Shown: positions 1 through 64,000 of the stretch, one piece after another
Position numbering within the stretch: position 1 is the stretch's first letter
Layout: each line of letters begins with the position of its first letter
Source of the DNA: an uncultured Candidatus Peregrinibacteria bacterium
GTDB lineage: Bacteria > Patescibacteriota > Gracilibacteria > Peribacterales > Peribacteraceae
DNA length: 64,000 nt
Reading direction: 5' to 3'
NCBI GenBank assembly: GCA_903825315.1
Contig: CAIKAD010000004.1
Span: forward strand, 6,298 to 70,297
Position numbers and translations under genes: made by a program
Notes under the pieces: model-generated
Database searches by the model: none
Told to the model about the DNA's origin: nothing
What the model saw: only the letters and a program-made list of their open reading frames with translations

Positions 1-11
1 CGTAGTGTTCT

Positions 12-713
12 TCATCTGGAGGGAATGGCAGCGGGCGCCGGGTGAACTCTCCCGCTGACAGTCCTCTCCTGCTTTAGCCATCGCACTCCCGCATACACAA
101 AGGGCGTTTCGATTAATGACATGGCGCATTTGAGGAGCCAGTACGGAATCATCAAGCCGACAATGAAGGTGAAGTTTTCGCTGATACCTTTATCAAACGC
201 GTAGAAAGCGGCGAACATGAAGATCACCGTGTCCAAAAACTGCGACACGAAGTTACTTACATTGTTCCTGAGCCACAGCGCCCTGGCCCCCATCAGCTGA
301 CGGATTTTGACGAAGACGTAGAGGTCCGTGAACTCCGCCACAGCGAACGCGAGGAGGCTTGCGAACGACATGCGCGCGGAGAAGTGGAAGATGGCATCGT
401 ATGCTGCTTCGGAGGAGGCGAAGCGCGCGGAAGGCGGAAGGGCTGTAGCGAGGAGCGAGAAGAGGAAGATGAGGGCTACCACGAGCAGTCCCGAGCGGAT
501 GATGCTGCGTGTCCGTTCGCGACCGTAGACCTCTGTAATGACGTCATTGATCGTGAAGACGAGGGGGATGGTAAAGATGGCGACGCTGGCATTCACCTTT
601 AGCCAGCTGAACTGGAGAAGGGGGAAGGTCTTTGCGCCCATGAGTTCCGATACCGCGATGCAGAACATGTACAGGGCGATGAGGAGGTCCATCTTCGCAA
701 TGTTTTTGATCAT
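12..713 (-). CDS. yhhQ: queuosine-precursor transporter, VUT/YhhQ (DUF165) family membrane protein
   Basis: ORF 12..782. Multi-TM protein with the family-typical stretch TINDVITEVYGRERTRSIIRSG. Start moved to the ATG at 713 (MIKNIAKMDLL...) because the 23 upstream codons are Arg/Ser-rich and not membrane-like. Confidence 0.75.
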   Translation of the reverse strand: MIKNIAKMDLLIALYMFCIAVSELMGAKTFPLLQFSWLKVNASVAIFTIPLVFTINDVITEVYGRERTRSIIRSGLLVVALIFLFSLLATALPPSARFASSEAAYDAIFHFSARMSFASLLAFAVAEFTDLYVFVKIRQLMGARALWLRNNVSNFVSQFLDTVIFMFAAFYAFDKGISENFTFIVGLMIPYWLLKCAMSLIETPFVYAGVRWLKQERTVSGRVHPAPAAIPSR

Positions 714-1093
714 GGGGCAGGGATGCGGAAAGGAGAGGGAAAGCCGACGAGAGGAGCCTATCGTGTTCCTTGTCCGGCACAAGCTTAGTTACATCACGTG
801 TGGAAGGGGTGCATTGTTACGTTCCTCTCTCCTCCTTATATAGGGAAGCTCCGATATGTCTACTATCATCCACACCGTGCAAATTCTCCTTCCCGGAGAA
901 ACGCAGACTGGTCTTCGAGGCGTCCGGTAACGAGTCGAACCTTCTTTGCCTCTGGAAAGAATGTCTGCCATGCCGATGAGGCTTGGGGGATATGTGAGGA
1001 TCGTTACCCTGTGAATGTGCATGCGTTACAACGATGTGTTATGAATGAACACATTGAGGTTGGGTGATAACTAAAGGTTCTAGCTTCTTGTCA

Positions 1094-2209
1094 TCACGAC
1101 AGCAGCTTGAGGAACTCCGGCGCGTAGAACATTTTCTGGCGGCCTTCTTTTTTCTCAATGAGAAGCCCCATTTCCGCCATGGTCACCAGATACTTGCTCG
1201 CGGTCTGGCGCGCAGAGAGGCCGAGGTTCTCCTGCACGTAGTCAATGGTCAGCAAGGGTCGGGAGAACATGCACAGGATGAGGTCGTGTGCGTTGGGGAA
1301 CTTTTTCTTAAGCGTCGTCTCCGTTTGCTGCATCAGTGTTTCGATCTTCTCTACGGTCCGGGCCGTTTCGTTGGCCTGCTCCTCCACGGCCTTGAGGACG
1401 TAGAGCAGGAACGGCCCAAAGTCCTGCGTCTTTGTGGTCTGTCTAAAGAGGCGGTAGTACTCGTTCTTGTGCCGTTCGATGTAGCCGCTCAAAAAGAGCA
1501 CGGGCGCTTGCATACGCTTCTTCAGTATCAGGTAGAGGATCATGAGGATGCGTCCCACGCGGCCGTTGCCGTCCAAAAACGGGTGGATGGATTCGAACTG
1601 GTAGTGGATTACGGCCATCTTGATGAGCGGATCGATGTCGTCCCAGTCCTCGTTGATGTACTTCTCCAGGTTGTCGAGGAGCTGGCGGACATGTTTGCCC
1701 TCGGGCGGCGTGTAGAACACTTCCTTGGTGTCTTCATTCCACAAGTGCACGCCTTTTTCGCGGATGCCGTGCTTGTCGGGCTCCACAAGTTTCTGGAGAT
1801 CCAAAATCTGATGGGCCGTCAGTTTTCCCTTGCCCACAAATTCCAATCCTCTGAGCATGGCTTCGCGGTAATGGAGCACTTCCTTAGCCGGGCCCTTCTG
1901 CTGTTTTTCCGGGAGGACTTCCGCTTCAAACACCTCGCGCACGGTGGTATTGATGTTCTCAATGCCCGAGCTCGCCACGGATTCGCGGACGAGCAGCGGG
2001 TGCATGAGCAGGAAGAGGTTGGGGAGCTTGGTGGCAAGGGCATCCAGCTTAGAGAGCGCGATGTTCGACAGATTCACCTGCTTGAGGATGGCCACCTGGT
2101 CAAAGTCGTATCCGGGCGGCAGGGGAGGGAGGGTGTTGAAGGGCTGATTCGGGTCAAACGTAGCGGTTTGTGATCCGGAAAGGGAACGGCTGAGAAGAGG
2201 GAATTTCAT
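1094..2209 (-). CDS. Fic family protein (AMPylase-type), class II autoinhibited
   Basis: 371-aa ORF with the canonical Fic motif HPFLDGNGRVGR (HxFx[DE]GNGRxxR). N-terminal inhibitory-helix motif SSGIEN ([ST]xxxE[GN]). wHTH-like C-terminal tail. Confidence 0.9.
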   Translation of the reverse strand: MKFPLLSRSLSGSQTATFDPNQPFNTLPPLPPGYDFDQVAILKQVNLSNIALSKLDALATKLPNLFLLMHPLLVRESVASSGIENINTTVREVFEAEVLPEKQQKGPAKEVLHYREAMLRGLEFVGKGKLTAHQILDLQKLVEPDKHGIREKGVHLWNEDTKEVFYTPPEGKHVRQLLDNLEKYINEDWDDIDPLIKMAVIHYQFESIHPFLDGNGRVGRILMILYLILKKRMQAPVLFLSGYIERHKNEYYRLFRQTTKTQDFGPFLLYVLKAVEEQANETARTVEKIETLMQQTETTLKKKFPNAHDLILCMFSRPLLTIDYVQENLGLSARQTASKYLVTMAEMGLLIEKKEGRQKMFYAPEFLKLLS

Positions 2210-2260
2210 GATCCTTAAGCGGAAATGTCATATGTTAGACGGATGAACACATGACAGGAT

Positions 2261-2320
2261 ATATGTTAATTTTACATGGATTAATTAACATATAAAAGTG
2301 GATAGGTGAACGACGTTCAC
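2261..2320. promoter_or_regulatory. AT-rich island with inverted repeats upstream of fic (candidate operator/promoter)
   Basis: 11-bp inverted repeat ATATGTTAATT (2261-2271) / AATTAACATAT (2283-2293), plus a perfect 15-bp palindrome GTGAACGACGTTCAC (2306-2320). Sits in a visibly AT-rich stretch just 5' of the fic start (2209). Function is not shown by sequence. Confidence 0.25.
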
Positions 2321-2580
2321 ATATCGTCTGGCGTGGATCGGGGAATTATTTTGTGGCAGCGCAGAGGGTTTTGCGCATGACGATGCATGCGGAAATTGGG
2401 CAAAACAACGCAGCAGATGATCTGTTTGATGTGCTCACTATCTTTATCGTCGTACAGGCGATAGCCATTCTCCCCTCGCGTGGATGGCGACAGGAGGCCG
2501 ATGTCGTCGTAGTAGCGGAGGTTTTGACGGTGAGTCCGTTCTGTCTCGCAGGGCCGCAGATTTGGAGCGGTGCAGTGATC
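2317..2580 (-). pseudogene. MerR-family HTH regulator remnant (frameshifted, no start codon)
   Basis: Minus-strand translation gives ...ARQNGLTVKT in one frame and LRYYDDIGLLSPSTRGENGYRLYDDKDSEHIKQI in the adjacent frame, joined at about 2518-2523. Together these form the MerR HTH-wing signature. There is no ATG/GTG/TTG and the tail is non-homologous. Absent from the ORF track. Confidence 0.45.
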
Positions 2581-2697
2581 GAGGGAGAAGGGGAGTGATG
2601 CCGGAACGGTAGTGGATGATGTTGAGGGAGGGTCAGTCGGAAAATATCAGGCTTTTCTGATTGTTTTGTTACCTAAGTATCCATACAATAGGCGCCC

Positions 2698-3522
2698 ATG
2701 CCAGATCACACCGCACAGACATCACCGATCATCGACGTACAGGATCTCACCAGGAAATTCGGTGACTTTACTGCCGTCGACCACATCACCTTCTCCGTCG
2801 GGGCAGGGGAGATCTTTGCCTTCCTCGGGCCCAACGGAGCCGGCAAGACCACCACAATCAAGATGCTTACCACGCTTCTCCATCCCACGGCGGGGCGCAT
2901 CCGCATTAACGGATACGATCCGCAGCACCAGCAGGATGCGGTGCGCAAATCCTTTGGCATCGTTTTCCAGGATCCCAGCACCGATGACGAACTGACGGCG
3001 TGGGAGAACCTGGAGCTGCATGGCGTCCTCTATGGCGTCGACAAGGCATTGCGCCGACAGCGCATGGAACAGCTTCTGGACATTGTGGAGCTTTCCGACC
3101 GCAGGGACGACCAGGTGAAGCACTTCTCCGGCGGCATGAAGCGGCGGCTGGAGATTGCGCGCGGGCTCCTTCACCATCCCAAGATCCTTTTTCTCGACGA
3201 GCCGACGATCGGGTTGGATCCGCAGACACGCAACCACCTGTGGAGTTACGTGGCGGAACTCAATGTCCAGGAGGGCATCACGGTGTTCCTCACCACGCAT
3301 TACATGGAGGAGGCGGACAAAATGGCCAAGCGCATCGCCGTGATCGACCATGGGAAGATTGTGGCGCTGGGATCGTCCGCGGAGCTCAAGGCGCAGACGA
3401 ACACACAGACCCTGGAAGAGGCGTTCCTTGCCCTTACGGGCAAGGGCATACGCGAGGAGGAGGCGGGGGCGATTGACAACATGCGTCTCCATGCCCGCGC
3501 GTGGCGCGGGAAACGACGCTAA
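2698..3522 (+). CDS. ABC transporter ATP-binding protein (ABC-2 / DrrA-like exporter)
   Basis: Walker A GPNGAGKTT, signature FSGGMKRRLE, Walker B ILFLDEPT, H-loop TTHYMEEA. Confidence 0.95.
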   Translation: MPDHTAQTSPIIDVQDLTRKFGDFTAVDHITFSVGAGEIFAFLGPNGAGKTTTIKMLTTLLHPTAGRIRINGYDPQHQQDAVRKSFGIVFQDPSTDDELTAWENLELHGVLYGVDKALRRQRMEQLLDIVELSDRRDDQVKHFSGGMKRRLEIARGLLHHPKILFLDEPTIGLDPQTRNHLWSYVAELNVQEGITVFLTTHYMEEADKMAKRIAVIDHGKIVALGSSAELKAQTNTQTLEEAFLALTGKGIREEEAGAIDNMRLHARAWRGKRR

Positions 3523-3593
3523 TCCGTTTCTTTCCCGCTCATTCCATCCTTCAGGAAGTAGTTCCGATCCGTACCCTACCACCCGTACATTCT

Positions 3594-4340
3594 ATGCAAA
3601 CGATCTACATTCTCTGGCTTCGTCAGATTAAGCGGTACTCGCGCTCGCGGTCGCGCATGATCGGCGCGCTGGGGCAGCCGCTCCTCTTCCTTGTCGCTCT
3701 CGGCTTCGGCTTTGGGCCGATCTTCGAGAAGGCGGGCGGCGGCAATTACATCCAGTTCCTGGCGCCCGGGATCATCGCCATGAGCATCCTCTTCACCGCC
3801 ATATTTTCCGGGATGGAGATCATTTGGGACAGGCAGTTCGGGTTCCTCAAAGAGACGCTGGTGGCCCCTGTTCCCCGCCTCCACATCATGATCGGACGCA
3901 CGCTTGGCAGTGCCTCCGTTGCGTTCCTACAGGGCTTCGTCGTGTTCCTCATCTCCATGCTCGTGGGGTTCCGGCCCGAGCAGTGGGGCCTCTTCCCCAT
4001 CGCCCTGCTGGTCATGTTCCTCATCGCGCTGATCTTTACGGCGCTGGGGACGGCCATTGCGTCCGTGATGGAGGATTTCCACGGCTTTCAGCTGATCATC
4101 AACTTCCTCGTGATGCCGCTCTTCTTCCTCTCCGGCTCGCTCTTCCCGCTCCAGGGGTTGCCCACGGCGATCGACATTATCGCCAAGCTCGATCCCCTCA
4201 CGTACGGGATTGACGCGCTGCGCGGGACGCTCGTGGGCGCCGCGCACTTTGGTCTCACGTTGGACCTGGGAATCCTGGTTGTCCTCGTTGCCTTGCTGAT
4301 GATCGTGGGGAGTTGGCTGTTCTCGAGGATTGAGGTGTGA
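3594..4340 (+). CDS. ABC-2 type transporter permease
   Basis: ORF 3501..4340 with the start moved to the ATG at 3594 (MQTIYILWLRQIKRY...). About 6 TM segments. Directly follows the ATPase. Confidence 0.85.
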   Translation: MQTIYILWLRQIKRYSRSRSRMIGALGQPLLFLVALGFGFGPIFEKAGGGNYIQFLAPGIIAMSILFTAIFSGMEIIWDRQFGFLKETLVAPVPRLHIMIGRTLGSASVAFLQGFVVFLISMLVGFRPEQWGLFPIALLVMFLIALIFTALGTAIASVMEDFHGFQLIINFLVMPLFFLSGSLFPLQGLPTAIDIIAKLDPLTYGIDALRGTLVGAAHFGLTLDLGILVVLVALLMIVGSWLFSRIEV

Positions 4341-4600
4341 GGAGGTTGTTCTTTGGTTGGAGGAGAAGTATCAATTCTCAAGTGACAAATATCGAAAGAA
4401 GAATCCCTTCGGCTTCGCCCAGGGCAGGCAGGAATCGGGAATGAAGAACAGCATTTTGTGTTCCCTTCTTCTGTCTTGAAACTCGTTTGATCCTTGGATC
4501 TGGCTCCGTATTTTTTCTTCTCTGGCAGCGGGGAGGGGAGATAGTGACACATTGACCCCCGGGGGAGATTCGTGTAGACTTAGCCCCTCAAACAGTTCGC

Positions 4601-5320
4601 ATGCCTAAGTATGCGTTGAGGAACCCTCCTTCCCTGCTCATGGCTGACAAAGCCACCATTTCCGCGCCTTCTACCCCAGTAGAAACAGCTCCCGCACGAC
4701 CGAACCGGAATGCGCTTTCCCGGGGGCGGATAGCTGCGATTCTCGGCATGCTCACCGTGATCGGGATTGTGGCGGGGATGGCGTACTGGTTTGCCCAGCA
4801 AAAGTACATCTACACGGATAAGGCGTCGGTCACTGCGCCCCTCATCAAGCTGGCGCCGCATGCACCGGGAGAGCTCAAGAAAGTTTATGTGGAACAGGGA
4901 GATACAATAGCCGCCAACCGTGCCGTAGCCCGGGTAGGGGATGAGATGTTGATGTCGGTGGTGCGAGGCACCGTTATCGACGTCAAGAAGGATCTGGGGG
5001 CCATCTATACGCCGGGGAGCGCTGTCGTCACCATGGTCGATCCCCGTGAACTGCGCGTGATGGCGCAGATCGAAGAAGATAAAGGTCTCAAGGACATCCA
5101 CGAAGGGCAGCGCGTCCTCTTTACCATCGACGCATTCGGTTCCCGGCAATACGAGGGAATCGTGGAGGCAGTGAGCCAAACTAACCGGCTGGGAGACGTG
5201 GTGTTCAATATCTCCGACAAGCGTGAGGAGCAGGAGTTTGACGTAAAGATTTCGTACGACAGAAATGAGTATCCAGAACTGCAGAATGGCATGTCGGCCA
5301 GAGTTTGGATTATCAGGTAG
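4601..5320 (+). CDS. HlyD/EmrA-like membrane-fusion (adaptor) protein, short form
   Basis: N-terminal TM anchor IAAILGMLTVIGIVAGMAYWF, lipoyl-like GELKKVYVEQGDTIAANRAVARV, beta-barrel part GQRVLFTIDAF..YEGIVEAVS. Immediately upstream of a DHA2 MFS pump. The long coiled-coil hairpin appears to be missing. Confidence 0.7.
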   Translation: MPKYALRNPPSLLMADKATISAPSTPVETAPARPNRNALSRGRIAAILGMLTVIGIVAGMAYWFAQQKYIYTDKASVTAPLIKLAPHAPGELKKVYVEQGDTIAANRAVARVGDEMLMSVVRGTVIDVKKDLGAIYTPGSAVVTMVDPRELRVMAQIEEDKGLKDIHEGQRVLFTIDAFGSRQYEGIVEAVSQTNRLGDVVFNISDKREEQEFDVKISYDRNEYPELQNGMSARVWIIR

Positions 5321-5447
5321 TCATCTTTACGAATGACCAATGACCAATTGTCCAATGATCAAAACGCCCCTGTTAGAGATCATATTTGGTCATTGATCAT
5401 TGGGATTTGAAAATTCTTCTTCGTGACGTCCACAGCTGTCACCAACT

Positions 5448-6947
5448 ATGAAGCGATCCTCCGCCACGCACCATAACGGCATTCCCAAGTCCCTGATTCT
5501 CCTTACGGTGATCGTGGGAACGTTCCTTGGTCGCCTGGATCAGACCATCGTCAACCTGGCACTCCCGAAGATCATCAATGAGTTCGGCATTACGGTCTCC
5601 TCCGCGGGATGGATCGCAACGGCGTACATTCTCGCCAACGCGGTTTTTGTCCCCGTATGGGGGAAGCTGGGTGACATGATCGGGCGCAAGAAGGTATACG
5701 TGATCGGGTTCACGGTCTTCATCATTGGTTCCATCTTAGCTGGTCTGGCGTGGAATTTAAGTTCCATGATCGTCTTCCGTATCATCCAAGCCATTGCAGG
5801 GTCGGCGGACTATCCCACCGCCATGTCGATCATTGCGGTCACGTATACAGATGACAAGGAACGGTCGCAGGCGCTGGGGATCTGGTCTTCCTCCTTCGCA
5901 GCCGCTGCCGTATTCGGTCCCCTCATCGGCGGCCCGCTCATCGACCACTTCGGTTGGAGGAGCGTGTTCCTCATCAACCTGCCCGTGGGCATCGTCGGAC
6001 TGCTCATGGCCATGGCCTTCATCTACGAGTCGCGGTCCGAGAACGACCGAAAGATCTTTGATCTCAAAGGTGCGCTCGTGTTGGGTGTTTCCCTCTCGGC
6101 GCTGGTCCTCGTGCTCGATAAAGGCTTAGATTGGGGCTGGCTCTCGCTCAATAGCTTCCTGTGTTACGTGACAGTGCTCGTGACGCTCCTCTACTTTATA
6201 TCCATCGAATGGAACCATCCGGAGCCTATTGTGGACCTCAAATTCTTTCGGAATAGCGTGTTCGTGCAGGCGCTGCTCAATAACTTCATCGTCTTCATGG
6301 GGATGATGGGCAGTATCTTCCTCCTGCCGGTTTTTGCGCAGACATTCCTCGGGTACGACGCCACACAGACCGGGTTTCTCTTTATGCCCATGGCTTTCAT
6401 GATGATGCTCGCCGCCCCCATTGGCGGGAGGCTCAGCGACAAAGTCCAGCCGAGCTACGTGATTGCGGCGAGCACGGCGATAGCGGCGCTCGGTCTCTAC
6501 TTCTTTGCGGGGCTCGACGCGCGCTCCGGTCCGATGGATATCATTCTGCCATTGGGCGTGATGGCGTTTGGCATAGGCTTTGGCATGGCGCAGCGCACCA
6601 ACATCATTGCAGCGGCTGTCCCGCGCGAAGAAGTAGGAATCGCCTCTTCCGTCCTCGCGCTGGCGCGGAACATCGCCGGAGCCTTTGGTATCGCAGTCTT
6701 CGGAACGATGCTCCAGAACTCCATCAACAGTAATGTCCTTTCCATTGCGCGGTACAGCTCCTTCCATGGAAAGAGCCCTGCGCAGTACGCACAGTACATC
6801 GGCCTCATCAGCCTTAAGGCGCAAATCAATGCCTACAACACAGTGTTCATATGGTCAGCGTTCATCGTGTTCATCGGTGCGGTGCTGGCATTGTGGATCA
6901 AGTCGGTCAAAATGGATCCCGGGGTAAAGGTTCACGTGGAAGGATGA
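5448..6947 (+). CDS. MFS transporter, DHA2 (EmrB/QacA-like, 14-TMS) drug:H+ antiporter
   Basis: 499 aa, about 14 hydrophobic segments, motif-A-like GKLGDMIGRKKVY. Paired with the HlyD-like gene. Confidence 0.9.
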   Translation: MKRSSATHHNGIPKSLILLTVIVGTFLGRLDQTIVNLALPKIINEFGITVSSAGWIATAYILANAVFVPVWGKLGDMIGRKKVYVIGFTVFIIGSILAGLAWNLSSMIVFRIIQAIAGSADYPTAMSIIAVTYTDDKERSQALGIWSSSFAAAAVFGPLIGGPLIDHFGWRSVFLINLPVGIVGLLMAMAFIYESRSENDRKIFDLKGALVLGVSLSALVLVLDKGLDWGWLSLNSFLCYVTVLVTLLYFISIEWNHPEPIVDLKFFRNSVFVQALLNNFIVFMGMMGSIFLLPVFAQTFLGYDATQTGFLFMPMAFMMMLAAPIGGRLSDKVQPSYVIAASTAIAALGLYFFAGLDARSGPMDIILPLGVMAFGIGFGMAQRTNIIAAAVPREEVGIASSVLALARNIAGAFGIAVFGTMLQNSINSNVLSIARYSSFHGKSPAQYAQYIGLISLKAQINAYNTVFIWSAFIVFIGAVLALWIKSVKMDPGVKVHVEG

Positions 6948-6997
6948 CCGTAGTCTGCAGGTCCAAGACCCGCGCTATGTTCTTGTTTGCTAGATGC

Positions 6998-7057
6998 TCA
7001 CTCCACCCATAACAGAAGTGACTTCAGATAGTCCGTTTCGGGGTGGTAAATGTTGAC
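6998..7057 (-). repeat. second copy of the last 19 codons + stop of the rlmI-like gene
   Basis: Reverse translation gives VNIYHPETDYLKSLLLWVE*, identical in amino acids to the true gene end (7110-7169). The proximal 23 nt are identical. The distal 12 codons differ at about 10 positions, all synonymous, and the stop is TGA instead of TAG. Confidence 0.85.
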
Positions 7058-7089
7058 CCTTCGGCTCGCTCCGCTCGCTCAGGGTCAAC
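7052..7089. other. hairpin between the two rlmI 3'-end copies
   Basis: 9-bp stem GTTGACCCT (7052-7060) / AGGGTCAAC (7081-7089) with a 20-nt CGCTC-rich loop. One arm is the start of the duplicated segment. Confidence 0.6.
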
Positions 7090-7109
7090 AGCTTGTGGTC
7101 TCGTCTACG

Positions 7110-8294
7110 CTATTCAACCCAAAGGAGCAGGGATTTCAAATAGTCGGTTTCGGGGTGGTAAATGTTGACCGGGTGATCGTACGCCTGGTGGTGCTTTTGG
7201 AGGATTTTGACCGTCCGGTCCGCCTGGCGCGCCGCGTGGAACACGCAGGTTTGGAAGAGCTGGGGATCCATCTGATAACTGCAGGAGCAGGTCAGGAGAA
7301 GGCTGCCTGAAGGAAGCGCTTGCATGGCCATCCTATTGAGATCCGTGTAGGCGCCCTTAGCCGGTTCAATATCACTGGAGCGCTTGGCGAAGGCGGGGGG
7401 ATCGAGAATAATAAAGTCGTACGGGCGGGGGAGCGGCTTGCGGCGCAGGAAATCAAAGGCGTCCTGCTGATAGGTTACAAATTGATCCTCCGAGAAGCCG
7501 TTGAGCTTTGCGTGCCCCTTTGCGCGTTCGAGTGCCGCACCGTCATAGTCCACTGCATCGGTAGCAACCGCTCCTCCGGCCAGGGCGGACATGGAAAATC
7601 CTCCCACGTAGCTGAAGCAGTCGAGCACCGTGCGGCCCGGCGCCAGTTGCCGGACCATGGAACGCATTTCGCGCTGATCAAGGAAGAGGCCGGTCTTTTG
7701 TCCCCCTTCCAGGTCGATGAGGTACTTGATGCCGCGCTCGACAACTTCCACATGTGCGTCTCCCTTTCCTCGGAGCCAACCTTCCTTGCCCTCCAGTCCT
7801 TCCTTCTTGCGCGCCGCGCCGGTCGACTTCTCAAAGATTGCTTTGGGATTCACGAGTTCCCCGAGCACGTTCACCACCCACTCGCGCAGGCGGTCCATCC
7901 CGAGCGTCGTCAGCTGGATCACGAGAGTGTCGCCGTATGCATCCACGATCAGACCCGGGATGCCGTCCCCTTCCGCATTCACGAGGCGGAACGCCGTCAC
8001 ATCGCCGCTGTTAAAGAACGATCGGCGCATTTCGACGGAGCGCCGGATGTTCTTTTTGATGGTCTGCAGCGGATCGCCTTCCTCGAATGCGATCGCCCTT
8101 CCGCAAATGTAGGCACGGGGGTTGTACGTGGCGTAACAGAGGAACGCTCCCGTCTCGTCGCGTACTTCCACGATGGAGCCGTTGGGCGCGTCGGGGAAGA
8201 AGGCCACGGCGTTCTTGAAGATCGCATGGTGGCGGTTCTTCAAGTGGATTGCCTTGTCGGGCTTTAAGGTGAGAACGGGATACAGAGATGCCAT
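7110..8294 (-). CDS. rlmI: class I SAM-dependent rRNA methyltransferase, RlmI/RlmK family (PUA + MTase)
   Basis: 394 aa. SAM motif I VLDCFSYVGGFS, motif IV IILDPPAFAK, PUA-like N-terminus. Confidence 0.8.
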   Translation of the reverse strand: MASLYPVLTLKPDKAIHLKNRHHAIFKNAVAFFPDAPNGSIVEVRDETGAFLCYATYNPRAYICGRAIAFEEGDPLQTIKKNIRRSVEMRRSFFNSGDVTAFRLVNAEGDGIPGLIVDAYGDTLVIQLTTLGMDRLREWVVNVLGELVNPKAIFEKSTGAARKKEGLEGKEGWLRGKGDAHVEVVERGIKYLIDLEGGQKTGLFLDQREMRSMVRQLAPGRTVLDCFSYVGGFSMSALAGGAVATDAVDYDGAALERAKGHAKLNGFSEDQFVTYQQDAFDFLRRKPLPRPYDFIILDPPAFAKRSSDIEPAKGAYTDLNRMAMQALPSGSLLLTCSCSYQMDPQLFQTCVFHAARQADRTVKILQKHHQAYDHPVNIYHPETDYLKSLLLWVE

Positions 8295-8543
8295 GGATGG
8301 CTGAGAGTAGCAGGTTATTGGCTCTCACCCAAGCATTCCTGGTGTGCGTTGACGTTGTTTTCTCCCTCTCCATGGCCCCTTCCCCAGCGGGTAAGGGCGG
8401 GGATTGTTTATGCCTGTGTGCCGTCTCCCATTGAAATATCAAGGTCGGTTCATGGAGTGTCACGTATCGGCTCGTACGGGTACGTCATCTTTATTATCGC
8501 TCCAAACAAATGATGAGGTCATTACAACATGTCTTTTCAATAA

Positions 8544-9731
8544 TCAGACGTACGGCGGAATCGGTTGTAATTTTTTCCGTTTCTCCTCTACAAAAATCAG
8601 GAGGAGGAGCGAGAGAACGGTGAGGACGATGGAGAGGAAGAAGGGCGCAGACAGGCCAAGCCGGTCCCACAGGAGTCCCGCGAGGAGCGAAGACGGAAGA
8701 CTCATCAACCCGATGACAAGCTGGAATCCGCCAAGCGTACTGGCGACGTAGTCCTTGTGCGCGAGTTCCGCGGCGAAAGTCTTTTGCACCGGATCGAGGG
8801 CGCCTTTATGGAGCCCGTACAGCGCGAAGGCAGCCACGATAGCCGCCGGATGGCGCAGGAAGAGGAAGATACCAAGGACGGCAGCCCAGGCGAGGAAGGA
8901 CGCATAGAGGAGCGGCTTGCGGCCCAGGCGGTCCGCCAGGCGCCCCACCGGCACGGAGACGAGGGCGGCGACGAGTGTAAAGAGCAGGTAGAGGAGCGGA
9001 ACCGTGCCTGTCGCAAAGCCGAGCGACGTAGCTGCGAGCAGCAGGAAGGAGTAGCTAAAGCCGCCGAGTTCCAGAAGTGCACTGGAAACTGTGAAGAGCC
9101 AGAGGTTCCCGGATACGTCGTGGAACCGGATGCCGCGGAAGATGGTGCCGGCGGCCGGTCCTTTTTCCCGTATGGCGAAGAAGACGAGTGCGACTGCAAA
9201 AACCGAGGGGACGGCTGCAATGAGGAATATCGTGCGCAGGGGCAGAAAGTGGATGAGGAGCAAGGAGAGAAGTACCCCTACGAGGGCGCCGGCATTGTCC
9301 ATGGCGCGCATGAAGCCAAAGTGCGTTCCCCGGTCTGTGCGCGTGGAAATGTCGGAGACGATGGCGTCGCGGGGCGAGGAGCGGACTTTTCCGGAACGGT
9401 CGAGGATGCGAAAGGGGATAACGGCGGTCCATGTGGGGGAGATGGCGTAGCCGATGCGCGCGAGCGCCCCGAAACAGTAGCCCATCCACACGAAGACCTT
9501 CCGCTTCCGGATCCTGTCCGACATGTATCCCGCCACGGCGCTGGAGACGGATACCACCATGTCCCCCAGCCCGTCGATAAGTCCCACAGCCGTCTTATTG
9601 GCGCCGAGCACCTGCGTAAGAAACAGCGGCCACACCGAATAGATCATGTCTGCTCCTGCGTCGTGGAGGAACGATGCCCATGCAAAGGTGTGTACGGTGC
9701 GCTTTACTTCCTGGGGCGTGGGTTGCGACAT
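8544..9731 (-). CDS. MFS transporter
   Basis: 395 aa, about 12 TM segments, MFS loop motif GYMSDRIRKRKVF. Confidence 0.85.
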   Translation of the reverse strand: MSQPTPQEVKRTVHTFAWASFLHDAGADMIYSVWPLFLTQVLGANKTAVGLIDGLGDMVVSVSSAVAGYMSDRIRKRKVFVWMGYCFGALARIGYAISPTWTAVIPFRILDRSGKVRSSPRDAIVSDISTRTDRGTHFGFMRAMDNAGALVGVLLSLLLIHFLPLRTIFLIAAVPSVFAVALVFFAIREKGPAAGTIFRGIRFHDVSGNLWLFTVSSALLELGGFSYSFLLLAATSLGFATGTVPLLYLLFTLVAALVSVPVGRLADRLGRKPLLYASFLAWAAVLGIFLFLRHPAAIVAAFALYGLHKGALDPVQKTFAAELAHKDYVASTLGGFQLVIGLMSLPSSLLAGLLWDRLGLSAPFFLSIVLTVLSLLLLIFVEEKRKKLQPIPPYV

Positions 9732-9815
9732 ACGTCGTTGGGACGAAGGACAAGGTGCCGGTACTGTACCAGAGTGAAGTAGTGCGATCTTGTTCCGGTG
9801 GGTATACTGATTCCC

Positions 9816-10349
9816 ATGAAGGATGTTTGTCCCTTGGTTCTTCGAAAAGATGTTACCCGTCTACGTCCTGCGGGACTTCGCCGCGGTTTTACCATGATCG
9901 AGCTTCTTCTGGTTCTGGGGATCATTGCGTCGCTCGCAGCAATCGTGATCATGGCGATCAATCCTTCCAAGCAACTTGCGCAGACCCGCAATACGCAGCG
10001 CCAGACCTATGCGCGGACTATTGTGGATGCCGTGTATCAGTACGCTATTGATAATCCCACGGGTACCGGTCTCAGCGGCGTTACAACGTCGTTCCAAATG
10101 CTTGGGACCGCGACAAACTGCAATGTGCATTGCGGTAACACCACCATTACGACCGCCAATTGCCTCGATATCTCCACGGCACTCATTCCCCTCTACATCA
10201 ACTCGATACCCGTTGATCCTTCTACCAACACAGGAACCACTACTTTTTCTGCAGCATTGACCGGCTATGCCATCAAGAAAGTGAATAACCGTTATACAGT
10301 GCGTTCCTGCAATGCGGAGTTGGGCCAGACGATTGAGGTAGCCCGCTAA
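9816..10349 (+). CDS. type IV pilin-like / prepilin-type N-terminal cleavage-methylation domain protein
   Basis: ...LRRG|FTMIELLLVLGIIASLAAIVIMAI is a class III signal peptide with the conserved Glu at +5. Four Cys in the globular part. The start is uncertain (ATG 9816 or GTG 9798) and the leader is long. Confidence 0.8.
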   Translation: MKDVCPLVLRKDVTRLRPAGLRRGFTMIELLLVLGIIASLAAIVIMAINPSKQLAQTRNTQRQTYARTIVDAVYQYAIDNPTGTGLSGVTTSFQMLGTATNCNVHCGNTTITTANCLDISTALIPLYINSIPVDPSTNTGTTTFSAALTGYAIKKVNNRYTVRSCNAELGQTIEVAR

Positions 10350-10366
10350 TGGTCAGAGGGGTTTTT

Positions 10367-10400
10367 CCCGCACGGACGCGTCATTGTTGTGCGGGGTTTT
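10367..10400 (+). terminator. possible rho-independent terminator after the pilin gene
   Basis: Stem CCCGCAC (10367-10373) / GTGCGGG (10389-10395) followed by GTTTT. The loop is long (15 nt), so this is weak. Confidence 0.35.
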
Positions 10401-10467
10401 GCCGGAATTATTTTTCGTAAGCCGTTCCTCCCGCAACCGTCAGAGCATGCATCTTTCCCCTATTCTT

Positions 10468-10659
10468 ATGAAATCCCTTTCCTGCAAGCAAATGGGTACC
10501 GATTGCGATTTTGTCGCCCGTGATGAGGACGAATACAAGGTCAGGGGCATGGCAATGCAGCACTTCATTACGGATCATAATGAACAATTGATGGCAATGG
10601 ATGAAGACGCTTGGGCAGGCGCATTTCGCAGAGAGGACGAAATACTGGCAGCACAATGA
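10468..10659 (+). CDS. DUF1059 family small protein
   Basis: MKSLSCKQMGTDCDFVARDEDEYKVRGMAMQHFITDH matches the DUF1059 pattern (SCKD.G.DCDF). Start moved to the ATG at 10468. Confidence 0.7.
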   Translation: MKSLSCKQMGTDCDFVARDEDEYKVRGMAMQHFITDHNEQLMAMDEDAWAGAFRREDEILAAQ

Positions 10660-10737
10660 TGCGTGAGTTGTCAGGAGGTTATGCAGCCGTCCGTAACACC
10701 GTAGTCGTCACAGGGCTCGGCTGCTACGATTTCCATC

Positions 10738-11679
10738 ATGATCAAAAGGATCGTTTCCTGGATCATCACTCTCGCGATTCTCGGACTTGGAGGCTCTATC
10801 CTGTATAGGCAGCTGCCCTGCCGGGTGCCCGTTTCCTACAGTATCGGTGCAGTGGATCCCCGCTTCGGGGTGTCGACCGAATCGTTCCGGCAGGCGGTGC
10901 GCTCGGCAGTACTTCTCTGGGAGGAAGCGGAGGGGCGCACTCTCTTTGAGGAAGTGGGGACGGGTGGAATGGTGATTTCCGCGGTGTATGACCAGCGTCA
11001 GGCAACACGGAACCGTCTCGAGGAACTTACGAGTAGCCTCGACAGCAGCGAGCGCACCTACGCCACGCTCCGTCCGCAGTACGACGCCGCACGTGCGCGG
11101 TACGACCAGATCGTGAAGGAGCTCGGCGTCCTCCGTTCTTCCTACGATCAGTCGCGGGAAACATACGATGCGGATGTACGAGCCGTGCAGGCAAGGGGGG
11201 CGACTCCCGGGGATGCGTCGCGGCTGGAGACGGAGCGGTTGGCCGTTAATGCGCTCGTGGATCAGCTGAATGCCAAACAGGCGGACATGCGGATTGCAGC
11301 GAAGGTCGTGAATGCGCTGGTTCCTGCGCTCCAGCAATTGGCCCAGCAGGAACATCAGTCGCTGGAGGAGTACAACAGGGTGGGGGAGACGATAGGAAGT
11401 GAATTTGAAGCGGGAATATATGCGCAAGAGCGGGGGGAGAGATCCATCACCGTTTCCTCATTCAGCGACCTTCCGGAGCTCACCCGGCTACTCACACACG
11501 AGCTTGGCCACGCCATCGGTCTCCCGCATATCGACGATTCCACAGCCGTCATGTTCCGCCTCAATCAATCCGGTGTCCTTGTTCTCTCTCCGTCAGACTT
11601 AGCCCTGCTCCACGAGCGCTGCAGCCTGTATCCCGGTGTGTGGTTGATGTTGAAGGATAGGTTTGGGCTGGGGGTGTAG
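10738..11679 (+). CDS. membrane-anchored metzincin (matrixin-like) zinc metalloprotease
   Basis: N-terminal TM (IVSWIITLAILGLGGSIL) and zinc motif HELGHAIGLPH (HExxHxxGxxH). The catalytic domain is interrupted by an Ala/Arg/Gln-rich helical insert of about 130 aa. Confidence 0.7.
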   Translation: MIKRIVSWIITLAILGLGGSILYRQLPCRVPVSYSIGAVDPRFGVSTESFRQAVRSAVLLWEEAEGRTLFEEVGTGGMVISAVYDQRQATRNRLEELTSSLDSSERTYATLRPQYDAARARYDQIVKELGVLRSSYDQSRETYDADVRAVQARGATPGDASRLETERLAVNALVDQLNAKQADMRIAAKVVNALVPALQQLAQQEHQSLEEYNRVGETIGSEFEAGIYAQERGERSITVSSFSDLPELTRLLTHELGHAIGLPHIDDSTAVMFRLNQSGVLVLSPSDLALLHERCSLYPGVWLMLKDRFGLGV

Positions 11680-11695
11680 AATTGGTCCTGTTGAC

Positions 11696-11811
11696 AAGGT
11701 TGTAGGTGGTAGCTTGTAGGTTGTAGTACATCCATACGAGGAATGGTGGAACGATTGCGCACGTTCATCAGAGACGCATGGACTACCACCTACTACCTAC
11801 GACCTACCATC
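11696..11811. repeat. palindromic intergenic element, 7-nt-period arms (GGTNGTA family), copy 1
   Basis: Left arm AAGGTTGTA|GGTGGTA|GCTTGTA|GGTTGTA|GTACATCCATACGAGGA. Right arm CTACCAC|CTACTAC|CTACGAC|CTACCAT is its imperfect complement. Lies between convergent stops (11679 and 11815). Confidence 0.8.
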
Positions 11812-11814
11812 TAT

Positions 11815-13239
11815 TCAGTACGCCTTCGCGTAGAGGGCCATCTGCGTTGCCGGCTTACCGCTGATCAAGTCCTTCCCCGTTGCTTTCTGTTCACCGACGA
11901 TGCGGATTGTTGCTTTCGTCTTTTCCTTGATCGCGTTGGCACTTTCCAAGGTGCCATCCCACGGAGCCCACACAAAACCTCCCTTTTCCTCCAGAATCTT
12001 CGTCATATCCTCAAGCGTGCCGGCTTCGGATGTATGGCTCTCGAGGTATTCCTGTGCCTGCGTGTAAAGACTCTCGTGTACTTCCCTGAGCTGCGCAGTC
12101 AGTGTCTCTCCTGTGCAGGAGGCGAGCGGGAGCGGCGTCTTGTTCCCCGTATCCCGTCGTACGAGCATGATCTGCTTCTTCTCCAGGTCCTTGGGCCCGA
12201 GTTCAATGCGCAGCGGTACGCCCTTTACTTCCCATTCGTTAAACTTGAAGCCGGGGGATTTTTCCTCACGGTCATCGAGGCGGACGCGGATAGTGGGTTC
12301 CAGTGCATCCTTCAATTTCCGCGCTTCCGCGAGGACCGCGGCCTTCTCCGTATCGGATTTATAGATGGGGACGATTACGGCTTGGATGGGTGCAAGGTAC
12401 GGGGGGAGCCTCAGACCTTTCTCATCTCCATGGACCACGATTACCGTCCCGATCAGCCTTGTGGAAACGCCCCAGCTGGTCATCCAGGGCCTCTGTGACT
12501 TGCCCTCGGCATCCAAAAAGCTCACACCGTACGCTTCGGAGAAGCCCTGGCCGAGATTATGAGACGTTCCTGCCTGGATTGCCTTGCCGTCCTTGGCCAG
12601 CGCTTCCGTGGTAAGGGTGTAGTGGGCCCCCGCAAAACGTTCATGGTCGGGCTTTTTCCCCGTGACTACGGGAAGGGCAAGGAACTCGCGGTCAAAGTCC
12701 GCGTACATCTTGAGCGCTGCCTGTGCCATGGCGTCCGCATCCTCATTGGTTGCATGGCAGGTGTGTCCTTCCTGCCACAGGAATTCCAGCGTACGAAGGA
12801 AAGGGCGCGTGCGCATCTCCCACCGGACAATGTTTGCCCACTGGTTGATTTTGAGCGGCAGGTCGCGGTACGAGGCGATCCACTTGGCGAAGGTTGCGTA
12901 GATGATCGTCTCGCTGGTGGGGCGGACGTAGAGCGGCTCGGTCAGTTTCTTCCCTCCGCCTTCCGTCACTACGGCGCATTCCGGTGCAAAGCCTTCCACG
13001 TGGTCTTTCTCCTTCGCCAAGAGGGATGCGGGGATGAAGAGCGGAAAGTACACGTTGTCCACGCCCATTGCCTTGATGCGGCGGTCCATATCCCGCTGCA
13101 TGGCCTCCCACAACGCATACCCGTATGGCTTAAAGATGATGCAGCCTTTGACATCCGAGTAGTCCGAGAGTTCCGCCTGGGCGATGACGTCGAGATACCA
13201 CTGCGGGAAGTCCTTTTGTTGATCAGCGATTCTGGGCAT
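11815..13239 (-). CDS. proS: proline--tRNA ligase (short archaeal/eukaryote-like type, no INS editing domain)
   Basis: 474 aa with class II aaRS motifs. The N-terminus (DFPQWYLDVIAQAEL...) and the C-terminal ...YAKAY end are typical of this ProRS type. Confidence 0.95.
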   Translation of the reverse strand: MPRIADQQKDFPQWYLDVIAQAELSDYSDVKGCIIFKPYGYALWEAMQRDMDRRIKAMGVDNVYFPLFIPASLLAKEKDHVEGFAPECAVVTEGGGKKLTEPLYVRPTSETIIYATFAKWIASYRDLPLKINQWANIVRWEMRTRPFLRTLEFLWQEGHTCHATNEDADAMAQAALKMYADFDREFLALPVVTGKKPDHERFAGAHYTLTTEALAKDGKAIQAGTSHNLGQGFSEAYGVSFLDAEGKSQRPWMTSWGVSTRLIGTVIVVHGDEKGLRLPPYLAPIQAVIVPIYKSDTEKAAVLAEARKLKDALEPTIRVRLDDREEKSPGFKFNEWEVKGVPLRIELGPKDLEKKQIMLVRRDTGNKTPLPLASCTGETLTAQLREVHESLYTQAQEYLESHTSEAGTLEDMTKILEEKGGFVWAPWDGTLESANAIKEKTKATIRIVGEQKATGKDLISGKPATQMALYAKAY

Positions 13240-13290
13240 GGAAGGAGAGTAGCAGTCTGATCTTTCGGCGGCTATAGGTGCTGTTGATTG

Positions 13291-13403
13291 GAATCCAAGG
13301 GATCCGAAGAAACCGAGGAAACCGAGGGAAGCATATGTATCAATTCTTGAGAGTTCGCTTACTCCCCCTCGGATTCTTCGGATTCATCGGTTTCTTCGGT
13401 TTC
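13291..13403. repeat. palindromic intergenic element, 9-nt-period arms (GAAACCGAG/GAATCCGAG family), copy A
   Basis: Left arm GAATCCAAG|GGATCCGAA|GAAACCGAG|GAAACCGAG. A 38-nt centre. Right arm CTCGGATTC|TTCGGATTC|ATCGGTTTC|TTCGGTTTC. Lies in the divergent proS/VIT promoter region. Confidence 0.85.
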
Positions 13404-13446
13404 TTTCTCTGATGCCACAAATGCTTCCACCTGCTACGCTACACGC

Positions 13447-14196
13447 ATGACTGAATCCGACATCAAGCATCGCCTGGCGCAGCATCGCGCAGCGGATATC
13501 CATGGCAGCACGCTGGGGCCGTTCATCCACGATATCGTCTTCGGCGCCCACGACGGCATTGTCACCACGTTCGCGGTAGTGGCGGGCACCGTAGGGGCGG
13601 ATCTTCCTGTGTCCGTCATTATCATCTTGGGCATGGCCAACCTTCTTGCCGATGGCGTGTCGATGGGCGCTGGTGCGTTTCTTTCCCTCAAATCCGAAAA
13701 AGACCAGTACGAGCGTATCCTCAAGGAAGAAATGATAGAGATTGACCATATGCCGGACATGGAGCGCGAGGAGATCCGCGAAGCCTACGAGGCCAAGGGG
13801 TTTTCCGGAACGGATCTTGACCGGGCAGTGGAGATTATCACGCGGGACAGGGAAACATGGGCGAAAACCATGATGCATGAGGAGCATGGCATGACGGGGG
13901 AGACAGCGTCCCAGCCTTTTGTTCATGGTTTCATGACATTCCTGGGGTTCCTCATCTTCGGCACCATCCCGCTCCTCCCGTATCTCCTGGGCTTCGGTGG
14001 CGGGCACCAGTTCCTCACCGCCATCCTTTCCACTGCCACTGCCCTCCTCTTTGTGGGCATTACGCGCAGTGTGGTCACACGGGAGCGTATTATCCGCGGT
14101 GTGTTCGAAGTGCTCGCCGTGGGGACGCTCGCCACAGTTGTGGCGTATGGGACGGGGGTCTTGTTACGGCAGGTAGCGAACGTTGCGGGAGTGTAA
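13447..14196 (+). CDS. VIT1/CCC1 family iron/manganese transporter
   Basis: FGAHDGIVTTFAVVAGTVGA signature, central acidic helical domain, C-terminal TM bundle. Confidence 0.9.
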   Translation: MTESDIKHRLAQHRAADIHGSTLGPFIHDIVFGAHDGIVTTFAVVAGTVGADLPVSVIIILGMANLLADGVSMGAGAFLSLKSEKDQYERILKEEMIEIDHMPDMEREEIREAYEAKGFSGTDLDRAVEIITRDRETWAKTMMHEEHGMTGETASQPFVHGFMTFLGFLIFGTIPLLPYLLGFGGGHQFLTAILSTATALLFVGITRSVVTRERIIRGVFEVLAVGTLATVVAYGTGVLLRQVANVAGV

Positions 14197-14209
14197 CGTG
14201 GGCTCGGAA

Positions 14210-14319
14210 GTGGTAGTAGGTGGTAGGTAATAGGTTGTAGGTGGTACAAAAAAAGAGCGATTGTTTCACTACTCCTCGTATGGATGTACTACAGCCTACC
14301 ACCTACAAGCTACAACCTT
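14210..14319. repeat. palindromic intergenic element, 7-nt-period arms, copy 2 (inverted relative to copy 1)
   Basis: The reverse complement of 14271-14319 is AAGGTTGTA|GCTTGTA|GGTGGTA|GGCTGTA|GTACATCCATACGAGGA. It shares a 21-nt identical block (TGTAGTACATCCATACGAGGA) with copy 1, but two 7-mers are swapped. Lies between convergent stops (14196 and 14339). Confidence 0.8.
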
Positions 14320-14338
14320 CTGAAATCGATATAAAACT

Positions 14339-14755
14339 TCAACCCGCTACGTAAATTCCAATAACAGTCACCACCGCTCCAAACAGAATCCCCCCCACTA
14401 CTTCCTTAAACGAATGTCCGAGCTGCTCGGCAAAGTGCTGCCAGTGCTGGAGACGGTTGAGGACTTTTGCCTGCTCGCCGATGGCGCGGCGCGAGCTCAT
14501 GGCGTCGTACCACGTGATGGCTGCGAACACGAACACGATGGCAAACTCTACCGACTCCACGCCAAGTTTCTTGCCCACGACAATGAGGAGCGACATGACG
14601 AACGCGGAGTGTGAGCTGGGCATGCCGCCCGGATGGAAGAGGTGCAGGTGCCACACCTGTGACCGCGCCATCTCCACGATTGCCTTCGTAATTTCCGCCA
14701 GCACGAGGACGGTGAGCGGAATGAGGAAGAGGTAGGTGTGGAGGAGGGATTGCAT
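14339..14755 (-). CDS. divergent PAP2 family protein (DUF212, acid phosphatase/vanadium haloperoxidase-related)
   Basis: 138 aa membrane protein with the HPGGMPSSHSA motif. Confidence 0.85.
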   Translation of the reverse strand: MQSLLHTYLFLIPLTVLVLAEITKAIVEMARSQVWHLHLFHPGGMPSSHSAFVMSLLIVVGKKLGVESVEFAIVFVFAAITWYDAMSSRRAIGEQAKVLNRLQHWQHFAEQLGHSFKEVVGGILFGAVVTVIGIYVAG

Positions 14756-14786
14756 GGGGGGAGTATAGGGGAAATTTTCTCCTTAT

Positions 14787-15310
14787 TCAGCTGACCTCTT
14801 GGAGGATAATAGTGGGTTGCACTGTTTTGGTAGTGAGCAGTTTTGTCGTTTGGTATTGCATCCTGATGCGAACCTCGTTCCTTCCTTCCCGCTGCGCGTT
14901 CTCAATCGCAGCAAAGAGGCTTTCAATCTGGTCCTGCGGGATGGTGGCGTTCCCCAGTACGGGAATGGAGATGATGAAGTTGCTTCCCTTTCTGTTGATA
15001 CTCAGGATACTGCTATTTTGTACAAGGCTCTCGCTGGTGTTGGTCGTGTTGGCGTCTTCCAGTTTTTTTATGCGGTAGGATTTCCCTTTTACCTGGAGCA
15101 GGATTTCCCCGTTGTTCCCTTGCTTGATTTCTCGCAGGCTGAATTCGCGGTTCCCCAAACGCAAGGCTTTGCCGCTCCTCCCAAGCGCAAGGAGGTCCTG
15201 CTTTTCATCTGCACTGCTGAGGTCGAAAACCTGGGGTACCGCCCTCTCGGGAGCGGCGGGTGCCGAGGCAGTGGGGGCTGTGCCGGATCGGTCAGCAGAC
15301 CCCGTTACGC
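14787..15310 (-). CDS. hypothetical ~150-aa alpha/beta domain; probably the frameshifted 3' continuation of the upstream gene
   Basis: ORF 14787..15560, but its first ~85 codons are an Arg-rich out-of-frame overlap with 15305..16162. There is no internal ATG before the domain (VFDLSSADEKQ...ILQEVS). One extra A in the A4 run at 15311-15314 would fuse the two ORFs. An alternative TTG start (LRLGNREF) is possible. Confidence 0.5.
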
Positions 15311-16162
15311 TTTTGGGCCTTCCGCGGGGGTGCCTGGAAGTACGTCGCTTTGGCTGGGGGCGGTGTTGGGTGGTGTGACTGCGCGTGTAGCTTCCGTGGA
15401 AGGGGGTGTTTCGGGAGTAGTGCCTGTTTCTGCTGGCGCTGCTGCGTCGCTGGGCTTGGGGGAGGGGGCTACGCCCAAGGCGGGCTTCAGCTTGTCGTTG
15501 ATCAGATAGCGCCCGCCATTGATGGCAAAAATCAGTCCGGTTCCTACGGCACCTGTCCACAGTACCGCTTTTATGAACTGGCCGAGCTTACCTAACACGC
15601 CCGGTGTACTACCAATTTTGCGCCAGCTGTTCTTCACCTTCTTCCATCCATACCACGAACCTCCCAAAAGCAATCCTGCCTGAGTAAGACCCGTCACGCC
15701 TTTCCTCCAATCGCCTTCCGTGACGCCTTGTCCGAAATTAGTGAAACCCTCCCCCAATAATTCGCGTACACTTTTCGGGGCTTTTATTGCTTGATTGATA
15801 CTCCAATTTTTCACTTCACCTGCTGCGTTTAGACCCGTATTGATACCCGAACTTATCGTTTCCCCGGCCAGGCTTGTTCCGTAGTTGATGACATCTCCCC
15901 CGTTCACTGTGAGAATCTGTCTCCGAAGGTCTTGGATCCGTGTCATCGCTTGGTCTCTAACACTGTTCTCTGCCCCGTTCTTGGTAGAGTCTAGCCATGT
16001 CGTTATGGCAGTCACGAGCCTGGCGCGCTCATCTGCCGTTGCGGTTTTTGCACTCGTAATGGCTGCATTGATTTGTTCCGGCCGGAACGCATTCACCTGA
16101 TCAGGGCGCAGTGCCGGGTTGAGCAGTTCGTTGATGACCGGCAGTGTTTCGAAGTTACCCAT
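15305..16162 (-). CDS. hypothetical protein with two Gly-rich hydrophobic segments and a Pro/Thr/Ala-rich tail
   Basis: 285 aa with no recognisable motif. Hydrophobic hairpin GVTGLTQAGLLLGGSWYGW ... AVLWTGAVGTGLIFAINGG. Tail ends ...GTPAEGPKA*. Confidence 0.65.
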   Translation of the reverse strand: MGNFETLPVINELLNPALRPDQVNAFRPEQINAAITSAKTATADERARLVTAITTWLDSTKNGAENSVRDQAMTRIQDLRRQILTVNGGDVINYGTSLAGETISSGINTGLNAAGEVKNWSINQAIKAPKSVRELLGEGFTNFGQGVTEGDWRKGVTGLTQAGLLLGGSWYGWKKVKNSWRKIGSTPGVLGKLGQFIKAVLWTGAVGTGLIFAINGGRYLINDKLKPALGVAPSPKPSDAAAPAETGTTPETPPSTEATRAVTPPNTAPSQSDVLPGTPAEGPKA

Positions 16163-16178
16163 AGGGGAAGGGGGGAAA

Positions 16179-17249
16179 TTACCTCGTGGTTGAGGTCGGA
16201 GTGGGGGATGTGCCGTTTGCTACGGGGGCAGGAGCAGGAGTCGTTGTTGGGGCTGGTTGGACCACGAAGGCAGTAGGAGCTGCGGTCGGTGCCGGCTGGT
16301 TCGCCTTCTCTTTGGTCACTTCTTCGTTGCGCTTATCCGCCATCTTGTTGAACGTATCCGTCGCCTCCGCGAGTTGCTGGAGTGTGTACTGCTTGCCCTT
16401 CTCCGGCTTTATCACTTCCTTGATCACCTGGTCGAGGTAACCCGTGAGCGAGGCGTAGCGCGTGCGGAGGCCGGGGTATTCGCGTCCCAGTGCTTCCTGG
16501 TTGGCGCGGAGTTTGACGAGAGTATCCAGGTCCTCTGCGGGCTTTTCGGATTTGAGCGTGCCGGGTTGCAGGCGTCCGCGGATTTCGCGCAGGTCCTTTT
16601 GGTCCTGCTCCGTCATGCCTGCGGGGGCGCCTTCCAGCCGCTTGGCCCAGTCTTCGTAGCCGAAGAAGCGCATCGCAGAAGCCATGCTTTTCTTGGTGCC
16701 CTGGGACATGCCGGAGAAGATGCCGGAAACTTTGTCCCAGAGTGGCTTGAGGACGTTTTCCCACAGGGGCTTGAGGGTGTATTCCCAGGCGACCTGCGCA
16801 CCCTCGCCGACCTTATTCCCCACGGTTCCCATCCAACCCATTGCCGTCTCCAACTTGCCGCCGATGCCTGTAGCCTTGAGCGTCTGGTGGATGCTGTTGC
16901 CGGCGAGGTTTACGTCCGTCTGTGCGCGCGACACATCCTGCCTTACCTGGAACCAGTCCTTTTCTTCGGGTTTCCCCTGCACTTCGGCTAACCGCTGTTC
17001 CGCTTCCATCTTAAGTGTTTCCAGGTCTGCCTGGATCTGTTCCTTTGCTATGCCATTTTCGAATGAACGCTTTGCATCCGCGATTTTCTTTTTGACATCA
17101 GTAATTTCCATCTTCTTCTCCACTGGCTGCTGCGCTTCTGGAGCGCGGGGCGCGGCTGGAGGTGCTTCGGGCGCCTGTGGCGCTGCAGCCGGGGCGGGAG
17201 GATTCTCGCGGGGGGCTTCGATGCCAGCGGTTCGGGGGGCTTCTGACAT
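16179..17249 (-). CDS. hypothetical protein (Pro/Ala-rich N-terminus, helical core, Pro/Thr-rich tail)
   Basis: 356 aa. 16 nt upstream of the next gene and 9 nt after the previous stop. Natural Lys/Glu-rich composition, unlike the antisense ORF. Confidence 0.65.
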   Translation of the reverse strand: MSEAPRTAGIEAPRENPPAPAAAPQAPEAPPAAPRAPEAQQPVEKKMEITDVKKKIADAKRSFENGIAKEQIQADLETLKMEAEQRLAEVQGKPEEKDWFQVRQDVSRAQTDVNLAGNSIHQTLKATGIGGKLETAMGWMGTVGNKVGEGAQVAWEYTLKPLWENVLKPLWDKVSGIFSGMSQGTKKSMASAMRFFGYEDWAKRLEGAPAGMTEQDQKDLREIRGRLQPGTLKSEKPAEDLDTLVKLRANQEALGREYPGLRTRYASLTGYLDQVIKEVIKPEKGKQYTLQQLAEATDTFNKMADKRNEEVTKEKANQPAPTAAPTAFVVQPAPTTTPAPAPVANGTSPTPTSTTR

Positions 17250-17258
17250 AGGAGTGTG

Positions 17259-18134
17259 TTAAGCCTTGCCTCCCTGCGGAGCGCTTGTGGGCGCCTGGCC
17301 GGGAGCAGGTGTTGAAGGATTGCTTGTGACTTGTGAGGGGGAAGGCTGCTGAGATGCTGTCGGCTTGGGTTGTGCGGCTGCCACGAGATCTGCAATGACT
17401 TTGTCGGCCTCCACGATGAATGAAGGATTATCCACTGCCCTGCCGCCGCTCTTTACCGTAGCGATCACTTGTTTGAGGAGCTCGTAGGCGTTCATTTCCA
17501 ATCGGTTCTTTCCCTGCGCGTTGGCTATAGCAATCGCGCCATTCTTCAACTTCTGTACGAACGTCTCCTGCGCCTGCGGTGTCATGGAGAGGAGGTAGGG
17601 GAAGGTTTTGCCGAGTTCCTTGAAGAGCGCAACGGTGGATTCACTTGCATTCAGAAGGATATCGCGCAGCCATTCCGTCTTTTGGAACATCTTTGCAGCA
17701 ATGCTGAGGAGCGCAGATCCCACAACCGGCAGCCCTTCCTTGAGCTTCTCGAATTTCTTTCCCCACTCTTCGAATTTTGCCGACCATTCGCCTAGTTTCC
17801 CGGAATCTTTCGGCTTTTCCGGTCTTTGAACCGTGTGATCCAGGAGATTCTTGATTCCTGTAATCAATTGTCTGCCCTCCTCGTTCCCCAACACTTGAGG
17901 GTCTTCATCAAGAATATTAGCTTGCTGGGTCAGCTCTTCCTTCTTTTGCGGTGTTATGGTGGGGAGTGCCTGCTCAACATCACCCCGGAGCTTCATCAAT
18001 TCTTTTCGTTTTTCGGCGGTGAGTTGTTCTCTGCGAGCATCCGGTTCACGTTCAACGCCAGACGGCACAGGCGATAGTTCGCGTGGGACTTCAGGACCGG
18101 ATTGCGCACCAGAAGAAGCTCCTAGTTGAGCCAT
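17259..18134 (-). CDS. hypothetical protein (helical, Pro/Ser/Thr-rich tail ending ...PQGGKA*)
   Basis: 291 aa. First gene of the tight minus-strand cluster. No signal peptide and no known motif. Confidence 0.65.
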   Translation of the reverse strand: MAQLGASSGAQSGPEVPRELSPVPSGVEREPDARREQLTAEKRKELMKLRGDVEQALPTITPQKKEELTQQANILDEDPQVLGNEEGRQLITGIKNLLDHTVQRPEKPKDSGKLGEWSAKFEEWGKKFEKLKEGLPVVGSALLSIAAKMFQKTEWLRDILLNASESTVALFKELGKTFPYLLSMTPQAQETFVQKLKNGAIAIANAQGKNRLEMNAYELLKQVIATVKSGGRAVDNPSFIVEADKVIADLVAAAQPKPTASQQPSPSQVTSNPSTPAPGQAPTSAPQGGKA

Positions 18135-18387
18135 AAGGGATGTGTGTATTTACTTTTATTATAGCGTAAAACGCTCATATCTTCAATTCCGTCCTCTTCG
18201 GGACGAATCAGCGATTGCCTCTCTTGCACGCTGGTGGAATTCCCATTCTCTAGTAAACCAAATCACAACAAATAGAGAAACATGTCATTTATCCGACAGG
18301 GCTGCCATTTCCTCTCCGATCAGTCGTCAGCCATAGAGTGACTGTGCTATCGTCTCCCCCACTCCTTCCCTTCCCCACATCTCCGGT

Positions 18388-18831
18388 ATGAACATCCAGC
18401 ACTTTGAGAAAGGACTGCACTACAGCGACCGTGATTTGGTACTGCTCGCAAAAAAGATCGGGCGTCTCGCCACCTACTGTGACACACTCAAAGACGAAGC
18501 ATCTTCTATCCGCGTGGAGGCGGAGCGCCGGCCCACCAAGAAGGACCGCGATCAGGTAAAGGTAATGATTACCGTGGATTTGCCAAAGAAAAGGTTCCGC
18601 GTGGAGTCGCGCCGCAAGAGTCCCATTGATGCCATTGACCGTTGCATCGAAAAGCTGGAGCCGCAGATCAAGAAGTACAAGGAGCTGCGGACGGGGAGGG
18701 GAAAGGCTGCCAAGTATGCCCACACCGGTAAGCGGAAAAAGCCGGAGAACCTGGATGTGGATTTACCGCAAGCCCTTGCAGACTTTGAGGTTCCTGCCCG
18801 GCCGCGGCGCTCTCCCCGCACGTCCCGCTGA
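18388..18831 (+). CDS. hpf: ribosome hibernation promoting factor (HPF/RaiA, S30EA family)
   Basis: 147 aa. Family-typical beta-alpha-beta pattern ...VKVMITVDLPKKRFRVESRRKSPIDAIDRCIEKLEPQIKKYKE, with a basic C-terminal tail. Confidence 0.8.
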   Translation: MNIQHFEKGLHYSDRDLVLLAKKIGRLATYCDTLKDEASSIRVEAERRPTKKDRDQVKVMITVDLPKKRFRVESRRKSPIDAIDRCIEKLEPQIKKYKELRTGRGKAAKYAHTGKRKKPENLDVDLPQALADFEVPARPRRSPRTSR

Positions 18832-20327
18832 TGCTGCGCAGGTTGGCCCTCGTCGGCATCCTGTGCTCCCTTGTTTCGGCGGGACAGGTTGCCCTGGCGC
18901 AGGACCAGGCGCCGCGCAATCAAGCGGTGATCACAGCGCCAGCGGACGTATCGGTGGGGCGGCCGGTGCTGCTGGATGCGTCGCTGAGCCACATCGTGGG
19001 CATCAATCCGCACTACACATGGTTTGTGAACGGTGTGCGTGAGCCCATCAGCAATACCGTGGATGCCATTTACACGCCCGAGAAGGCCGGCATTCTCCGT
19101 TTTCGCCTCATCATCCAGTCCACCCTGGAAGGGGAACGGCAGGAATCCCAAGTGGTTCAGGAGGTGGCGGTATACCGGCGCAAGGTGGTGCTCGTGGCGG
19201 ATACGAACATCCCCGCAGAAAAAGTGAATGCGCAGATCCAGGCTTCGAGCGGGGCGGAACTGTACATCAAGGTCATACGCACGCCCGTACCGGCAACGTC
19301 CACGGACCGATTCGTCCAGTTTCTCGCAGAACAGATTCCCGCGTTCCGCGGCGCCGATTCCATCATCCTCTGGACGGATGCCGTCAACGGTCTTCCGTCG
19401 CTTCTCCAGGCCTTCCAGCGCGCACACTCGACCGAGGACATCCATGACCAGAACGTCGTCCTCGTGAGCGCCGGGTCCCTCTCCTTCCTTGCGCAGACCG
19501 CCCGCGCGCCGTTCGCCGTGCTTCGGCCGCAGCGCATCGTTCTCATCCATCCGGACACCATAGGTTCCCTCTTCCGGCAGCCGGACATGCCTGCGTTCCT
19601 CGCTTCCGCAAAAGCGCGTGATGTCGATGTGGCCGTGGTCGATTCCTCCACGCCCACGGTGATGTTCTGGCAGCCGGTATCACTCCTCACGGAATTCATG
19701 CTCTCCCATGGCATCGCGAGCCAGACGATTCTCCTGCTCCTTATGCTCCCGGTGATTGCCACCATCCTCTCCTTTCTCAAGCAAGTCGTGGGTATTACCA
19801 CGTTCGGCCTCTTCGTGCCGTCCATCCTTGCACTCAGCTTCCTTGCGCTCGGTATGTGGGTGGGATTGTTCTTCTTCCTGTTTATTATCGGCGTGGGCAC
19901 GCTCAGCCGCTCCTTTACAGCACGGCTCCATATTCTCTACATCCCCAAGGTGGCCATCATCATCACCATTGTCAGTCTTTCCCTTCTCCTTCTCCTCGCC
20001 ATCGCCACGGCCTACGGCATCGTCCTCTCGCTCGACGCCGTGTTTATTCTCCTCATCATGTCCACGCTGGCGGAGAGTTTCCTTACGGCAAAGGCGGAAC
20101 AGGGTTGGACGGGGGCGGGGTCCGGCATTATTCAGACCATCATTGCCGCCATCCTCTGTGTGCTCATCGTCCAGTGGTCGCCTTTCCAGATGCTCGTTCT
20201 TGCCTATCCCGAAGCGATACTCCTCACCGCGGTGGTCAATATTCTCGTGGGACGCTATACGGGATTGCGGCTGGCGGAATACCTGCGGTTTCGGGAATTG
20301 CTCAAAAGGATGGGGACCGAAGAATGA
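18831..20327 (+). CDS. secreted-domain + 7TM protein of the ATP-grasp-associated '7TM_transglut-like' type
   Basis: Signal peptide MLRRLALVGILCSLVSAGQVALA, then a PKD/Ig-like plus alpha/beta ectodomain of about 290 aa, then a 7-TM block starting LPVIATILSFLKQVVGITTFGLFVPSILALSF. The start ATG shares one base with the hpf TGA (18831). Confidence 0.65.
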   Translation: MLRRLALVGILCSLVSAGQVALAQDQAPRNQAVITAPADVSVGRPVLLDASLSHIVGINPHYTWFVNGVREPISNTVDAIYTPEKAGILRFRLIIQSTLEGERQESQVVQEVAVYRRKVVLVADTNIPAEKVNAQIQASSGAELYIKVIRTPVPATSTDRFVQFLAEQIPAFRGADSIILWTDAVNGLPSLLQAFQRAHSTEDIHDQNVVLVSAGSLSFLAQTARAPFAVLRPQRIVLIHPDTIGSLFRQPDMPAFLASAKARDVDVAVVDSSTPTVMFWQPVSLLTEFMLSHGIASQTILLLLMLPVIATILSFLKQVVGITTFGLFVPSILALSFLALGMWVGLFFFLFIIGVGTLSRSFTARLHILYIPKVAIIITIVSLSLLLLLAIATAYGIVLSLDAVFILLIMSTLAESFLTAKAEQGWTGAGSGIIQTIIAAILCVLIVQWSPFQMLVLAYPEAILLTAVVNILVGRYTGLRLAEYLRFRELLKRMGTEE

Positions 20328-20328
20328 C

Positions 20329-20413
20329 CGTTTCTCGACCCTGTCTCGTTTTTCGTTTTTCGATTCCTTCATTTTACGTCCTATCGAACAACGAGAAATG
20401 GTCGAAAAACGAG
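20329..20413. repeat. intercistronic palindromic element, 9-nt-period arms (CGTTTTTCG family)
   Basis: Left arm CGTTTCTCG|ACCCTGTCT|CGTTTTTCG|TTTTTCGAT (20329-20364). 17-nt loop. Right arm ATCGAACAACGAGAAATGGTCGAAAAACGAG (20383-20413) is an imperfect complement. Lies between the 7TM stop and the ATP-grasp start. Confidence 0.75.
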
Positions 20414-20462
20414 TAACAATCCTCCCCCGTTCAAAGGGATAACGGTATCCTATCCATCTTCC

Positions 20463-22857
20463 ATGGTCCGCTTACTGAACCACGGCATCCTCGGCCTCAA
20501 CGCACGGAACCTGCTGTACCTGCGGCCGTTCAATCCCCAGCGAGCGGTGGCATTTGCGGACAGCAAGCTCAAGACCAAGGCTTTTCTCTCCGCGCGTGGC
20601 ATTCCCATTGCACGAGTCTTTGCTCGCATCGAGAACCGATGGCAGCTCAAGGCGTTTAACTTTGATCTCTTGCCCGAGGAATGCGTCCTCAAACCCAACT
20701 TTGGATACGGGGGAGAGGGAATCCTCATCCTTAAGGGGCGCAAGGACGGCGTGTTCCTGGAAGAGGGCAGGGTGGAAGTTCCCGAGGAGCGCTTACGCGA
20801 GCACATCGAGAACATCCTGGAGGGGCAGTACTCCGTCAACGGGCGGCCGGACATTGCGTTCTTTGAACAGATTCTCGTTCCCCACGAAGGCTTTACGCAG
20901 TTCCGTCCAGCGGGGCTCCCGGATATCCGCATCGTGGTGTTCAATCTCGTTCCGGTGATGGCGATGCTCCGTATTCCCACGGCGGAGAGCCGCGGCAAAG
21001 CAAACGTACATCAGGGTGGCATCGGTATCGGCATTGACATCGCCAAAGGCGTCACGACGCATGCGGTGCAGCGTGACAAGGCCATTACAGAGCTTCCCCA
21101 TGGCGGTCCCGTGCGGGGAATCCCCATTCCGCATTGGGAGGAGATGCTTCTCCTTGCCTCGCGCATCCAGGCGGTAACCAACATCGGCTACCTGGCGGTG
21201 GACTTTACGCTCGACCGCACGCAGGGCGTCACGCTCCTGGAAGTCAACGCGCGTGCCGGCCTCATGTTGCAGATCGCCAACCTCTCGCCTCTCCGGCGGC
21301 GCCTGGAGCGCGTCAAAGGCCTCAAGATCGGAACGCCGGAAAAAGGGGTGCGCGTGGCACAAGACCTCTTTGGCCATAAAGTCAAAAAGCCCGTTAGGGA
21401 GCCGGAGCTCGACCGCCCGCGTCTTGGCGTGCATGAGGCCATTACCGTCCTCTGCCGGGGCGCCAGCGTGGAAATCCCCGCACTTATCGCGCCGGCGTTT
21501 ACAGAGCAGTCCGTGTTTGCGCAGGATCTCATTGGAGAATTACAGGGTCTGGGCGGTGTCACGGAGGAGGAGGGAGGTGAGGACCGGCGCTTCCATGTGA
21601 AATTCACGCTGGGTGGCCGCAAAGTCCAAACGCTCGTTCACGTGGGGACGGTCCCGGAGGGCAAGGCCCGTGCCGTCATCGGCCGCCGCGACCTAGCGGG
21701 CTTTTACATTGATCCCGCAAAAGAGCCCACGGTCCCCACATCCGCCGGCACGCGCGTAAAGGCCAATCTCCAAGCGACGGACCGTATCCTGGCGGACATC
21801 GATGAGGAGCTCCTTCTCCTCAAGTATCTCAAGCCCATTAACCTCGCCGAGGAGCGGGCGCGCGTGGAGGATGATGACGATGCGCAGCCTTTCTTCCTCT
21901 ACCCGGAGGCGGCGCTGGACCTGAACGCGGCGGAGGACAAACTTCTTCGCCTCCAGAGTGACGAATCGCCGCTCGGGGAATTGCTCAACAAGAAGCGGAA
22001 GGAACTTCTCTTGCGCATCGACCTGCTGCGCGCGCGGGAATTCCGCACGGTTCACTGCCGCCTCCCGGGCGCTCTTTGGAGCGCCGCGCGCGGACCTGAT
22101 GGGAGATGCGCAGCAATATCTTCTCTCGCGTGTCGCCTGCGATCTTCCGCCTCCCAAGAAAGTGATGCTCACTGCGGACGAGGCGGCGGCGACCTTTGAG
22201 AGTGAGCTCTCTGCATACGGGTTGCACGACTGGCGTGTGTTGGTGCGCAGTGCGCTCGTGGCGGACTGCACGGTGGGATGGAAGCGGCTGTACCTGCGGC
22301 AGGGGGCGCTCTTTTCCCCGGAGCACGTGGCATCCCTCGTGGCGCACGAGATTGAGACGCACATCCTCACCTCGGAGAACGGGTCGCAGCAGCCCTCCAC
22401 GCTCTTCCGTCGCGGCTTTGCCAACTATCTCGAGACGCAGGAGGGGCTCGCCGTCTTCAATCAGAACCGTGTCCTTTCCCCTTATCACGAGAAGCGCAAT
22501 GGGCCGGCACGCAGCGTGCTTGCGGTCGCATATGCGCTGGAGCATTCCTTTGTGGATCTGCGGCGATACCTACAGGAGGAACTGGGTTACCGTTCCGCCA
22601 AGGCCCTTACCAAGGCGATCGAACTCAAGCGCGGCCTTCACGACACATCGGAACCCGGATCCTTTACCAAGAGCCTCGTCTACTTCCGAGGCTGGCGGGC
22701 TGTGGAGCGGTTCGCGGGGCAGGGGGGCGATCTCCGCCGACTCTACATTGGCAAGATCGCGCTGGAGGATCTGGAGCTCGCCGAGAAGGTTCCGGGAGTC
22801 AAAAAGCCGGCGATTATTCCAAATTTCCTCCGGGGAGAGGGAAAGGTTACGGGGTAG
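20463..22857 (+). CDS. ATP-grasp (RimK-related alpha-L-glutamate ligase-like) + degenerate retropepsin-like (RimB/Zn_protease-type) + MATCAP/DUF1704 (QEGLA) metallopeptidase fusion, interrupted by one frameshift
   Basis: ORF-track pieces are 20463..22199 and 21958..22857. ATP-grasp region at about 20463-21362 (GILGLNARNLLYL...). Retropepsin-like region at about 21417-21716 (ends AVIGRRDLAGFYIDP). The DUF1704 N-part runs to about 22035 in frame 1 and continues in the +1 frame (ARGNSARFTAASRALFGAP...), with HEIETH and ETQEGLAVF. The frame switch lies in GCGCGCGCG at 22028-22036. Confidence 0.75.
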
Positions 22858-23069
22858 ATTGTTTATTGTTTCCTCTTCCCCTAGCCCCCTCTCCGGTGGA
22901 GAGGGGGAATGTATGTGTTCTGTGTAAGCTTGTTCCTGTGCGTTGTCCTGACGTTCAACAAACCTCTCATTGAAAATATTGGCATTGTCCTGGCAAGCGG
23001 TGCGCCCCCTTTCTCCCCCGGAGAAAGGGGGTTGGGGGGATAGAGGAAACATACAACAAAAAAACAAAC
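22857..23069. repeat. composite inverted-repeat element with two G/C hairpins
   Basis: Outer arms GTTTATTGTTTCCTCTTCCCCTAG (22861-22884) and GGGGGGATAGAGGAAACATACAAC (23034-23057) are inverted. Inner hairpins are CCCCCTCTC/GAGAGGGGG (22885-22907) and CCCCCTTTCTC/GAGAAAGGGGG (23005-23031). Lies between convergent stops. Confidence 0.7.
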
Positions 23070-23099
23070 AACGACGTTCGGCATGCTTACTGTTCGCGC

Positions 23100-23804
23100 T
23101 TACTTCTTCCCTCCCTCCTTCTTGCCCTTCTCGGCGGGGGCAGCAGCCCCCTCTGCTCCCGGAGCAGCTGCACCTTCGGCCGGGGCTGCGCCCTCGGCGG
23201 GCACGGCGCCTTCGGCAGCGGACGGCGGGGCGATTTCCTCTTCCTTACGCGGCTCCTGGATGGTGGCGACGACTGTGTGGGGTTCCTCCATCACCTTAAC
23301 GCCCTTGGGGAGCTTGAGGTCCTTTACGGCAACGGAGGAGTGGAATTCCGTCAGACTCGAGATATCGAGTTCGATCGAGTGCGGAAGGTCTGCAGGGAGA
23401 CAGCGCACCGTAACGTGCTCGTGCGCTATCACGAAGATGCCGCCCAGATCCTTTACTGCCGGCGCCTCGCCGATGAAGCGCACGGGAACCGGCGCCTCGA
23501 TTTCTTCCTTCATGTTCACGGCGTAAAAATCTGCATGCTCCTCGCGCCCGGAAATCGGCTCAAAGGAGATGTCCTTGAACAGCACGGGGATCTTTTTCCC
23601 CTCCACATCCAGCTCCACAAGGGTGCTTTCTCCCGCCTTAACAAAGACCCGGTGTAATTCCCGCTCTTCGCAGGAAATGGACAAATCCTTCACTTCAAAG
23701 CCGTACACAATGCAGGGTACGCGACCTTCCCGCCGCATCTTCTTCGGCTTGGCGGAGGCATCACGGGGCTGTGCTTTGAGGGGGATCATTTCCATAAGAG
23801 CCAA
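23100..23804 (-). CDS. rplY: 50S ribosomal protein L25 / general stress protein Ctc (long form)
   Basis: 234 aa. L25 N-domain (REGRVPCIVYG...), Ctc C-domain, Ala/Glu/Gly-rich tail. TTG start at 23804; the ATGs a few codons downstream are alternatives. Confidence 0.9.
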   Translation of the reverse strand: MALMEMIPLKAQPRDASAKPKKMRREGRVPCIVYGFEVKDLSISCEERELHRVFVKAGESTLVELDVEGKKIPVLFKDISFEPISGREEHADFYAVNMKEEIEAPVPVRFIGEAPAVKDLGGIFVIAHEHVTVRCLPADLPHSIELDISSLTEFHSSVAVKDLKLPKGVKVMEEPHTVVATIQEPRKEEEIAPPSAAEGAVPAEGAAPAEGAAAPGAEGAAAPAEKGKKEGGKK

Positions 23805-23862
23805 GGTAGGGTAAGGGATGAGGAGATTGAGGTCAATAGCTTTGAGGGGGTGTCAAGTGAGG

Positions 23863-23981
23863 AAGAAGAAACCGAAGAAACCAATGAATCCGAGGAATCC
23901 GAGGATAAATGAGCAGATGTTTTAAGAGCTGAGAGATGGCCGCCCCTCGGTCTCCTCGGTTTCTTCGGATTCATCGGTACC
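23863..23981. repeat. palindromic intergenic element, 9-nt-period arms (GAAACCGAG/GAATCCGAG family), copy B
   Basis: Left arm GAAGAAACC|GAAGAAACC|AATGAATCC|GAGGAATCC. 38-nt centre. Right arm CTCGGTCTC|CTCGGTTTC|TTCGGATTC|ATCGGTACC. The arms match copy A with 2 mismatches in 37 nt against the opposite arm. The centre shares GCAnATGT..AA....TGAGAG with copy A. Confidence 0.85.
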
Positions 23982-24049
23982 CTTTCAAAAGTACAACTTG
24001 TACCCCCTCCTGTCCGCGGGTAGCATCTCAGATTGATCCCCCCCATTCC

Positions 24050-24907
24050 ATGGTCGATTCCCTTGGCAGCCTCCTCTCCAAAAGCTGGGCCTTTTGCCGA
24101 GCGCAGTTTGTTCCCATACTCCTCGGAGCGCTCGTTGCCGGTGCCGTGTCACTTGTCCTTACGCTCAGTATTGTGAACAAGATGTCGCAGGGGGCTAACA
24201 ACGCCCTCAACCGCCTGGGGGTGGATCGTGGGCGCCTGGAGGACCTGCAGCGCCGCGCGCAGCAGGGTGACCAGCAGGCAACGCAGGAATTGCAGCAGGA
24301 GGTGCAGCGTACACTCGGTAACTTTTCGGAGAAGGACCTCCAGAACCTCGGTGGGGCATTTGCGGGGGACATGGCGCGGACATTCTTCTCCCCCTATTCC
24401 CTTCTCCTTATCCTGGGGATGATCATCGTGAGCTTTGCCTTTCAGGGGTACATCCTGGTACTGCTCCTCGAGAAGAAGCCGGCACAGGAAGCGTTTGCGA
24501 GAACGGCATCCCTCATCCTTCCTCTCATCGGTTTGAGTCTTTGGACCGCTCTCCGGACATTCATCTGGATTCCCATCATTGGCATCATCCCGTTCATCAT
24601 TCTCGCGCCGCGGTTCGTACTGGCGCCCGTCCTACTGGTGCGTGACGGGAAGGGTGTGTTGGAAAGCACGCGCATCAGTTACCGCAGGACTGCGGGATAT
24701 TGGGGCAAGATCGTGGGGAACGTCATTGTGGCGGTTATCCTCGTCGGCATAGCGGCGGCCGCTATCAATGCCATTTTCAATGCCATTCTCGGAATGTCCC
24801 TCGCGTCCTACCTCACACCCTTTGTGCAGATGGTCACAGGCGCCTTCACGGGGGTGTTCATCGGGTATCTAGGATTGACGATCCTTGGCTCGAAGCAGTC
24901 GGCGTAA
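24050..24907 (+). CDS. hypothetical polytopic membrane protein (DUF975/UPF0259-like by eye)
   Basis: ORF 23936..24907 with the start moved to the ATG at 24050 (MVDSLGSLLSKSW...). About 6 TM segments with a Gln-rich helical loop. The 3' end overlaps the convergent GT2 gene by 50 nt. Confidence 0.55.
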   Translation: MVDSLGSLLSKSWAFCRAQFVPILLGALVAGAVSLVLTLSIVNKMSQGANNALNRLGVDRGRLEDLQRRAQQGDQQATQELQQEVQRTLGNFSEKDLQNLGGAFAGDMARTFFSPYSLLLILGMIIVSFAFQGYILVLLLEKKPAQEAFARTASLILPLIGLSLWTALRTFIWIPIIGIIPFIILAPRFVLAPVLLVRDGKGVLESTRISYRRTAGYWGKIVGNVIVAVILVGIAAAAINAIFNAILGMSLASYLTPFVQMVTGAFTGVFIGYLGLTILGSKQSA

Positions 24908-25643
24908 GAAGGCGCCACTTCCAGAAATACTTACAGGCGCTCCAGAGGTGGATGCGCACCGTCTTCTTGGTGAAGAACGACAGGAACCCGCCCTCGCTCA
25001 GGCGGTGCTTGCGGTCTCTGGCATGGGCGGCAGGGAAGTAGACCACCCGCATGCCGGCCTGATGCGCGCGGCGGCAGAGGTCCGTATCCTCAAAAAAGAG
25101 GAAGAAGCGCGGGTCAAACCCTCCCAGACGCTCATACAAGTCCCGCCGCATGAGAAGGCAGGCGCCTGCCAGCCAGTCCACATCGCGTGCCAGTTCAGGG
25201 TTCACATCATGCTGCAGATAGCGCCGCATGCGGCCCGGGAACATGTGCCGGAGGAACGTTCTCTTAATGAAGAGGTCGGTGAACGTGGGGAATGTACGGA
25301 ACGAGTCGCGGATTGTCCCGTCCTGGTGCACCAGCTGCGGTCCCAGGATGCCGATGGTGGGATCTCCCTCCATCACGCGGGCCATCTTCTCCAAGCCGTC
25401 CGCTTCCAGCTCGTTATCCGGATTAATAATCAGGATAAAGGCTCCCTCCGCCCGCATAATCCCCGCATTGTTCCCCCGGCCGTAGCCGCTGTTGCGGCTG
25501 GTTTCGATGATTCTCACCCGCTGTTCTTTGCCGAACGTGTTCCGGATAATGCCGATGGAGTCGTCCTGCGAGTGATTGTCGACAATGAGAACTTCCATCG
25601 TGTCGGCGATACTTTGCTTCAGCAAGGCGCGTACGCACCGCAC
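24858..25643 (-). CDS. family 2 glycosyltransferase (GT-A fold); 5' end unresolved
   Basis: VDNHSQDDS, SRNSGYGRGNNAG and INPD motifs. The track start (GTG 25643) cuts off the conserved first strand PLVSAIVLNYRTPKDT, which is encoded in frame at 25644-25691. No canonical start lies upstream (see findings). Confidence 0.85.
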   Translation of the reverse strand: MRCVRALLKQSIADTMEVLIVDNHSQDDSIGIIRNTFGKEQRVRIIETSRNSGYGRGNNAGIMRAEGAFILIINPDNELEADGLEKMARVMEGDPTIGILGPQLVHQDGTIRDSFRTFPTFTDLFIKRTFLRHMFPGRMRRYLQHDVNPELARDVDWLAGACLLMRRDLYERLGGFDPRFFLFFEDTDLCRRAHQAGMRVVYFPAAHARDRKHRLSEGGFLSFFTKKTVRIHLWSACKYFWKWRLLTPTASSQGSSILDTR

Positions 25644-25687
25644 GGTGTCTTTGGGGGTGCGGTAGTTGAGGACGATGGCGGAGACGA

Positions 25688-25750
25688 GAGGATCCAGAGG
25701 AAGCAGAGGATACAGATGATGCAGAGGATGCAGAAGAGAGGATAGCGAGG
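25688..25750. repeat. block of seven 9-nt units (GAGGATGCA family), block 1
   Basis: GAGGATCCA|GAGGAAGCA|GAGGATACA|GATGATGCA|GAGGATGCA|GAAGAGAGG|ATAGCGAGG. Directly abuts the conserved N-terminal codons of the GT2 gene and is open in its frame. Confidence 0.85.
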
Positions 25751-25836
25751 AAGGACGGATTTCAACAGATATTCAGTGAGGGTTCTTTCTTTACCATTGA
25801 TGCAGTCCTCCCGAAAGTAGTCCGGAGTGCATGCTC

Positions 25837-25871
25837 TTGTGTACACAAATGTGCTATTAAATGTGTACACA
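25837..25871. promoter_or_regulatory. duplicated palindrome TGTGTACACA (candidate operator)
   Basis: TTGTGTACACAA (25837-25848) and TGTGTACACA (25862-25871), with centres 24 bp apart, in the region upstream of the GT2 gene. Function is not shown by sequence. Confidence 0.3.
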
Positions 25872-25902
25872 GGTTGCAGAAGATGCAGAGGATGCAGAGG
25901 AA

Positions 25903-26259
25903 TCAGAGGAGGGAGGCGTGGAGTTTGTGGAGGAGATATCCCACTCGTTGGATGTGGTCGTCGAAATGTTCAAGTTGGGTTTGTGTGAGGTAGCCCAGTG
26001 CTTTTGTGAGGAGGGTCTGGTAATGGAGTTCTTCCAGGGAACCCATGGCGATTTCGACGAAATGTCGACGTTCTCCCTGTGCTCGCCTGCCATTCCCTTC
26101 GGCTATATTCGTGGGGACGCTGTAACTGGACCGTCGCATCTGACTTGTCAAACCATATCGTTCTTCGCGAGGGAATGTCTTTGTGACTGCATAGATTTCT
26201 ATGCAGAGCTTGTGGGCTTCTTGCCAAACAATGAGTCGCTCATAAGGACGGATGCGCAT
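25903..26259 (-). CDS. four helix bundle protein (23S rRNA-intervening-sequence protein / Avd-like family)
   Basis: 118 aa. Family pattern LIVWQEAHKL...FPREERYGLTSQMRRSSYSVPTNIAEGNGR...IAMGSLEEL. The last codons (SLL*) lie inside repeat block 2. Confidence 0.9.
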   Translation of the reverse strand: MRIRPYERLIVWQEAHKLCIEIYAVTKTFPREERYGLTSQMRRSSYSVPTNIAEGNGRRAQGERRHFVEIAMGSLEELHYQTLLTKALGYLTQTQLEHFDDHIQRVGYLLHKLHASLL

Positions 26260-26340
26260 GGAGATAGCCTGGAACAGGTGCAGGAGGATGTCTTCATCCG
26301 TTCAAGAGGAAAGTTCGAGGTGGATCGTTCTTTTTGCATC

Positions 26341-26384
26341 AAGAAAACAAAAGACCGGTTCTCTGCGAGGAGAGAACCGGTCTT
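26341..26384 (-). terminator. rho-independent terminator downstream of hppA
   Basis: 13-bp perfect stem AAGACCGGTTCTC (26351-26363) / GAGAACCGGTCTT (26372-26384). On the minus strand it is followed by TTGTTTTCTT. Confidence 0.8.
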
Positions 26385-26422
26385 CTTCTGCATTGTCTGC
26401 ATCTCCTGATTCCTCTATATCC

Positions 26423-28492
26423 TCACATGAACAGAGCCGCCAAAGCCAACGTCAGCGTGGAGAACAACTTGATCAAGACGTGCAGCGACGGACCCGCAGT
26501 GTCCTTGAAGGGATCGCCAACGGTGTCGCCGGTTACGGCTGCCTGGTGCGCAGGGCTGCGCTTGCCGCCGTGAAGGCCGGTCTCAATCAACTTCTTGGCG
26601 TTGTCCCAAGCACCGCCGGCGTTGTTCAGATAGGCGGCCATGAGGACGCCCACAATGGTGCCTACCATCAACATGCCTGCCACAGCTTTTGCGCCCAGGA
26701 TGACGCCGATGAGGATGGGGGCGAGAACGGCCACAAGGCCGGGGAGGACCATTTCCTTGAGCGCGCCCTTGGTGGCAATGTCCACTGCTGCGGCGTAGTC
26801 CGGATCCACGGTTCCCTCCATGATTCCCTTGGTCTCGCGGAACTGACGACGTACTTCCTCGATGATCACGCTTGCGGCGCGGCCGACGGCGCGGATGGCG
26901 AGGGAGGTGAAGAAGAAGACGACCATGGCGCCAAGGAAGGCGCCGATGAACACCTTCATGTCGGCCAAGTTGATCACATCCAGTTTCTTCTCTTCCATGT
27001 AAGCGGAGAAGAGGAGGAAGGCGGCGAGGGCGGCCGAACCGACGGCGTAGCCCTTGGTGAGCGCCTTGGTCGTGTTCCCTGCCGCGTCCAACTCATCCGT
27101 CACGGTGCGGTACTCCTCCGGGGACTTGGACATCTCCACAATGCCGCCGGCGTTGTCCGTAATGGGTCCGAACATGTCCATGGAGAGCACGTAGCCGACC
27201 ACGGAAAGCATGCCCATGGTGGCGATGGCCGTGCCAAAGATGCCGCCGCCGGGGATGCCGGACTGGTTGCCGAACCAGTAGGAGGCGAAGAGCGCGAGAG
27301 AGACGACGAGCACTGTCAGTCCCGTCGATTCCATGCCGATGGCCGTGCCGGAGATGATGTTGGTGGCGTGGCCGGTCTTGGAGGCATCTGCAATGGCGCG
27401 GACGGGGCGGTGCTGTTTGCCCGTGTAGTAATCTGTAATGTACACGAACGCGACGGCCGTGAGCACGCCCGCGAGGCCGGCAAGGAAGAACCAGAGCCAG
27501 GAGCCGGGGTTATCGGGAGAGGAGAGGAGGAGCTTGGTGGAGGCAAGGAGAGCCAGGGTGGCCAGGATTGTCGTGACCCAGAAGCCGCGTGTGAGGGCCT
27601 TCATGGGCAGTTCGTTAGGCTTTGCCTTGACCGTGTAGACGCCGATGATCGCCGCAATCAAGCCGATGGAGCGGAGGATGAGCGGGAACATGATGCCGGG
27701 GAGGCCAAAGGCAACTGCGCCGAGCACCATGGCGCCGATGTTCTCGGCGGAGATGGATTCAAAGAGGTCCGCACCGCGTCCTGCGCAGTCGCCCACGTTG
27801 TCGCCAACGAGGTCGGCCACCACGGCCGGGTTGCGGGGGTCGTCTTCCGGAATGCCTGCCTCAATCTTTCCTACCAGGTCTGCACCCACATCCGCAGCCT
27901 TGGTGTAGATTCCGCCGCCGAGTTGGGCGAACAACGCCACAAAGCTGGCGCCGAAGCCGTAGCCCACGATGAGATTGGGAATGTTCGCCGGCTCGTAACC
28001 GAGGACCAGGCGGTAGACCAGGTAGAGGCCGCTGATTCCCAGGAGGGAGAGCGCCGTGATGACAATTGCGGGGACCGTTCCTCCGCGGAGTGCCATCTGG
28101 AGCGCCGCGTTGAGGCCCTTGCGGGAAGCGCTGGCGGTCTTCAGGTTGGCGCGCGTGGCAACGTACATGCTTACGATGCCGGAGAGGCCGGAGAGGACGG
28201 CGCCGAGGAGGAAGGAGATGGCGATTTCGATGCCGGAGGTCCAGCCGCCTTCGCCGCTCGTGATGCCGTAGACGAGCATCATGCCGGCAGCCACCACGAT
28301 GGAGAGGATGGCGATGGTGCGGTACTGGCGCTTGACGAAGGCGTTGGCGCCTTTGAGGATGGCGCTGGCGACCTTCTGCATGGCGGGCGTACCGTTGTCA
28401 GCCTTCTTCAGGGCGTTCCAAAAGACGAGGCTGTAGACGAGGCCGCAGAGGGCCACAACAGGGGCGATGAGCTCGAGAGTCAGATCGCTCAT
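26423..28492 (-). CDS. hppA: membrane-bound proton-translocating pyrophosphatase
   Basis: 689 aa, about 16 TM. Motifs GDNVGDCAGRGADLFES and GDTVGDPFKDTAGPSL. GNTTKA (Lys at the A/K switch position) suggests the K+-independent H+-pumping type. Confidence 0.95.
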   Translation of the reverse strand: MSDLTLELIAPVVALCGLVYSLVFWNALKKADNGTPAMQKVASAILKGANAFVKRQYRTIAILSIVVAAGMMLVYGITSGEGGWTSGIEIAISFLLGAVLSGLSGIVSMYVATRANLKTASASRKGLNAALQMALRGGTVPAIVITALSLLGISGLYLVYRLVLGYEPANIPNLIVGYGFGASFVALFAQLGGGIYTKAADVGADLVGKIEAGIPEDDPRNPAVVADLVGDNVGDCAGRGADLFESISAENIGAMVLGAVAFGLPGIMFPLILRSIGLIAAIIGVYTVKAKPNELPMKALTRGFWVTTILATLALLASTKLLLSSPDNPGSWLWFFLAGLAGVLTAVAFVYITDYYTGKQHRPVRAIADASKTGHATNIISGTAIGMESTGLTVLVVSLALFASYWFGNQSGIPGGGIFGTAIATMGMLSVVGYVLSMDMFGPITDNAGGIVEMSKSPEEYRTVTDELDAAGNTTKALTKGYAVGSAALAAFLLFSAYMEEKKLDVINLADMKVFIGAFLGAMVVFFFTSLAIRAVGRAASVIIEEVRRQFRETKGIMEGTVDPDYAAAVDIATKGALKEMVLPGLVAVLAPILIGVILGAKAVAGMLMVGTIVGVLMAAYLNNAGGAWDNAKKLIETGLHGGKRSPAHQAAVTGDTVGDPFKDTAGPSLHVLIKLFSTLTLALAALFM

Positions 28493-28706
28493 AAGGAGTG
28501 GGGGAAGATAGTTACGAAAACCTCCAGCGGAGGGCTGATTTCTGGCAGAGCGTAAGGGAAAGGGGGGGGAAAGGCAATATGGAGAGGAGGCCGAGGATTC
28601 TGACGATGCCAGGGATGCCGAAGAATACAGTTTTTGTCATAAGGATATCTTTGGAAAAGTGCATCGGACTCTTCGGAATTGTCGGCAACTTCGGCATTCT
28701 AGAGCC

Positions 28707-31184
28707 ATGAGTCCGTCATTCACGCCATACGCGAGACAGTTTGGGTATGATGGGGGCCACTTCCAGCGGAAGACTGTGCCCAGAAAAAAGGAAAAAGTCG
28801 GCAATCCGCGTCTTGCGACGCTGCGTAAACGCGTGGCCAAGGCTCCCACGGAGCCGGGTGTGTATCGCTGGATGGATGACGAAGGAACGGTTTTGTACGT
28901 CGGCAAGGCGAAGAACCTGAGGAACCGTCTGCGGTCGTACGTTACCAAAGATACGGGGGCGGGACCGTGGAAGCAGAGTTTCCTCGAGCAAATTACAGAC
29001 TTTGATGTGACAGTTACGAATACCGAAATCGAGGCGCTGATCTTTGAGACGAATCTCATCAAAGAATTGAAGCCGAAATACAACATCCTGATGAAGGATG
29101 ACAAGAACTATATCTACGCAAAGGTGACGGTGCAGGATCCCTTTCCACGCGTAGAAGCTGCGCGGAAGATTGCGGAGGATGGTTCAAAATATTTCGGACC
29201 GATGGCGACGGGCGGAGAGCTGTGGGCGATGCTGACAATGCTGAGGGCTATCTTTCCGTTTAGGACGTGTTCGATGGAGATTATTCCCCAAAGGAAGAAG
29301 GAAACCGAGGAATCCCAAGAAACCGAGGAAACCGAGGGGGTGCAGAAGAAAGATAGGATCGTATTGGAGGTGGAGTGTCATCATAAAGATCGTCCGACAC
29401 CGTGCCTGGATTTTCACATCGAGAAGTGTTCGGCGCCGTGCATTGGGAGAACAATGCCGGAGGAGTATCACAAGGAATCCGTCGAAGGCGTCATCAGGTT
29501 TCTCAAAGGCGACTACGAGAGCGTGCGGCCTGTCATTCAGGAAAGAATGAAGAAGGCCGCCGTGGAGAAGAAATTCGAGCTGGCGGCGCAGTTCCGTGAC
29601 TATCTGGCCGCACTGGACCGCCTTGAAGGGAAGCAGCTGATTACGGACACGTCCGGCGGGGATTCGGACATCATCGCCATTGCCGTTCTCTCCGGCCGAG
29701 CTGATGTGGTCATTATGCAGCGACGCGGGGGACGGTTGATCGGGGACAGGAACTTTTCCCTCGCCGGCCACGCGGAGAATTCCAGTGACGTGCTCGAACA
29801 ATTCCTCCCGCAGTTTTACGAGGAGGGATCGGAAGTACCGGAAGAAATTCTGGTCAATGCGTCACTCCCGGGGAAGGGGACACTGGAGGAATGGCTGACA
29901 GCTAAGAAGGGGCGCAAGGTCAACATCATCCTGCCGGCGCGTGGACGCAAATCCCATCTTCTCCAGCTGGCGGAGAAGAACGTGCTCGAAAAGGCCAGGC
30001 AGCGTGAGGCAAAGTGGGAAGCGGAAAAGCGGAACACGGAATCGGCGCTCGCACAGCTCCAAGAGTTGCTTTTGCTTCCCTCTGTACCGAAGCGCGTTGA
30101 GGGCTATGACATCAGTCACTTGGGCGGTACGGAAACCGTTGGGAGCATGGTCGTGATGGTCGATGGCAAGGCGCGCAATGATTTGTACCGGTCGTTTACC
30201 ATCCGCACCCTGCGTTCCGGCCAGGTGGATGATTACCAGGCGCTCAAGGAAGTGCTGGCACGGCGACTCCGCCACCTGCCGGAGATCCGCGAAGCGGAAA
30301 TGCAAAAGTGGGAGGAGGCGGGCATTACGTTAGGCAAGGCGAAGAAGGCGGAGCAGGAGCAGTTGGAGGCGGTGGTTCTGGAGGCATCCACGCTGAAGGA
30401 CCGCCCGCTCCAGTACAAGGAATGCTTTGTAGCGCGCGAAGGGGAGACTGTGGTCGCCGTGGGAAGGATCATTAGGCATCCTACGGCTCTGTTGGAGATT
30501 GAGCTCGCATGGGTCGCAGAACCGTACCAGCAGGGCGCGCTTGGCCAGGCGCTGCTGCGGACCATGCTCAAGACGGTGAAGAAAGGGAAGGCATATGTGT
30601 GCGTGGAGGCGGATAAAGAGAGCGCCTACGCGTCCCTCGGGTTCCGGTATGTCATCAAGCCTCCTCCGCTGTTTCAGGAAAGGGTGCAAACAGTAGGCTC
30701 AGGAACGGCCGCCTCTCTCGTGATGATGTACGAGGCGGCGCAGAACAAGGTGGATCCATCTCTTTCCTCCCGCCCCGATCTCCTCGTGATGGACGGCGGC
30801 AAGGGGCAGTTGAGTTCGGTCGTGGAGATCCTCAAGATGTTTAAGGTGGATATTCCCGTCATCGGCCTCGCCAAGCGGGAAGAGGAGGTGTTTGTGGACG
30901 ATCAGAGGGATCCCGTCCCATTCCCACACGACTCCCCTGCAAAGTTTCTGCTCATGCGGCTACGGGACGAGGCCCACCGATTCGCCAACCGCCACCGCGA
31001 GGCGCGCGGCAAGAAATCGACCAAGGCTTCCATCCTCGATGCTGTTCCGAGTTTGGGGGAGGAGGGGAAGAAGAAGCTGCTTAGAAAATTCGGGAGTATC
31101 TCGGGAATTCGGGAGGCTGCGGACGGGGAGCTATTGGAAATGTTGAGTGAGCTTCAGGTGCGGGAGTTGCGGAGGCATCTGTAA
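28707..31184 (+). CDS. uvrC: excinuclease ABC subunit C, unusually long (about 825 aa) with insertions
   Basis: GIY-YIG domain (PGVYRWMDDEGTVLYVGKAKNLRNRLRSY ... ETNLIKELKPKYNI), UVR domain (FELAAQFRDYLAAL), endonuclease V-like domain (VEGYDISHLGG ... LLVMDGGKGQL ... RDEAHRFA), and (HhH)2 at the C-terminus. The start is uncertain (ATG 28707 chosen). Confidence 0.9.
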   Translation: MSPSFTPYARQFGYDGGHFQRKTVPRKKEKVGNPRLATLRKRVAKAPTEPGVYRWMDDEGTVLYVGKAKNLRNRLRSYVTKDTGAGPWKQSFLEQITDFDVTVTNTEIEALIFETNLIKELKPKYNILMKDDKNYIYAKVTVQDPFPRVEAARKIAEDGSKYFGPMATGGELWAMLTMLRAIFPFRTCSMEIIPQRKKETEESQETEETEGVQKKDRIVLEVECHHKDRPTPCLDFHIEKCSAPCIGRTMPEEYHKESVEGVIRFLKGDYESVRPVIQERMKKAAVEKKFELAAQFRDYLAALDRLEGKQLITDTSGGDSDIIAIAVLSGRADVVIMQRRGGRLIGDRNFSLAGHAENSSDVLEQFLPQFYEEGSEVPEEILVNASLPGKGTLEEWLTAKKGRKVNIILPARGRKSHLLQLAEKNVLEKARQREAKWEAEKRNTESALAQLQELLLLPSVPKRVEGYDISHLGGTETVGSMVVMVDGKARNDLYRSFTIRTLRSGQVDDYQALKEVLARRLRHLPEIREAEMQKWEEAGITLGKAKKAEQEQLEAVVLEASTLKDRPLQYKECFVAREGETVVAVGRIIRHPTALLEIELAWVAEPYQQGALGQALLRTMLKTVKKGKAYVCVEADKESAYASLGFRYVIKPPPLFQERVQTVGSGTAASLVMMYEAAQNKVDPSLSSRPDLLVMDGGKGQLSSVVEILKMFKVDIPVIGLAKREEEVFVDDQRDPVPFPHDSPAKFLLMRLRDEAHRFANRHREARGKKSTKASILDAVPSLGEEGKKKLLRKFGSISGIREAADGELLEMLSELQVRELRRHL
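29301..29339. repeat. solo 9-nt-period repeat arm embedded in frame in uvrC
   Basis: GAAACCGAG|GAATCCCAA|GAAACCGAG|GAAACCGAG|GGG is almost identical to the left arm of the intergenic element at 13291-13327. It is translated as ETEESQETEETEG. No complementary arm is nearby. Confidence 0.8.
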
Positions 31185-31185
31185 C

Positions 31186-32037
31186 TTATTTCCGCGTCGC
31201 ATGGACACCGAGTTTGACGTACGTGAATCCATCGGAAGGCTCAAGTAACGTTGCCGGAGCATGCGCAGCATAGGCGTCTGCATATCGTGTATCTGTTTGT
31301 GAAAGGTGCGTGCAGCCTTCTCCCGGGAAGATCTTGCACTGCTGCATGGTCCAGCAACGGGGATCAAACGCTTCGCACAGCATGCCCATATGGTGCACGT
31401 GGTCTTGCAAGGGAACGTCGCCCTGCGTGGTGTGGAGGACGTGGCGGAACATCTGCGCATGCGGGTATGCACCATGCAGAGAAGAATCGAAGAGATCGAT
31501 GTCTCCATACGTAATTTGGTCACTTGGAATGAATGCGTTGCTCGTAAAGTACAGGGATCCACCGGTTTTGAGGCAAGTGGCGATGGGGTTGGTGGCGCAG
31601 CGGGGATGCGGAAAGCACACGGCATTAAAGCTGCTCACAGCCGCGTCCACGTGCCGGGCACTTCCGAGCTGAGGCAGGAATGTTTCCAGAGATGCCAGTG
31701 CATGTACTTCCTGCCGCGTTTGTAATCGTTCAAGGAGACAGGCGAGGGCAAAGCTGTCCGTACATTCCAAGATCTCCTTGTTGCCGGAAATGTTTTCCAG
31801 CATTGCGCGGGAACTGTCTACACCGAGCAGTGTTCTCCCGTGCCCCCGTAGGTTGGGGAACAGCCGTCCAGATCCGCACCCGGCATCAAGAACAATGCCC
31901 GTACCAGGCAGTGTTTCGCGGAGTACATCATGGAGCCAGTCGTTAATGCCTCGCTCGACAAGCTCGCCGTTCCCAATGCCCGAAACGGACTTGTAGGATT
32001 CCGCTGCCGCTACTGAGTACTGCTGGGCTTCGTCCAT
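31186..32037 (-). CDS. class I SAM-dependent methyltransferase
   Basis: 283 aa with motif I VLDAGCGSGRL. Its stop lies 1 nt from the convergent uvrC stop. Confidence 0.75.
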   Translation of the reverse strand: MDEAQQYSVAAAESYKSVSGIGNGELVERGINDWLHDVLRETLPGTGIVLDAGCGSGRLFPNLRGHGRTLLGVDSSRAMLENISGNKEILECTDSFALACLLERLQTRQEVHALASLETFLPQLGSARHVDAAVSSFNAVCFPHPRCATNPIATCLKTGGSLYFTSNAFIPSDQITYGDIDLFDSSLHGAYPHAQMFRHVLHTTQGDVPLQDHVHHMGMLCEAFDPRCWTMQQCKIFPGEGCTHLSQTDTRYADAYAAHAPATLLEPSDGFTYVKLGVHATRK

Positions 32038-32131
32038 GGCGGGGGAGTGTGTGCGCAGGAGGCTTCCAAGTCAATTTCTTTGCATTTTGCTCCTGCCATT
32101 CATACAATGGAGCATCTTTCCACCAACAACT

Positions 32132-32437
32132 ATGAAACGTTTCTCGCTCCTCCTCGGTGCCATCGGCGGTGCACTCGGCGGCTATCTCCTCACCAACGAA
32201 AAACTCCGTACAGACCTCATGAAGACTAAGAGCCCCGAGGCGGCGGCCAAGCTGCTTGGCAAACATCTGCAAACCGATGGCAAGAAGATTGCCAAAGAAG
32301 CCAAGGCCTTCCTTGAGAGCGATGACGTGCAGAAAAACCTCTCCAAGGCCAAAAAGCTCGCCACGGCCAAGTTTAAGGAAGCCAAGAAGGAGGCGAATCG
32401 GCTGATCAAGCGAGCGACCAAGGGGAGTGAAGCTTGA
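32132..32437 (+). CDS. small Lys-rich membrane-anchored protein (YtxH-like by eye)
   Basis: ORF 32036..32437 with the start moved to the ATG at 32132 (MKRFSLLLGAIGGALGGYLL). Followed by a Lys/Ala/Glu helical tail. Confidence 0.45.
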   Translation: MKRFSLLLGAIGGALGGYLLTNEKLRTDLMKTKSPEAAAKLLGKHLQTDGKKIAKEAKAFLESDDVQKNLSKAKKLATAKFKEAKKEANRLIKRATKGSEA

Positions 32438-32503
32438 TCCTGGGCGATTCCGGTAATGGATTCCGCCTAGGACATGCTAGCCAAGAAGGAGGCAGAAGTT
32501 TTT

Positions 32504-34681
32504 TCAGTGCTGTATCCAGGCGCTCTGCCGCCACTCGCGGCACTTTGCGGATTCCTGTAATGCTCGTTCCCTCTCTTCGCAGAAGCGATCGGGAATGACA
32601 TTCCGGACTATTCCTGTTTGCGCAAATGACGTGAGAATGTCTGCTGCTTCCTGCGCCTGGTCAGTTGTGAGGAGCGAAATGCAGCGCAAAACTGTTTCGT
32701 CCAGTGTCCCCCGGGCTGTTTCCATGAGGTGCTGGCGGTATTCATGTTCGTAGAAATCGTCTCCTACGAGGATGATGGGGAACGGACCGGTGAGGATAGC
32801 GACGTCCGTTTCTGCAATCCCGCGCTCCTCCCTTGTTCCGCCGCCACCTTCCAGCTGCACCACGCCGCCCGTCACTGCGCGCGCCATGTTTCCCTGGCGG
32901 AGATCACGCGCCTCGTTGCGGCAGGGCATGAGGCCGTCGAGATGCCTGTTCATAGGCTCCTTTTTCACACCGAGAACGTGTCCTATAGAAAGGAATCCAT
33001 GTTCACGCGCCAGGCGGTTTGCGATACCCATCGTGCTGTCATTCGGCCCGCCACCCGAATGGATTACGCGCGGTTTACCGTTTCGCATTGCGTCGAGATG
33101 TTCGAATAATTCTTCCATGAAGCCGATGTATTGCGGACTAAGGGTCCGTGCTGTCCCGTAGAAGGCAATATGGTTTCCATTGAGGAATTCCGTACGGCGG
33201 TGCGGGGGGACGAATGCGATGGAGTGACTCAATCCCCGCTGCAGGCGCGTGAGCTGCAGCAGGGCGCCTTCGTCCATGTCCGCGTGCGGGCCCTTTCCAA
33301 ACATTTTGTCGTTGAGCCAGAAGACATCGATTTTTTTGTCGCAACAATCGAGCAGTGCATGGTAATCGGCACCGGAGAAGTACGGGCCGTGCGCGGCGGA
33401 CGGGTGCCGGAAGAGGAGTGTGCTGATAACGTGGCGGCCTTGTTGCACGTCCGCTTCCAGGATGGTCCTGAGGGCAGCGTGTTGCGGCAGGACTTCGCTG
33501 ACGAGTACTGCGCCTGCATCCATGCCCATTTTCTGCGCCTGGCGCAGGAGGCGTGTTTCGCTGGATTCGGCGGCATCCCGGGTGATGTTGGTCTGTTCGG
33601 GGGCGAAAGGAGTACGAAGCTGTTTCGACCGAGCCAGATGCCGTTCACGATCCGTGGGATATCCCGACAGGCGCATCCAAGGACTCTTTTCATGCGTCAT
33701 CATGTGCTCAATACCTATGCTATTCAGTACCAATGCCGAAGCCCTAGCAGCATGATCGTGGGCGGAAAACTCTTCCACGCTGCTCAACAGTTCCTGCGCT
33801 TTGCTAAAAGAGGACGTGAGGATGTGCCGGGCGCTTTCTTCCGGAACATCGGGAGCGAGGAGATGGGCCGGTCGGCGGTCATAGAGGGAAAAAGCGACAG
33901 GGGGCAAATCCTTTGGCTCAAACGGTCGGGAAGGGGGGACAGCGTCGAAAGCGATGAAGTTGCCATCTTGCGTATCGGCAAGGATGTCCTGCCGGAGTTG
34001 GCCCGGCAGAATGGCGATGTCGTGGAAACGCGCGCGAATGCCCCGGATCCGCTGTGCGATGAATTGCCCCGGCTGCAGGATCTCGTTGCGGCCCAGCTGT
34101 TGCCACACTGGTGCCGATTGTTCGTGCGTCTTGCCCGGCGAAACGAAGAGGCGGCTCTGCAGGAGTTCCGTCCGGTGCTGTTTGCCAGCTTCGGGGTAGT
34201 AGAGCAGATGCCCCGGCGTTCCCCGGGCGTAGAATCTTGTCGCACTTCCATCCTGTGGCAGGGCATCGAGGTGCTCGTCCGACATTTCCAAAAATCCCTG
34301 CGAAACCGCGAAAGCCGCACGATGTGCGCTTATGGGCTTCCTGCCATCAAAGTGGTGCGGCCGTGCGACATACATTCCTTCCCGGATGAGGGGGAGGAGA
34401 TTATCCCGAACGCCGTCATGGATTTGTCGCAGCACGGCGGTCACGTGCAGTTCCCCTCCTTCCCATCCCGTCTGTTGCGTTTCAAGGATGACGCCGTGCG
34501 CAAGAAGCATGCGCCGAGCCATGACGTGCAGTTGCGCCATGTCCTCTTTGCAGAGTGCGAGAAAATCTGCGCTGCTCTGACGGCCTGCAAGCTCTACGGA
34601 TAGTTCTTCGCCACTGCCCCGGGGTTCCCCGACAACCTTGAGGTAATCACCCGTAAAACTGAGGAGGTCCCCGTTGCGCAT
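32504..34681 (-). CDS. uncharacterised ~490-aa N-terminal region fused to a LOG/SLOG (TIGR00730-like Rossmann) domain
   Basis: 725 aa. The C-terminal third shows the LOG pattern: IAFYGTAR..., IHSGGGPNDSTMGIANRLA, and TGGVVQLEGGGGTREE (the PGGxGTxxE motif with E in place of P), then PIILVGDDFY. Confidence 0.7.
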   Translation of the reverse strand: MRNGDLLSFTGDYLKVVGEPRGSGEELSVELAGRQSSADFLALCKEDMAQLHVMARRMLLAHGVILETQQTGWEGGELHVTAVLRQIHDGVRDNLLPLIREGMYVARPHHFDGRKPISAHRAAFAVSQGFLEMSDEHLDALPQDGSATRFYARGTPGHLLYYPEAGKQHRTELLQSRLFVSPGKTHEQSAPVWQQLGRNEILQPGQFIAQRIRGIRARFHDIAILPGQLRQDILADTQDGNFIAFDAVPPSRPFEPKDLPPVAFSLYDRRPAHLLAPDVPEESARHILTSSFSKAQELLSSVEEFSAHDHAARASALVLNSIGIEHMMTHEKSPWMRLSGYPTDRERHLARSKQLRTPFAPEQTNITRDAAESSETRLLRQAQKMGMDAGAVLVSEVLPQHAALRTILEADVQQGRHVISTLLFRHPSAAHGPYFSGADYHALLDCCDKKIDVFWLNDKMFGKGPHADMDEGALLQLTRLQRGLSHSIAFVPPHRRTEFLNGNHIAFYGTARTLSPQYIGFMEELFEHLDAMRNGKPRVIHSGGGPNDSTMGIANRLAREHGFLSIGHVLGVKKEPMNRHLDGLMPCRNEARDLRQGNMARAVTGGVVQLEGGGGTREERGIAETDVAILTGPFPIILVGDDFYEHEYRQHLMETARGTLDETVLRCISLLTTDQAQEAADILTSFAQTGIVRNVIPDRFCEERERALQESAKCREWRQSAWIQH

Positions 34682-34723
34682 AATGAATCTTTACTTCACA
34701 CAATATACATTGTCAATCGCTAG

Positions 34724-37127
<2,404 letters not shown>

Positions 37128-37129
37128 AG

Positions 37130-38071
37130 ATGAACCTCTCTCAAACCCTCCTCGGCGTCACATTCGAGAACCCTACCGTTCTCGCCTCCGGGATTTTAGG
37201 AATCACTGCTTCCACGTGGATGCGCGTAGCGGCAAAAGGGGGAGCGGGAGCCATTACCACCAAATCGATCTGGCTCCATGAGCACAAGGGGCATCCGAAT
37301 CCCACGGTCATTTCCACGGAACATTGGACCTTGAATGCGGTCGGAGTGCCGGATGCTGGCCCCGAGAAGGCAAAGGAGGAAATCGGTGCGTACAACGCCC
37401 AGAAACCGGCTCCGTTGATTGTGAATATCATCGCGGAGAGCGTGGAGAATTATGCTAAGACGGCAGAGGCCGTCCTCCCCTTCCATCCGGATTTTCTCGA
37501 GGTAAACATCAGTTGCCCCAACGTGGAGGACGAGTTCGGCAAGCCTTTTGCATGCAGTGCGCCGGTAGCTGCATCGGTGACTGCTGCGGTAAAAGCCGTA
37601 GCGGGGAAGGTTCCCGTTTTTATCAAGCTTTCGCCCAATGTGCTCTCCATTGCGGAGATCGCGCGGGCATGCGCCAAGGCGGGGGCGGACGGTTTTACCG
37701 TCATCAACACGGCGGGGCCGGGCATGGCGATCGATCTCAAGAGCCGGATGCCGATTCTCAGCAACAAGGTGGGCGGCATCTCCGGACCGGCCATCAAGCC
37801 GCTGGCAATTCGCTGTGTGGCTGATGTCTACGCAGCCACGAATGGCTGCTGCCCGATCATCGGGACGGGGGGTGTGCATACGGGTGAAGATGCCATCGAA
37901 ATGCTGCTGGCCGGAGCGTCCCTCGTGGGCATTGGAACGGCAGTGTGGAAGCGCGGTATGGATGTGTTTCAGAAGGTTTGTGACGAGATGACGGCTTGGT
38001 GTGATGCGGAGGGGATCAAGGATGTCACGGAATTGATTGGAGGCATGCACAAAGTCATTTCCAAGCGCTGA
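37130..38071 (+). CDS. pyrD: dihydroorotate dehydrogenase, class 1B catalytic subunit
   Basis: 313 aa. GAGAITTKSI, catalytic Cys in NISCPNV, and GGISGPAIKP. Followed by pyrK. Confidence 0.9.
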   Translation: MNLSQTLLGVTFENPTVLASGILGITASTWMRVAAKGGAGAITTKSIWLHEHKGHPNPTVISTEHWTLNAVGVPDAGPEKAKEEIGAYNAQKPAPLIVNIIAESVENYAKTAEAVLPFHPDFLEVNISCPNVEDEFGKPFACSAPVAASVTAAVKAVAGKVPVFIKLSPNVLSIAEIARACAKAGADGFTVINTAGPGMAIDLKSRMPILSNKVGGISGPAIKPLAIRCVADVYAATNGCCPIIGTGGVHTGEDAIEMLLAGASLVGIGTAVWKRGMDVFQKVCDEMTAWCDAEGIKDVTELIGGMHKVISKR

Positions 38072-38074
38072 TCT

Positions 38075-38902
38075 ATGTCCTGCGGTCATTGCACCTGTAA
38101 AGAGAGCCGGCTCCCTACAACCTACCGCATTGCTGCGGTGAAGAAGGAGACGGACATGGTTACCACCATCACCTTCCCCGTTTCGCTCGGTGCCAAACCG
38201 GGCCAGTTTGTGATGGCGTGGTTGCCGGGGAATGGTGAGATTCCGATGAGCGTTGCGAATGATGACGGAAAGAATCTGCGCATCACGTTCTTTGCGGTGG
38301 GGGACACGACGCGGGAGATGGCCAAGCTCAAGAAAGGCGATCTCTTGGGCCTCCGCGGCCCCTTTGGGACGTCCTACGAATGGAAGGAGGGTGAGCATCT
38401 CATCCTGGTTGCGGGAGGATACGGGGCGGCGCCGATGTATTTTTGTGCAGTGGAAGCATCGAAGAATGGTTGTTCCTTGGATGTGATCATCGGAGCCAGA
38501 AGCAAAGAGCACCTCTTGTATGCGGAGGAGTTCCGGAAACTCCCGAAGACTACGGTTCACCTCGCCACAGATGATGGCTCAGAAGGCCGCAAAGGGTACA
38601 ACGTGGAAGTATTGAAGGAATTACTGGAGAAAGGAATGGCGCCGGATCAAGTCTTCGCCTGCGGCCCGGAGCGCATGCTCCTGGCGGTGTCCGATCTGAC
38701 GGCACAGAAGAAGATTCCGAGCCAATTGTCATTGGAACGTTACATGAAGTGCGGCTACGGCCTCTGCGGCAACTGTACCGTGGATCCACTCGGAATCCGT
38801 CTCTGCGTGGAAGGACCGGTCGTGAAGAATGAAACGGCGCGGAAGATTACGGAGTTTGGGAACTATCATCGGGATGAGTTAGGGAAGAAGCATTCCTTTT
38901 GA
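38075..38902 (+). CDS. pyrK: dihydroorotate dehydrogenase electron-transfer subunit (FAD / 2Fe-2S)
   Basis: 275 aa. FNR-like fold pattern and the C-terminal cluster motif CGYGLCGNCTVD. Confidence 0.85.
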   Translation: MSCGHCTCKESRLPTTYRIAAVKKETDMVTTITFPVSLGAKPGQFVMAWLPGNGEIPMSVANDDGKNLRITFFAVGDTTREMAKLKKGDLLGLRGPFGTSYEWKEGEHLILVAGGYGAAPMYFCAVEASKNGCSLDVIIGARSKEHLLYAEEFRKLPKTTVHLATDDGSEGRKGYNVEVLKELLEKGMAPDQVFACGPERMLLAVSDLTAQKKIPSQLSLERYMKCGYGLCGNCTVDPLGIRLCVEGPVVKNETARKITEFGNYHRDELGKKHSF

Positions 38903-38918
38903 GGAAACCGAAGAAACC
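38901..38918. repeat. two solo 9-nt units of the GAAACCGAG family right after the pyrK stop
   Basis: GAGGAAACC|GAAGAAACC. No partner arm was found. Confidence 0.5.
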
Positions 38919-39203
38919 GGGGAAAATATTTGTCGAACCCTCACATGATCCATACACTTGCCGCTCAGCCGTTGGGCGGTGCGCCCCTTTGCCTCCGTTG
39001 GGATCGTGAGGTGTATTCTGGATGGTTGGCACTCGTCAAGGGAGAGTGCTAGACACGGGGCTTTCGATCCGATAAACTATTCCTGTCTTCTAATTCTTTC
39101 CCGTTCATTCTATGACGTACGGACCCGGTTCTTGTGGCGGTTGCGGATGCGGCTTCAATGGCCCGAGTGGGCAATGCTGCTAAGCAATATTCGTCGCAAT
39201 CGA

Positions 39204-39230
39204 AAGGCGGTCGAAAGGCCGCCTTTTTCT
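39204..39230 (+). terminator. terminator-like hairpin with T-run inside a ~410-nt non-coding gap
   Basis: AAGGCGG (39204-39210) / CCGCCTT (39219-39225) followed by TTTCT. The T-run is on the plus strand only. Confidence 0.45.
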
Positions 39231-39313
39231 GATTCCACAAACCGATCATCAAATGCCTGCGAGTCGAACACTTCGAGTTCTCTCGAGGCAGGGATCCGCC
39301 CTGAGGGGAAATA

Positions 39314-39721
39314 TCATCCACGAAGATGATGTGCCAGTCTCATATCGAGATGCGTCTGAAGCCAACGTCTCATGCGGTGCCAGGGCGCCTTTTCCGCATC
39401 CTCACGCTGCAGACGTACGACGTGCATCGTGTACAGGAGCAGTGCTGCGAGGATCAGGAGCATTCCGATAAAGAGCACGCGTCCTGCCTCATCCGCCGCC
39501 TCTGCGCTCGCGGGAGCTGCCCGATGGAATTCCATGCCTGGCGACAGCTGTTCCACTTGTAATGTTTGGGAGCGGTAGGCGGGGCTACCTTCATCCCATG
39601 CCACCTGCCCTTGCACTACCACCGTCGTCCCCGCAAATACCAGGCTTAAGCCGAGTACCAGAAAGGTTCCGGTAGTAAGGGAAATGAGCCTATTGATCAT
39701 GTTTGTGTTTGACGATGACAT
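39314..39721 (-). CDS. hypothetical membrane protein (2 TM)
   Basis: 135 aa. TM segments LISLTTGTFLVLGLSLVFAG and VLFIGMLLILAALLLYTM. No known motif. Confidence 0.5.
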   Translation of the reverse strand: MSSSNTNMINRLISLTTGTFLVLGLSLVFAGTTVVVQGQVAWDEGSPAYRSQTLQVEQLSPGMEFHRAAPASAEAADEAGRVLFIGMLLILAALLLYTMHVVRLQREDAEKAPWHRMRRWLQTHLDMRLAHHLRG

Positions 39722-39834
39722 GTCTCTATTCTACCAGAAAACCGATTCTGCGGCAATAACGTAGGATATTGTCAAAAGCGTCAATAGAAGTGAAAGATGA
39801 TGTGGCGGGCCTAGAGGGACTTGAACCAATCAAT

Positions 39835-40101
39835 CTATGGAGAACTATGTTGGTTAAGATAATACCGCAGTTGTTTTTTCACGAGTGCCCGACCATTCCC
39901 GCTTTTCAGGAACTTCTCCCGTCCAAGTGCATCCTGCTTCAAAACGTACGCTTCGCAGTAGACCAGTTTCCAAGGAGCACGATACGCCGTGGATGTGTTG
40001 CGAAGCTGATTGTGAGCTTCTATCCGCTGTGTCAGATTTGTCGTGTACCCGATGTACCAACCGTGGTCTTTGAGGCTTTCGATGATATAAACGATGTGCA
40101 T
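39835..40101 (-). CDS. GIY-YIG nuclease family protein (small, UPF0213-like)
   Basis: MHIVYIIESLKDHGWYIGYTTNLTQRIEAHN contains the GIY...YIG motif. Start moved to the ATG at 40101. Confidence 0.85.
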   Translation of the reverse strand: MHIVYIIESLKDHGWYIGYTTNLTQRIEAHNQLRNTSTAYRAPWKLVYCEAYVLKQDALGREKFLKSGNGRALVKKQLRYYLNQHSSP

Positions 40102-40356
40102 GGCACTATCGTGAATGCAAAGCCTCATCCTTGTAGATGTTCATGGGAAGATTGTTTGAAGGGGCTCAAGAATTGGGCTTCAGGAAGAGATGGAAGAAGT
40201 TCTATGGAGGAAGAGAACGCACCATGCTTTTAGGACGTCGGTGGTGGCTGGAGCCGCGTATAGATCGCTGCGCGATCACGCGGCACGTATAGCGCTCGGT
40301 GATATCTTGGGTATTGAAATTTGTGGCTGTGCCACGTGCGCCGAAGGCGCTATACG

Positions 40357-40431
40357 TGGCAGCCCCACGGGGAATCGAACCCCGATTACAGGAATGAAAA
40401 TCCTGTGTCCTAACCGTTAGACGATGGGGCC
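40357..40431 (-). tRNA. tRNA-Glu (anticodon UUC), CCA encoded
   Basis: 75-nt cloverleaf folded by hand. Acceptor GGCCCCA/UGGGGCU (G1-U72 wobble). D arm GUCU-AACGGUU-AGGAC. Anticodon stem CAGGA/UCCUG with loop UUUUCAU. T arm CGGGG-UUCGAUU-CCCCG. Discriminator G + CCA. Collinear with E. coli tRNA-Glu. Confidence 0.9.
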
Positions 40432-40591
40432 ATGTACCAGTCGCTTCGCTTCGGTGCATGGCAAGCGATCGGTAAAAGAACGAATCTGTTCCGTGGGCAG
40501 TATACAGCTTTCCAAACAGGAAAAGAACCCCTCCAACACTTGTAAGAAACTCCCTATTCATCCGGCAGAACATACGTCTTCCCCATTGTGT

Positions 40592-40864
40592 ATGGTCAAC
40601 CTTATCGTCTGGGTCATTCTTGGCGGAATCATCGGCTGGATAGCCAGCATGATCATGCAGACCGACGAAGAGCAGGGTCTCCTCGCTAATGTCATCGTGG
40701 GCATTGTGGGCGCGTTCCTGGCCGGATGGCTCATTACGCCGCTCTTCGGCGTCTCCACGATCAATCAGAACAACTTTAGTGTGGCAGGGTTCATTGTTTC
40801 CCTGGCGGGCGCCATTATTCTCCTCGCCATCGTTAACTTATTCCGGAGCGGAGCGGTCCGTTGA
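40592..40864 (+). CDS. GlsB/YeaQ/YmgE family stress-response membrane protein
   Basis: Start moved to the ATG at 40592. MVNLIVWVILGGIIGWIASMIM...VIVGIVGAFLAGWL is the typical transglycosylase-associated-protein pattern. Confidence 0.85.
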   Translation: MVNLIVWVILGGIIGWIASMIMQTDEEQGLLANVIVGIVGAFLAGWLITPLFGVSTINQNNFSVAGFIVSLAGAIILLAIVNLFRSGAVR

Positions 40865-40871
40865 GAGTACA

Positions 40872-40899
40872 TAAAAACGGCGCATGGTTATGCGCCGTT
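40872..40899 (-). terminator. rho-independent terminator closing the giant-gene/lipoprotein transcription unit
   Basis: 10-bp perfect stem AACGGCGCAT (40876-40885) / ATGCGCCGTT (40890-40899) with loop GGTT. On the minus strand it is followed by TTTTTATG. Confidence 0.75.
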
Positions 40900-40921
40900 A
40901 GAACTGCAGAGTGAAGACCGG

Positions 40922-41344
40922 TTACTTTTGGAGTTCGATCTCAATGCGGGAGGTGCCGTTGACGACCTTGAAGTTGAGGCTCATCTTTTTGCCTTCCTTG
41001 GACGCCACAATGGAGCCGCCGTTGTCCGAGGTGCTGTCGCTGTCGATGGCCCAGTTCTTTTCGGGCAGGGTCTTCTTGTAGTAGGCAATGGGGCTGGAGA
41101 TGCCGTTGATGGTTTCCATCGTCATCCGGAGCACTGTATCCGTCTCGTCGCGCTTGATGACGCTGGCATCTGAATTAAGGACATAGTCGGGTACCGTAGC
41201 CGGCAAGCCCGTGAACTTGGGCTGGACGGGAGGAGGGGGGACCGAGTCGCCACCCAGGAATTTCCCGGAGCAGGCGGTGAGGAAAAGAGCCGCCACGACG
41301 AACAGCGCGGCGGTGGAAAAACGGGTGCGGTGGAGGTTGCGCAT
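40922..41344 (-). CDS. small lipoprotein, function unknown
   Basis: ORF 40922..41683 with the start moved to the ATG at 41344. Signal peptide + lipobox MRNLHRTRFSTAALFVVAALFLTAC|SG. Lies about 100 nt downstream of the giant ORF, on the same strand. Confidence 0.65.
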   Translation of the reverse strand: MRNLHRTRFSTAALFVVAALFLTACSGKFLGGDSVPPPPVQPKFTGLPATVPDYVLNSDASVIKRDETDTVLRMTMETINGISSPIAYYKKTLPEKNWAIDSDSTSDNGGSIVASKEGKKMSLNFKVVNGTSRIEIELQK

Positions 41345-41447
41345 GGAGCACATGGTACCCATCACGCTCACGGCGCTGCAAGTTGCTGCACTGGACGGAA
41401 GGCCGAGCGAGGCGCGGCTTACCATTCCTTGCCTACTCTCTTGCGCT

Positions 41448-44400
41448 TCAGAACAGATCGTTCTTGGTATGGTCACGGTCCTGCAAAGATGTTCTCGCGT
41501 GCTGTGCCGAGGGATCGGCGCCGTGCTGCCGGTGCACGTGCGGCAGGATGGGGCGCGGACGCTTACCACCCTTTCCCCGGCGGTTGCGGTGCCAGAGGAG
41601 AATGCCGAGCGCCGCATTGCTTCCCACGAGGATGGTGATGATGACCCAGGCGATGGTTGGGATGCCTGTGGTGAGCGGCGCACGGTTCCTGTCTTCCACC
41701 ATCACGCGGATCATCGGCAGCACTACGTCCGTGCGGCGCTCGGCTTCTACCGTGAGGCCAGCCGGCGGCTCGATGACGATCATGCGCTTTTCCACGCGGT
41801 TGTTGCCCACGTGGATTTCCACCTGGTGCGTGCCGGTTTCCACGTCGTGGAAGACGGCGACGCCGTCTGCGTTCGTGGTGGTCACCTTGGGCGTGGAGAA
41901 GAGGATGACGGTGGTCTTCTGGTACGGTGAGCCGAAGGTATCGGACACACTGAGGCTGAAGGAAGCGAGCATGATCTTGCCATCCTTCTGGAACATGGAC
42001 GTGCGGTACTGGCGCTGCTCCGGTGTGCGGGCGATCTGTTGCGGCCGGACGATGGAGGTGAGGCCCGTTACCGCGTTCTGGAGTGCATCATTGCCACCGG
42101 TGACGGCGTCCGCCAGGCGGTCGGCGACGGCTACGGACACCTGCGCGATGCCCTGTGCGGCATGATCCGTCTCCAGCCCCAGCTGCGTGCCGACGAATGC
42201 GACGGCATTGTGGAGGGCGCCTAACGTGCCGGATCCGAGGGAGGCAAACTGCCGGCCGGAGGTGCCCAGTGCCTGTGCCATGTACTGCGCCACCGCTCCC
42301 GTATTGAGCGCGAGTTCCGTTGCAATGCCCTGCATGCCCTTCCCCAGCGTTCCCATGACGCCGGGCAGGTCGCCGAGCTGCGTGAACGCTACCTGTGCGC
42401 TCTCCATTGTGTTGTTGAACCGGCGGGCCAGGGCGCGCATTTCCGGCTTCCACCGACTCTGGATCAGGAGGGCGTACTGCTTTGTCTCGGTTCCCATATC
42501 GGTGAAGGAGTCGCGGACCATGGTCAGGGCGAGCGGGCGGAGCATGCCCCATACGCCTTGCATGGACTGCGGCGCCAGCTCCTCGATGCCACCGAACGCG
42601 ATACCGCTAAGGCGCTGCTTGAGGACTTCCTTGAGCGTTTCGGTGCGGTACGGTTGCAACGCCATGCGGATGGCACGTTGCTGCGCCCTTTCCTCCTCTC
42701 TCCTCTGGCGGATGAGCTCGAGCAGCTGACTGCGCTCCGGTCCGGTACCGTTGTTGAGCGAGCCGTCGTCGATCACCGGCTGCGTTACCTCCTGCCCCGG
42801 TGTTGCCGGCCGCACGATGATGGGCTGCGCTCCTGTTCCCGTCATCGGAATTTCCGTAAGTGTTCCGCCCGAGAGCGAGGCACCGGTGCCGGTCACGATC
42901 GGTTCACCGTTCTTGCCGGTGGCCCTGTGGTAGCCGAAGTTTTCTATGGTGAGCTGGCCGCCAGCTGTGATGGTCACGGAACGGCTGTTGGTGGTGGAGG
43001 AGAAGAAGGCGGACGGCGGTTCCACGATGACCAGGTAGCTTGATTGCGAGGGGGGCAGGTTCGTGAAGGCGAAGGCGCCCGTGGACGTGGTGAGGGCCCG
43101 CAGGGAGAGCGTGCCGCCCGTAGAGGAAGTGCCGCTGAGCGTGACGACGGCCCCCGCAAAGATCTGGTTCTCGGTGCTCTCCTGCTGCCCGTTGACATTG
43201 GGATCGAAGAACACCGTGCCGCGTATGGTGCTCCCGCGGACGAAGCCGGCGTTGAAGGTTTCCGTGGAACCCGTGCCTATGACGACAGCTGTCCTGGACG
43301 TGGCAGAGGTGCGGATCCAGTTGGACGGCACCGTGGCGGTATTGACGGCAATGGCGTAACCGGCGCTATTGCTGCGGACGATGCCGCTAAACGCGTAGGA
43401 ACCGTCGCTGCCTGTCGTGCGGCTCAAGGCGAGAGAGGCGCCAGTCGTCGTGTTGCCGGACAGATTGAGGGTTACACCCTGGACACCGGATGTCTCTGTA
43501 CCGTCCTTGGTCCCGTTGCCATTCACATCGTTCCACACCGTTCCGAGAATGGTTCCCGTGCCCGTTCCGCCGAAACTCCAACCCACGTTGTTCCCGCTGT
43601 CGATGGCGCTGCCTGCAAGTTGGATGCTTATGCTCGATCCGCTGATATTGTTGCTGTCCTTTACATCCACGTAGCGGACATTGTTTGTGCCTGTCGGGTT
43701 GATCTTCCACTGCGTACCGGTGGATGTGGAGCGCAGGCTGAGGAGCCCTCCTTCCACGCCCATGAGCGTGAGGGTGCCCGTGACGCTCTGCGTGACGCCC
43801 GCGGCGAACGTAAGGGTATCGGCGGACGTTGCCATCCTCGTAAAGTTGTTGAAGGTGGTGGCTCCGCGGATTGTCTGGTTGCTTCCCAGGAACTGCACCG
43901 TGGAGGTGTCTGCGGTAAAGGTTCCGTTGTTCGTGTAATCTCCCGAGAGTGCGAAGGTGGCGTTGCCGGCGGTCACCGTCCCGAAGTTGCTGAAGGTACC
44001 GCCCACGCTGATGCGCGATGCGCGGCCGTCGCTGCCGGTGGCAATGAGGGTGCCGCTGTTGATGAATGTCCCGGTTACGGCGATGTTGTAGCCATTGGTG
44101 ATGAGGACGTCGCCTGTCTTTATCGTGAGGTTATCTGCAAGGATGCTGCTTCCGAGCGTGATGGTGTCCGGACTTTCGCCGATCTGCACGTCTCCGAGGT
44201 TGGTGCCTACCTCGTCCTTAATTTCCAGGTCGCCGTTGAGGATGAGCCTGGCGCCGGAGGAGGCAGCCTTTTGGAAGGTGGCACCGGAGGCGATGTGCAG
44301 GTTGCCGGAGACGTACAGGGGAGCTGCCTGTTGGTAGAAGGAGCCACTCAGTGTGAAGTTCTGGACGCGCACGCTCCCCGTTCCGGCGTAGAAGGAGCCG

Positions 44401-47400
44401 CTGCGCATCATGAACGGACCATTGGCGCGCATGCCGCCCATTCCGTTGTAGAACGTACCGCCGCTCAGCGTAAAGGCCTGGGCGGCCACGCTTCCCGTAC
44501 CGGCGTGGAAGATTCCTCCGTTCACCGTAAGCGGGCCGCTGGCGGTTACGGTTCCTCCGTAGTTGTAGAAGGAGCCTCCGTTCATCTGGAGCGCGCCCTG
44601 TGTGCGCACGCCGCCTATGCCGCAGCGGAACGTGCTGCCGCTCAGCGTGAAGCTCTGTGCAACGACGCTCCCCGTGCCGGCGTAGAACGTGCCTCCGTTC
44701 ATGCTCATAGGCCCGCTGGCGGTCACGTTTCCGCCGCCGCCGTAGAACGTGCCCCAATTCATGGAGACCGCGCCCTGTGTTTGCATGCCGCCCATTCCGT
44801 TGTAGAACGTGCCGCCACTCAGGGTAAAGGTCTGGGTGCTCAGGCTGCCAGCGCCGGCGTAGAACGTGCCGCCGCTCATGGCGAGCGGGCCCTTAATGCT
44901 TACACTCCCTGTGCCGGCATAGAATGCGGCTGACCGGTCGATGAGCGATACGCCGCTGGAGGCCAGTGTGAACCCGTTGAGCAGGTAATCGCCGCGGACA
45001 TTCACCTCAGGCGATACCGTGTCGCCGTCTGCCTGGAACGAGTCCCAGACAAGGAATCTCTGTCCGGGCTTGAGCTGGAGGAAGTTCGGGCGGCCGTAGT
45101 TTGTGCTGGTACCCATAATGAAGGACCCGCTCATGTACGTGCCGTTCTGGCCCGCGGCCGTGGCGAGATAGGAGCTGCGCATCGGTGTATCGAACTTGGC
45201 CGTGCGCGTGATGAGGGTGTCCCGGTAAAGGTCGATACCCGTCATGGAGGAGCCGGAGGCGACGAGGACCGTGACGGCGTTCATTTCCCACCAGTCGATG
45301 TTGATGGAGATAATCTCACCGCCGCTCAGGTCCGCGCCGGAGAGCGTGTAGGCGCCCGTTACGGGGTTGGAGTGGGTAAAGGCAATCATGTCGCCACCGT
45401 CGCTGCGCCAGGTGACCGGCAAACCATAGGTCTGGTTGGTGTTGTAGGGATCGATTCTCTGGAGCGGCGTCTTTCCGTCGGCTTGGTAGAGCGTGCCGGA
45501 GATGGTGAGGATCTGCGGCTTGAAGCGCCAGTTGAAGGTGTTGCTGTTCATGTTCAGTTTGCATCCCGGTGCGAGACAGACGAGCATCTGTCCTCCGCGC
45601 GCGTCGCTGTCGTACACGTCGAGGTAGGAGAGGTCCTGTTCGGCGCCCGGCAGCAGGCGGAGGATGGGCGGCTTCGGCTTGCCGTAGGTGTAGTTGTACA
45701 TCCCGAAGCCGCGCAGCTGTAACCGTATCGGTTCCGTCAGCAGGGTGGGATTCCATCCGGGGTTAATGGCCCCCAGGGTGAGGCTGTCCCGCACGCTGAT
45801 CACAGCATCCCGGTTGAAGTAGAGCGTCTGCCAGTTGGCAGTAGCCACTTTCCGGAGTGTTCCGAACGTTGTGGAGCCGCTCATCGTGAGGTACGGGCTT
45901 GTGATATTTACGATGCTGAGCGTGCCCGCCGTAAACGTACCGGCATTGTGCCAGTTTCCCTGCGATGTTCCGCCCAAAGTGATAGTGCTGCCCGTGGACG
46001 TTGTGAATGTACCGTGGTTGCTGACGGCCGTAACGTTGAGGTTGCCGGTCGGCGCAAAGCTCGCGCCCTGCCAAATGTAGAGTTCCTTGCCGTCGCTCAG
46101 TGTCATCGAGGTATCGGTCGCGGTCGTCAGGACATCCGTAACGTCCCCATCGGAGGTGGCGCTGTTGCGTGCAAGTGCCAGGTCGGCGCTTGTCACGGTG
46201 ACCCCGGACCCGCTCCGCACAATGAGGCGGTTCTGGTAGAGGTTCATGTCCATGAGGCTTCCTGTGAGGCCGCGCGCCACGAGGACCGCGTCGGTGCCGC
46301 CGCCAACGTTTGTCGCGAGGTTGTCATCCACGTACATCGTCATTACCGTACCGCCTGTCATGGCGGGAGTGGGCAGCGAGAAGTTGCCACCTGCGTCGGT
46401 GGAGCCCGAGGACACCACGGGGCCGCCGTTGATGGTGAGGGAGATCTTCTTGCCGCTGGTGGTGATAATCCAGTGCCCGTCGTCGCCGTAGAGTGTTCCC
46501 GCTATGGAACCGGGGGAGAGCACGCGGTGATTGAAGGACGACGAGTTGCTTGCCGCGTACGTCGCGTTCCCCGCGTAGGCGCCCGTAATGGCGTGAGTGC
46601 CCAGGGAGAGATTATCCGTGACTATGGAACCAGACCCGTGCCCGAGGACGATGGTGCCGATGGCGCCGTCCAGGCCGCTCTGCACGGCGACATTACCCGT
46701 GATATTCGCCCCCAGGATACCCATGAGAATGTTCTCCGGCCCGAAGTCCGACCCCGGCCCGCCCAGGGATACGGAGCCCGAGAGCCCCGAATCATTCTGC
46801 GGCTTGAGGAGGAACGGCCAGGCGTAGGCGCCTGATCCCATCGCCACCAACTGGGTCTTGCCGGCGTCCTTGTAGGCGCGAACGATGAAGGAAGGCTGCG
46901 TCATGATGTGGTTGCCGACGAGTCTGTTCTCCTGACGCGGCGTGTCCTGATTGCCGATGTAGTAGTTTTCCGGAATGCCGTTCCACGCGACTGTGCCCCA
47001 CAGCCGTGAGCTGTTGACGGGGAAGAGGGCGATGGTACCAGACCCGTTACGGCTCCCCATGGCCACGATGTTCCCTACACCTCCAACCGAGCTCCGGAAC
47101 AGCCGAACGGTCTCGTTATTCGGGGCGACGTTACTTACCGACCAGTATAATACGCCCTGGTTGGTATTCATGCCCGTAGCACCGCTCATGGACCATTGGG
47201 TGAAACGGTTGTTGGTATCCCCCTGCTCCTCCCATGGCGACGCGTAGCTATCTGTCGAGGATGTTCCGTAGTAATCCCAGTACAGCACGCCGTGGTTGGT
47301 ATTGCTCTCACTCGCTCCCCTAAAGTTCCAGTTTGAGGCGAATCCTTCCTGATCACCCGCCTCCGTCCACGGCTGGGAGAGGCTGGTCGTAGCCGTGATG

Positions 47401-50400
47401 GTCACCGTGCCGCTGAGTACCGAGGGGTTGGGAGACGACGTGAGTGCGGTGGCGGTGGTGGCCTTTGTGACTGTCTGGAGGGTTGTCCCCTCGGATGCCA
47501 AGTACTGCGTATTGCCGTCGTACGATGCCTTGATCTGGTTGTTCCCGATGCCCAGCGCATTCGTGGCAAGGGAGCCCGACCCGTGCCCGAGTGTTACTGT
47601 TCCGAGGGCAAGAGAGCCGCTCGCGATCGTTACGGATCCCGTCGCCGCTGCCGGTGTTACGGTGACCGTGAAGAGGATGCCCTGGCCGTAGGAGGAGTTC
47701 TGCAGAGAGGAGGCGATAGACGTTGTGGTGGCAAGGGCGAAGACCCAGTTGGTGTTATTGCCGCTGTTTACGCTATTCGTGTTGGTGGCACTAATGGCTG
47801 TGGCGTTGGTGTTGTTGCTGTCCTTCACATCCAGCCATCCGATAACTCTCGTTCCCTGCGGGTTGATATACCACTGGTAGCCCGGTATGGAGGAGCGCAG
47901 GAACAGGCGGCCGAGGCTGGAACCCGACATGCTCCAGCGGTTCTGGACGGTCTGCGTGCTGCCGGCGACGAAGGTGAGGGTGCCTGTTCCCGTCATCTGC
48001 TTGCGGAGGTCCCAGAACGTCGTGTTGCCGGAGACAGACTGGTTCATTCCGTTGAGCGTTACCGTGCCGTGGCCGTTTTGGAATGTCCCGCTATTGGAGA
48101 AGTTGCTGTTGACCGTGAGCATCCCCGAGCCGGCCTGGAATGTGGCCCCTGCGCCGTTTGTGAAGTTCTTCCCTACCGTCACGCCCGAACCGTTCATGTT
48201 GAAGGTACCGGCGTTAACCGTGAACCCGGAGCCAATGCTGAGCGCGTAGCCCGTCACATTCCGCGTCGCGGCACCGGACTGCGTGAGATTGAAGAAGACG
48301 TTGCCACCTGTTCCGCTCGTAATGGTCTGCAGGCCTGCAGTCTTATTGAGGATGACCTTCGACGTCTGCGGGAGGACGGTTGCGTTGCGGCCATCGAAGT
48401 TGCCACCGAGAAGGACGGTTCCGGAACCGAGTTCCAGGGTACCGTGCGTATACTGTCCGTCCACAAGGAGGTTTCCGGTAATCCTGTGTGTGCCGCCGTT
48501 CAAGACCACCTTACCCTGGTACGCGTCATTCGTGGAAACAGTGCTGTACCCCAGGCGAAGATCCCCGTTTACCGTCAAGTTGTAGCCGTTGGTATCCAGT
48601 ATCATGGGTGTGGTTGTGCCGGTGTCCCCGTACACCCACAAGCTGCCTGTGCTCCAGTTGCCGGTCATGCGGAGGGTGGCGTTTGCTTTCCCATAGATGA
48701 TGCGTACCTCATCGGAGACCGTGAGCGCCTTTTGCGACCTCGTTGTTCCGTTGTAGATGTAGATGTTCGTCCTGTTCCCCGTAATGTTCGCTCCCGCTGC
48801 CAGGTCGATGAAGTCATCGACGGACGGGAACGCAAGGACCAGGATGCTCGTTCCCTGTATTACGGCACCCGCGCCCAGGGAGACGCTCTTCGTGAAGACC
48901 GTCGAGGTGCGTGTTGCCGTAACGCCAGCGTCGATGCGCAATGCATTGATGCTGTTGTAGGGACTGACGGGGTAGGGATTCCCCACGCTCCCGTTTGCGC
49001 TCATGTCCCAGATGCCCGTGGAGGTGAGCAGGTTCGCAGCGTTCGCCACGCTGATATTTCCATCCACCCGCACGGTCTTCCTGTTATCCGTCACATTTCC
49101 GGCAAGGAGTGTGGCGGAGCTCATCGTCAGGTTGGTCTGGAATGTCCAGGTGCCGGCTCCGTTGAAGACAACCTTCCCCAGTGTCCCTCCGGTGGCCGTA
49201 ATCGTCTTGCCGGCAGCCGTGGCGGCAAAGGTACCCGTGCCGGTTGCCGTAAAGGCATTCTCAGCGGAAGTGAAGTTTCCGTAGATTGTGTACACATTTG
49301 TTTGCACATTCATGGTTCCAAGGACGTGTAAGTCGGCTGTCGTCACCTGCCCGCCCGGCACAAAGCTGTCGCCCGTCCAGACATGGAGCTCCTTACCGGC
49401 GACGACGGTCAGGTTTCCGCCGGCGGTGCCGTAGATCGCCGCAATGTCGTTGTCATTGCTGCCATCTGCCGTGTCGAGGTTGGCATTGGTTACGGCTGCA
49501 CCGTTCTCACTGCGGACAATCAATCTGTTCTGGTAGAGGCTGATGCCCGTCATGGAGGAACCGGAGCCGAGCACCACCGTCACGGCCTTTTCCGCCTGGC
49601 CGCTCACGAAGAGGGTGAGCACGGAAGCGTCCGTCATGTCCTGCGGGGCGCGGATCCTGAATGCCCCGTTCACGTCCGTCGTCCCGCTGGCAGTTACGGC
49701 GCCGCCGTCCAGGCTGAGCGAAACTTTCCTGCCGTTGAGACCGGTGAGGCCCTCATCGGAGAAGAGGCGACCGCTCACGTACATGCGTACCACCTGGCTC
49801 ACGAGATTGCTGCCCGTGCCGTTGTAGTTCTGGTTGCCGCTGTAGACCGCAGTGATGGCATGTGTACCCACTGCCAGCGTCGTGGTGTTCATGCTGCCCG
49901 AGCCGTGGCCGAGGGTGACCACGGTGAGGTTGGCGTTGCCGTCCTTGAATGTCACCGTGCCCGTTGCCGTTACCGGAGCCACGGTGGCGGTGAAGATCAC
50001 ATTGTCATCCAGCGCAGAGGGATTCCTGGAGGAGGTGAGCGTGACCGTGACGTTCGCATGGTTCACGGTCTGGTTCACCGCTGCGCTCGTCGACCCGTTG
50101 TAGTTCTGGTTCCCGCTGTAGATGACGCTCAGGTTATGGCTTCCGGCAGCCAGGGTGGAAATGCTGAGGGTCCCCGATCCGCGGCTAAGCGTTGCTGTCC
50201 CGATTGTCACGTTTCCGTCCTTAAACGTTGCCGTGCCCGTTGCTGTGGACGGCGTTACGGAGGCCGTGAGTGTGATGCTGTTGCTGAAGGTGGACGGGTT
50301 CTGGCTGGAAGAGAGGATCGTCGTTGTGTTTGCCTTGTTGACCGTCTGCAGCAGGGACGCCTGCGCCGTGGTGTGGTTGGCGTCGCCGCTGTAGATGGCC

Positions 50401-53400
50401 GTAAGGTTGTGGTTGCCTGCAGCGAGTGTAGAGATCACATAGGAGCCGCTGGCATGGCTCAGGGTAACCGTTTGCAGCGTCACATTCCCGTCCTTAAAGG
50501 TGACCGTGCCGGTGGCTACCGGATCGTTGATTACTGCACGGAGCGTGACCGTATCGTTGAAGGTGGACGGGTTGAGCGAGGAGGTGAACGTGACCGATGT
50601 CACATAGATACCCACCACCTGCGGCAGGATGTCGCTCGTTTGATTGTTGTAGTTCTGGTTGCCGTTGTAGGTGGCGGTGATGTTGTGCGTGCCTACAATG
50701 AGCGTCGAGATATTCATGCTGGCCACACCACCAGCCAGCGTTCCCGTACCGATGGTCACGTTCCCGTCCTTAAAGGTCACCGTGCCCGTGGCGGTGGCGG
50801 GGATCACCGTAGCCGTAAACGTGACACCGCTGCCGAAGGTGGAGGGGTTGAGGCTGGAGATGAGGTTTACCGCAACGTTCGCCTTGTTGACGGTCTGAAC
50901 CACCGTGTCACTCGTATGGCCGTTGTAGTTGGCATTACCGGAGTACGTGACGGTCAAGTTGTGGCTTCCCGCGGCCAATGTAGAGATGCTGATGGAACCC
51001 GATGCGTGGCCGAGGGTGGCCGTGCCGATGACCACGTTGCCGTCCGTAAAGGTGAGCGAGCCGGTGGTAGTCCACGGGGAGACCGTGCCGGTGAGCGTGA
51101 TGCTGTTGCTGAAGGTGGACGGGTTCTGGCTGGAGGCAAGGCTTACGGTGCTCGTAGCCTTATTGACCGTCTGGTTCACCGTGTTGCTCGTCGATCCGTT
51201 GTAATTCTGATTGCCGCTGTAGACGACTGTGAGGCTGTGCGAGCCGCCGCCGAGCTGCGTGGTTACCATGCTGCCGGAGCCGTGGCTCACCGTGGCCGTT
51301 CCGATCGTCACGTTGCCATCCTTAAAGGTGAAGCTGCCTGTGGCCGTTACCGGCAGGACGGAGGCGGTGAGTGTTACGCTGCCGCTGTACGTGGACGGGT
51401 TCTGGCTGGAGGAGAGGTTCGTCGTCGTATTCTTCCTGTTCACCGTCTGGTTCACCGTATTGCTCGTCTCACCGTTGTAGTTCTGGTTGCCGCTGTAGAC
51501 CGCCGTGAGGCTGTGGGTTCCCGCGCCCAGCGTGGAAATGGTCATCGAGCCCGAGCCATGGCTCACGGTCACTGTCCCGATGGTCACCACACCATCCTTG
51601 AAGGTGAAGGTGCCCGTGGCCGTAGCCGGCGTCACGTTTGCCGTGAGCGTCACGCCGCTGCTGAAGGTGGACGGGTTGAGGTTGGAGGTGAGACTGACAG
51701 CCGTGTCCTTCTTGTTGACGATCTGGTTCACCGTGTTGGAGGTCCTGGTGTTGTAGTTCGCATTCCCCGAGTAGACCGCCGTGAGGCTGTGGGTTCCAGC
51801 GCCCAGCGTGGAAATGGTCATCGAACCCGAGCCATGGCTTACGGTCACTGTCCCAATGGTCACCACACCATCCTTGAAGGTGAAGGTGCCCGTGGCCGTG
51901 GCCGGTGTCACGTTTGCCGTGAGCGTCACACCGCTGCTGAAGGTGGACGGGTTGAGGTTGGAAGTGAGGCTCACCGCCACATTGGCCTTGTTCACCGTCT
52001 GGTTCACCGTATTGCTCGTGGAACCGTTGTATTCGCTGTTCCCGTTGTAGATGGCTGTGAGGTTGTGGGAGCCGCCGCCCAGCGTGGCAATGCTCATGCT
52101 GCCGGAAGCGTGGCTGAGGGTGATGGTGCCAATCGTCACGTCGCCGTCCTTATAGATCACGGTGCCGGTGGCCATAGCGGGCGTTACGGTGGCCGTGAGT
52201 GTGACGCCGCTGCCAAAGGTGGACGGGTTGAGGCTGGAGACGAGGAGCGTGCTCGTGGCGCCGAAGTGCCAGTTCCTGTTGTTGCCGCGGTTGACGCAGC
52301 CGGTCGCGCACATCATCTTCGCCGCGTTGGTGTTCCAGGAATCCTGCACGTCCAGGTTGCCGATGGCCCGTGTGCCCTGGGCGTCGATCATCCACTGCAG
52401 TCCCGTTGCGGAGGAGCGGAGGCTCAAGAGGTTTGCCACCGCGCCGGACATCGAGAGTCTGTTTCCGACGGTCTGCGTTGTGCCGGTGTAGAAGGTGAGC
52501 GTGTCCGCAGCCACCGTCTTCTTGCGGAGATTCCAGAACGTCGTGGAGCCCGTCATGGTCTGGCTGGTGCCGTTCAGGTCCACTGTGCTTGTCTGGGCGT
52601 TGAACGTGCCCTTGTTCTGCCAGGTGCCGGAGACCGCTATGAGGCCGCTGCCCGCGTTGAGCGTGCCGCGGATGTCCATGTGTCCCGTGGTCACATTGCC
52701 GCCCGGCGCGTAGGTGTCGCCCGTCCAGACGAAGAGTTCCTTGGAGCCTCCCACGGTCACGTTGCCCGAGGTGACGCTGTAGATATTGGCAATGTCATCT
52801 TCCGCGGCCACCGCAGCCGTTGCGAGGTTGGCGTTGGTGAGGACGTACGCGCCGGAGTCGCTGCGGACGATGAGGCGGTTCTGGTAGAGGTGGAGACCCG
52901 AGAGGTTGCCCGTGCCGCCGAGCGTTACCGCCACGGCGTCTGCCGTCTCATCTTCCAGGTAGACTGTGAGTACGGATCCGGCGGCATACGGGACGTTGGC
53001 GATGCTCCACACGCCCGTGGTGGCGTTGGTTTCGGCCGTGCGTACGTAATCCGTGCCGTTAACGGCCACGCGCACCGTCTGGTTGCCGAGCGGGGTACTG
53101 CCCTTGTCGCTGTAGACCGTGCCCGAGAGATCGTGGCCGAAGTTCCAGTGCTGGTTATGCCCGCCGTCCACGTTGGTGCCGCCTGCCGCGTCAATCTCCC
53201 TGCCGTTACTGGCATCGGACCAGGCGACCGTCACATACTGCGCCGTAGCCGAAGCGCCATTGACCGTGAGGGTCCAGGCACCCGTGGCGCTGAGGTTGAG
53301 AAGGTCATTCTGCTCGCCCGTAAGGCTCAGGTTGCCGCCAACGGTCAGTGTCGTCCCCGGCAAGCCCACGGGATTCACCTGCGCCGTGGTTCCGAGTGTC

Positions 53401-56400
53401 ACATTGCCGACGGTCGTGATCTTCTTCCCGTTAAAGTCCACGGTGCCGTTCTGGACATTCAAACTCGTGAGTGTGCCCGTCCCTGTGAACTGGACGGTAC
53501 CGGCGGTCTTGTTGACCGTGACAGCTTCCACGCTCTTGCCTGCGAGATCGACCAATTGCGTCGTGGAGCCCGACATCGTGATGGTGCCGGTGCCCTTGGT
53601 CCACACGGTGGTTCCCGTGTCCTGCTGGATGGTGACATTCTTGAGGAAGACGAAGTTGGGGTTATTGGCGCCGGAGATAGTCCATGTACCGGTGCTTTGG
53701 TAAAATTGCAGTGCCCGGAACAATGAAGTGAACGTGTACGTCCCCGCTTGCCAGGTGAGAGTAGCGTTACCGGGTGCATCGTTGTAGAGAATGAATTCGT
53801 TCGTGGGTGCGTACGTCCCCGGCGGAAGGCTCAATGTCCTGAAGGCGTAGAGGGTATTCTGGACAATGGCGGATGCATTGGACAGAGTCACAGGCGCAGC
53901 GCTCCTCCAGAAAAGTTTTCCGGTGCCCGCCACGCTTCCACTGATCCCTTGTGTGAAGCCGTTGTAGCAGGACCACGTGAGTGTTGCATTGTTGGTGAGT
54001 GCTCCGTTGATCGTCACGAGCCCGTACTGGTTATGGTAGGAGACGGAGGAGGGGACGGTGACGGACGCGCCTGTCGCAATCGTGAGGTTGTACAAGTCGC
54101 GTGTCTTTGTACTGCTATAGGGTGCCTTCAATATTTTCCCTACCCCTGTCATAACTAGCGTGCTCGTTCCCCTCAACACGTCTCCCGGCGTACCGCTCCA
54201 GTCGAAGTTTCCGCTCACCGTCCATGTCCCATCTCCAAGATCCACCCTGGAGCTTTCCATCGTCACGTTTCCCAGTACGGTGATATTCCTGTCGTACGTC
54301 GCATTATCAAACGTCCCCGCTCCCGCAAGCAGTGTGATGCCGCTCGCGGTCTTAAGATCATTCGTAGCCGGACGGAGTGTCGCCGCACCCGTCTGCTTGA
54401 TGTTGTAGAAGGTGCTGCCGGCATCCGTCCCACCTGCATTGAGGGTCTGAATGCCCGAAGCGCCATCGAAGCTCACGGTCCCGTTATTGTGCGTCAGGGT
54501 ACCGGACGTCTTGTTCCAGCTGCCCGCAACAGTGAATGTTCCCGTGGGGGCAGAGAGCGTCCCTCCGGCGATGGTCACGTTATTCACGTCTACGTTGCTC
54601 GCCCCTCCCGTAAAGGTGCCTCCGTTGAGCGTCAAGCCGCTCGCCGTGAGGTTCTTGCCGTTCAGCGAGAAGATGCCGGCTGTGCTCTTCATAGTCAGGT
54701 TGTTGTTCGTTCTGAGGTTGGAACCGGAGACCGTTACCGTAGCGGCGCCGCTCTGGGTGAGGTTGTAGAAGGAGCCGCTTGCCGCAGCCGTCTGTACCAC
54801 GTATTGCGTTCCCGAGGTCTTGTTCATCACCACCGTGGATGTCCCCGGCAGCACCATGTCCTCGTTCTTCCAGTCACCCTTTACATTCCAGGTGGAGGAG
54901 CCGAGGTCCAGGATATTGCTACCGGCAACATTGGCAGGCTTCACGTTCACCTGCCCGGAGAGCGTGATGGCGGAGTTGTTGGCGATGAGTGTGCCGTACT
55001 GCGTCGTGCTTCCCACAAATATCTGTCCCGCAGTCACTGCGTATCCGGCGGTGTCGAGCGTGGCGGTCGCATTCGTTGTGGCAGAGTAGATCTGGAGGAT
55101 ATTGCCCGGCACCGAAACGGCACCGCCGAGCGTGCAGGTATACGTACCCTGCGGCATGCAGTAGAAGCCCACGCCGTACGTGCCACCTGCCACCGTTACA
55201 TTGGCGGTATTGTTGTAGAAGATGTTCGTCGTAAAGCTGTATCCCGGATCCGCGTTGCCTGTGCCGTTGAGGACGAGCGGGATGGGGTTGGCGCCGCTCA
55301 GGTAGAGGTAGGAGGAGCCGGAGGGGGACACGGTCACTCTATTGCCGCTCGTGCTTCCCACCGTGGCCACGTTCATCACTTTTACGGTTGTGAGCAGCGT
55401 GATGGTCTGCCCCGGCGTGGTGATGATGAGGTTGTGGAAGTTATTGCCGGTCCTCGTCTTAAGCGTGCCGTTGCCCGTCATATTCACCGTGCTCGTGCCG
55501 GACACAAAGGTTCCGCCAGCCGCGCTTGTATCCCAGCTTCCGCCCACCGACATGGTTTTGCTCGAGGCATCGAGCGTGCCGTTGAGGAGCGTAAGGTTCT
55601 TGCTCATGCTGATGTTCGTCTGCAGAGTCCAGCCGCCACCCACGCCATTAAACTGAACGTATCCGAAGGTGCTGCCTGTAGCTGTAATCGTCTTCCCGGC
55701 GCTGGTGGCAACAAAGTAGCCGGTGCCCGTGGAAGTGAAGGCGTTCTGTGCCGCAGTGAAGTTCCCCGCAATTGTGTACACATTTGTTTGCACATTCATC
55801 GTGCCGAGCACGTGGAGATCGGTTACGGTCACATTCCCACCCGGTACAAAGCTGTCGCCCGTCCACACATGCAGTTCTTTGCCCGCAGCTACCGTGAGAT
55901 TCCCGCCTGCTACAGAGTAGAGGGCGGCAATATCACTATCGCTATTTCCGCTGAAGGTCGCGGAAGCAAGTAGGCCGTTCGTTACCTGCTGGTTCCCGAA
56001 CTCGCTGCGTACAATCAACCTGTCCTGGTAGAGGCTGATACCGGTCATCGAACCGCCATTCCCCAATGTGACGGTTACTGCCTGTTGTGCATTATTGTCA
56101 GAATACACGGTCACAATGGTGCCGCCCGTCATGGCCGGGATCCCGGTGATCACGTAGTTGCCGTTGACATCCGTTGTGCCGGAACCCACAACCCGGCCGC
56201 CATTCAAGCTCAGGCTCACCTTCTTCCCGGCGAGGGCTGTGGTGCCTTCGTCGCTGGTAAACTTGCCGGCGATCGTCTGCCTATTGGGATTGCCGATCGT
56301 GCTGCCCGAACCGCGCATATTCCAGTACTCAAACTTGGTCCAGGCGGGGGAGCGAGCGGTACCGGCAATGCGCACCTCGTCCATGGATCCCTTGAAGTCG

Positions 56401-59400
56401 CTCACCCAGGAACGACCGATCTTGAGGACCGTCGAAGGGTTGCCCGTCCCGTACGTCCAAGCGATAGGAGTCTTTGTGGTACCGTCCAGCGTGAAGGTGC
56501 TGTTGCTGCCGTTGTACACCCAGGTGACGTAGTGCCACGTGCCGTCGCGGAGGTCGTTACCGGGGGAGACGAACGTTTCCGCCCAGTTTCCTGCGCCGTT
56601 TGAAACGTTAATGCGCAGGTTCCCGGAACTGAGGAAGAGCTGGTAACCTGCGTGGGCACTGTCCTGCGGCGCCCCATCGTCCAGAATGGCGCTGTACGTG
56701 CCGGTATCAGCCGCTGCCTTGAGCCAGAGGGAAACGGAGAAGTTTCCGGTGCCGAAGCTCATGGCACTGGATGTTTCCATGTCCTGGCTCGTCCCGCTGA
56801 AGACGGCGGCTCCGTCCATTCGCCCGGCTCCTGCAGTGGCGCCGTTGACGGAGAGCGTGTTGCCGTTGGCTGTGGCATCAGCACCTGAGAGGTTGGTCCC
56901 GTCCCTCATGTGCCAAACACCCCTATAGTTCGCATCCCACACATCCCGTGCCATCTGTCCGTCCCTGGCCCTGGCATTGCCGTAGTACATCGTGATCTCC
57001 GTATCCTGCGCCGTCGCGATCTTGGGCACCTTGACCCAGAAGTTTCCGGAACCCGAGCCTGCGCGGGTGTGGTAGTCCTCACGCTCGTACGGCAGCATCC
57101 AACCGGTGGACGTTGCGAAGCGGATGTCCGCGCCCGAGCTCTGAGCATTGTTGTCCAGGGATGCATCGGCTGTCATCGTGACGAGGAGCGGGAAGTTACT
57201 GAGGTCGGCATCCACGTTCGTATGGTCGATGCTGATGCGGCGGCTGTAGTTCCAGGCATTCACGTTAAAGTTCCAGTTCCTGTTATGGCCGCGGTCTTCG
57301 CTCTCCAGATCCGTTACGTTGATCATCCGTCCGCCGGACGCATCGGAGTGTGCAACCTTCACTCCCGTAGCATCAGCCGTCCCCGTCACGTTGAGCGTCC
57401 AGGAACCCGTAGCAGAGAGATCCAGAAGATCATCCGTCGTTCCAGCCAAGCTCAGGTTCCCGCCCACGTTGATCACTGATCCCGGCAAACCTCTCGGTTC
57501 AACCTGGCCAGACGTTCCAAATACCATATTCCCAATACTCGTAATCCTCTTTCCGTTAAAGTCGACGGTCCCGCTCATTACGTTCATGGAGTTGAGCGTG
57601 CCCGTGCCCGTAAAGGTCACCTTTCCATGCGTCTTGTTAATGGCCACCCCTTCCACGCTCCGGCCGAGGAGGTTGATCTGCTGGTTCGTGGAGCCGGACA
57701 TGGTGATAGTGCCGGTGCCCTTGGTGTACACGAAGGTACCGGCGTTCTGCTGCAGCGTCAGATTGCCCGTGATGACGAAGTTGGCGTTGTTTGCGTTGTT
57801 GATCGTAATAGTGGTAGCGGCATTGTTGTTGCGGAAGAGAACGTTGCCATTGATGACGTACGTGCCCGCGGAAGGCGTCCACGTACCTCCTGCGCCGTCG
57901 GTATCCGCTACAATGAACGAACCCACGTTATACGTCGCCGGCGCAAGGATTGCCGCGGCGTTGGGACGGTCGAAGTCCAGCGTGCCTACGCTCACCGTGC
58001 CGCCGTTGGCGATGGAAGTGAGTCCCTTGCCCGCCTGCGGTCCATAGAAGCCCAACATACCGGCGCCCGTGAGCACGCCGCTGCGGCCCACCGTTACCGT
58101 ACAGTTGCCTTCCGACCAGTAGAGCTTTCCGGATGCGATGGAGAACGTTCCGTTGATCGTGAGGTTGTTGCTGATGCCGGCGCTGGTTGTGACGCTTGTA
58201 GCGATGACCGAGGCGCCCGTCTGTACGGTGAGGTTGTAGAGCTCTCCGGTGTTGTCCCCCTTCTTGTCCGTAAGCGTTACGCCATTGCCCACCATCACCA
58301 CCGTGCTGGTGCCTTTGTTCCAGGTGGTCACGGAACCAAAGTTCAAGTCGCCGCCGATGGTCATAATGCCGCCCGCGAGCACCTTGCCCCTCGTGAGCGT
58401 CACGCTGCCTTCCACAGTCAGGTTGCGGCCACTTGTGCTCAGGTCCAGTGTGCCGGAGCCGCTGTCGACAAGCGCACCGCTCAGAGACAGGCTGTTCGTC
58501 ACCGGGCGGAGCGTGCCGGAACCCGCATGTGTCACGTTGTAGAAGAGGCTGCCGGCATCCGTTCCGCCCGTGTTGAGGGTCTGGATGCCCGAAGCCCTGT
58601 CGAAGATTACGGTACTGTTGTTGTGGTTAAAGGTGCCGCCTGTCTTATTCCAATCACCAGCCACGTTGAAGGTTCCCGTCGGGGCGATAAAGGAACCGCC
58701 TGCGAGCGTTACGTTGCCGTTCATGTCCATAATGCCGGTGCCGCCCGAGAACGCGCCGCCCATAATGGTGAGGCCGCTCGCAGAGAGGCCGAAGTCGTTC
58801 ATGTTGAAGGTGCCGGCCGTGGCCTTGAGTGTGAGACCGGAGCCCATGCGGATGCCATTCTCGGTGACGGTGACCGTGGAGGAGCCGGAATGCGTGAGCT
58901 TGTAGAAGACGGTTGCGCCCGTGCCGCTGTTGACGGTCTGCGGCGCGCTGCCGTTAAGGACCACCGTGGACGTCTGCGGCCGGATCGTGGCGTACGTGCC
59001 GTCGAGGTTCCCTCCAACGAGGATGGTGCCGGAGCCGAGCTCGAGATAGCCGTGCGTGCCCCCCGCCCCGGTGTTCACATAGACGTTGCCGCCGATGCGG
59101 TGCGTTCCGTTCTTAAAGATGAGCTTGCCTTGGTAGCCGTTGGGGTACCCCGCATTTGTTGTGCCTAGAGAAATGCTATTCGCGACGGTGAGGTTGTATC
59201 CATTGGTATCCAGTACTGCACTGGCGGACTCGCTCGTGTTGTTGCCCCCGGCGTATATCGAGAGCGACAGGATGTTCCAATCACCGGTCATCCGAACGAG
59301 CATCGCGCTGTAATTGAGGATAAAGCTAACGTTGGGGAGGTGAAGCGCCTTCTGCGATCGCGTTGCGGTGTTGTAGATGCGCACGGTGCTGGTGGCAATG

Positions 59401-62400
59401 CTTGCGCCTGTGCCGATGTCGAGGAAGTCGTCGACGAGCGGGTACGTGATGCGGATGTTGCTGTTGCCCTGGATCAACGCGTTGGCGCCCATGATGAGCT
59501 TCTGTGTATTGACCTCGTCGGTCTTGGTCGCCGTGACCCCCGCGTCGATCTGGAGCGTACGGAAGGTGGTGTTCCAGAAGTACGGGTTGCTGATGTTTCC
59601 GTTGGCGCTCATCTCCCAAATGCCCGTGGAGGTGAGGATGCCGGACGTGTTGCCGACGGAGATGTCCCCATCCACCCGCACCGTCTTCCGATTATCCGTT
59701 ACCGCCCCAGCAACGAGCGTTGCCGAGCTCATGGTCAGGTTCGTCTGGAACGTCCAGGCGCCGCCGTTGCCATTGAATGTGACATTCCCCAGCGTGCCGC
59801 CCGTGGCCGTAACCGTCTTCCCTGCGCTTGTGGAGGCAAATGTTCCGTTGCCCGTTGCGGTGAAGGAGTTGGCTGCAACGGTAAAGTTCCCGTTGACCGT
59901 GTAGTTCTGCGCGGCCATGGTTCCGAGGACGTGGTAATCATCGGCCGTCACGTTGCCGCCCGGCACAAAGCTGTCGCCGGTCCACACATGCAGTTCCTTG
60001 CCGGAAGCCAATGTCAGGTTGCCGTTGCTGGTGCTGAAGATGGCGGCAATGTCGCTGTCGTTCACGTTATCGGCAATGTCCAGGTTCACGTTGGTAATGG
60101 CCGTGGAGCCGCTGTCGCTGCGGACGATCAGCCTGTCCTTGTACAGGCTCACACCCGTCATGCTGCTGCCCGAACCGAGGGTGACGAGCACGGCTGCATC
60201 GCCGCCGTTGGTGTCCGCGAACAGCGTGACCACGCTCCCTCCCGTCATATTTGCCCAGGAGTGGATCTGGAACACTCCTGCCGCGTTGGTTACGCCGGAG
60301 CCGGAGACCGCCCTGCCATTGACGCTTACGGATACTTTCCTGTTGGAGAGGGGAGTGGAGCCCTCGTCACTGTAGAGCTTGCCCGTGATGGTCTTTCCAA
60401 AGACCCAGTTGTGGTTGTTGCCGTTGTCGGTGCTTGCACGGGCGACGATGGCGCTCCCACCCCTGGCATCGCTCCCGGCCACGTTGACGTACTCCGCGCC
60501 CGCGGTCCCGGCCACGCTGAGGGTCCAGGTGCCGGTGGCTGTGAGGTTGAGCGGCGTTCCTACGGTCCCCGCAAGACTCAAGTTTCCACCAACGGTGATG
60601 ATGGAGCCCGGCAGGCCGGTTGTGTTGACTTGCGCCGTGGTCCCAAGGGTCATATCGGCAACCGTCGTGATCTTCTTTCCGTTGAAGTTCACGGTGCCGG
60701 AAGCCACATTGAGGCTCGTCATCGTGCCCGTTCCCGTGAACGTCACACCGTTGTGGGTCTTGTTGACCGTCACCGCATCCACGCTCTTGCCGAGGAGGTT
60801 GACGTTCTGTGCTGTGGAGCCCGAGAAGACGAGAGTGCCGGCACCCTTGCTCCAGGCGATGGTTCCCGTGGTCTGGGTGATAGCGACATCGCTGAGGAAG
60901 ACGAGAGTGGGATTATTGGCCGCGGAAATCGTGAAGGTCTTGTCGCCCGTACCCGACTGCAGGAACGTTACGGGCGCCAGGAAGGTGTAGGTGCCTGCCT
61001 GCCAGGTAAAGGTCTGGTTGGCTGTGGAGGAGCCATAGAACCGGAACTGGCTCGGCGAGGCATATCGGCCCGCAGGCAGAATGATTCCATACTGGGTGTC
61101 CAGGTTCATGATGGCAGGTGCGACGGCCTCGCTCCTGGAGAAGAACAGGGTGCCGGCAGCGGGATTGAGCGGCCCCGAGCCGTCCATGGTGCCGTTTACG
61201 CCCTGCCGCATGCCGCCAAGGAGCATGAGGTTACTGACGGAATTCTGCGTCAGCTTCCCGTTGAGCGTGAACAGGCCGCTCACACTATGCCCGCCTGCGC
61301 CGCTCGGGATGGTGATGGCGGCACCGGTGGCAACGGTGAGGGCGTTGAGGTTAGCCTTAGTGTTGGGTGCCCGGAACGTCTTTCCCGATCCCGTCAGCAC
61401 GATGGTGGAGGCATTGGTCGATACCGTGCTTGCCGCGGACCAGTCAAAGTTCCCACCTACCGTCCATGTGCCGTTCCCCAGGCTCGTCTTGGTGTTGTTC
61501 ATCGTCACATTGCCGGGAACGGTGATGTTCTTGCCGTACTTGGCGTTGTCGAACGTGCCGGCGCCGCTCTGGAGCGTGAGGTTGTTGCCAATCTGCAGGT
61601 TGCTGCCGGAGATTGTCCAGTTGCCCGCGCCGGATTGCGTGAGGTTGTAGAAGACGCTGCCGCCCGTGCCGCTGTTGATGGAGCCCGTGCCGGAGGTCTT
61701 GTTGAGGATCACCGTGGAAGTGCCCGGCGTTACGTGGACATGGCGGGTGTCCCAGCTGCCGCCAACGAGGATGGTGGAGGAGCCAAGATCCGCGGTGCTT
61801 GCGGTGTTGTATCGCACGGTGAAGTCGTTTGTGATGCGGTGCGTGCCCGTGCGGAATTTGATGTGGCCGATGTCCGTTGCCACGCCGGAGGCGAGATACA
61901 GGTTCGTCGCGTTGAGGTTGTAGCCGTTCAAATCCAGTGTGACGGACGAGGTGGCGGAAGCGTAGTAACCAACTCTCAGCCTGCCGCTCGTACGCCAGTC
62001 GCCGGTGAGGGTGACGGTAGTGTGAGTAGACCAGCTGCTCATGAAGATTTCACTGATGGTGGTGTTGAGCGCGCCGAGCGTGACATTCGTTTTGGGAATG
62101 ATGCCCAGGTTCCCAGCGCCGGTGAGCGTTCCGGTGATAGAGACGAAGTTATTACTGCTGCCGACGACGTACAGGCCCTTGCTGGAGGAGATGGTGAGCG
62201 AACCGCCGACCGTGAGCGAACCGCTGTTGGCAGATCCGAGCCGGAGGTCATTGCAGGTGTAGGAGCCCGGGATGGATACGTTGCGGATGGAGTTGGGGGT
62301 ACCCGATTCCGCTTTGATCGTCTTGCCCGCACCCGCAAAGGTCCACGTGCCCGTTCCCTGGTTTGCCGTCATCGTGGTGGCGGAGAAGTAGTTGCCGTTG

Positions 62401-64000
62401 ATGGTTACGCCGTATGTCTGGTTATTGAGTGTACCGGAGATGAGTGTGAGGTCGGCAACGATGAGCGGATCCTCCAGGGTCCACACGCCGCCCGTGCCGC
62501 TAAATTTGACGTTGCCGAAGGTAGCGCCGCCGCTCCGGATGGTCTTGCCGGCGCTCGTGGCGGCAAAGGTGCCTGTGCCCGTGGACGTGACCGCGCCGCC
62601 CGTTGCATCCCAGTTGCCGTTGACCGTGTAGGCGTTGGCGCCCGCGTTAAAGGTGCCGTTGATGTCATAGTCATCCGCAGCCACCTGTCCGCCCGGAGCG
62701 AAGGTGTCGCCCGTCCAGACAAAGAGTTCCTTGGTCGAAGCAACAGTCAGATTTCCACCCGCCACTGTGTAGAGGGCAGAGATGTCACTGTCGCCATTGT
62801 TGGCGGCCACGGCGAGCTTGGCATTGGTTACAGCAGCAGAGCCGGATTCGCTGCGGACGATGAGGCGGTTCTGGTAGAGGTCGATGCCCTCCATGGCAGA
62901 GCCAGAGGCGATGACTACCGTTACCGCCTTCTCCGTTTCGCCGTCCACGAAGAGCGTGATGATGGAGCCGCCGGTCATGGCGATGCCGTTAAAGGCGAAG
63001 GCGCCGTTGGCGTTGGTCGAGATGGTCCGGATGGTCGGCCCGCCGTTTCTGCTCACGCCGATCGCCTTGTTTGCCATGGTCGTGGAGCCCTCATCGCTGT
63101 AGAGCGTGCCGGAGATGCCGTGGCCGAAGTACCAGTGGTTGTTGTTGCCACCGTCCACGTTGGTGCCGCCCGTGGCGTCGATCTGGATACCCGCGGAGGC
63201 GTCCGAATTCTTGACTGTGACGTACTGAGCCGTGGCGGTGCTGCCGTTGACCGTGAGCGTCCAGGCGCCGGTCGCGCTAAGGTTGAGGAGGTCACTCTCT
63301 TCGCCCATCAGGCTCAGATTCCCCCCGACGTTGATCACCGATCCCGGCAAGCCTTTGGGCTCAACCTGTCCCGAAATTCCAAATACCATATTCCCAATAC
63401 TCGTAATCCTCTTTCCGTTAAAGTCCACTGTACCGGACATCACGTTAAGGCTGTTCAAGGTGCCCGTGCCCGTGAAGACGACCTTGCCATGTGTCTTGTT
63501 TATCGCAATGCCTTCCACGCTCTGGCCGAAGAAGTTGATCTGCTGGTCGGTAGAGCCGGACATGGTGATGGTGCCGGTGCCCTTGGACCAGGAGATGGGA
63601 CGAGTGCTATCTCCATTGAACGTAACGTTCCCGTGGAATTCCAGATTCGGATTGTTGCTGCCGCTGATGATGAGCGCGCCTAGAGTGTTGTAGTTATAGA
63701 ATTCAAGCGCCGATGCAAAGATGGTGGTACCGGCCGGCCAGGTAAACGCCCCGTTTGTGCCCTCAATTCTGAATAGGGAGGTGGGAGCGTAGGTGCCGGT
63801 GGGCAAAGCCACAGACCTATAGAGACTGATCACGGCCGGTGTGATGGTGGTCGGATTGGAGAGGGAAAGCGCTGTGTTCCACTTGAGCGTGCCGTTGCCT
63901 GTAACAGTACCGTTCGCTCCCTGCGTGAATCCGCCGTCACACCAGAGTGTTCTATTTGTAATGGTGAGCGCGCCATTCACCGTGAGCGGACCGTAGAGAT
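41448..64000 (-). CDS. giant modular surface/adhesin-like protein, >7,516 aa, 5'-partial (continues beyond the window)
   Basis: Single open frame from the window edge to TGA at 41448-41450. The track starts at GTG 63980, but the upstream in-frame codons (LYGPLT) are open and continue the repeat pattern. Gly/Thr/Ser/Asn/Val-rich beta-helix-like repeats plus the domains listed below. C-terminal TM anchor. Confidence 0.9.
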   Translation of the reverse strand, partial: LYGPLTVNGALTITNRTLWCDGGFTQGANGTVTGNGTLKWNTALSLSNPTTITPAVISLYRSVALPTGTYAPTSLFRIEGTNGAFTWPAGTTIFASALEFYNYNTLGALIISGSNNPNLEFHGNVTFNGDSTRPISWSKGTGTITMSGSTDQQINFFGQSVEGIAINKTHGKVVFTGTGTLNSLNVMSGTVDFNGKRITSIGNMVFGISGQVEPKGLPGSVINVGGNLSLMGEESDLLNLSATGAWTLTVNGSTATAQYVTVKNSDASAGIQIDATGGTNVDGGNNNHWYFGHGISGTLYSDEGSTTMANKAIGVSRNGGPTIRTISTNANGAFAFNGIAMTGGSIITLFVDGETEKAVTVVIASGSAMEGIDLYQNRLIVRSESGSAAVTNAKLAVAANNGDSDISALYTVAGGNLTVASTKELFVWTGDTFAPGGQVAADDYDINGTFNAGANAYTVNGNWDATGGAVTSTGTGTFAATSAGKTIRSGGATFGNVKFSGTGGVWTLEDPLIVADLTLISGTLNNQTYGVTINGNYFSATTMTANQGTGTWTFAGAGKTIKAESGTPNSIRNVSIPGSYTCNDLRLGSANSGSLTVGGSLTISSSKGLYVVGSSNNFVSITGTLTGAGNLGIIPKTNVTLGALNTTISEIFMSSWSTHTTVTLTGDWRTSGRLRVGYYASATSSVTLDLNGYNLNATNLYLASGVATDIGHIKFRTGTHRITNDFTVRYNTASTADLGSSTILVGGSWDTRHVHVTPGTSTVILNKTSGTGSINSGTGGSVFYNLTQSGAGNWTISGSNLQIGNNLTLQSGAGTFDNAKYGKNITVPGNVTMNNTKTSLGNGTWTVGGNFDWSAASTVSTNASTIVLTGSGKTFRAPNTKANLNALTVATGAAITIPSGAGGHSVSGLFTLNGKLTQNSVSNLMLLGGMRQGVNGTMDGSGPLNPAAGTLFFSRSEAVAPAIMNLDTQYGIILPAGRYASPSQFRFYGSSTANQTFTWQAGTYTFLAPVTFLQSGTGDKTFTISAANNPTLVFLSDVAITQTTGTIAWSKGAGTLVFSGSTAQNVNLLGKSVDAVTVNKTHNGVTFTGTGTMTSLNVASGTVNFNGKKITTVADMTLGTTAQVNTTGLPGSIITVGGNLSLAGTVGTPLNLTATGTWTLSVAGTAGAEYVNVAGSDARGGSAIVARASTDNGNNHNWVFGKTITGKLYSDEGSTPLSNRKVSVSVNGRAVSGSGVTNAAGVFQIHSWANMTGGSVVTLFADTNGGDAAVLVTLGSGSSMTGVSLYKDRLIVRSDSGSTAITNVNLDIADNVNDSDIAAIFSTSNGNLTLASGKELHVWTGDSFVPGGNVTADDYHVLGTMAAQNYTVNGNFTVAANSFTATGNGTFASTSAGKTVTATGGTLGNVTFNGNGGAWTFQTNLTMSSATLVAGAVTDNRKTVRVDGDISVGNTSGILTSTGIWEMSANGNISNPYFWNTTFRTLQIDAGVTATKTDEVNTQKLIMGANALIQGNSNIRITYPLVDDFLDIGTGASIATSTVRIYNTATRSQKALHLPNVSFILNYSAMLVRMTGDWNILSLSIYAGGNNTSESASAVLDTNGYNLTVANSISLGTTNAGYPNGYQGKLIFKNGTHRIGGNVYVNTGAGGTHGYLELGSGTILVGGNLDGTYATIRPQTSTVVLNGSAPQTVNSGTGATVFYKLTHSGSSTVTVTENGIRMGSGLTLKATAGTFNMNDFGLSASGLTIMGGAFSGGTGIMDMNGNVTLAGGSFIAPTGTFNVAGDWNKTGGTFNHNNSTVIFDRASGIQTLNTGGTDAGSLFYNVTHAGSGTLRPVTNSLSLSGALVDSGSGTLDLSTSGRNLTVEGSVTLTRGKVLAGGIMTIGGDLNFGSVTTWNKGTSTVVMVGNGVTLTDKKGDNTGELYNLTVQTGASVIATSVTTSAGISNNLTINGTFSIASGKLYWSEGNCTVTVGRSGVLTGAGMLGFYGPQAGKGLTSIANGGTVSVGTLDFDRPNAAAILAPATYNVGSFIVADTDGAGGTWTPSAGTYVINGNVLFRNNNAATTITINNANNANFVITGNLTLQQNAGTFVYTKGTGTITMSGSTNQQINLLGRSVEGVAINKTHGKVTFTGTGTLNSMNVMSGTVDFNGKRITSIGNMVFGTSGQVEPRGLPGSVINVGGNLSLAGTTDDLLDLSATGSWTLNVTGTADATGVKVAHSDASGGRMINVTDLESEDRGHNRNWNFNVNAWNYSRRISIDHTNVDADLSNFPLLVTMTADASLDNNAQSSGADIRFATSTGWMLPYEREDYHTRAGSGSGNFWVKVPKIATAQDTEITMYYGNARARDGQMARDVWDANYRGVWHMRDGTNLSGADATANGNTLSVNGATAGAGRMDGAAVFSGTSQDMETSSAMSFGTGNFSVSLWLKAAADTGTYSAILDDGAPQDSAHAGYQLFLSSGNLRINVSNGAGNWAETFVSPGNDLRDGTWHYVTWVYNGSNSTFTLDGTTKTPIAWTYGTGNPSTVLKIGRSWVSDFKGSMDEVRIAGTARSPAWTKFEYWNMRGSGSTIGNPNRQTIAGKFTSDEGTTALAGKKVSLSLNGGRVVGSGTTDVNGNYVITGIPAMTGGTIVTVYSDNNAQQAVTVTLGNGGSMTGISLYQDRLIVRSEFGNQQVTNGLLASATFSGNSDSDIAALYSVAGGNLTVAAGKELHVWTGDSFVPGGNVTVTDLHVLGTMNVQTNVYTIAGNFTAAQNAFTSTGTGYFVATSAGKTITATGSTFGYVQFNGVGGGWTLQTNISMSKNLTLLNGTLDASSKTMSVGGSWDTSAAGGTFVSGTSTVNMTGNGTLKTRTGNNFHNLIITTPGQTITLLTTVKVMNVATVGSTSGNRVTVSPSGSSYLYLSGANPIPLVLNGTGNADPGYSFTTNIFYNNTANVTVAGGTYGVGFYCMPQGTYTCTLGGAVSVPGNILQIYSATTNATATLDTAGYAVTAGQIFVGSTTQYGTLIANNSAITLSGQVNVKPANVAGSNILDLGSSTWNVKGDWKNEDMVLPGTSTVVMNKTSGTQYVVQTAAASGSFYNLTQSGAATVTVSGSNLRTNNNLTMKSTAGIFSLNGKNLTASGLTLNGGTFTGGASNVDVNNVTIAGGTLSAPTGTFTVAGSWNKTSGTLTHNNGTVSFDGASGIQTLNAGGTDAGSTFYNIKQTGAATLRPATNDLKTASGITLLAGAGTFDNATYDRNITVLGNVTMESSRVDLGDGTWTVSGNFDWSGTPGDVLRGTSTLVMTGVGKILKAPYSSTKTRDLYNLTIATGASVTVPSSVSYHNQYGLVTINGALTNNATLTWSCYNGFTQGISGSVAGTGKLFWRSAAPVTLSNASAIVQNTLYAFRTLSLPPGTYAPTNEFILYNDAPGNATLTWQAGTYTFTSLFRALQFYQSTGTWTISGANNPNFVFLKNVTIQQDTGTTVWTKGTGTITMSGSTTQLVDLAGKSVEAVTVNKTAGTVQFTGTGTLTSLNVQNGTVDFNGKKITTVGNVTLGTTAQVNPVGLPGTTLTVGGNLSLTGEQNDLLNLSATGAWTLTVNGASATAQYVTVAWSDASNGREIDAAGGTNVDGGHNQHWNFGHDLSGTVYSDKGSTPLGNQTVRVAVNGTDYVRTAETNATTGVWSIANVPYAAGSVLTVYLEDETADAVAVTLGGTGNLSGLHLYQNRLIVRSDSGAYVLTNANLATAAVAAEDDIANIYSVTSGNVTVGGSKELFVWTGDTYAPGGNVTTGHMDIRGTLNAGSGLIAVSGTWQNKGTFNAQTSTVDLNGTSQTMTGSTTFWNLRKKTVAADTLTFYTGTTQTVGNRLSMSGAVANLLSLRSSATGLQWMIDAQGTRAIGNLDVQDSWNTNAAKMMCATGCVNRGNNRNWHFGATSTLLVSSLNPSTFGSGVTLTATVTPAMATGTVIYKDGDVTIGTITLSHASGSMSIATLGGGSHNLTAIYNGNSEYNGSTSNTVNQTVNKANVAVSLTSNLNPSTFSSGVTLTANVTPATATGTFTFKDGVVTIGTVTVSHGSGSMTISTLGAGTHSLTAVYSGNANYNTRTSNTVNQIVNKKDTAVSLTSNLNPSTFSSGVTLTANVTPATATGTFTFKDGVVTIGTVTVSHGSGSMTISTLGAGTHSLTAVYSGNQNYNGETSNTVNQTVNRKNTTTNLSSSQNPSTYSGSVTLTASVLPVTATGSFTFKDGNVTIGTATVSHGSGSMVTTQLGGGSHSLTVVYSGNQNYNGSTSNTVNQTVNKATSTVSLASSQNPSTFSNSITLTGTVSPWTTTGSLTFTDGNVVIGTATLGHASGSISISTLAAGSHNLTVTYSGNANYNGHTSDTVVQTVNKANVAVNLISSLNPSTFGSGVTFTATVIPATATGTVTFKDGNVTIGTGTLAGGVASMNISTLIVGTHNITATYNGNQNYNNQTSDILPQVVGIYVTSVTFTSSLNPSTFNDTVTLRAVINDPVATGTVTFKDGNVTLQTVTLSHASGSYVISTLAAGNHNLTAIYSGDANHTTAQASLLQTVNKANTTTILSSSQNPSTFSNSITLTASVTPSTATGTATFKDGNVTIGTATLSRGSGTLSISTLAAGSHNLSVIYSGNQNYNGSTSAAVNQTVNHANVTVTLTSSRNPSALDDNVIFTATVAPVTATGTVTFKDGNANLTVVTLGHGSGSMNTTTLAVGTHAITAVYSGNQNYNGTGSNLVSQVVRMYVSGRLFSDEGLTGLNGRKVSLSLDGGAVTASGTTDVNGAFRIRAPQDMTDASVLTLFVSGQAEKAVTVVLGSGSSMTGISLYQNRLIVRSENGAAVTNANLDTADGSNDNDIAAIYGTAGGNLTVVAGKELHVWTGDSFVPGGQVTTADLHVLGTMNVQTNVYTIYGNFTSAENAFTATGTGTFAATAAGKTITATGGTLGKVVFNGAGTWTFQTNLTMSSATLLAGNVTDNRKTVRVDGNISVANAANLLTSTGIWDMSANGSVGNPYPVSPYNSINALRIDAGVTATRTSTVFTKSVSLGAGAVIQGTSILVLAFPSVDDFIDLAAGANITGNRTNIYIYNGTTRSQKALTVSDEVRIIYGKANATLRMTGNWSTGSLWVYGDTGTTTPMILDTNGYNLTVNGDLRLGYSTVSTNDAYQGKVVLNGGTHRITGNLLVDGQYTHGTLELGSGTVLLGGNFDGRNATVLPQTSKVILNKTAGLQTITSGTGGNVFFNLTQSGAATRNVTGYALSIGSGFTVNAGTFNMNGSGVTVGKNFTNGAGATFQAGSGMLTVNSNFSNSGTFQNGHGTVTLNGMNQSVSGNTTFWDLRKQMTGTGTLTFVAGSTQTVQNRWSMSGSSLGRLFLRSSIPGYQWYINPQGTRVIGWLDVKDSNNTNATAISATNTNSVNSGNNTNWVFALATTTSIASSLQNSSYGQGILFTVTVTPAAATGSVTIASGSLALGTVTLGHGSGSLATNALGIGNNQIKASYDGNTQYLASEGTTLQTVTKATTATALTSSPNPSVLSGTVTITATTSLSQPWTEAGDQEGFASNWNFRGASESNTNHGVLYWDYYGTSSTDSYASPWEEQGDTNNRFTQWSMSGATGMNTNQGVLYWSVSNVAPNNETVRLFRSSVGGVGNIVAMGSRNGSGTIALFPVNSSRLWGTVAWNGIPENYYIGNQDTPRQENRLVGNHIMTQPSFIVRAYKDAGKTQLVAMGSGAYAWPFLLKPQNDSGLSGSVSLGGPGSDFGPENILMGILGANITGNVAVQSGLDGAIGTIVLGHGSGSIVTDNLSLGTHAITGAYAGNATYAASNSSSFNHRVLSPGSIAGTLYGDDGHWIITTSGKKISLTINGGPVVSSGSTDAGGNFSLPTPAMTGGTVMTMYVDDNLATNVGGGTDAVLVARGLTGSLMDMNLYQNRLIVRSGSGVTVTSADLALARNSATSDGDVTDVLTTATDTSMTLSDGKELYIWQGASFAPTGNLNVTAVSNHGTFTTSTGSTITLGGTSQGNWHNAGTFTAGTLSIVNITSPYLTMSGSTTFGTLRKVATANWQTLYFNRDAVISVRDSLTLGAINPGWNPTLLTEPIRLQLRGFGMYNYTYGKPKPPILRLLPGAEQDLSYLDVYDSDARGGQMLVCLAPGCKLNMNSNTFNWRFKPQILTISGTLYQADGKTPLQRIDPYNTNQTYGLPVTWRSDGGDMIAFTHSNPVTGAYTLSGADLSGGEIISINIDWWEMNAVTVLVASGSSMTGIDLYRDTLITRTAKFDTPMRSSYLATAAGQNGTYMSGSFIMGTSTNYGRPNFLQLKPGQRFLVWDSFQADGDTVSPEVNVRGDYLLNGFTLASSGVSLIDRSAAFYAGTGSVSIKGPLAMSGGTFYAGAGSLSTQTFTLSGGTFYNGMGGMQTQGAVSMNWGTFYGGGGNVTASGPMSMNGGTFYAGTGSVVAQSFTLSGSTFRCGIGGVRTQGALQMNGGSFYNYGGTVTASGPLTVNGGIFHAGTGSVAAQAFTLSGGTFYNGMGGMRANGPFMMRSGSFYAGTGSVRVQNFTLSGSFYQQAAPLYVSGNLHIASGATFQKAASSGARLILNGDLEIKDEVGTNLGDVQIGESPDTITLGSSILADNLTIKTGDVLITNGYNIAVTGTFINSGTLIATGSDGRASRISVGGTFSNFGTVTAGNATFALSGDYTNNGTFTADTSTVQFLGSNQTIRGATTFNNFTRMATSADTLTFAAGVTQSVTGTLTLMGVEGGLLSLRSTSTGTQWKINPTGTNNVRYVDVKDSNNISGSSISIQLAGSAIDSGNNVGWSFGGTGTGTILGTVWNDVNGNGTKDGTETSGVQGVTLNLSGNTTTGASLALSRTTGSDGSYAFSGIVRSNSAGYAIAVNTATVPSNWIRTSATSRTAVVIGTGSTETFNAGFVRGSTIRGTVFFDPNVNGQQESTENQIFAGAVVTLSGTSSTGGTLSLRALTTSTGAFAFTNLPPSQSSYLVIVEPPSAFFSSTTNSRSVTITAGGQLTIENFGYHRATGKNGEPIVTGTGASLSGGTLTEIPMTGTGAQPIIVRPATPGQEVTQPVIDDGSLNNGTGPERSQLLELIRQRREEERAQQRAIRMALQPYRTETLKEVLKQRLSGIAFGGIEELAPQSMQGVWGMLRPLALTMVRDSFTDMGTETKQYALLIQSRWKPEMRALARRFNNTMESAQVAFTQLGDLPGVMGTLGKGMQGIATELALNTGAVAQYMAQALGTSGRQFASLGSGTLGALHNAVAFVGTQLGLETDHAAQGIAQVSVAVADRLADAVTGGNDALQNAVTGLTSIVRPQQIARTPEQRQYRTSMFQKDGKIMLASFSLSVSDTFGSPYQKTTVILFSTPKVTTTNADGVAVFHDVETGTHQVEIHVGNNRVEKRMIVIEPPAGLTVEAERRTDVVLPMIRVMVEDRNRAPLTTGIPTIAWVIITILVGSNAALGILLWHRNRRGKGGKRPRPILPHVHRQHGADPSAQHARTSLQDRDHTKNDLF
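41592..41663 (-). other. C-terminal TM helix of the giant protein, followed by a basic tail
   Basis: IPTIAWVIITILVGSNAALGILLW then HRNRRGKGGKRPRP. Preceded by APLTTG (41664-41678). Confidence 0.8.
42930..43553 (-). other. two SdrD-B-like (Cna-B/CarboxypepD_reg-type) domains in the giant protein
   Basis: GTVWNDVNGNGTKDGTE...GSDGSYAFSG and GTVFFDPNVNGQQES...TSTGAFAFTNLPP match the G.V..D.N.NG..D ... G.Y.F..L pattern. Confidence 0.7.
44335..44935 (-). repeat. ten tandem 19-20-aa units FY.G.G....Q.F(T/S)L(S/N)GG(T/S) in the giant protein
   Basis: ...FYAGAGSLSTQTFTLSGGT|FYNGMGGMQTQGAVSMNWGT|FYGGGGNVTASGPMSMNGGT|FYAGTGSVVAQSFTLSGST|..., with a 3-unit super-period. Confidence 0.8.
46710..47384 (-). 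other. ~225-aa unknown domain nested inside an Ig-like repeat of the giant protein
   Basis: The Ig repeat is split: ...LSGTVTITATTS [insert LSQPWTEAGDQ ... ENILMGILGA] NITGNVAVQSGLDGAIGTIVLGHGSGS.... The insert is Trp/Tyr-rich with a repeated N.GVLYW. Confidence 0.65.
49779..52253 (-). repeat. array of nine 90-92-aa Ig-like (Big_3_5-type) repeats in the giant protein
   Basis: Unit: ..LTSSLNPSTFG..VTLTATVTPATATGTVTFKDGNVTIGT.TLSHGSGS..ISTLA.GSH.LTA.YSGN.NYN.STSN.V.QTVNKA. Nine consecutive copies (825 aa). Confidence 0.85.
51432..51983 (-). repeat. near-identical tandem pair of 276-nt Ig units (repeats 2 and 3)
   Basis: 71 consecutive identical residues (AVSLTSNLNPSTFSS...THSLTAVYSGN). About 9 nucleotide differences over about 213 nt, all synonymous. 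Confidence 0.85.
56316..57254 (-). other. DUF2341-like + LamG/concanavalin-A-like lectin module in the giant protein
   Basis: WNYSRRISIDHTNVDADLSNFPLLV...DIRF...LPYERE...FWVKVP...ITMYYGN is the DUF2341 pattern. It is followed by GVWHM..... ... FSVSLWLK...GTWHYVTWVYNGS..TFTLDG...MDEVRI, the Laminin_G_3 pattern. Confidence 0.7.

Follow-up and report, generated by a model that had tools for sequence, protein, structure and literature searches.

The locus between hppA and a glycosyltransferase gene in the 64,000-nt stretch of DNA analysed here (the window) is probably a representative of a stem-loop cassette class with a wide distribution and a non-rRNA counterpart of the 23S rRNA IVS, a reading to which we give a probability of roughly 60%. 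The cassette fills the gap that separates two host genes, reaching from the stop codon of one to the start codon of the other, and carries one small gene between inverted arms built of short tandem units. This architecture is near-universal for PF05635 genes in Candidatus Peribacteria and recurs in three other phyla, and the association of arms with gene across these four phyla is strong.

An armed cassette between hppA and a glycosyltransferase gene

The target cassette and its two neighbours are laid out as follows; the gene that it carries is called the four-helix-bundle gene after the predicted fold of its product.

26423-28492, minus strand: hppA, H+-pyrophosphatase, upstream neighbour (PF03030, E = 7e-255)
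26384-26424, minus strand: upstream (5') arm on the coding strand, block 3; purine-rich, starts on the hppA stop codon; 9-nt units GAGGATATA GAGGAATCA GGAGATGCA GACAATGCA, which fit the profile R-A-R-G-A-n-n-n-M
26339-26386, minus strand: terminator-like hairpin of 16 pairs (26349-26386), then a T-run; inside the arms
26260-26338, minus strand: spacer from hairpin to start codon, presumed site of the gene's own promoter
25903-26259, minus strand: four-helix-bundle gene, 118 aa, PF05635 23S_rRNA_IVP / TIGR02436
25868-25915, minus strand: downstream (3') arm on the coding strand, block 2; pyrimidine-rich, ...CTCCTCTGA TTCCTCTGCA TCCTCTGCA TCTTCTGC
25753-25867: spacer separating two same-sense arms, with two perfect palindromes TGTGTACACA
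25684-25752, minus strand: block 1, a second 3'-type arm, also complementary to 26384-26424
24858-25700, minus strand: family-2 glycosyltransferase, downstream neighbour (Pfam and conserved N-terminus)

Re-checked point by point on the sequence, the layout given in a preliminary description of this DNA holds: three blocks of 9-nt period bracket the 118-aa gene, repeat and inverted-arm searches put blocks 1 and 2 in one orientation and block 3 in the other, the stop codon and last four codons of the gene lie inside block 2, and block 3 overlaps the hppA stop codon (26423-26425) by 2 nt. Two 9-nt arrays were detected with Tandem Repeats Finder, one at 25687-25734 (5.3 copies, score 68) and the other at 25871-25910 (4.4 copies, score 52), and the 9-nt register family spans 25671-25751 and 25853-25933. 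Both of the same-sense arms find an inverted partner in block 3, 25688-25737 with 26384-26424 (41 nt, 78% complementary) and 25866-25915 with 26383-26424 (28-37 nt, 76-79% complementary), and in the minimum-free-energy RNA fold 25868-25915 pairs with 26384-26424 and closes the whole cassette (z = -4.5). The cassette has a G+C content of about 50%, against about 60% in its flanks, and a scan of the cassette found no consensus sigma-70 promoter. The paired palindromes TGTGTACACA, at 25838-25847 and 25862-25871 and 14 nt apart, look like an operator. Comparable GTGTAC..GTACAC palindromes adjoin the start codon of the four-helix-bundle gene in two other loci, L010 and L021.

The neighbours identified by Pfam scan are hppA, the GT2 glycosyltransferase, uvrC and L25. 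Block 1 extends into the beginning of the glycosyltransferase frame. The conserved N-terminus of this protein (PLVSAIVLNY) is encoded in frame 5' of the first ATG, GTG or TTG and the frame runs on into block 1, so that the glycosyltransferase is left without a canonical start codon; at orthologous sites in other species it starts with an ATG directly after the arm (L019) or with a TTG within the arm (L014). In the latter locus, too, the 3' arm is present twice (36 nt, 100% identical).

The window holds a second cassette:

36520-37128, minus strand: cassette 2, with a 111-aa homologue at 36629-36961 that is 33% identical
37090-37128, 36580-36612 and 36520-36562: the three arms of cassette 2, 8-nt period

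Two neighbouring genes are in contact with these arms, pyrG at its stop codon and the next gene at its start. The two cassettes had been described as matching in architecture, and they do match in having periodic arms at stop and start codons, but not in a common 9-nt period, the unit of cassette 2 being the 8-nt GAGTAACA. Periodic blocks of this kind (period 7-9, at least 27 nt) number 17 in window positions 1-41400, against 0.34 on average and never more than 3 in 50 shuffles, and none of 286 periodic blocks had an inverted partner once the flanks were shuffled. Together with recurrence in about 90 independent loci, these shuffles rule out chance or a low-complexity coding artefact.

The four-helix-bundle protein

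The 118-aa product matches PF05635 over residues 7-111 (E = 5.5e-37; 126.7 bits against a cut-off of 33.8) and TIGR02436 (118.5 bits against a cut-off of 24), and from its similarity to PDB entry 2GSC, which has five chains (E = 6e-22, aligned residues 4-93), we infer a four-helix-bundle fold. PF05635, the '23S rRNA IVS protein' family, comprises thousands of genes, and single genomes of CPR bacteria and cyanobacteria contain many of them. Among 30 sequences the family core has 12 invariant and 22 nearly invariant columns, an N-x-A-E-G motif included. The best homologues are 64% identical, and all those with a taxonomic name belong to Peribacteria, Peregrinibacteria or Patescibacteria. The defence-system models of PADLOC gave no match, and no relative was found on viral contigs. 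The exact product is missing from public protein records, as gene callers choose the other strand there and put a spurious 182-aa ORF on it; such cassettes are therefore under-annotated.

Arms in Candidatus Peribacteria and other phyla

Other Candidatus Peribacteria species supplied 78 homologous loci, whose inverted-flank scores were compared with shuffled controls. The flanks score above the maximum of the controls at 70 of the 78 (median 39 against 19), and an ungapped search adds five more armed loci, which brings the count to about 75/78. In Xanthomonas and Stenotrophomonas the four-helix-bundle gene lies between accB and accC, with arms (GGGAATC)4 / (GATTCCC)4 that touch the accB stop codon and the accC ATG, and all three Xanthomonadaceae loci are armed. 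Of the 12 cyanobacterial or Gemmatirosa plasmid loci, ten have arms of 7 or 8 nt period, each with its own word. The preliminary description had reckoned with other four-helix-bundle genes lacking such flanks, which would have made the two cassettes of the window coincidental; most of the genes in each of these samples are instead armed, and the same multi-phylum census upholds its view that architecture, and not sequence, is conserved. In many loci the arms adjoin neighbouring stop and start codons, as it had said of the window. The test that it proposed, whether each gene has private arms of 9-nt period, bears out the periodic arms but not the fixed period, which is typical of the lineage: 9 nt in nearly all Peribacteria loci, 7 or 8 nt in the other phyla. 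We found no published link between four-helix-bundle genes and tandem-repeat arms in the open-access literature, where an older subscription paper could be missed.

The arm words had also been called unrelated, and for the 9-nt words this proved wrong. Positions 1-5 are shared (RARGA) and positions 6-8 are free, giving the R-A-R-G-A-n-n-n-M unit of five common positions and a locus-specific triplet, and purines make up more than 60% of the 5' arm in 67 of 70 loci. The co-variation that had been proposed between the protein and the word of its arms goes no further than co-inheritance: mutual information peaks at 0.730, where the 95th percentile of the permutations is 0.735, and the Mantel correlation between protein and arm word (r = 0.18) is what co-inheritance would give. 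A protein-arm recognition code was rejected, no protein column reaching the 95th percentile of permutation maxima. Mismatches between arms are of G:U type in 80 cases and of A:C type in 83, and strand-specific tolerance of G:U is absent. With the two types equal, selection on RNA pairing is not demonstrated; homogenisation at the DNA level could alone explain the complementarity of the arms. The sequence is absent from public RNA runs.

The hairpin that had been taken for the hppA terminator does lie within the arms, but it is not a host feature. It is a conserved internal module of one, 'long-gap', class of cassettes, of the form CGTTCY-loop-RGAACG followed by TTTT, and the same module stands directly after the 5' arm in 17 loci and is also present in the orthologues L019, L014 and L003. 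Many short-gap loci have a -10-like box so near to the ATG that the gene's own transcript would leave out the 5' arm, and RNA pairing of the arms would then need read-through from the upstream gene.

Concerted arms and inversion of the inner segment

The arms evolve in concert: the free triplet differs between orthologues and matches across both arms and across units. Orthologous cassettes in three other species (L019, L014 and L003) begin at the same hppA stop codon, with an hppA-cassette junction identical in placement. Their units are GAGGACCCA in L019, GGGGAAGCA/GGAGATTCA in L014 and GAGGACTCA in L003, against GAGGATGCA in the target cassette, and each orthologue's unit is mirrored on its partner arm.

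Over evolutionary time the inner segment, promoter and gene together, inverts between the arms. Neither these flips nor the joint change of word on both arms nor the gene-less hairpins scattered over the window had figured in the preliminary description. Compared base by base, L010 and L021 have colinear flanks and a reversed inner segment, and the purine arm stays on the left. Sixteen orthologous pairs are inverted and 11 colinear (16/27 flipped), with breakpoints in the arms; both orientations are present in six of nine orthologue clusters, there are no inconsistent edges, and three of the inverted pairs are mutual best protein matches at 70-80% identity. At orthologous sites the four-helix-bundle proteins often resemble one another no more than paralogues do, so part of this signal could be replacement in the opposite orientation. 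The flips, with their breakpoints in the arms, might also be taken for a programmed switch, in which the arms would serve as crossover sites and inversion would toggle the gene, or the transcription or termination imposed on its neighbours; the terminator-like hairpin of one class is one-sided, and inverting it would change which neighbour is insulated. We regard such a switch as highly improbable. Across the cassette, three assemblies that represent the same strain in different samples agree fully and show a single orientation, and contigs of six public runs, two with the same strain and the others with unrelated hppA, contain no cassette variant. No invertase or recombinase gene lies nearby, arms at 76-79% identity would be poor substrates for frequent homologous exchange, and inversions between species require only rare events.

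Gene-less hairpins, and the gain and loss of cassettes

Hairpins with the same kind of arms and no gene come and go as clean insertions. There are 26 of this build, dispersed, in 507 kb, and they form multi-copy families with both arms and loop in common. Three in the window are absent from the close relatives L182-L184, and one of these is a clean insertion of about 155 nt. The gene-less families of the window have the words GAGGAAACC, GGTAGGT, AATGACC and TCGTTTT, of which AATGACC is the reverse complement of STRR2 (TTGGTCA). Within these 64 kb the gene-less hairpins have words in common in pairs, and the two cassettes have private words.

Dispersal of hairpins in families with common arms and loop, and their insertion relative to close relatives, would be expected if a master gene had satellites, as in REPIN-RAYT systems. 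The protein would then be a trans factor that binds, maintains or spreads periodic-arm hairpins, with gene-bearing cassettes autonomous and gene-less hairpins their non-autonomous derivatives. Avd, of the same fold family, is a nucleic-acid-binding partner of reverse transcriptase. Moreover, the word of the Xanthomonas cassette, GGGAATC, recurs in roughly 180 arrays dispersed elsewhere, among them about 70 pairs that converge (PMC4692102), and the IVS ORF was proposed by Ralph and McClelland, as they are cited in PMC4990558, to serve the mobility of its element. We nevertheless consider a master gene unlikely. The protein is only about 118 aa long, apparently all-helical, and matches no nuclease or recombinase in Pfam, NCBIfam or PADLOC; its residues are not associated with arm nucleotides above permutation. 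The cassette words GAGGATGCA and GAGTAACA have no gene-less copies among the listed tandem-repeat blocks of the window, the four gene-less families have no master in the visible 64 kb of the genome, and hairpins of 7-nt period never enclose a four-helix-bundle gene in the Peribacteria sample. The likeness to REPIN-RAYT lies in one gene flanked by inverted short structured repeats that are also dispersed as gene-less hairpin doublets, and in largely vertical inheritance with a repeat of its own for each family. RAYT, however, is a homologue of HUH/Y1 transposases, whereas the cassette protein is a small helical bundle without a catalytic signature, and REPs are not tandem-periodic. Identity with REPIN-RAYT was rejected, as the protein has only PF05635 and bAvd domain matches and none to an HUH/Y1 transposase.

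It is also conceivable that periodic hairpins are ordinary host features (terminators derived from tandem repeats, mRNA stabilisers or STRR-like coupling elements), and that the gene is a selfish core in its own right, which inserts into their apical loops or survives only there. Gene-less hairpins are indeed numerous, the core is found in both orientations at one site, and in L017 a ribosomal protein gene, rpsQ, is also enclosed by 9-nt arms. STRR hairpins between genes have long been known and were proposed to stabilise transcripts or couple translation (PMC2670836), and IVSs stand in place of the rRNA tetraloops on helices 9, 25 and 45 (PMC4990558). But the arms go with their cassettes in gain, loss and duplication. 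L061 and L073 are paralogues that have hairpin, arm, promoter, ORF and arm in common (88% identical) in unrelated flanks, and L181, the closest relative found (hppA 82% identical), lacks the cassette at the same site and has there an ordinary terminator and a different small ORF, with no periodic hairpin. In addition, the long-gap periodic hairpins of the Peribacteria sample all enclose the PF05635 family, with three exceptions, and in the short-gap class no conserved core ends are visible beside the arms. That the arms are pre-existing host features thus seems to us distinctly unlikely. A metagenome scan by hppA returned only distant hppA (at most 71% identity), none with a four-helix-bundle or glycosyltransferase neighbour.

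Comparison with known elements

Like the 23S rRNA IVSs of Leptospira and Coxiella and some rRNA insertions of CPR bacteria, the cassette encodes a protein of the PF05635/S23p family (PMC4990558, PMC11270868). In both, terminal inverted repeats form a long stem around the ORF, composition is atypical, and the element is placed where the host tolerates a looped-out insert. The cassette differs in lying between protein-coding genes (hppA and the glycosyltransferase gene) and not in a 23S or 16S rRNA helix, in having arms that are tandem repeats of fixed period, and, in one class, in possessing a terminator-like hairpin and probably a promoter of its own. The IVS literature that we found describes neither inversion nor concerted arm evolution.

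STRRs and the GGGAATC arrays of Xanthomonas are likewise intergenic short tandem repeats, often in convergent pairs able to form a hairpin; heptamer array sites lie near gene ends and are conserved, while length and sequence vary (PMC4692102, PMC2670836). The arms of the cyanobacterial and Xanthomonas cassettes are such arrays. Peribacteria arms differ in their period of 9 nt (sometimes 8) instead of 7 and in words that are mostly locus-specific, and the array papers draw no connection to four-helix-bundle genes (PMC4692102, PMC2670836). G-quadruplex formation has been proposed for GGGAATC arrays; arms such as GAGGATGCA have no G-tracts, so the proposal cannot apply to them.

A match to bAvd (PF22296, E = 3.8e-10) suggests the same four-helix-bundle superfamily fold as in the accessory protein Avd of DGRs. 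Identity with DGR Avd was rejected, the score against NF033474 being 40.8 bits where the equivalog cut-off is 80; no reverse transcriptase was found among the Pfam-scanned neighbours or the genes called on L001, nor did a template or variable repeat come to notice. Integron cassettes have a single imperfect palindrome (attC) 3' of the ORF, direct arrays and an integrase nearby. An attC cassette was rejected as well, since here the arms flank the ORF on both sides, are inverted and stand isolated among housekeeping genes, with no integrase among the scanned neighbours. In Foldback elements the terminal inverted repeats are themselves built of short tandem units. The cassette resembles Foldback elements and MITEs in its terminal inverted repeats and in gene-less derivatives that outnumber gene-bearing copies, but Foldback elements are eukaryotic and the cassette has no transposase. 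Of the features of IS elements and MITEs, inverted ends are present, and there is no clear target-site duplication at L061/L073 or at the junctions of gene-less insertions.

A possible mechanism and its significance

If the locus is an IVS-like stem-loop cassette, as we favour, its arms would pair in read-through transcripts, in single-stranded DNA or in both, and would thereby loop the insert out of the host sequence around it. Pairing would set the upstream stop codon beside the downstream start codon, and insertion into an operon could then be harmless. In rRNA, the IVS stem folds the insert out and is cut by RNase III. We speculate that replication slippage homogenises the units within one arm, and that the arms stay complementary through recombination with each other or template switching, an exchange that would also flip the cassette; the two processes together might give each cassette its own word. 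The stem-loop reading does not account for the periodicity of the arms, and neither a recombinase nor a target-site duplication was identified for the cassettes.

A wider and, in our view, doubtful proposal is that PF05635 proteins and short tandem-repeat hairpins (STRRs, GGGAATC arrays and hairpins of 7-9 nt period) form one cross-phylum genetic system in which the protein acts on the arms. By binding the repeated duplex or hairpin, or by promoting template switching, inversion or copying, the protein might create, maintain or spread the arms, and the stem would let ribosomes or RNA processing bridge the insert, such that operons like accB-accC, cas6-cas4 or nrdB-nrdA keep working.

The cassettes are a clean natural example of concerted inverted-repeat evolution, in which both arms take on a new word and the segment between them inverts again and again. 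Culturable carriers exist in Xanthomonas, where the order is accB-cassette-accC, and in Nostoc. Three puzzles may come down to one kind of element: the function of the IVS protein, the origin and role of intergenic STRRs and Xanthomonas heptamers as short tandem-repeat hairpins, and the question of how an operon tolerates insertions placed flush between its genes. Should PF05635 proteins and these hairpins prove to be one system, it would give a function to the IVS protein and to STRRs after more than 30 years.

Cassette layout at the hppA site

We consider it firmly shown that the four-helix-bundle genes (PF05635/TIGR02436) and the periodic inverted arms around them form a family of stem-loop cassettes, the non-rRNA counterpart of 23S rRNA intervening sequences (IVS). 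An IVS carries an ORF of the same family between inverted repeats, and the stem so formed is cut by RNase III (PMC4990558); the PF05635 ORF and the stem-forming repeats are what the cassettes have in common with it. The window belongs to a Candidatus Peribacteria bacterium (Peregrinibacteria, Candidate Phyla Radiation): all taxonomically named best homologues of its proteins fall in that group. Two public assemblies of the same strain (L001 and L002) are 99.97% identical to the window over 18425-36492, without any difference in the repeats.

Features of the hppA-site cassette, in minus-strand order
26423-28492, minus: hppA (PF03030)
26424-26384, minus: purine-rich upstream arm of four 9-nt units, beginning on the hppA stop codon
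26386-26339, minus: hairpin of 16 pairs, then a T-run
about 80 nt, minus: spacer between the T-run hairpin and the 118-aa ORF
26259-25903, minus: 118-aa four-helix-bundle ORF
25915-25868, minus: pyrimidine-rich arm (block 2), holding the final codons and stop of the 118-aa ORF
115 nt, minus: spacer between block 2 and block 1
25752-25684, minus: second pyrimidine-rich arm (block 1)
next after block 1, minus: family-2 glycosyltransferase gene

Block 2 and block 1 are both complementary to the upstream arm, and in the predicted RNA fold an arm-arm stem would close the entire cassette (z = -4.5). Blocks with a period of 7-9 nt are well beyond chance in the first 41.4 kb of the window, at 17 against 0.34 expected. 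The nearest solved relative of the 118-aa protein is XCC0516 of Xanthomonas campestris (PDB 2GSC); the alternative that it is a reverse-transcriptase accessory protein (DGR Avd) was ruled out. Public gene calls place a spurious 182-aa ORF on the opposite strand (L001 10084-10632, L002 3205-3753; window 25861-26409, plus), and the real protein is therefore absent from this strain's protein collections.

Two further observations concern the region downstream of the gene. Two perfect TGTGTACACA palindromes (25838-25847 and 25862-25871, 14 nt apart) lie between the same-sense arms, upstream of the glycosyltransferase gene, and may be an operator; similar GTGTAC-N-GTACAC palindromes adjoin the four-helix-bundle start in the orthologous pair L010 and L021. 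At 25644-25752 the glycosyltransferase frame lacks ATG, GTG and TTG where the conserved N-terminus lies, with GAT where another species (L019) has ATG, and it stays open across block 1, where it has four CTG codons. The start in L014, a further species, is a TTG within the arm. The lack of a canonical start could reflect use of a rare start codon, decay into a pseudogene or something stranger.

Periodic arms across Peribacteria

Scanning one genome per species with a protein alignment yielded 80 loci, nearly all from Peribacteria, 78 of them usable. For each, 300 nt of upstream sequence were aligned to 300 nt of downstream sequence in reverse complement, with shuffled controls. The preliminary description had left it to a wider inventory whether other four-helix-bundle genes are flanked by such arms, and they are: inverted flanks exceeded the shuffled-control maximum at 70 of the 78 Peribacteria loci (median 39 vs 19), and an ungapped search recovered five of the eight failures, whose downstream arm sits within an over-extended ORF. 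The period is 9 nt in almost all loci and 8 nt in a few, and the downstream arm usually starts a few bases from the stop codon. In 67 of the 70 the 5' arm is purine-rich, which holds on either strand because the structure is palindromic.

Once aligned in phase, the 9-nt units follow the profile R-A-R-G-A-n-n-n-M, with five positions common to all cassettes and three free, so these words, far from being unrelated, are variations on one theme. The proposed match to the window's second cassette (36520-37128) stands as regards periodic arms and fails as regards period, which is 8 nt there (GAGTAACA unit). Co-variation of protein and arm word, also suggested earlier, does not go beyond co-inheritance. 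The architecture is not strictly exclusive to four-helix-bundle genes, since in another Peribacteria species (L017, 4893-5290) rpsQ, encoding ribosomal protein S17, lies between 9-nt-period inverted arms whose polarity is reversed, the pyrimidine arm coming first. Of these, the downstream arm falls where the low-complexity tail at the C-terminus of S17 (EKSEKSDMSGKSERS) is encoded, and the upstream arm in the spacer just past the preceding gene's stop.

Word change, loss and movement

In three other species (L019, L003 and L014) a cassette occupies the identical site, its arm beginning at the hppA stop codon. All three share with the window an internal hairpin module, CGTTCY-loop-RGAACG plus a T-run, that occurs at 17 loci in all; what had been taken for the hppA terminator is therefore part of the cassette. 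The units are GAGGATGCA in the window, GAGGACCCA in L019 (seven copies), GAGGACTCA in L003 and GGGGAAGCA/GGAGATTCA in L014, and each species carries the complementary triplet on the partner arm, a case of concerted evolution within and between arms. In L014 (3360-3500) the downstream arm is directly duplicated, perfectly over 36 nt including the preceding TAA and about 95 nt apart, which parallels blocks 2 and 1 of the window.

The closest relative found (L181, hppA 82% identical) lacks a cassette at the hppA site, which holds a GC-rich terminator of ordinary type and a small ORF unrelated to the cassette gene, so cassettes are lost or replaced. Two paralogues in one genome (L061 and L073) are 88% identical through hairpin, arm, promoter, ORF and arm, and their flanks are unrelated; the arms thus travel with the gene.

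The gene lies in opposite orientation at many orthologous sites. Base-by-base reading of L010 against L021 shows the inner segment reversed, the flanks colinear and the arm polarity unchanged. Of the pairs in which both near flanks are homologous, 16 show inversion and 11 colinearity, and both orientations occur, without inconsistencies, in six of nine orthologue clusters. In-place flipping is favoured for three inverted pairs whose proteins are each other's best hits, at 70-80% identity. Where opposite-orientation pairs have diverged further, their proteins resemble each other no more than paralogues do, and replacement may have occurred instead of flipping. That the inversions represent a programmed switch seems to us very improbable.

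Gene-less hairpins

The window also contains gene-less hairpins, short-looped and with periodic arms, all of them between genes.

Gene-less hairpins of the window
5326-5405: 7-nt unit, AATGACC
11686-11813: 7-nt unit, GGTAGGT
14210-14320: 7-nt unit, GGTAGGT
13296-13408: 9-nt unit, GAGGAAACC
23857-23977: 9-nt unit, GAGGAAACC
20330-20420: 7-nt unit, TCGTTTT

All six are predicted to fold better than shuffles. The two GGTAGGT copies are alike in arms and loop, as are the two GAGGAAACC copies, and both are therefore dispersed families. The AATGACC unit we take to be the reverse complement of the cyanobacterial repeat STRR2 (TTGGTCA). Three hairpins around ProRS and VIT1 are insertions, since they are missing from relatives with 82-86% identical ProRS; the gaps there measure 0-62 nt in the relatives vs 135-207 nt in the window, and at one junction about 155 nt have been inserted cleanly into a conserved spacer. 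It is quite unlikely, in our estimate, that host hairpins served as landing pads. In 507 kb of Peribacteria DNA we counted 26 gene-less hairpins (12 with 7-nt, 2 with 8-nt and 12 with 9-nt units), and no 7-nt-unit hairpin there encloses a four-helix-bundle gene. A master-and-satellite system, with the protein acting on the arms, is an unlikely but not negligible explanation.

Single GAGGAAACC arms without an obvious partner lie at 29299-29337, in frame inside uvrC and encoding ETEESQETEETEG, and at 38901-38925, beginning on the stop codon of a gene that ends at 38902. The UvrC gene (28659-31184) also has an inserted GNAT acetyltransferase-like domain at residues ~579-665, with PF00583 above its Pfam cut-off and PF13508 and PF13673 below theirs; UvrC of L181 has the same domains. 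At position 22027, in the gene at 20463-22199, the window is one GC shorter in a (GC)n run than L001, through either a frameshift or an assembly error, and the ATP-grasp/MATCAP gene encodes 798 aa in L001 vs a 578-aa ORF in the window. A giant minus-strand ORF (41448-63980, >7,510 aa) extends past the window edge and contains tandem repeats of 276 nt (51016-52239) and 177 nt (44427-44880).

A possible mechanism

We propose that the insert would be folded out by pairing of its arms, so that the host's stop codon would still lie beside the next start codon, or one half of an operon transcript beside the other. Within an arm, slippage would make the units uniform. Between arms, exchange through recombination or template switching would account both for flipping of the cassette and for the maintained complementarity; slippage and exchange together would give rise to private words. 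The RNA side of the model is weakened by the equal frequency of G:U-type and A:C-type mismatches between arms. It is also weakened in that many cassettes seem to initiate transcription close to the ATG or directly at it, past the 5' arm.

Cassettes in other phyla

In Xanthomonas and Stenotrophomonas, the space separating accB from accC holds relatives of XCC0516, with (GGGAATC)4 on one side and (GATTCCC)4 on the other; the former starts five bases past the accB stop and the latter finishes at the accC ATG. These arms are the heptamer arrays that Rehm et al. described as forming G-quadruplexes, present as ~70 convergent pairs per genome (PMC4692102), a study that makes no link to the four-helix-bundle gene. 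Inverted arms of 7- or 8-nt units also flank 10 of 12 genes from cyanobacterial plasmids (Calothrix, Nostoc, Anabaena, Pseudanabaena, Geminocystis and Picosynechococcus) and Gemmatirosa, each cassette with its own word, such as TAGGGAG x5 with 97% complementarity. Several on cyanobacterial plasmids (L170, L173, L174 and L178) lie within operons, between nrdB and nrdA, cas6 and cas4 (in two genera), and cas10 and cmr3. STRR hairpins between cyanobacterial genes are well known and unexplained (PMC2670836).

IVS elements, STRRs and GGGAATC arrays are thus each already known. In the open-access literature we found no report of PF05635 genes outside rRNA lying systematically within inverted tandem-repeat arms in several phyla, of a Peribacteria variant whose 9-nt unit has five shared and three free positions, of concerted change of orthologous arms, or of recurrent inversion of the enclosed segment. 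There is a real chance that the association of gene and arms unifies two unexplained features of bacterial genomes.

What the first reader, a model, noticed from the sequence alone, without database searches (positions are those of the whole stretch)
41448..64000. One uninterrupted ORF of more than 7,516 codons fills the last 22.5 kb and is still open at the window edge
The minus-strand frame runs from position 64000 to TGA at 41448. There is no in-frame stop upstream of the first GTG at 63980, and the upstream codons LYGPLT continue the repeat pattern. The product is Gly/Thr/Ser/Asn/Val-rich and strings together extracellular-type modules: beta-helix-like repeats, 9+2 Ig-like domains, DUF2341+LamG, two SdrD-B-like domains and a CarboxypepD_reg-like domain. 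It ends in a single TM helix. Bacterial genes of this size are rare and mostly uncharacterised. The N-terminus, and therefore the secretion signal and true length, lies outside the window. It is followed on the same strand by a lipoprotein gene and a strong terminator.
Basis: partly seen in the sequence, partly recalled or inferred. Interest (0 to 1): 0.85.

Follow-up and report, generated by a model that had tools for sequence, protein, structure and literature searches.

The report
Giant surface-fibre gene of a Peribacteria bacterium
The 22.5-kb open frame is real: it is the 3' half of a gene of at least 47 kb that probably encodes a membrane-anchored surface fibre longer than the cell, in a tiny-genome groundwater bacterium (Peribacteria, Candidate Phyla Radiation).

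Summary
The minus strand is stop-free for 7,516 codons, from the window edge to TGA at 41448-41450. Codon usage matches the neighbouring genes, and chance is excluded (P about 1e-99).

The host is a Peribacteria (CPR) bacterium. The same gene, 100% identical over the 6-10 kb of its 3' end that could be fetched (four contigs), lies on ten contigs from separate samples. It always runs off a contig end. Called lengths reach 15,502, 15,519 and 15,669 aa, so the gene is at least 47 kb, about 3.4% of a 1.4-Mb genome.

About 60% of the protein has no Pfam, NCBIfam or PDB sequence match. That part is a repeated cassette: an all-beta run (probably a solenoid), a conserved cap motif, and a transthyretin-like sandwich. 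The cassette defines a family of at least 1,278 cluster representatives, mostly from CPR where taxon names exist.

The C-terminus is a helical stalk, a beta-sandwich, one TM helix and a conserved basic cytoplasmic tail. In two orthologues the gene pairs with the same lipoprotein gene.

Best reading: a C-terminally anchored, multivalent surface fibre or adhesin. This is inferred, not shown. I rate it a new variant of a known kind, of moderate-to-high interest.

The parts
41448..64000 (-). 3' part (7,516 codons plus TGA) of a giant gene that continues beyond the window edge; at least 15,669 codons on other contigs
   Evidence: stop-free frame, codon usage; called product lengths on ten contigs
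63357..63998 (-). all-beta repetitive run A1 (aa 1-214), probably a beta-solenoid; diverged copies at aa 906-1134, 1946-2180 and 3325-3555
   Evidence: self-comparison; AF2 pLDDT 77-92, strands only; about 20-residue hydrophobic periodicity
63126..63356 (-). cap motif 1 (aa 215-291, '...L.L.S..G.W.L.V.G....YV.V.DS.A......N.G.N.NW.F'); eight copies, ending at aa 291, 1200, 2244, 3620, 3912, 5420, 6160 and 6809
   Evidence: regex and alignment; the part best conserved in homologues (query 220-560); low AF2 confidence
62619..63125 (-). module B1 (aa 292-460): a transthyretin/CnaB-like beta-sandwich followed by the 'LYQNRLIVRSESG...ELFVWTGDTFAPGG' segment; seven copies starting at aa 295, 1203, 2575, 3624, 4741, 5831 and 6165
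   Evidence: alignment A1; HMM hits; AF2 pLDDT 85-97; Foldseek local matches to CnaB, SpaA, carboxypeptidase-D transthyretin-like and SdrD folds
56343..57134 (-). DUF2341 (aa 2289-2351) plus Laminin_G_3 / concanavalin-like lectin domain (aa 2402-2552)
   Evidence: Pfam 44 and 63.9 bits, above the cut-offs; six to seven copies of the same unit in homologue P0042
49785..52277 (-). nine tandem Big_3_5 Ig-like domains (aa 3908-4738; 276-nt period, 61-78% DNA identity)
   Evidence: Pfam 388.9 bits; repeat families D1/D2
47379..47729 (-). tenth Big_3_5 Ig-like domain (aa 5424-5540)
   Evidence: Pfam tile 8
46629..47378 (-). 250-aa insert (aa 5541-5790) with no match among the 163 family proteins fetched, nor in Pfam or PDB sequences; contains an internal duplication 'W.F.GA..SNTN.GVLYW'
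   Evidence: sequence
46521..46628 (-). C-terminal remnant of an eleventh Ig-like domain (aa 5791-5826)
   Evidence: weak Big_3_5 match, tile 9
44319..44981 (-). 3.7 copies of a 59-aa (177-nt) repeat 'GGTFYAGTGSV...', i.e. three coils of about 20 residues each
   Evidence: repeat family D7; autocorrelation peaks at 20, 39 and 59
42924..43556 (-). two SdrD_B-like domains (aa 6815-7025); the second also scores as CarboxypepD_reg / SpaA prealbumin-like
   Evidence: Pfam 72-74 bits
42012..42728 (-). Ala/Gly/Gln-rich predicted helical stalk (aa 7091-7329)
   Evidence: AF2 long helices, low confidence; an equivalent region in P0042 and P0101
41691..42011 (-). membrane-proximal transthyretin-like beta-sandwich (aa 7330-7436), conserved in P0042, P0101, P0045, P0084 and loci L030-L036
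   Evidence: AF2 pLDDT 75-89; Foldseek E 1.6e-4 to 2e-3 against transthyretin-like domains
41586..41660 (-). highest-scoring hydrophobic segment, read as the single transmembrane helix (aa 7447-7471)
   Evidence: Kyte-Doolittle maximum 2.16; AF2 helix
41451..41585 (-). basic, His-rich cytoplasmic tail (aa 7472-7516; 11 K+R against 4 D+E) with the motif 'P..H.H..HGADPS..H...SL.D[KR]D' conserved in two orthologues
40922..41425 (-). lipoprotein gene (called product 167 aa; the likely start is the ATG at 41344, 'MRNLHRTRF...LFLTAC'), 23 nt downstream of the giant gene; homologues follow the orthologous giant genes in L030 and L032
40876..40899 (-). intrinsic-terminator-like hairpin (10 bp stem, then TTTATG) that ends the two-gene unit

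Best explanation
The ORF is the C-terminal half of one very large gene in a Peribacteria (Candidate Phyla Radiation) bacterium. The gene is at least 15,669 codons, about 47 kb, for a product of at least 1.6 MDa.

The product is most likely exported through Sec by an N-terminal signal that lies outside the window. It is then held in the cytoplasmic membrane by its single C-terminal TM helix. The basic, conserved 45-residue tail would sit in the cytoplasm and everything else outside.

From the membrane outward the order is:
1. a transthyretin-like sandwich
2. a helical stalk that could cross the wall or S-layer
3. two SdrD-B-like domains
4. a long chain of rigid all-beta (probably solenoid) rods, each closed by a conserved cap and joined by transthyretin-like sandwiches, with binding-type modules set at intervals (a DUF2341/LamG lectin unit, eleven Ig-like domains, and a 250-aa orphan insert)

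Fully extended, the window-encoded half alone would span roughly 150-200 nm, which is the diameter of a CPR cell. The likely role is a multivalent tether or adhesin that reaches and holds partner or host cells or surfaces. The co-transcribed lipoprotein would act as an assembly or anchoring partner.

Shown: the ORF, its coding character, its recurrence on other contigs, the domains, the TM-plus-tail arrangement, the host lineage, the family, and the lipoprotein pairing.

Inferred: export, topology, solenoid geometry, physical length, and adhesion.
For: - Coding and continuity.
- Recurrence: ten contigs carry the gene; the four fetched and compared are 100% identical to the window over 6-10 kb of its 3' end. 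The product is cut at a contig end in each case that could be checked, at lengths up to 15,669 aa.
- Host: the 16 named relatives among the best 120 CTP synthase hits are Peribacteraceae, Peribacteria, Peregrinibacteria or 'Patescibacteria group' (90% identity to the top one). There are 15 kb of synteny with the Peribacteraceae genome GCA_041661065.1, and GC is 58%, as in Ca. Peribacter (PMC4736985).
- Extracellular modules: Big_3_5, LamG/DUF2341 and SdrD_B score above the Pfam cut-offs.
- Anchor: one TM helix with a positive-inside tail. The sandwich-plus-TM module is conserved in four other family proteins and ten metagenome loci. The tail motif is conserved in the orthologues L030 and L032.
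- Homologues P0020 and P0021 replace the TM with four SLH cell-wall-binding domains at the same end. This argues for anchoring at the C-terminus with the N-terminus distal.
- Complete homologues start with Sec-type signals (P0026, P0028).
- The cassette recurs up to 12 times per protein, with other binding domains inserted: repeats I read by eye as NHL-like in P0026 and RCC1-like in P0022, and LamG- and FN3-like arrays in P0028 and P0042.
- AF2 gives an all-beta model with mean pLDDT 79.5, and there is a hydrophobic periodicity of about 20 residues.
- The lipoprotein gene is conserved immediately downstream in L030 and L032, although the wider context differs.
- Literature: large surface proteins of Peribacter and Vampirococcus are inferred to mediate attachment (PMC4736985, PMC8080830). 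Peregrinibacteria is named first among six bacterial phyla enriched in proteins over 5,000 aa (PMC11573180).
Against: - There is no expression, localisation or binding data.
- The N-terminal half or more was not seen, so the signal peptide and any catalytic or toxin modules are unknown.
- LamG, Ig and SdrD-B folds are generic and name no ligand.
- Foldseek found no significant solenoid relative (best E 0.015, probability 0.30), and the cap region was modelled with pLDDT below 50.
- The closely related genome GCA_041661065.1 has no such gene at the syntenic site. The gene is therefore accessory, not core to the lifestyle.
- Lengths above 8,212 aa rest on gene-call tables from three assemblies whose DNA could not be read.
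Confidence: 0.6

Rival explanations
1. It is a structural envelope component, not an adhesin. The fibres would form a coat, spacer or S-layer-associated brush that protects the cell, sets the distance to neighbours or traps nutrients.
For: Homologues P0020 and P0021 carry SLH domains typical of S-layer and wall-associated proteins. No domain with a defined ligand was found. Vampirococcus shows a thick fibrous coat attributed to giant proteins (PMC8080830). N-x-S/T sequons are enriched (191, z = 4.5), which would fit a glycosylated coat.
Against: A coat protein would be expected in every member of the lineage. The sister genome lacks the gene at the syntenic site. The mixture of lectin-like, Ig-like and orphan modules, and their shuffling between orthologues, looks more like ligand-driven diversification.
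Confidence: 0.2
2. It is a contact-dependent attack or feeding device. The fibre would deliver wall-degrading or toxin modules, located in the unseen N-terminal half, to prey cells, as proposed for the giant proteins of Omnitrophota.
For: More than 8,000 residues were not seen. Giant genes of predatory Omnitrophota are linked to cell-wall degradation (bioRxiv 10.1101/2023.11.21.568195). The relatives Absconditabacteria are predators (PMC8080830).
Against: The 7,516 residues in the window contain no hydrolase, peptidase or toxin domain in Pfam, NCBIfam or PHROGs. The N-terminal head of homologue P0028 shows no enzymatic Pfam domain.
Confidence: 0.12
3. It is an assembly artefact (a chimera or misjoined repeats), or a decaying pseudogene read as one frame.
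For: All contigs break inside the gene, at two hot spots about 8.15-8.21k and 15.5-15.7k aa from the stop. This shows that difficult repeats lie upstream of the window.
Against: The sequence is identical in the four contigs compared. In-window repeats are at most 78% identical. A 22.5-kb frame without a stop, with native codon usage, cannot be a pseudogene or a random join. Three assemblies agree within 170 aa on a length above 15,500 aa.
Confidence: 0.04

Closest known systems
Uncharacterised giant proteins of Peribacteria, Peregrinibacteria and other CPR that share the solenoid-cap-sandwich cassette (e.g. P0020 7,732 aa, P0021 7,400 aa, P0042 6,030 aa; loci L008, L030, L032)
   Same: They are true homologues. 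They have the same module B (up to 12 copies), the same cap motif and the same all-beta runs. P0042, P0101, P0045, P0084, L030 and L032 share the C-terminal sandwich-plus-TM anchor. L030 and L032 also share the tail motif and the lipoprotein partner.
   Different: None is characterised or named, and the cassette has no Pfam or NCBIfam model. This gene is at least twice as long as any of them. Module order and inserted binding domains differ. Some use SLH domains instead of a TM helix.
Ebh / extracellular-matrix-binding protein homologue of Staphylococcus aureus (about 10,000 aa)
   Same: It works alike: a megadalton rod-like surface protein of a bacterium without an outer membrane. By my own knowledge it is held by a C-terminal membrane-spanning segment with a charged tail. 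PMC11573180 cites it as the model giant surface protein that binds fibronectin.
   Different: It is not homologous. By my own knowledge Ebh is built of helical FIVAR/GA repeats; Pfam reports no family of that kind here. The protein here is all-beta.
Large extracellular proteins of Ca. Peribacter riflensis (PMC4736985)
   Same: Same lineage, small genome (1.25 Mb, 58.5% GC), and predicted extracellular and attachment role. Strain variation is concentrated in such genes.
   Different: The described proteins are 1,219-3,861 aa, and many are very Cys-rich (about 7%). This protein is at least 15,669 aa and has 11 Cys in 7,516 residues.
Giant membrane proteins of Vampirococcus lugosii (Absconditabacteria; PMC8080830)
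   Same: A CPR bacterium with a 1.3-Mb genome. Its longest proteins are membrane-associated, carry adhesion-type domains, and are held responsible for a fibrous surface and host attachment.
   Different: The longest is 4,163 aa. The domain sets differ (WD40, PKD, DUF11, integrin). Homology was not tested here.
Giant genes of Omnitrophota (up to 85,804 aa; bioRxiv 10.1101/2023.11.21.568195)
   Same: Extreme gene length in small-celled, host-dependent bacteria. The genes are fragmented in assemblies, and the products are repetitive beta-rich surface proteins.
   Different: The phylum and envelope differ. Those proteins are linked to cell-wall degradation, and no such domain was seen here. That survey's text never mentions Peregrinibacteria or Patescibacteria and names CPR only as predators.
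RTX / BIg-repeat giant adhesins of Gram-negative bacteria (LapA, SiiE, MpIBP)
   Same: Long arrays of Ig-like domains act as an extender, with ligand-binding modules along or at the end of the fibre (my own knowledge).
   Different: There are no RTX nonapeptides and no C-terminal type I secretion signal. The C-terminus is a TM helix. Anchoring polarity is the reverse.

Membership tests
CPR solenoid-cap-sandwich cassette family (defined here, unnamed) | Repeated module B ('ISGTLYSDEG...LYQNRLIVRSESG...ELxVWTGDTFAPGG') | tested here: met
   Seven copies in the window protein. The HMM built from them hits 129 of 164 sequences tested, with up to 12 copies per protein.
CPR solenoid-cap-sandwich cassette family (defined here, unnamed) | Cap motif ending 'N.G.N.NW.F' that closes each all-beta run | tested here: met
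   Eight copies. The stretch cap plus B (query residues 220-560) is the best-matching stretch in most of the 150 best hits.
CPR solenoid-cap-sandwich cassette family (defined here, unnamed) | C-terminal envelope anchor (sandwich plus TM, or SLH) | tested here: met
   Sandwich plus TM, shared with P0042, P0101, P0045, P0084 and L030-L036. The SLH variant is seen in P0020.
Bacterial Ig-like domain group 3 (Pfam PF16640 Big_3_5) | Score above the Pfam gathering threshold | tested here: met
   388.9 bits against a 35.5-bit cut-off, eight stretches in one tile; nine tandem copies plus two more in all.
DUF2341 plus Laminin_G_3 unit (PF10102, PF13385) | Both domains above threshold and adjacent | tested here: met
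   44 bits (cut-off 23.4) and 63.9 bits (cut-off 27.6).
Sortase-anchored LPXTG surface proteins (MSCRAMM type) | LPXTG-type motif directly before the C-terminal hydrophobic segment and basic tail | tested here: not met
   The hydrophobic segment and basic tail are present. No LPXTG lies within 60 residues of the TM, and the five aligned C-termini share no such motif. The only LPXTG-like string (IPMTG) is 400 residues upstream.
RTX / type I-secreted giant adhesins | C-terminal GGxGxDxUx repeats and a secretion signal | tested here: not met
   No nonapeptide match in 7,516 residues and no HemolysinCabind hit. The C-terminus is a TM helix.
Autotransporter / two-partner-secretion beta-helical adhesins | C-terminal beta-barrel translocator, or an N-terminal TPS domain with a TpsB partner | tested here: not met
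   There is no autotransporter barrel domain at the C-terminus. The N-terminus cannot be tested. Foldseek matches to Ag43 are weak (probability 0.08). Some distant homologues carry PF12951 repeats.
SLH-anchored S-layer / wall proteins | SLH domains (PF00395) | tested here: not met
   There are none in the window protein. Four are present in the tail of homologue P0020.
Ebh-like giant staphylococcal proteins | FIVAR/GA helical repeats and a YSIRK signal | tested here: not met
   Pfam reports no such repeat families on any tile. The signal peptide cannot be tested because the N-terminus is outside the window.
Omnitrophota giant proteins | Sequence homology, or shared peptidoglycan-degrading modules | not tested
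No hydrolase domain was found in the window part.

The most novel reading that the evidence does not exclude
This gene of at least 47 kb, together with its conserved lipoprotein partner and conserved cytoplasmic tail, encodes a dedicated host-capture organelle of Peribacteria. The organelle would be a fibre longer than the cell. Its modular lectin, Ig and orphan inserts would set host range. Its tail would couple binding outside to a response inside. Its unseen distal half may carry the effector modules for feeding on the host.
Probability: 0.15. Interest if true: 0.85.

Novelty: new variant of a known kind. Interest (0 to 1): 0.62.

Why it matters
CPR bacteria make up a large share of bacterial diversity. 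They are thought to live attached to other cells, yet the molecules that make the contact are almost unknown outside Saccharibacteria.

Here a bacterium with a genome of about 1.3-1.4 Mb spends at least 3.4% of it on one gene. That is about four times longer than any CPR protein described in the papers I could read. The repeating cassette of this gene defines a large family, mostly from CPR where taxa are named, that no domain database covers.

The work gives a concrete candidate for the attachment apparatus and a profile to find its relatives. It also gives testable features: the C-terminal anchor, the conserved cytoplasmic tail and the lipoprotein partner. Finally, it shows that short-read assemblies systematically truncate the gene at two repeat zones, so its prevalence is underestimated.

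Tried and rejected
Searches that failed or found nothing:
- A whole-protein and a 3,900-aa query to the search for homologous proteins failed on the length limit and on time-out. That database returned only proteins under 1,500 aa and not the gene itself.
- The C-terminal 487 aa found nothing there.
- Scans for the window's first 400 aa, meant to extend the gene upstream, found nothing in GTDB species genomes or in JGI metagenomes. The N-terminus could therefore not be reached.
- DNA for the three contigs with lengths above 15,500 aa is not held.
- Alignments A1, A2 and A5 were too diverse for locus scans.
- NCBIfam gave no hit on any tile.
- PDB sequence searches found nothing, either with the cassette profile or with the last 1,977 aa.
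- PHROGs matched only the Ig array.
- Sample accession numbers were not found in the literature.

Readings considered and rejected:
- Alternative genetic code with UGA as Gly, as in the neighbouring phyla Gracilibacteria and Absconditabacteria: rejected.
- Sortase anchoring: no LPXTG.
- Type I secretion via the HlyD/ABC genes at 2.7-5.3 kb: those genes lie 36 kb away, are of the ABC-2 type, and the protein has no RTX signal.
- The Cys-rich Peribacter protein class: only 0.15% Cys here.
- A conserved position in the lineage: the sister genome lacks the gene at this site.
Full report
**1.

Translating the minus strand from 63998 down to 41451 gives 7,516 sense codons, followed by TGA at 41448-41450. 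No other frame of the window stays open for more than 1,504 codons. The ORF listing reports the same frame from the first GTG at 63980, and the six codons upstream of that GTG are also open.

From base composition, the chance of 7,516 codons without a stop is about 1e-99. The other five frames of the same 22.5 kb contain 19 to 513 stops. GC3 is 0.795, against 0.69-0.84 in UvrC, CTP synthase, H+-PPase and the other neighbours. Relative synonymous codon usage correlates with those genes at r = 0.91, but at -0.04 and 0.10 in the two shifted frames.

The organism uses the standard code. TGA terminates 13 of 25 window genes and never occurs in frame in conserved ones. A TAG lies four codons after the giant gene's TGA.

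**2.

Pfam on overlapping 1,000-aa tiles finds:
- DUF2341 (44 bits) and Laminin_G_3 (63.9 bits) at about aa 2289-2552
- Big_3_5 at 388.9 bits, with nine tandem copies (276-nt period, window 49785-52277) and two further copies near aa 5424-5826
- two SdrD_B domains (74 bits) at aa 6815-7025
- CarboxypepD_reg, SpaA and EMC7-type sandwiches

The strongest hydrophobic segment is aa 7447-7471; one lesser peak (1.8 against 2.16) lies at aa 5039. It is followed by a 45-residue tail with 11 K+R against 4 D+E. A lipoprotein gene (lipobox LTAC) starts 23 nt after the stop, and a 10-bp hairpin with a T-run at 40899-40876 closes the unit.

About 60% of the protein has no Pfam hit. There is no NCBIfam hit at all and no PDB sequence relative.

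**3. Internal anatomy**

Self-comparison shows diverged super-repeats, 30-80% identical at the protein level and at most 78% identical over 300 nt of DNA. Three recurring elements make a cassette:
- all-beta runs of 200-650 residues
- a cap of about 75 residues ending 'N.G.N.NW.F', in eight copies
- module B of about 170 residues, 'ISGTLYSDEG...LYQNRLIVRSESG...ELFVWTGDTFAPGG', in seven copies

An AlphaFold model of aa 1-620, made with 14 aligned copies and homologues, has mean pLDDT 79.5 and is essentially all strands. The cap was not modelled with confidence.

Foldseek finds no significant match for the whole model. Local matches of 85-120 columns, with probability near 1, tie the first half of module B to transthyretin, CnaB, SpaA and SdrD-B folds. 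Beta-solenoid adhesins (4wa0, Ag43, ice-binding proteins) appear only weakly.

Hydrophobic residues recur about every 19-20 positions. The 59-aa repeats at aa 6340-6560 show peaks at 20, 39 and 59, as expected for coils of about 20 residues. The solenoid geometry is therefore an inference. If it is right, about 4,000 solenoid residues, eleven Ig domains and the sandwiches add up to roughly 150-200 nm for the window-encoded part.

**4. The C-terminus**

A model of the last 330 residues gives long helices (low confidence), then a sandwich at aa 7330-7436 (pLDDT 75-89), then the TM helix and a disordered tail. The sandwich matches transthyretin-like domains at E 1.6e-4 to 2e-3.

The same sandwich-plus-TM module ends four other family proteins, P0042, P0101, P0045 and P0084, and is found at ten metagenome loci. 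No LPXTG-type motif precedes the TM in any of them, and there are no RTX nonapeptides.

**5. Host**

The window's CTP synthase is 90% identical to that of a Candidatus Peribacteraceae MAG. The 16 named relatives among the best 120 hits are Peribacteraceae, Peribacteria, Peribacterales, Peregrinibacteria or 'Patescibacteria group'.

The single-contig genome GCA_041661065.1 (1,377,411 nt) is syntenic with window 24,994-39,520 at 67-80% DNA identity. The window's 58% GC equals that of Ca. Peribacter riflensis (58.5%, 1.25 Mb; PMC4736985).

**6. True size and recurrence**

Exact-sequence look-ups of the neighbouring PyrK-like and lipoprotein genes find the locus on contigs from several ENA and Logan samples. 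The four contigs whose DNA could be fetched and compared are 100% identical to the window over 6-10 kb of the giant gene's 3' end.

With a 40-nt flank the look-up lists ten contigs separately. The giant gene's called product is 1,985, 2,621, 5,178, 8,146, 8,175, 8,206, 8,212, 15,502, 15,519 and 15,669 aa.

Where coordinates are given, the gene fills the contig to its end. For example, 4,582 + 3 x 15,519 = 51,139 on a 51,143-nt contig. The gene is therefore at least 15,669 codons: 47 kb, a product of about 1.6 MDa, and about 3.4% of a 1.38-Mb genome.

The assemblies stop in two narrow zones, at about 8.15-8.21k and 15.5-15.7k aa from the stop. These zones point to near-identical repeats upstream of the window. 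That is where repeat collapse should be checked. I could not read the DNA of the three long contigs.

**7. Family**

A full HMMER scan of 1.84 billion cluster representatives with aa 1-1100 gives 1,278 hits at E <= 1e-3 and 236 at E <= 1e-30. Many are thousands of residues long (P0020 7,732 aa, P0021 7,400 aa, P0023 7,038 aa, P0042 6,030 aa). The best-conserved stretch is cap plus module B. An HMM of module B hits 129 of 164 sequences tested, with up to 12 copies each.

Named relatives come from Peribacteria, Peregrinibacteria, Parcubacteria, Saccharibacteria and 'Patescibacteria', with a few bins labelled otherwise. In Peregrinibacteria CG10_49_10 the frame is open across a whole 20.5-kb locus, so that gene is at least 6,832 aa.

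Homologues show what the missing parts may look like. P0026 and P0028 start with Sec-type signals. P0020, P0021, P0028 and P0042 share an N-terminal head of 1,100-1,300 aa without Pfam matches. P0020 ends in four SLH domains instead of a TM helix (186 bits), and by eye P0021 ends the same way. In both cases the family is fixed to the envelope at its C-terminus.

The cassette is combined with different binding modules: LamG units in P0042, repeats I read by eye as NHL-like in P0026 and RCC1-like in P0022, and LamG- and FN3-like arrays in P0028. This pattern fits a display scaffold.

**8. Orthologues and the gene pair**

Two metagenome loci carry orthologues: L030 (a 228-kb contig) and L032 (record named Hain-H43-02um). 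Their last 800 residues or so are colinear with ours at 34-35% identity, and module B copies lie upstream.

Their cytoplasmic tails share 'P..H.H..HGADPS..H...SL.D[KR]D' with ours. A homologous lipoprotein gene (56-60% identity) follows immediately, although the wider gene context differs. The giant gene and the lipoprotein gene therefore travel together. The tail is under constraint, which suggests a cytoplasmic partner.

**9. Genomic setting**

Synteny with the sister genome ends at tRNA-Glu(ttc), which is inverted between the two. Beyond it the sister has caspase-like, TIR and restriction genes instead of the giant gene. The gene is therefore accessory and sits at a variable site.

**10. 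Interpretation**

The best-supported reading is a Sec-exported, C-terminally membrane-anchored, very long modular surface fibre that acts as a multivalent tether or adhesin.

The reading rests on five points:
- the exclusively extracellular-type domains
- the TM helix with a positive-inside tail
- the SLH-anchored paralogues
- the signal peptides of complete homologues
- what is inferred for large surface proteins in Peribacter and Vampirococcus (PMC4736985, PMC8080830)

It is not demonstrated. A coat or spacer role, or an attack device with effectors in the unseen half, remain possible. An artefact is very unlikely for the window.

**11. Comparison and novelty**

Giant repetitive surface proteins are a known kind. 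Peregrinibacteria is named first among six bacterial phyla statistically enriched in proteins over 5,000 aa, and the proteins of five of those phyla, Peregrinibacteria included, received no COG assignment (PMC11573180).

The CPR examples described in the papers I read reach 3,861 aa (Peribacter) and 4,163 aa (Vampirococcus). The Omnitrophota giant-gene survey never mentions Peregrinibacteria or Patescibacteria and names CPR only as predators.

Functionally, the nearest analogue is staphylococcal Ebh, which by my own knowledge is also anchored by a C-terminal TM segment. It is helical and unrelated. Sortase-, RTX- and autotransporter-type families fail their defining tests.

I rate the finding as a new variant of a known kind: an uncatalogued cassette family, an unusual anchor with a conserved tail and lipoprotein partner, and an exceptional size for a genome of about 1.3-1.4 Mb.

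Noticed in passing
window 39314-40864 (tRNA-Glu 40357-40431, GIY-YIG gene 39835-40128); L029 15937-16011: Synteny with the Peribacteraceae genome GCA_041661065.1 ends exactly at tRNA-Glu(ttc), which is inverted between the two genomes. Our side then carries a small GIY-YIG nuclease gene, a Transgly_assoc gene, the lipoprotein and the giant gene. The sister carries Peptidase_C14, TIR and restriction genes. It looks like a variable or integration hot spot.
   Followed up: partly
outside the window, about 24.5 kb and about 46.5-47 kb upstream of the stop at 41448: Ten assemblies break inside the gene in two narrow zones (8,146-8,212 aa and 15,502-15,669 aa from the C-terminus). This implies near-identical repeats there.
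   Followed up: partly
window about 36,600-36,960 (23S_rRNA_IVP-family gene): Two contigs (scaffold_1190 and PeX-8-ya) end at the same place on the other side, inside or next to the 23S rRNA intervening-sequence-protein gene, and a third (tgywSXfz) probably does, judging by its length. This suggests a repeat or a strain-variable point.
   Followed up: no
window 18831-22857 (+): Three adjacent genes: 7TM_transglut (101.6 bits), sugar-transfer-associated ATP-grasp (196.7 bits) and a MATCAP-like carboxypeptidase (139.6 bits). By my own recollection this is a recurrent peptide-modification trio.
   Followed up: no
window 15305-18134 (-): Three consecutive genes (285, 356 and 291 aa) with no Pfam match. 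They encode charged helical proteins with Pro/Ala/Thr-rich ends. The region has the strongest AT skew of the window (-0.30 at 16-18 kb).
   Followed up: no
window 32504-34681 (-): A 725-aa ORF with no Pfam match. No DNA match to this stretch was found at the syntenic position of the sister genome, which has GTP cyclohydrolase II and PpnN-like genes there instead.
   Followed up: no
window 46629-47378 (-), aa 5541-5790 of the giant protein: A 250-aa insert between Ig-like domains with no match among the 163 family proteins fetched, nor in Pfam or PDB sequences. It contains an internal duplication (W.F.GA..SNTN.GVLYW). It is a candidate specificity module.
   Followed up: partly
window 41451-63998 (-): There are 191 N-x-S/T sequons (2.5 per 100 aa; z = 4.5 against shuffles) and only 11 Cys. 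The gene may encode a heavily glycosylated protein. It is unlike the Cys-rich large proteins reported for Ca. Peribacter.
   Followed up: partly
window 41451-63998 (+ strand, frame 0): The antisense frame in register has only 19 stops in 7,516 codons. This is probably a by-product of the strong GC3 and codon bias, not a second gene.
   Followed up: no
window 1094-2209 (-) and 2698-5320 (+): A Fic/DOC adenylyltransferase-type gene. Next to it lies an ABC ATPase plus ABC-2 permease plus HlyD-like set, unrelated to the giant gene by distance and type.
   Followed up: no
proteins P0026, P0022, P0028: The same cassette is combined with other inserted modules: repeats that look NHL-like (P0026) and RCC1-like (P0022) by eye, and LamG- and FN3-like arrays (P0028). 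This suggests a general display scaffold used across CPR.
   Followed up: partly
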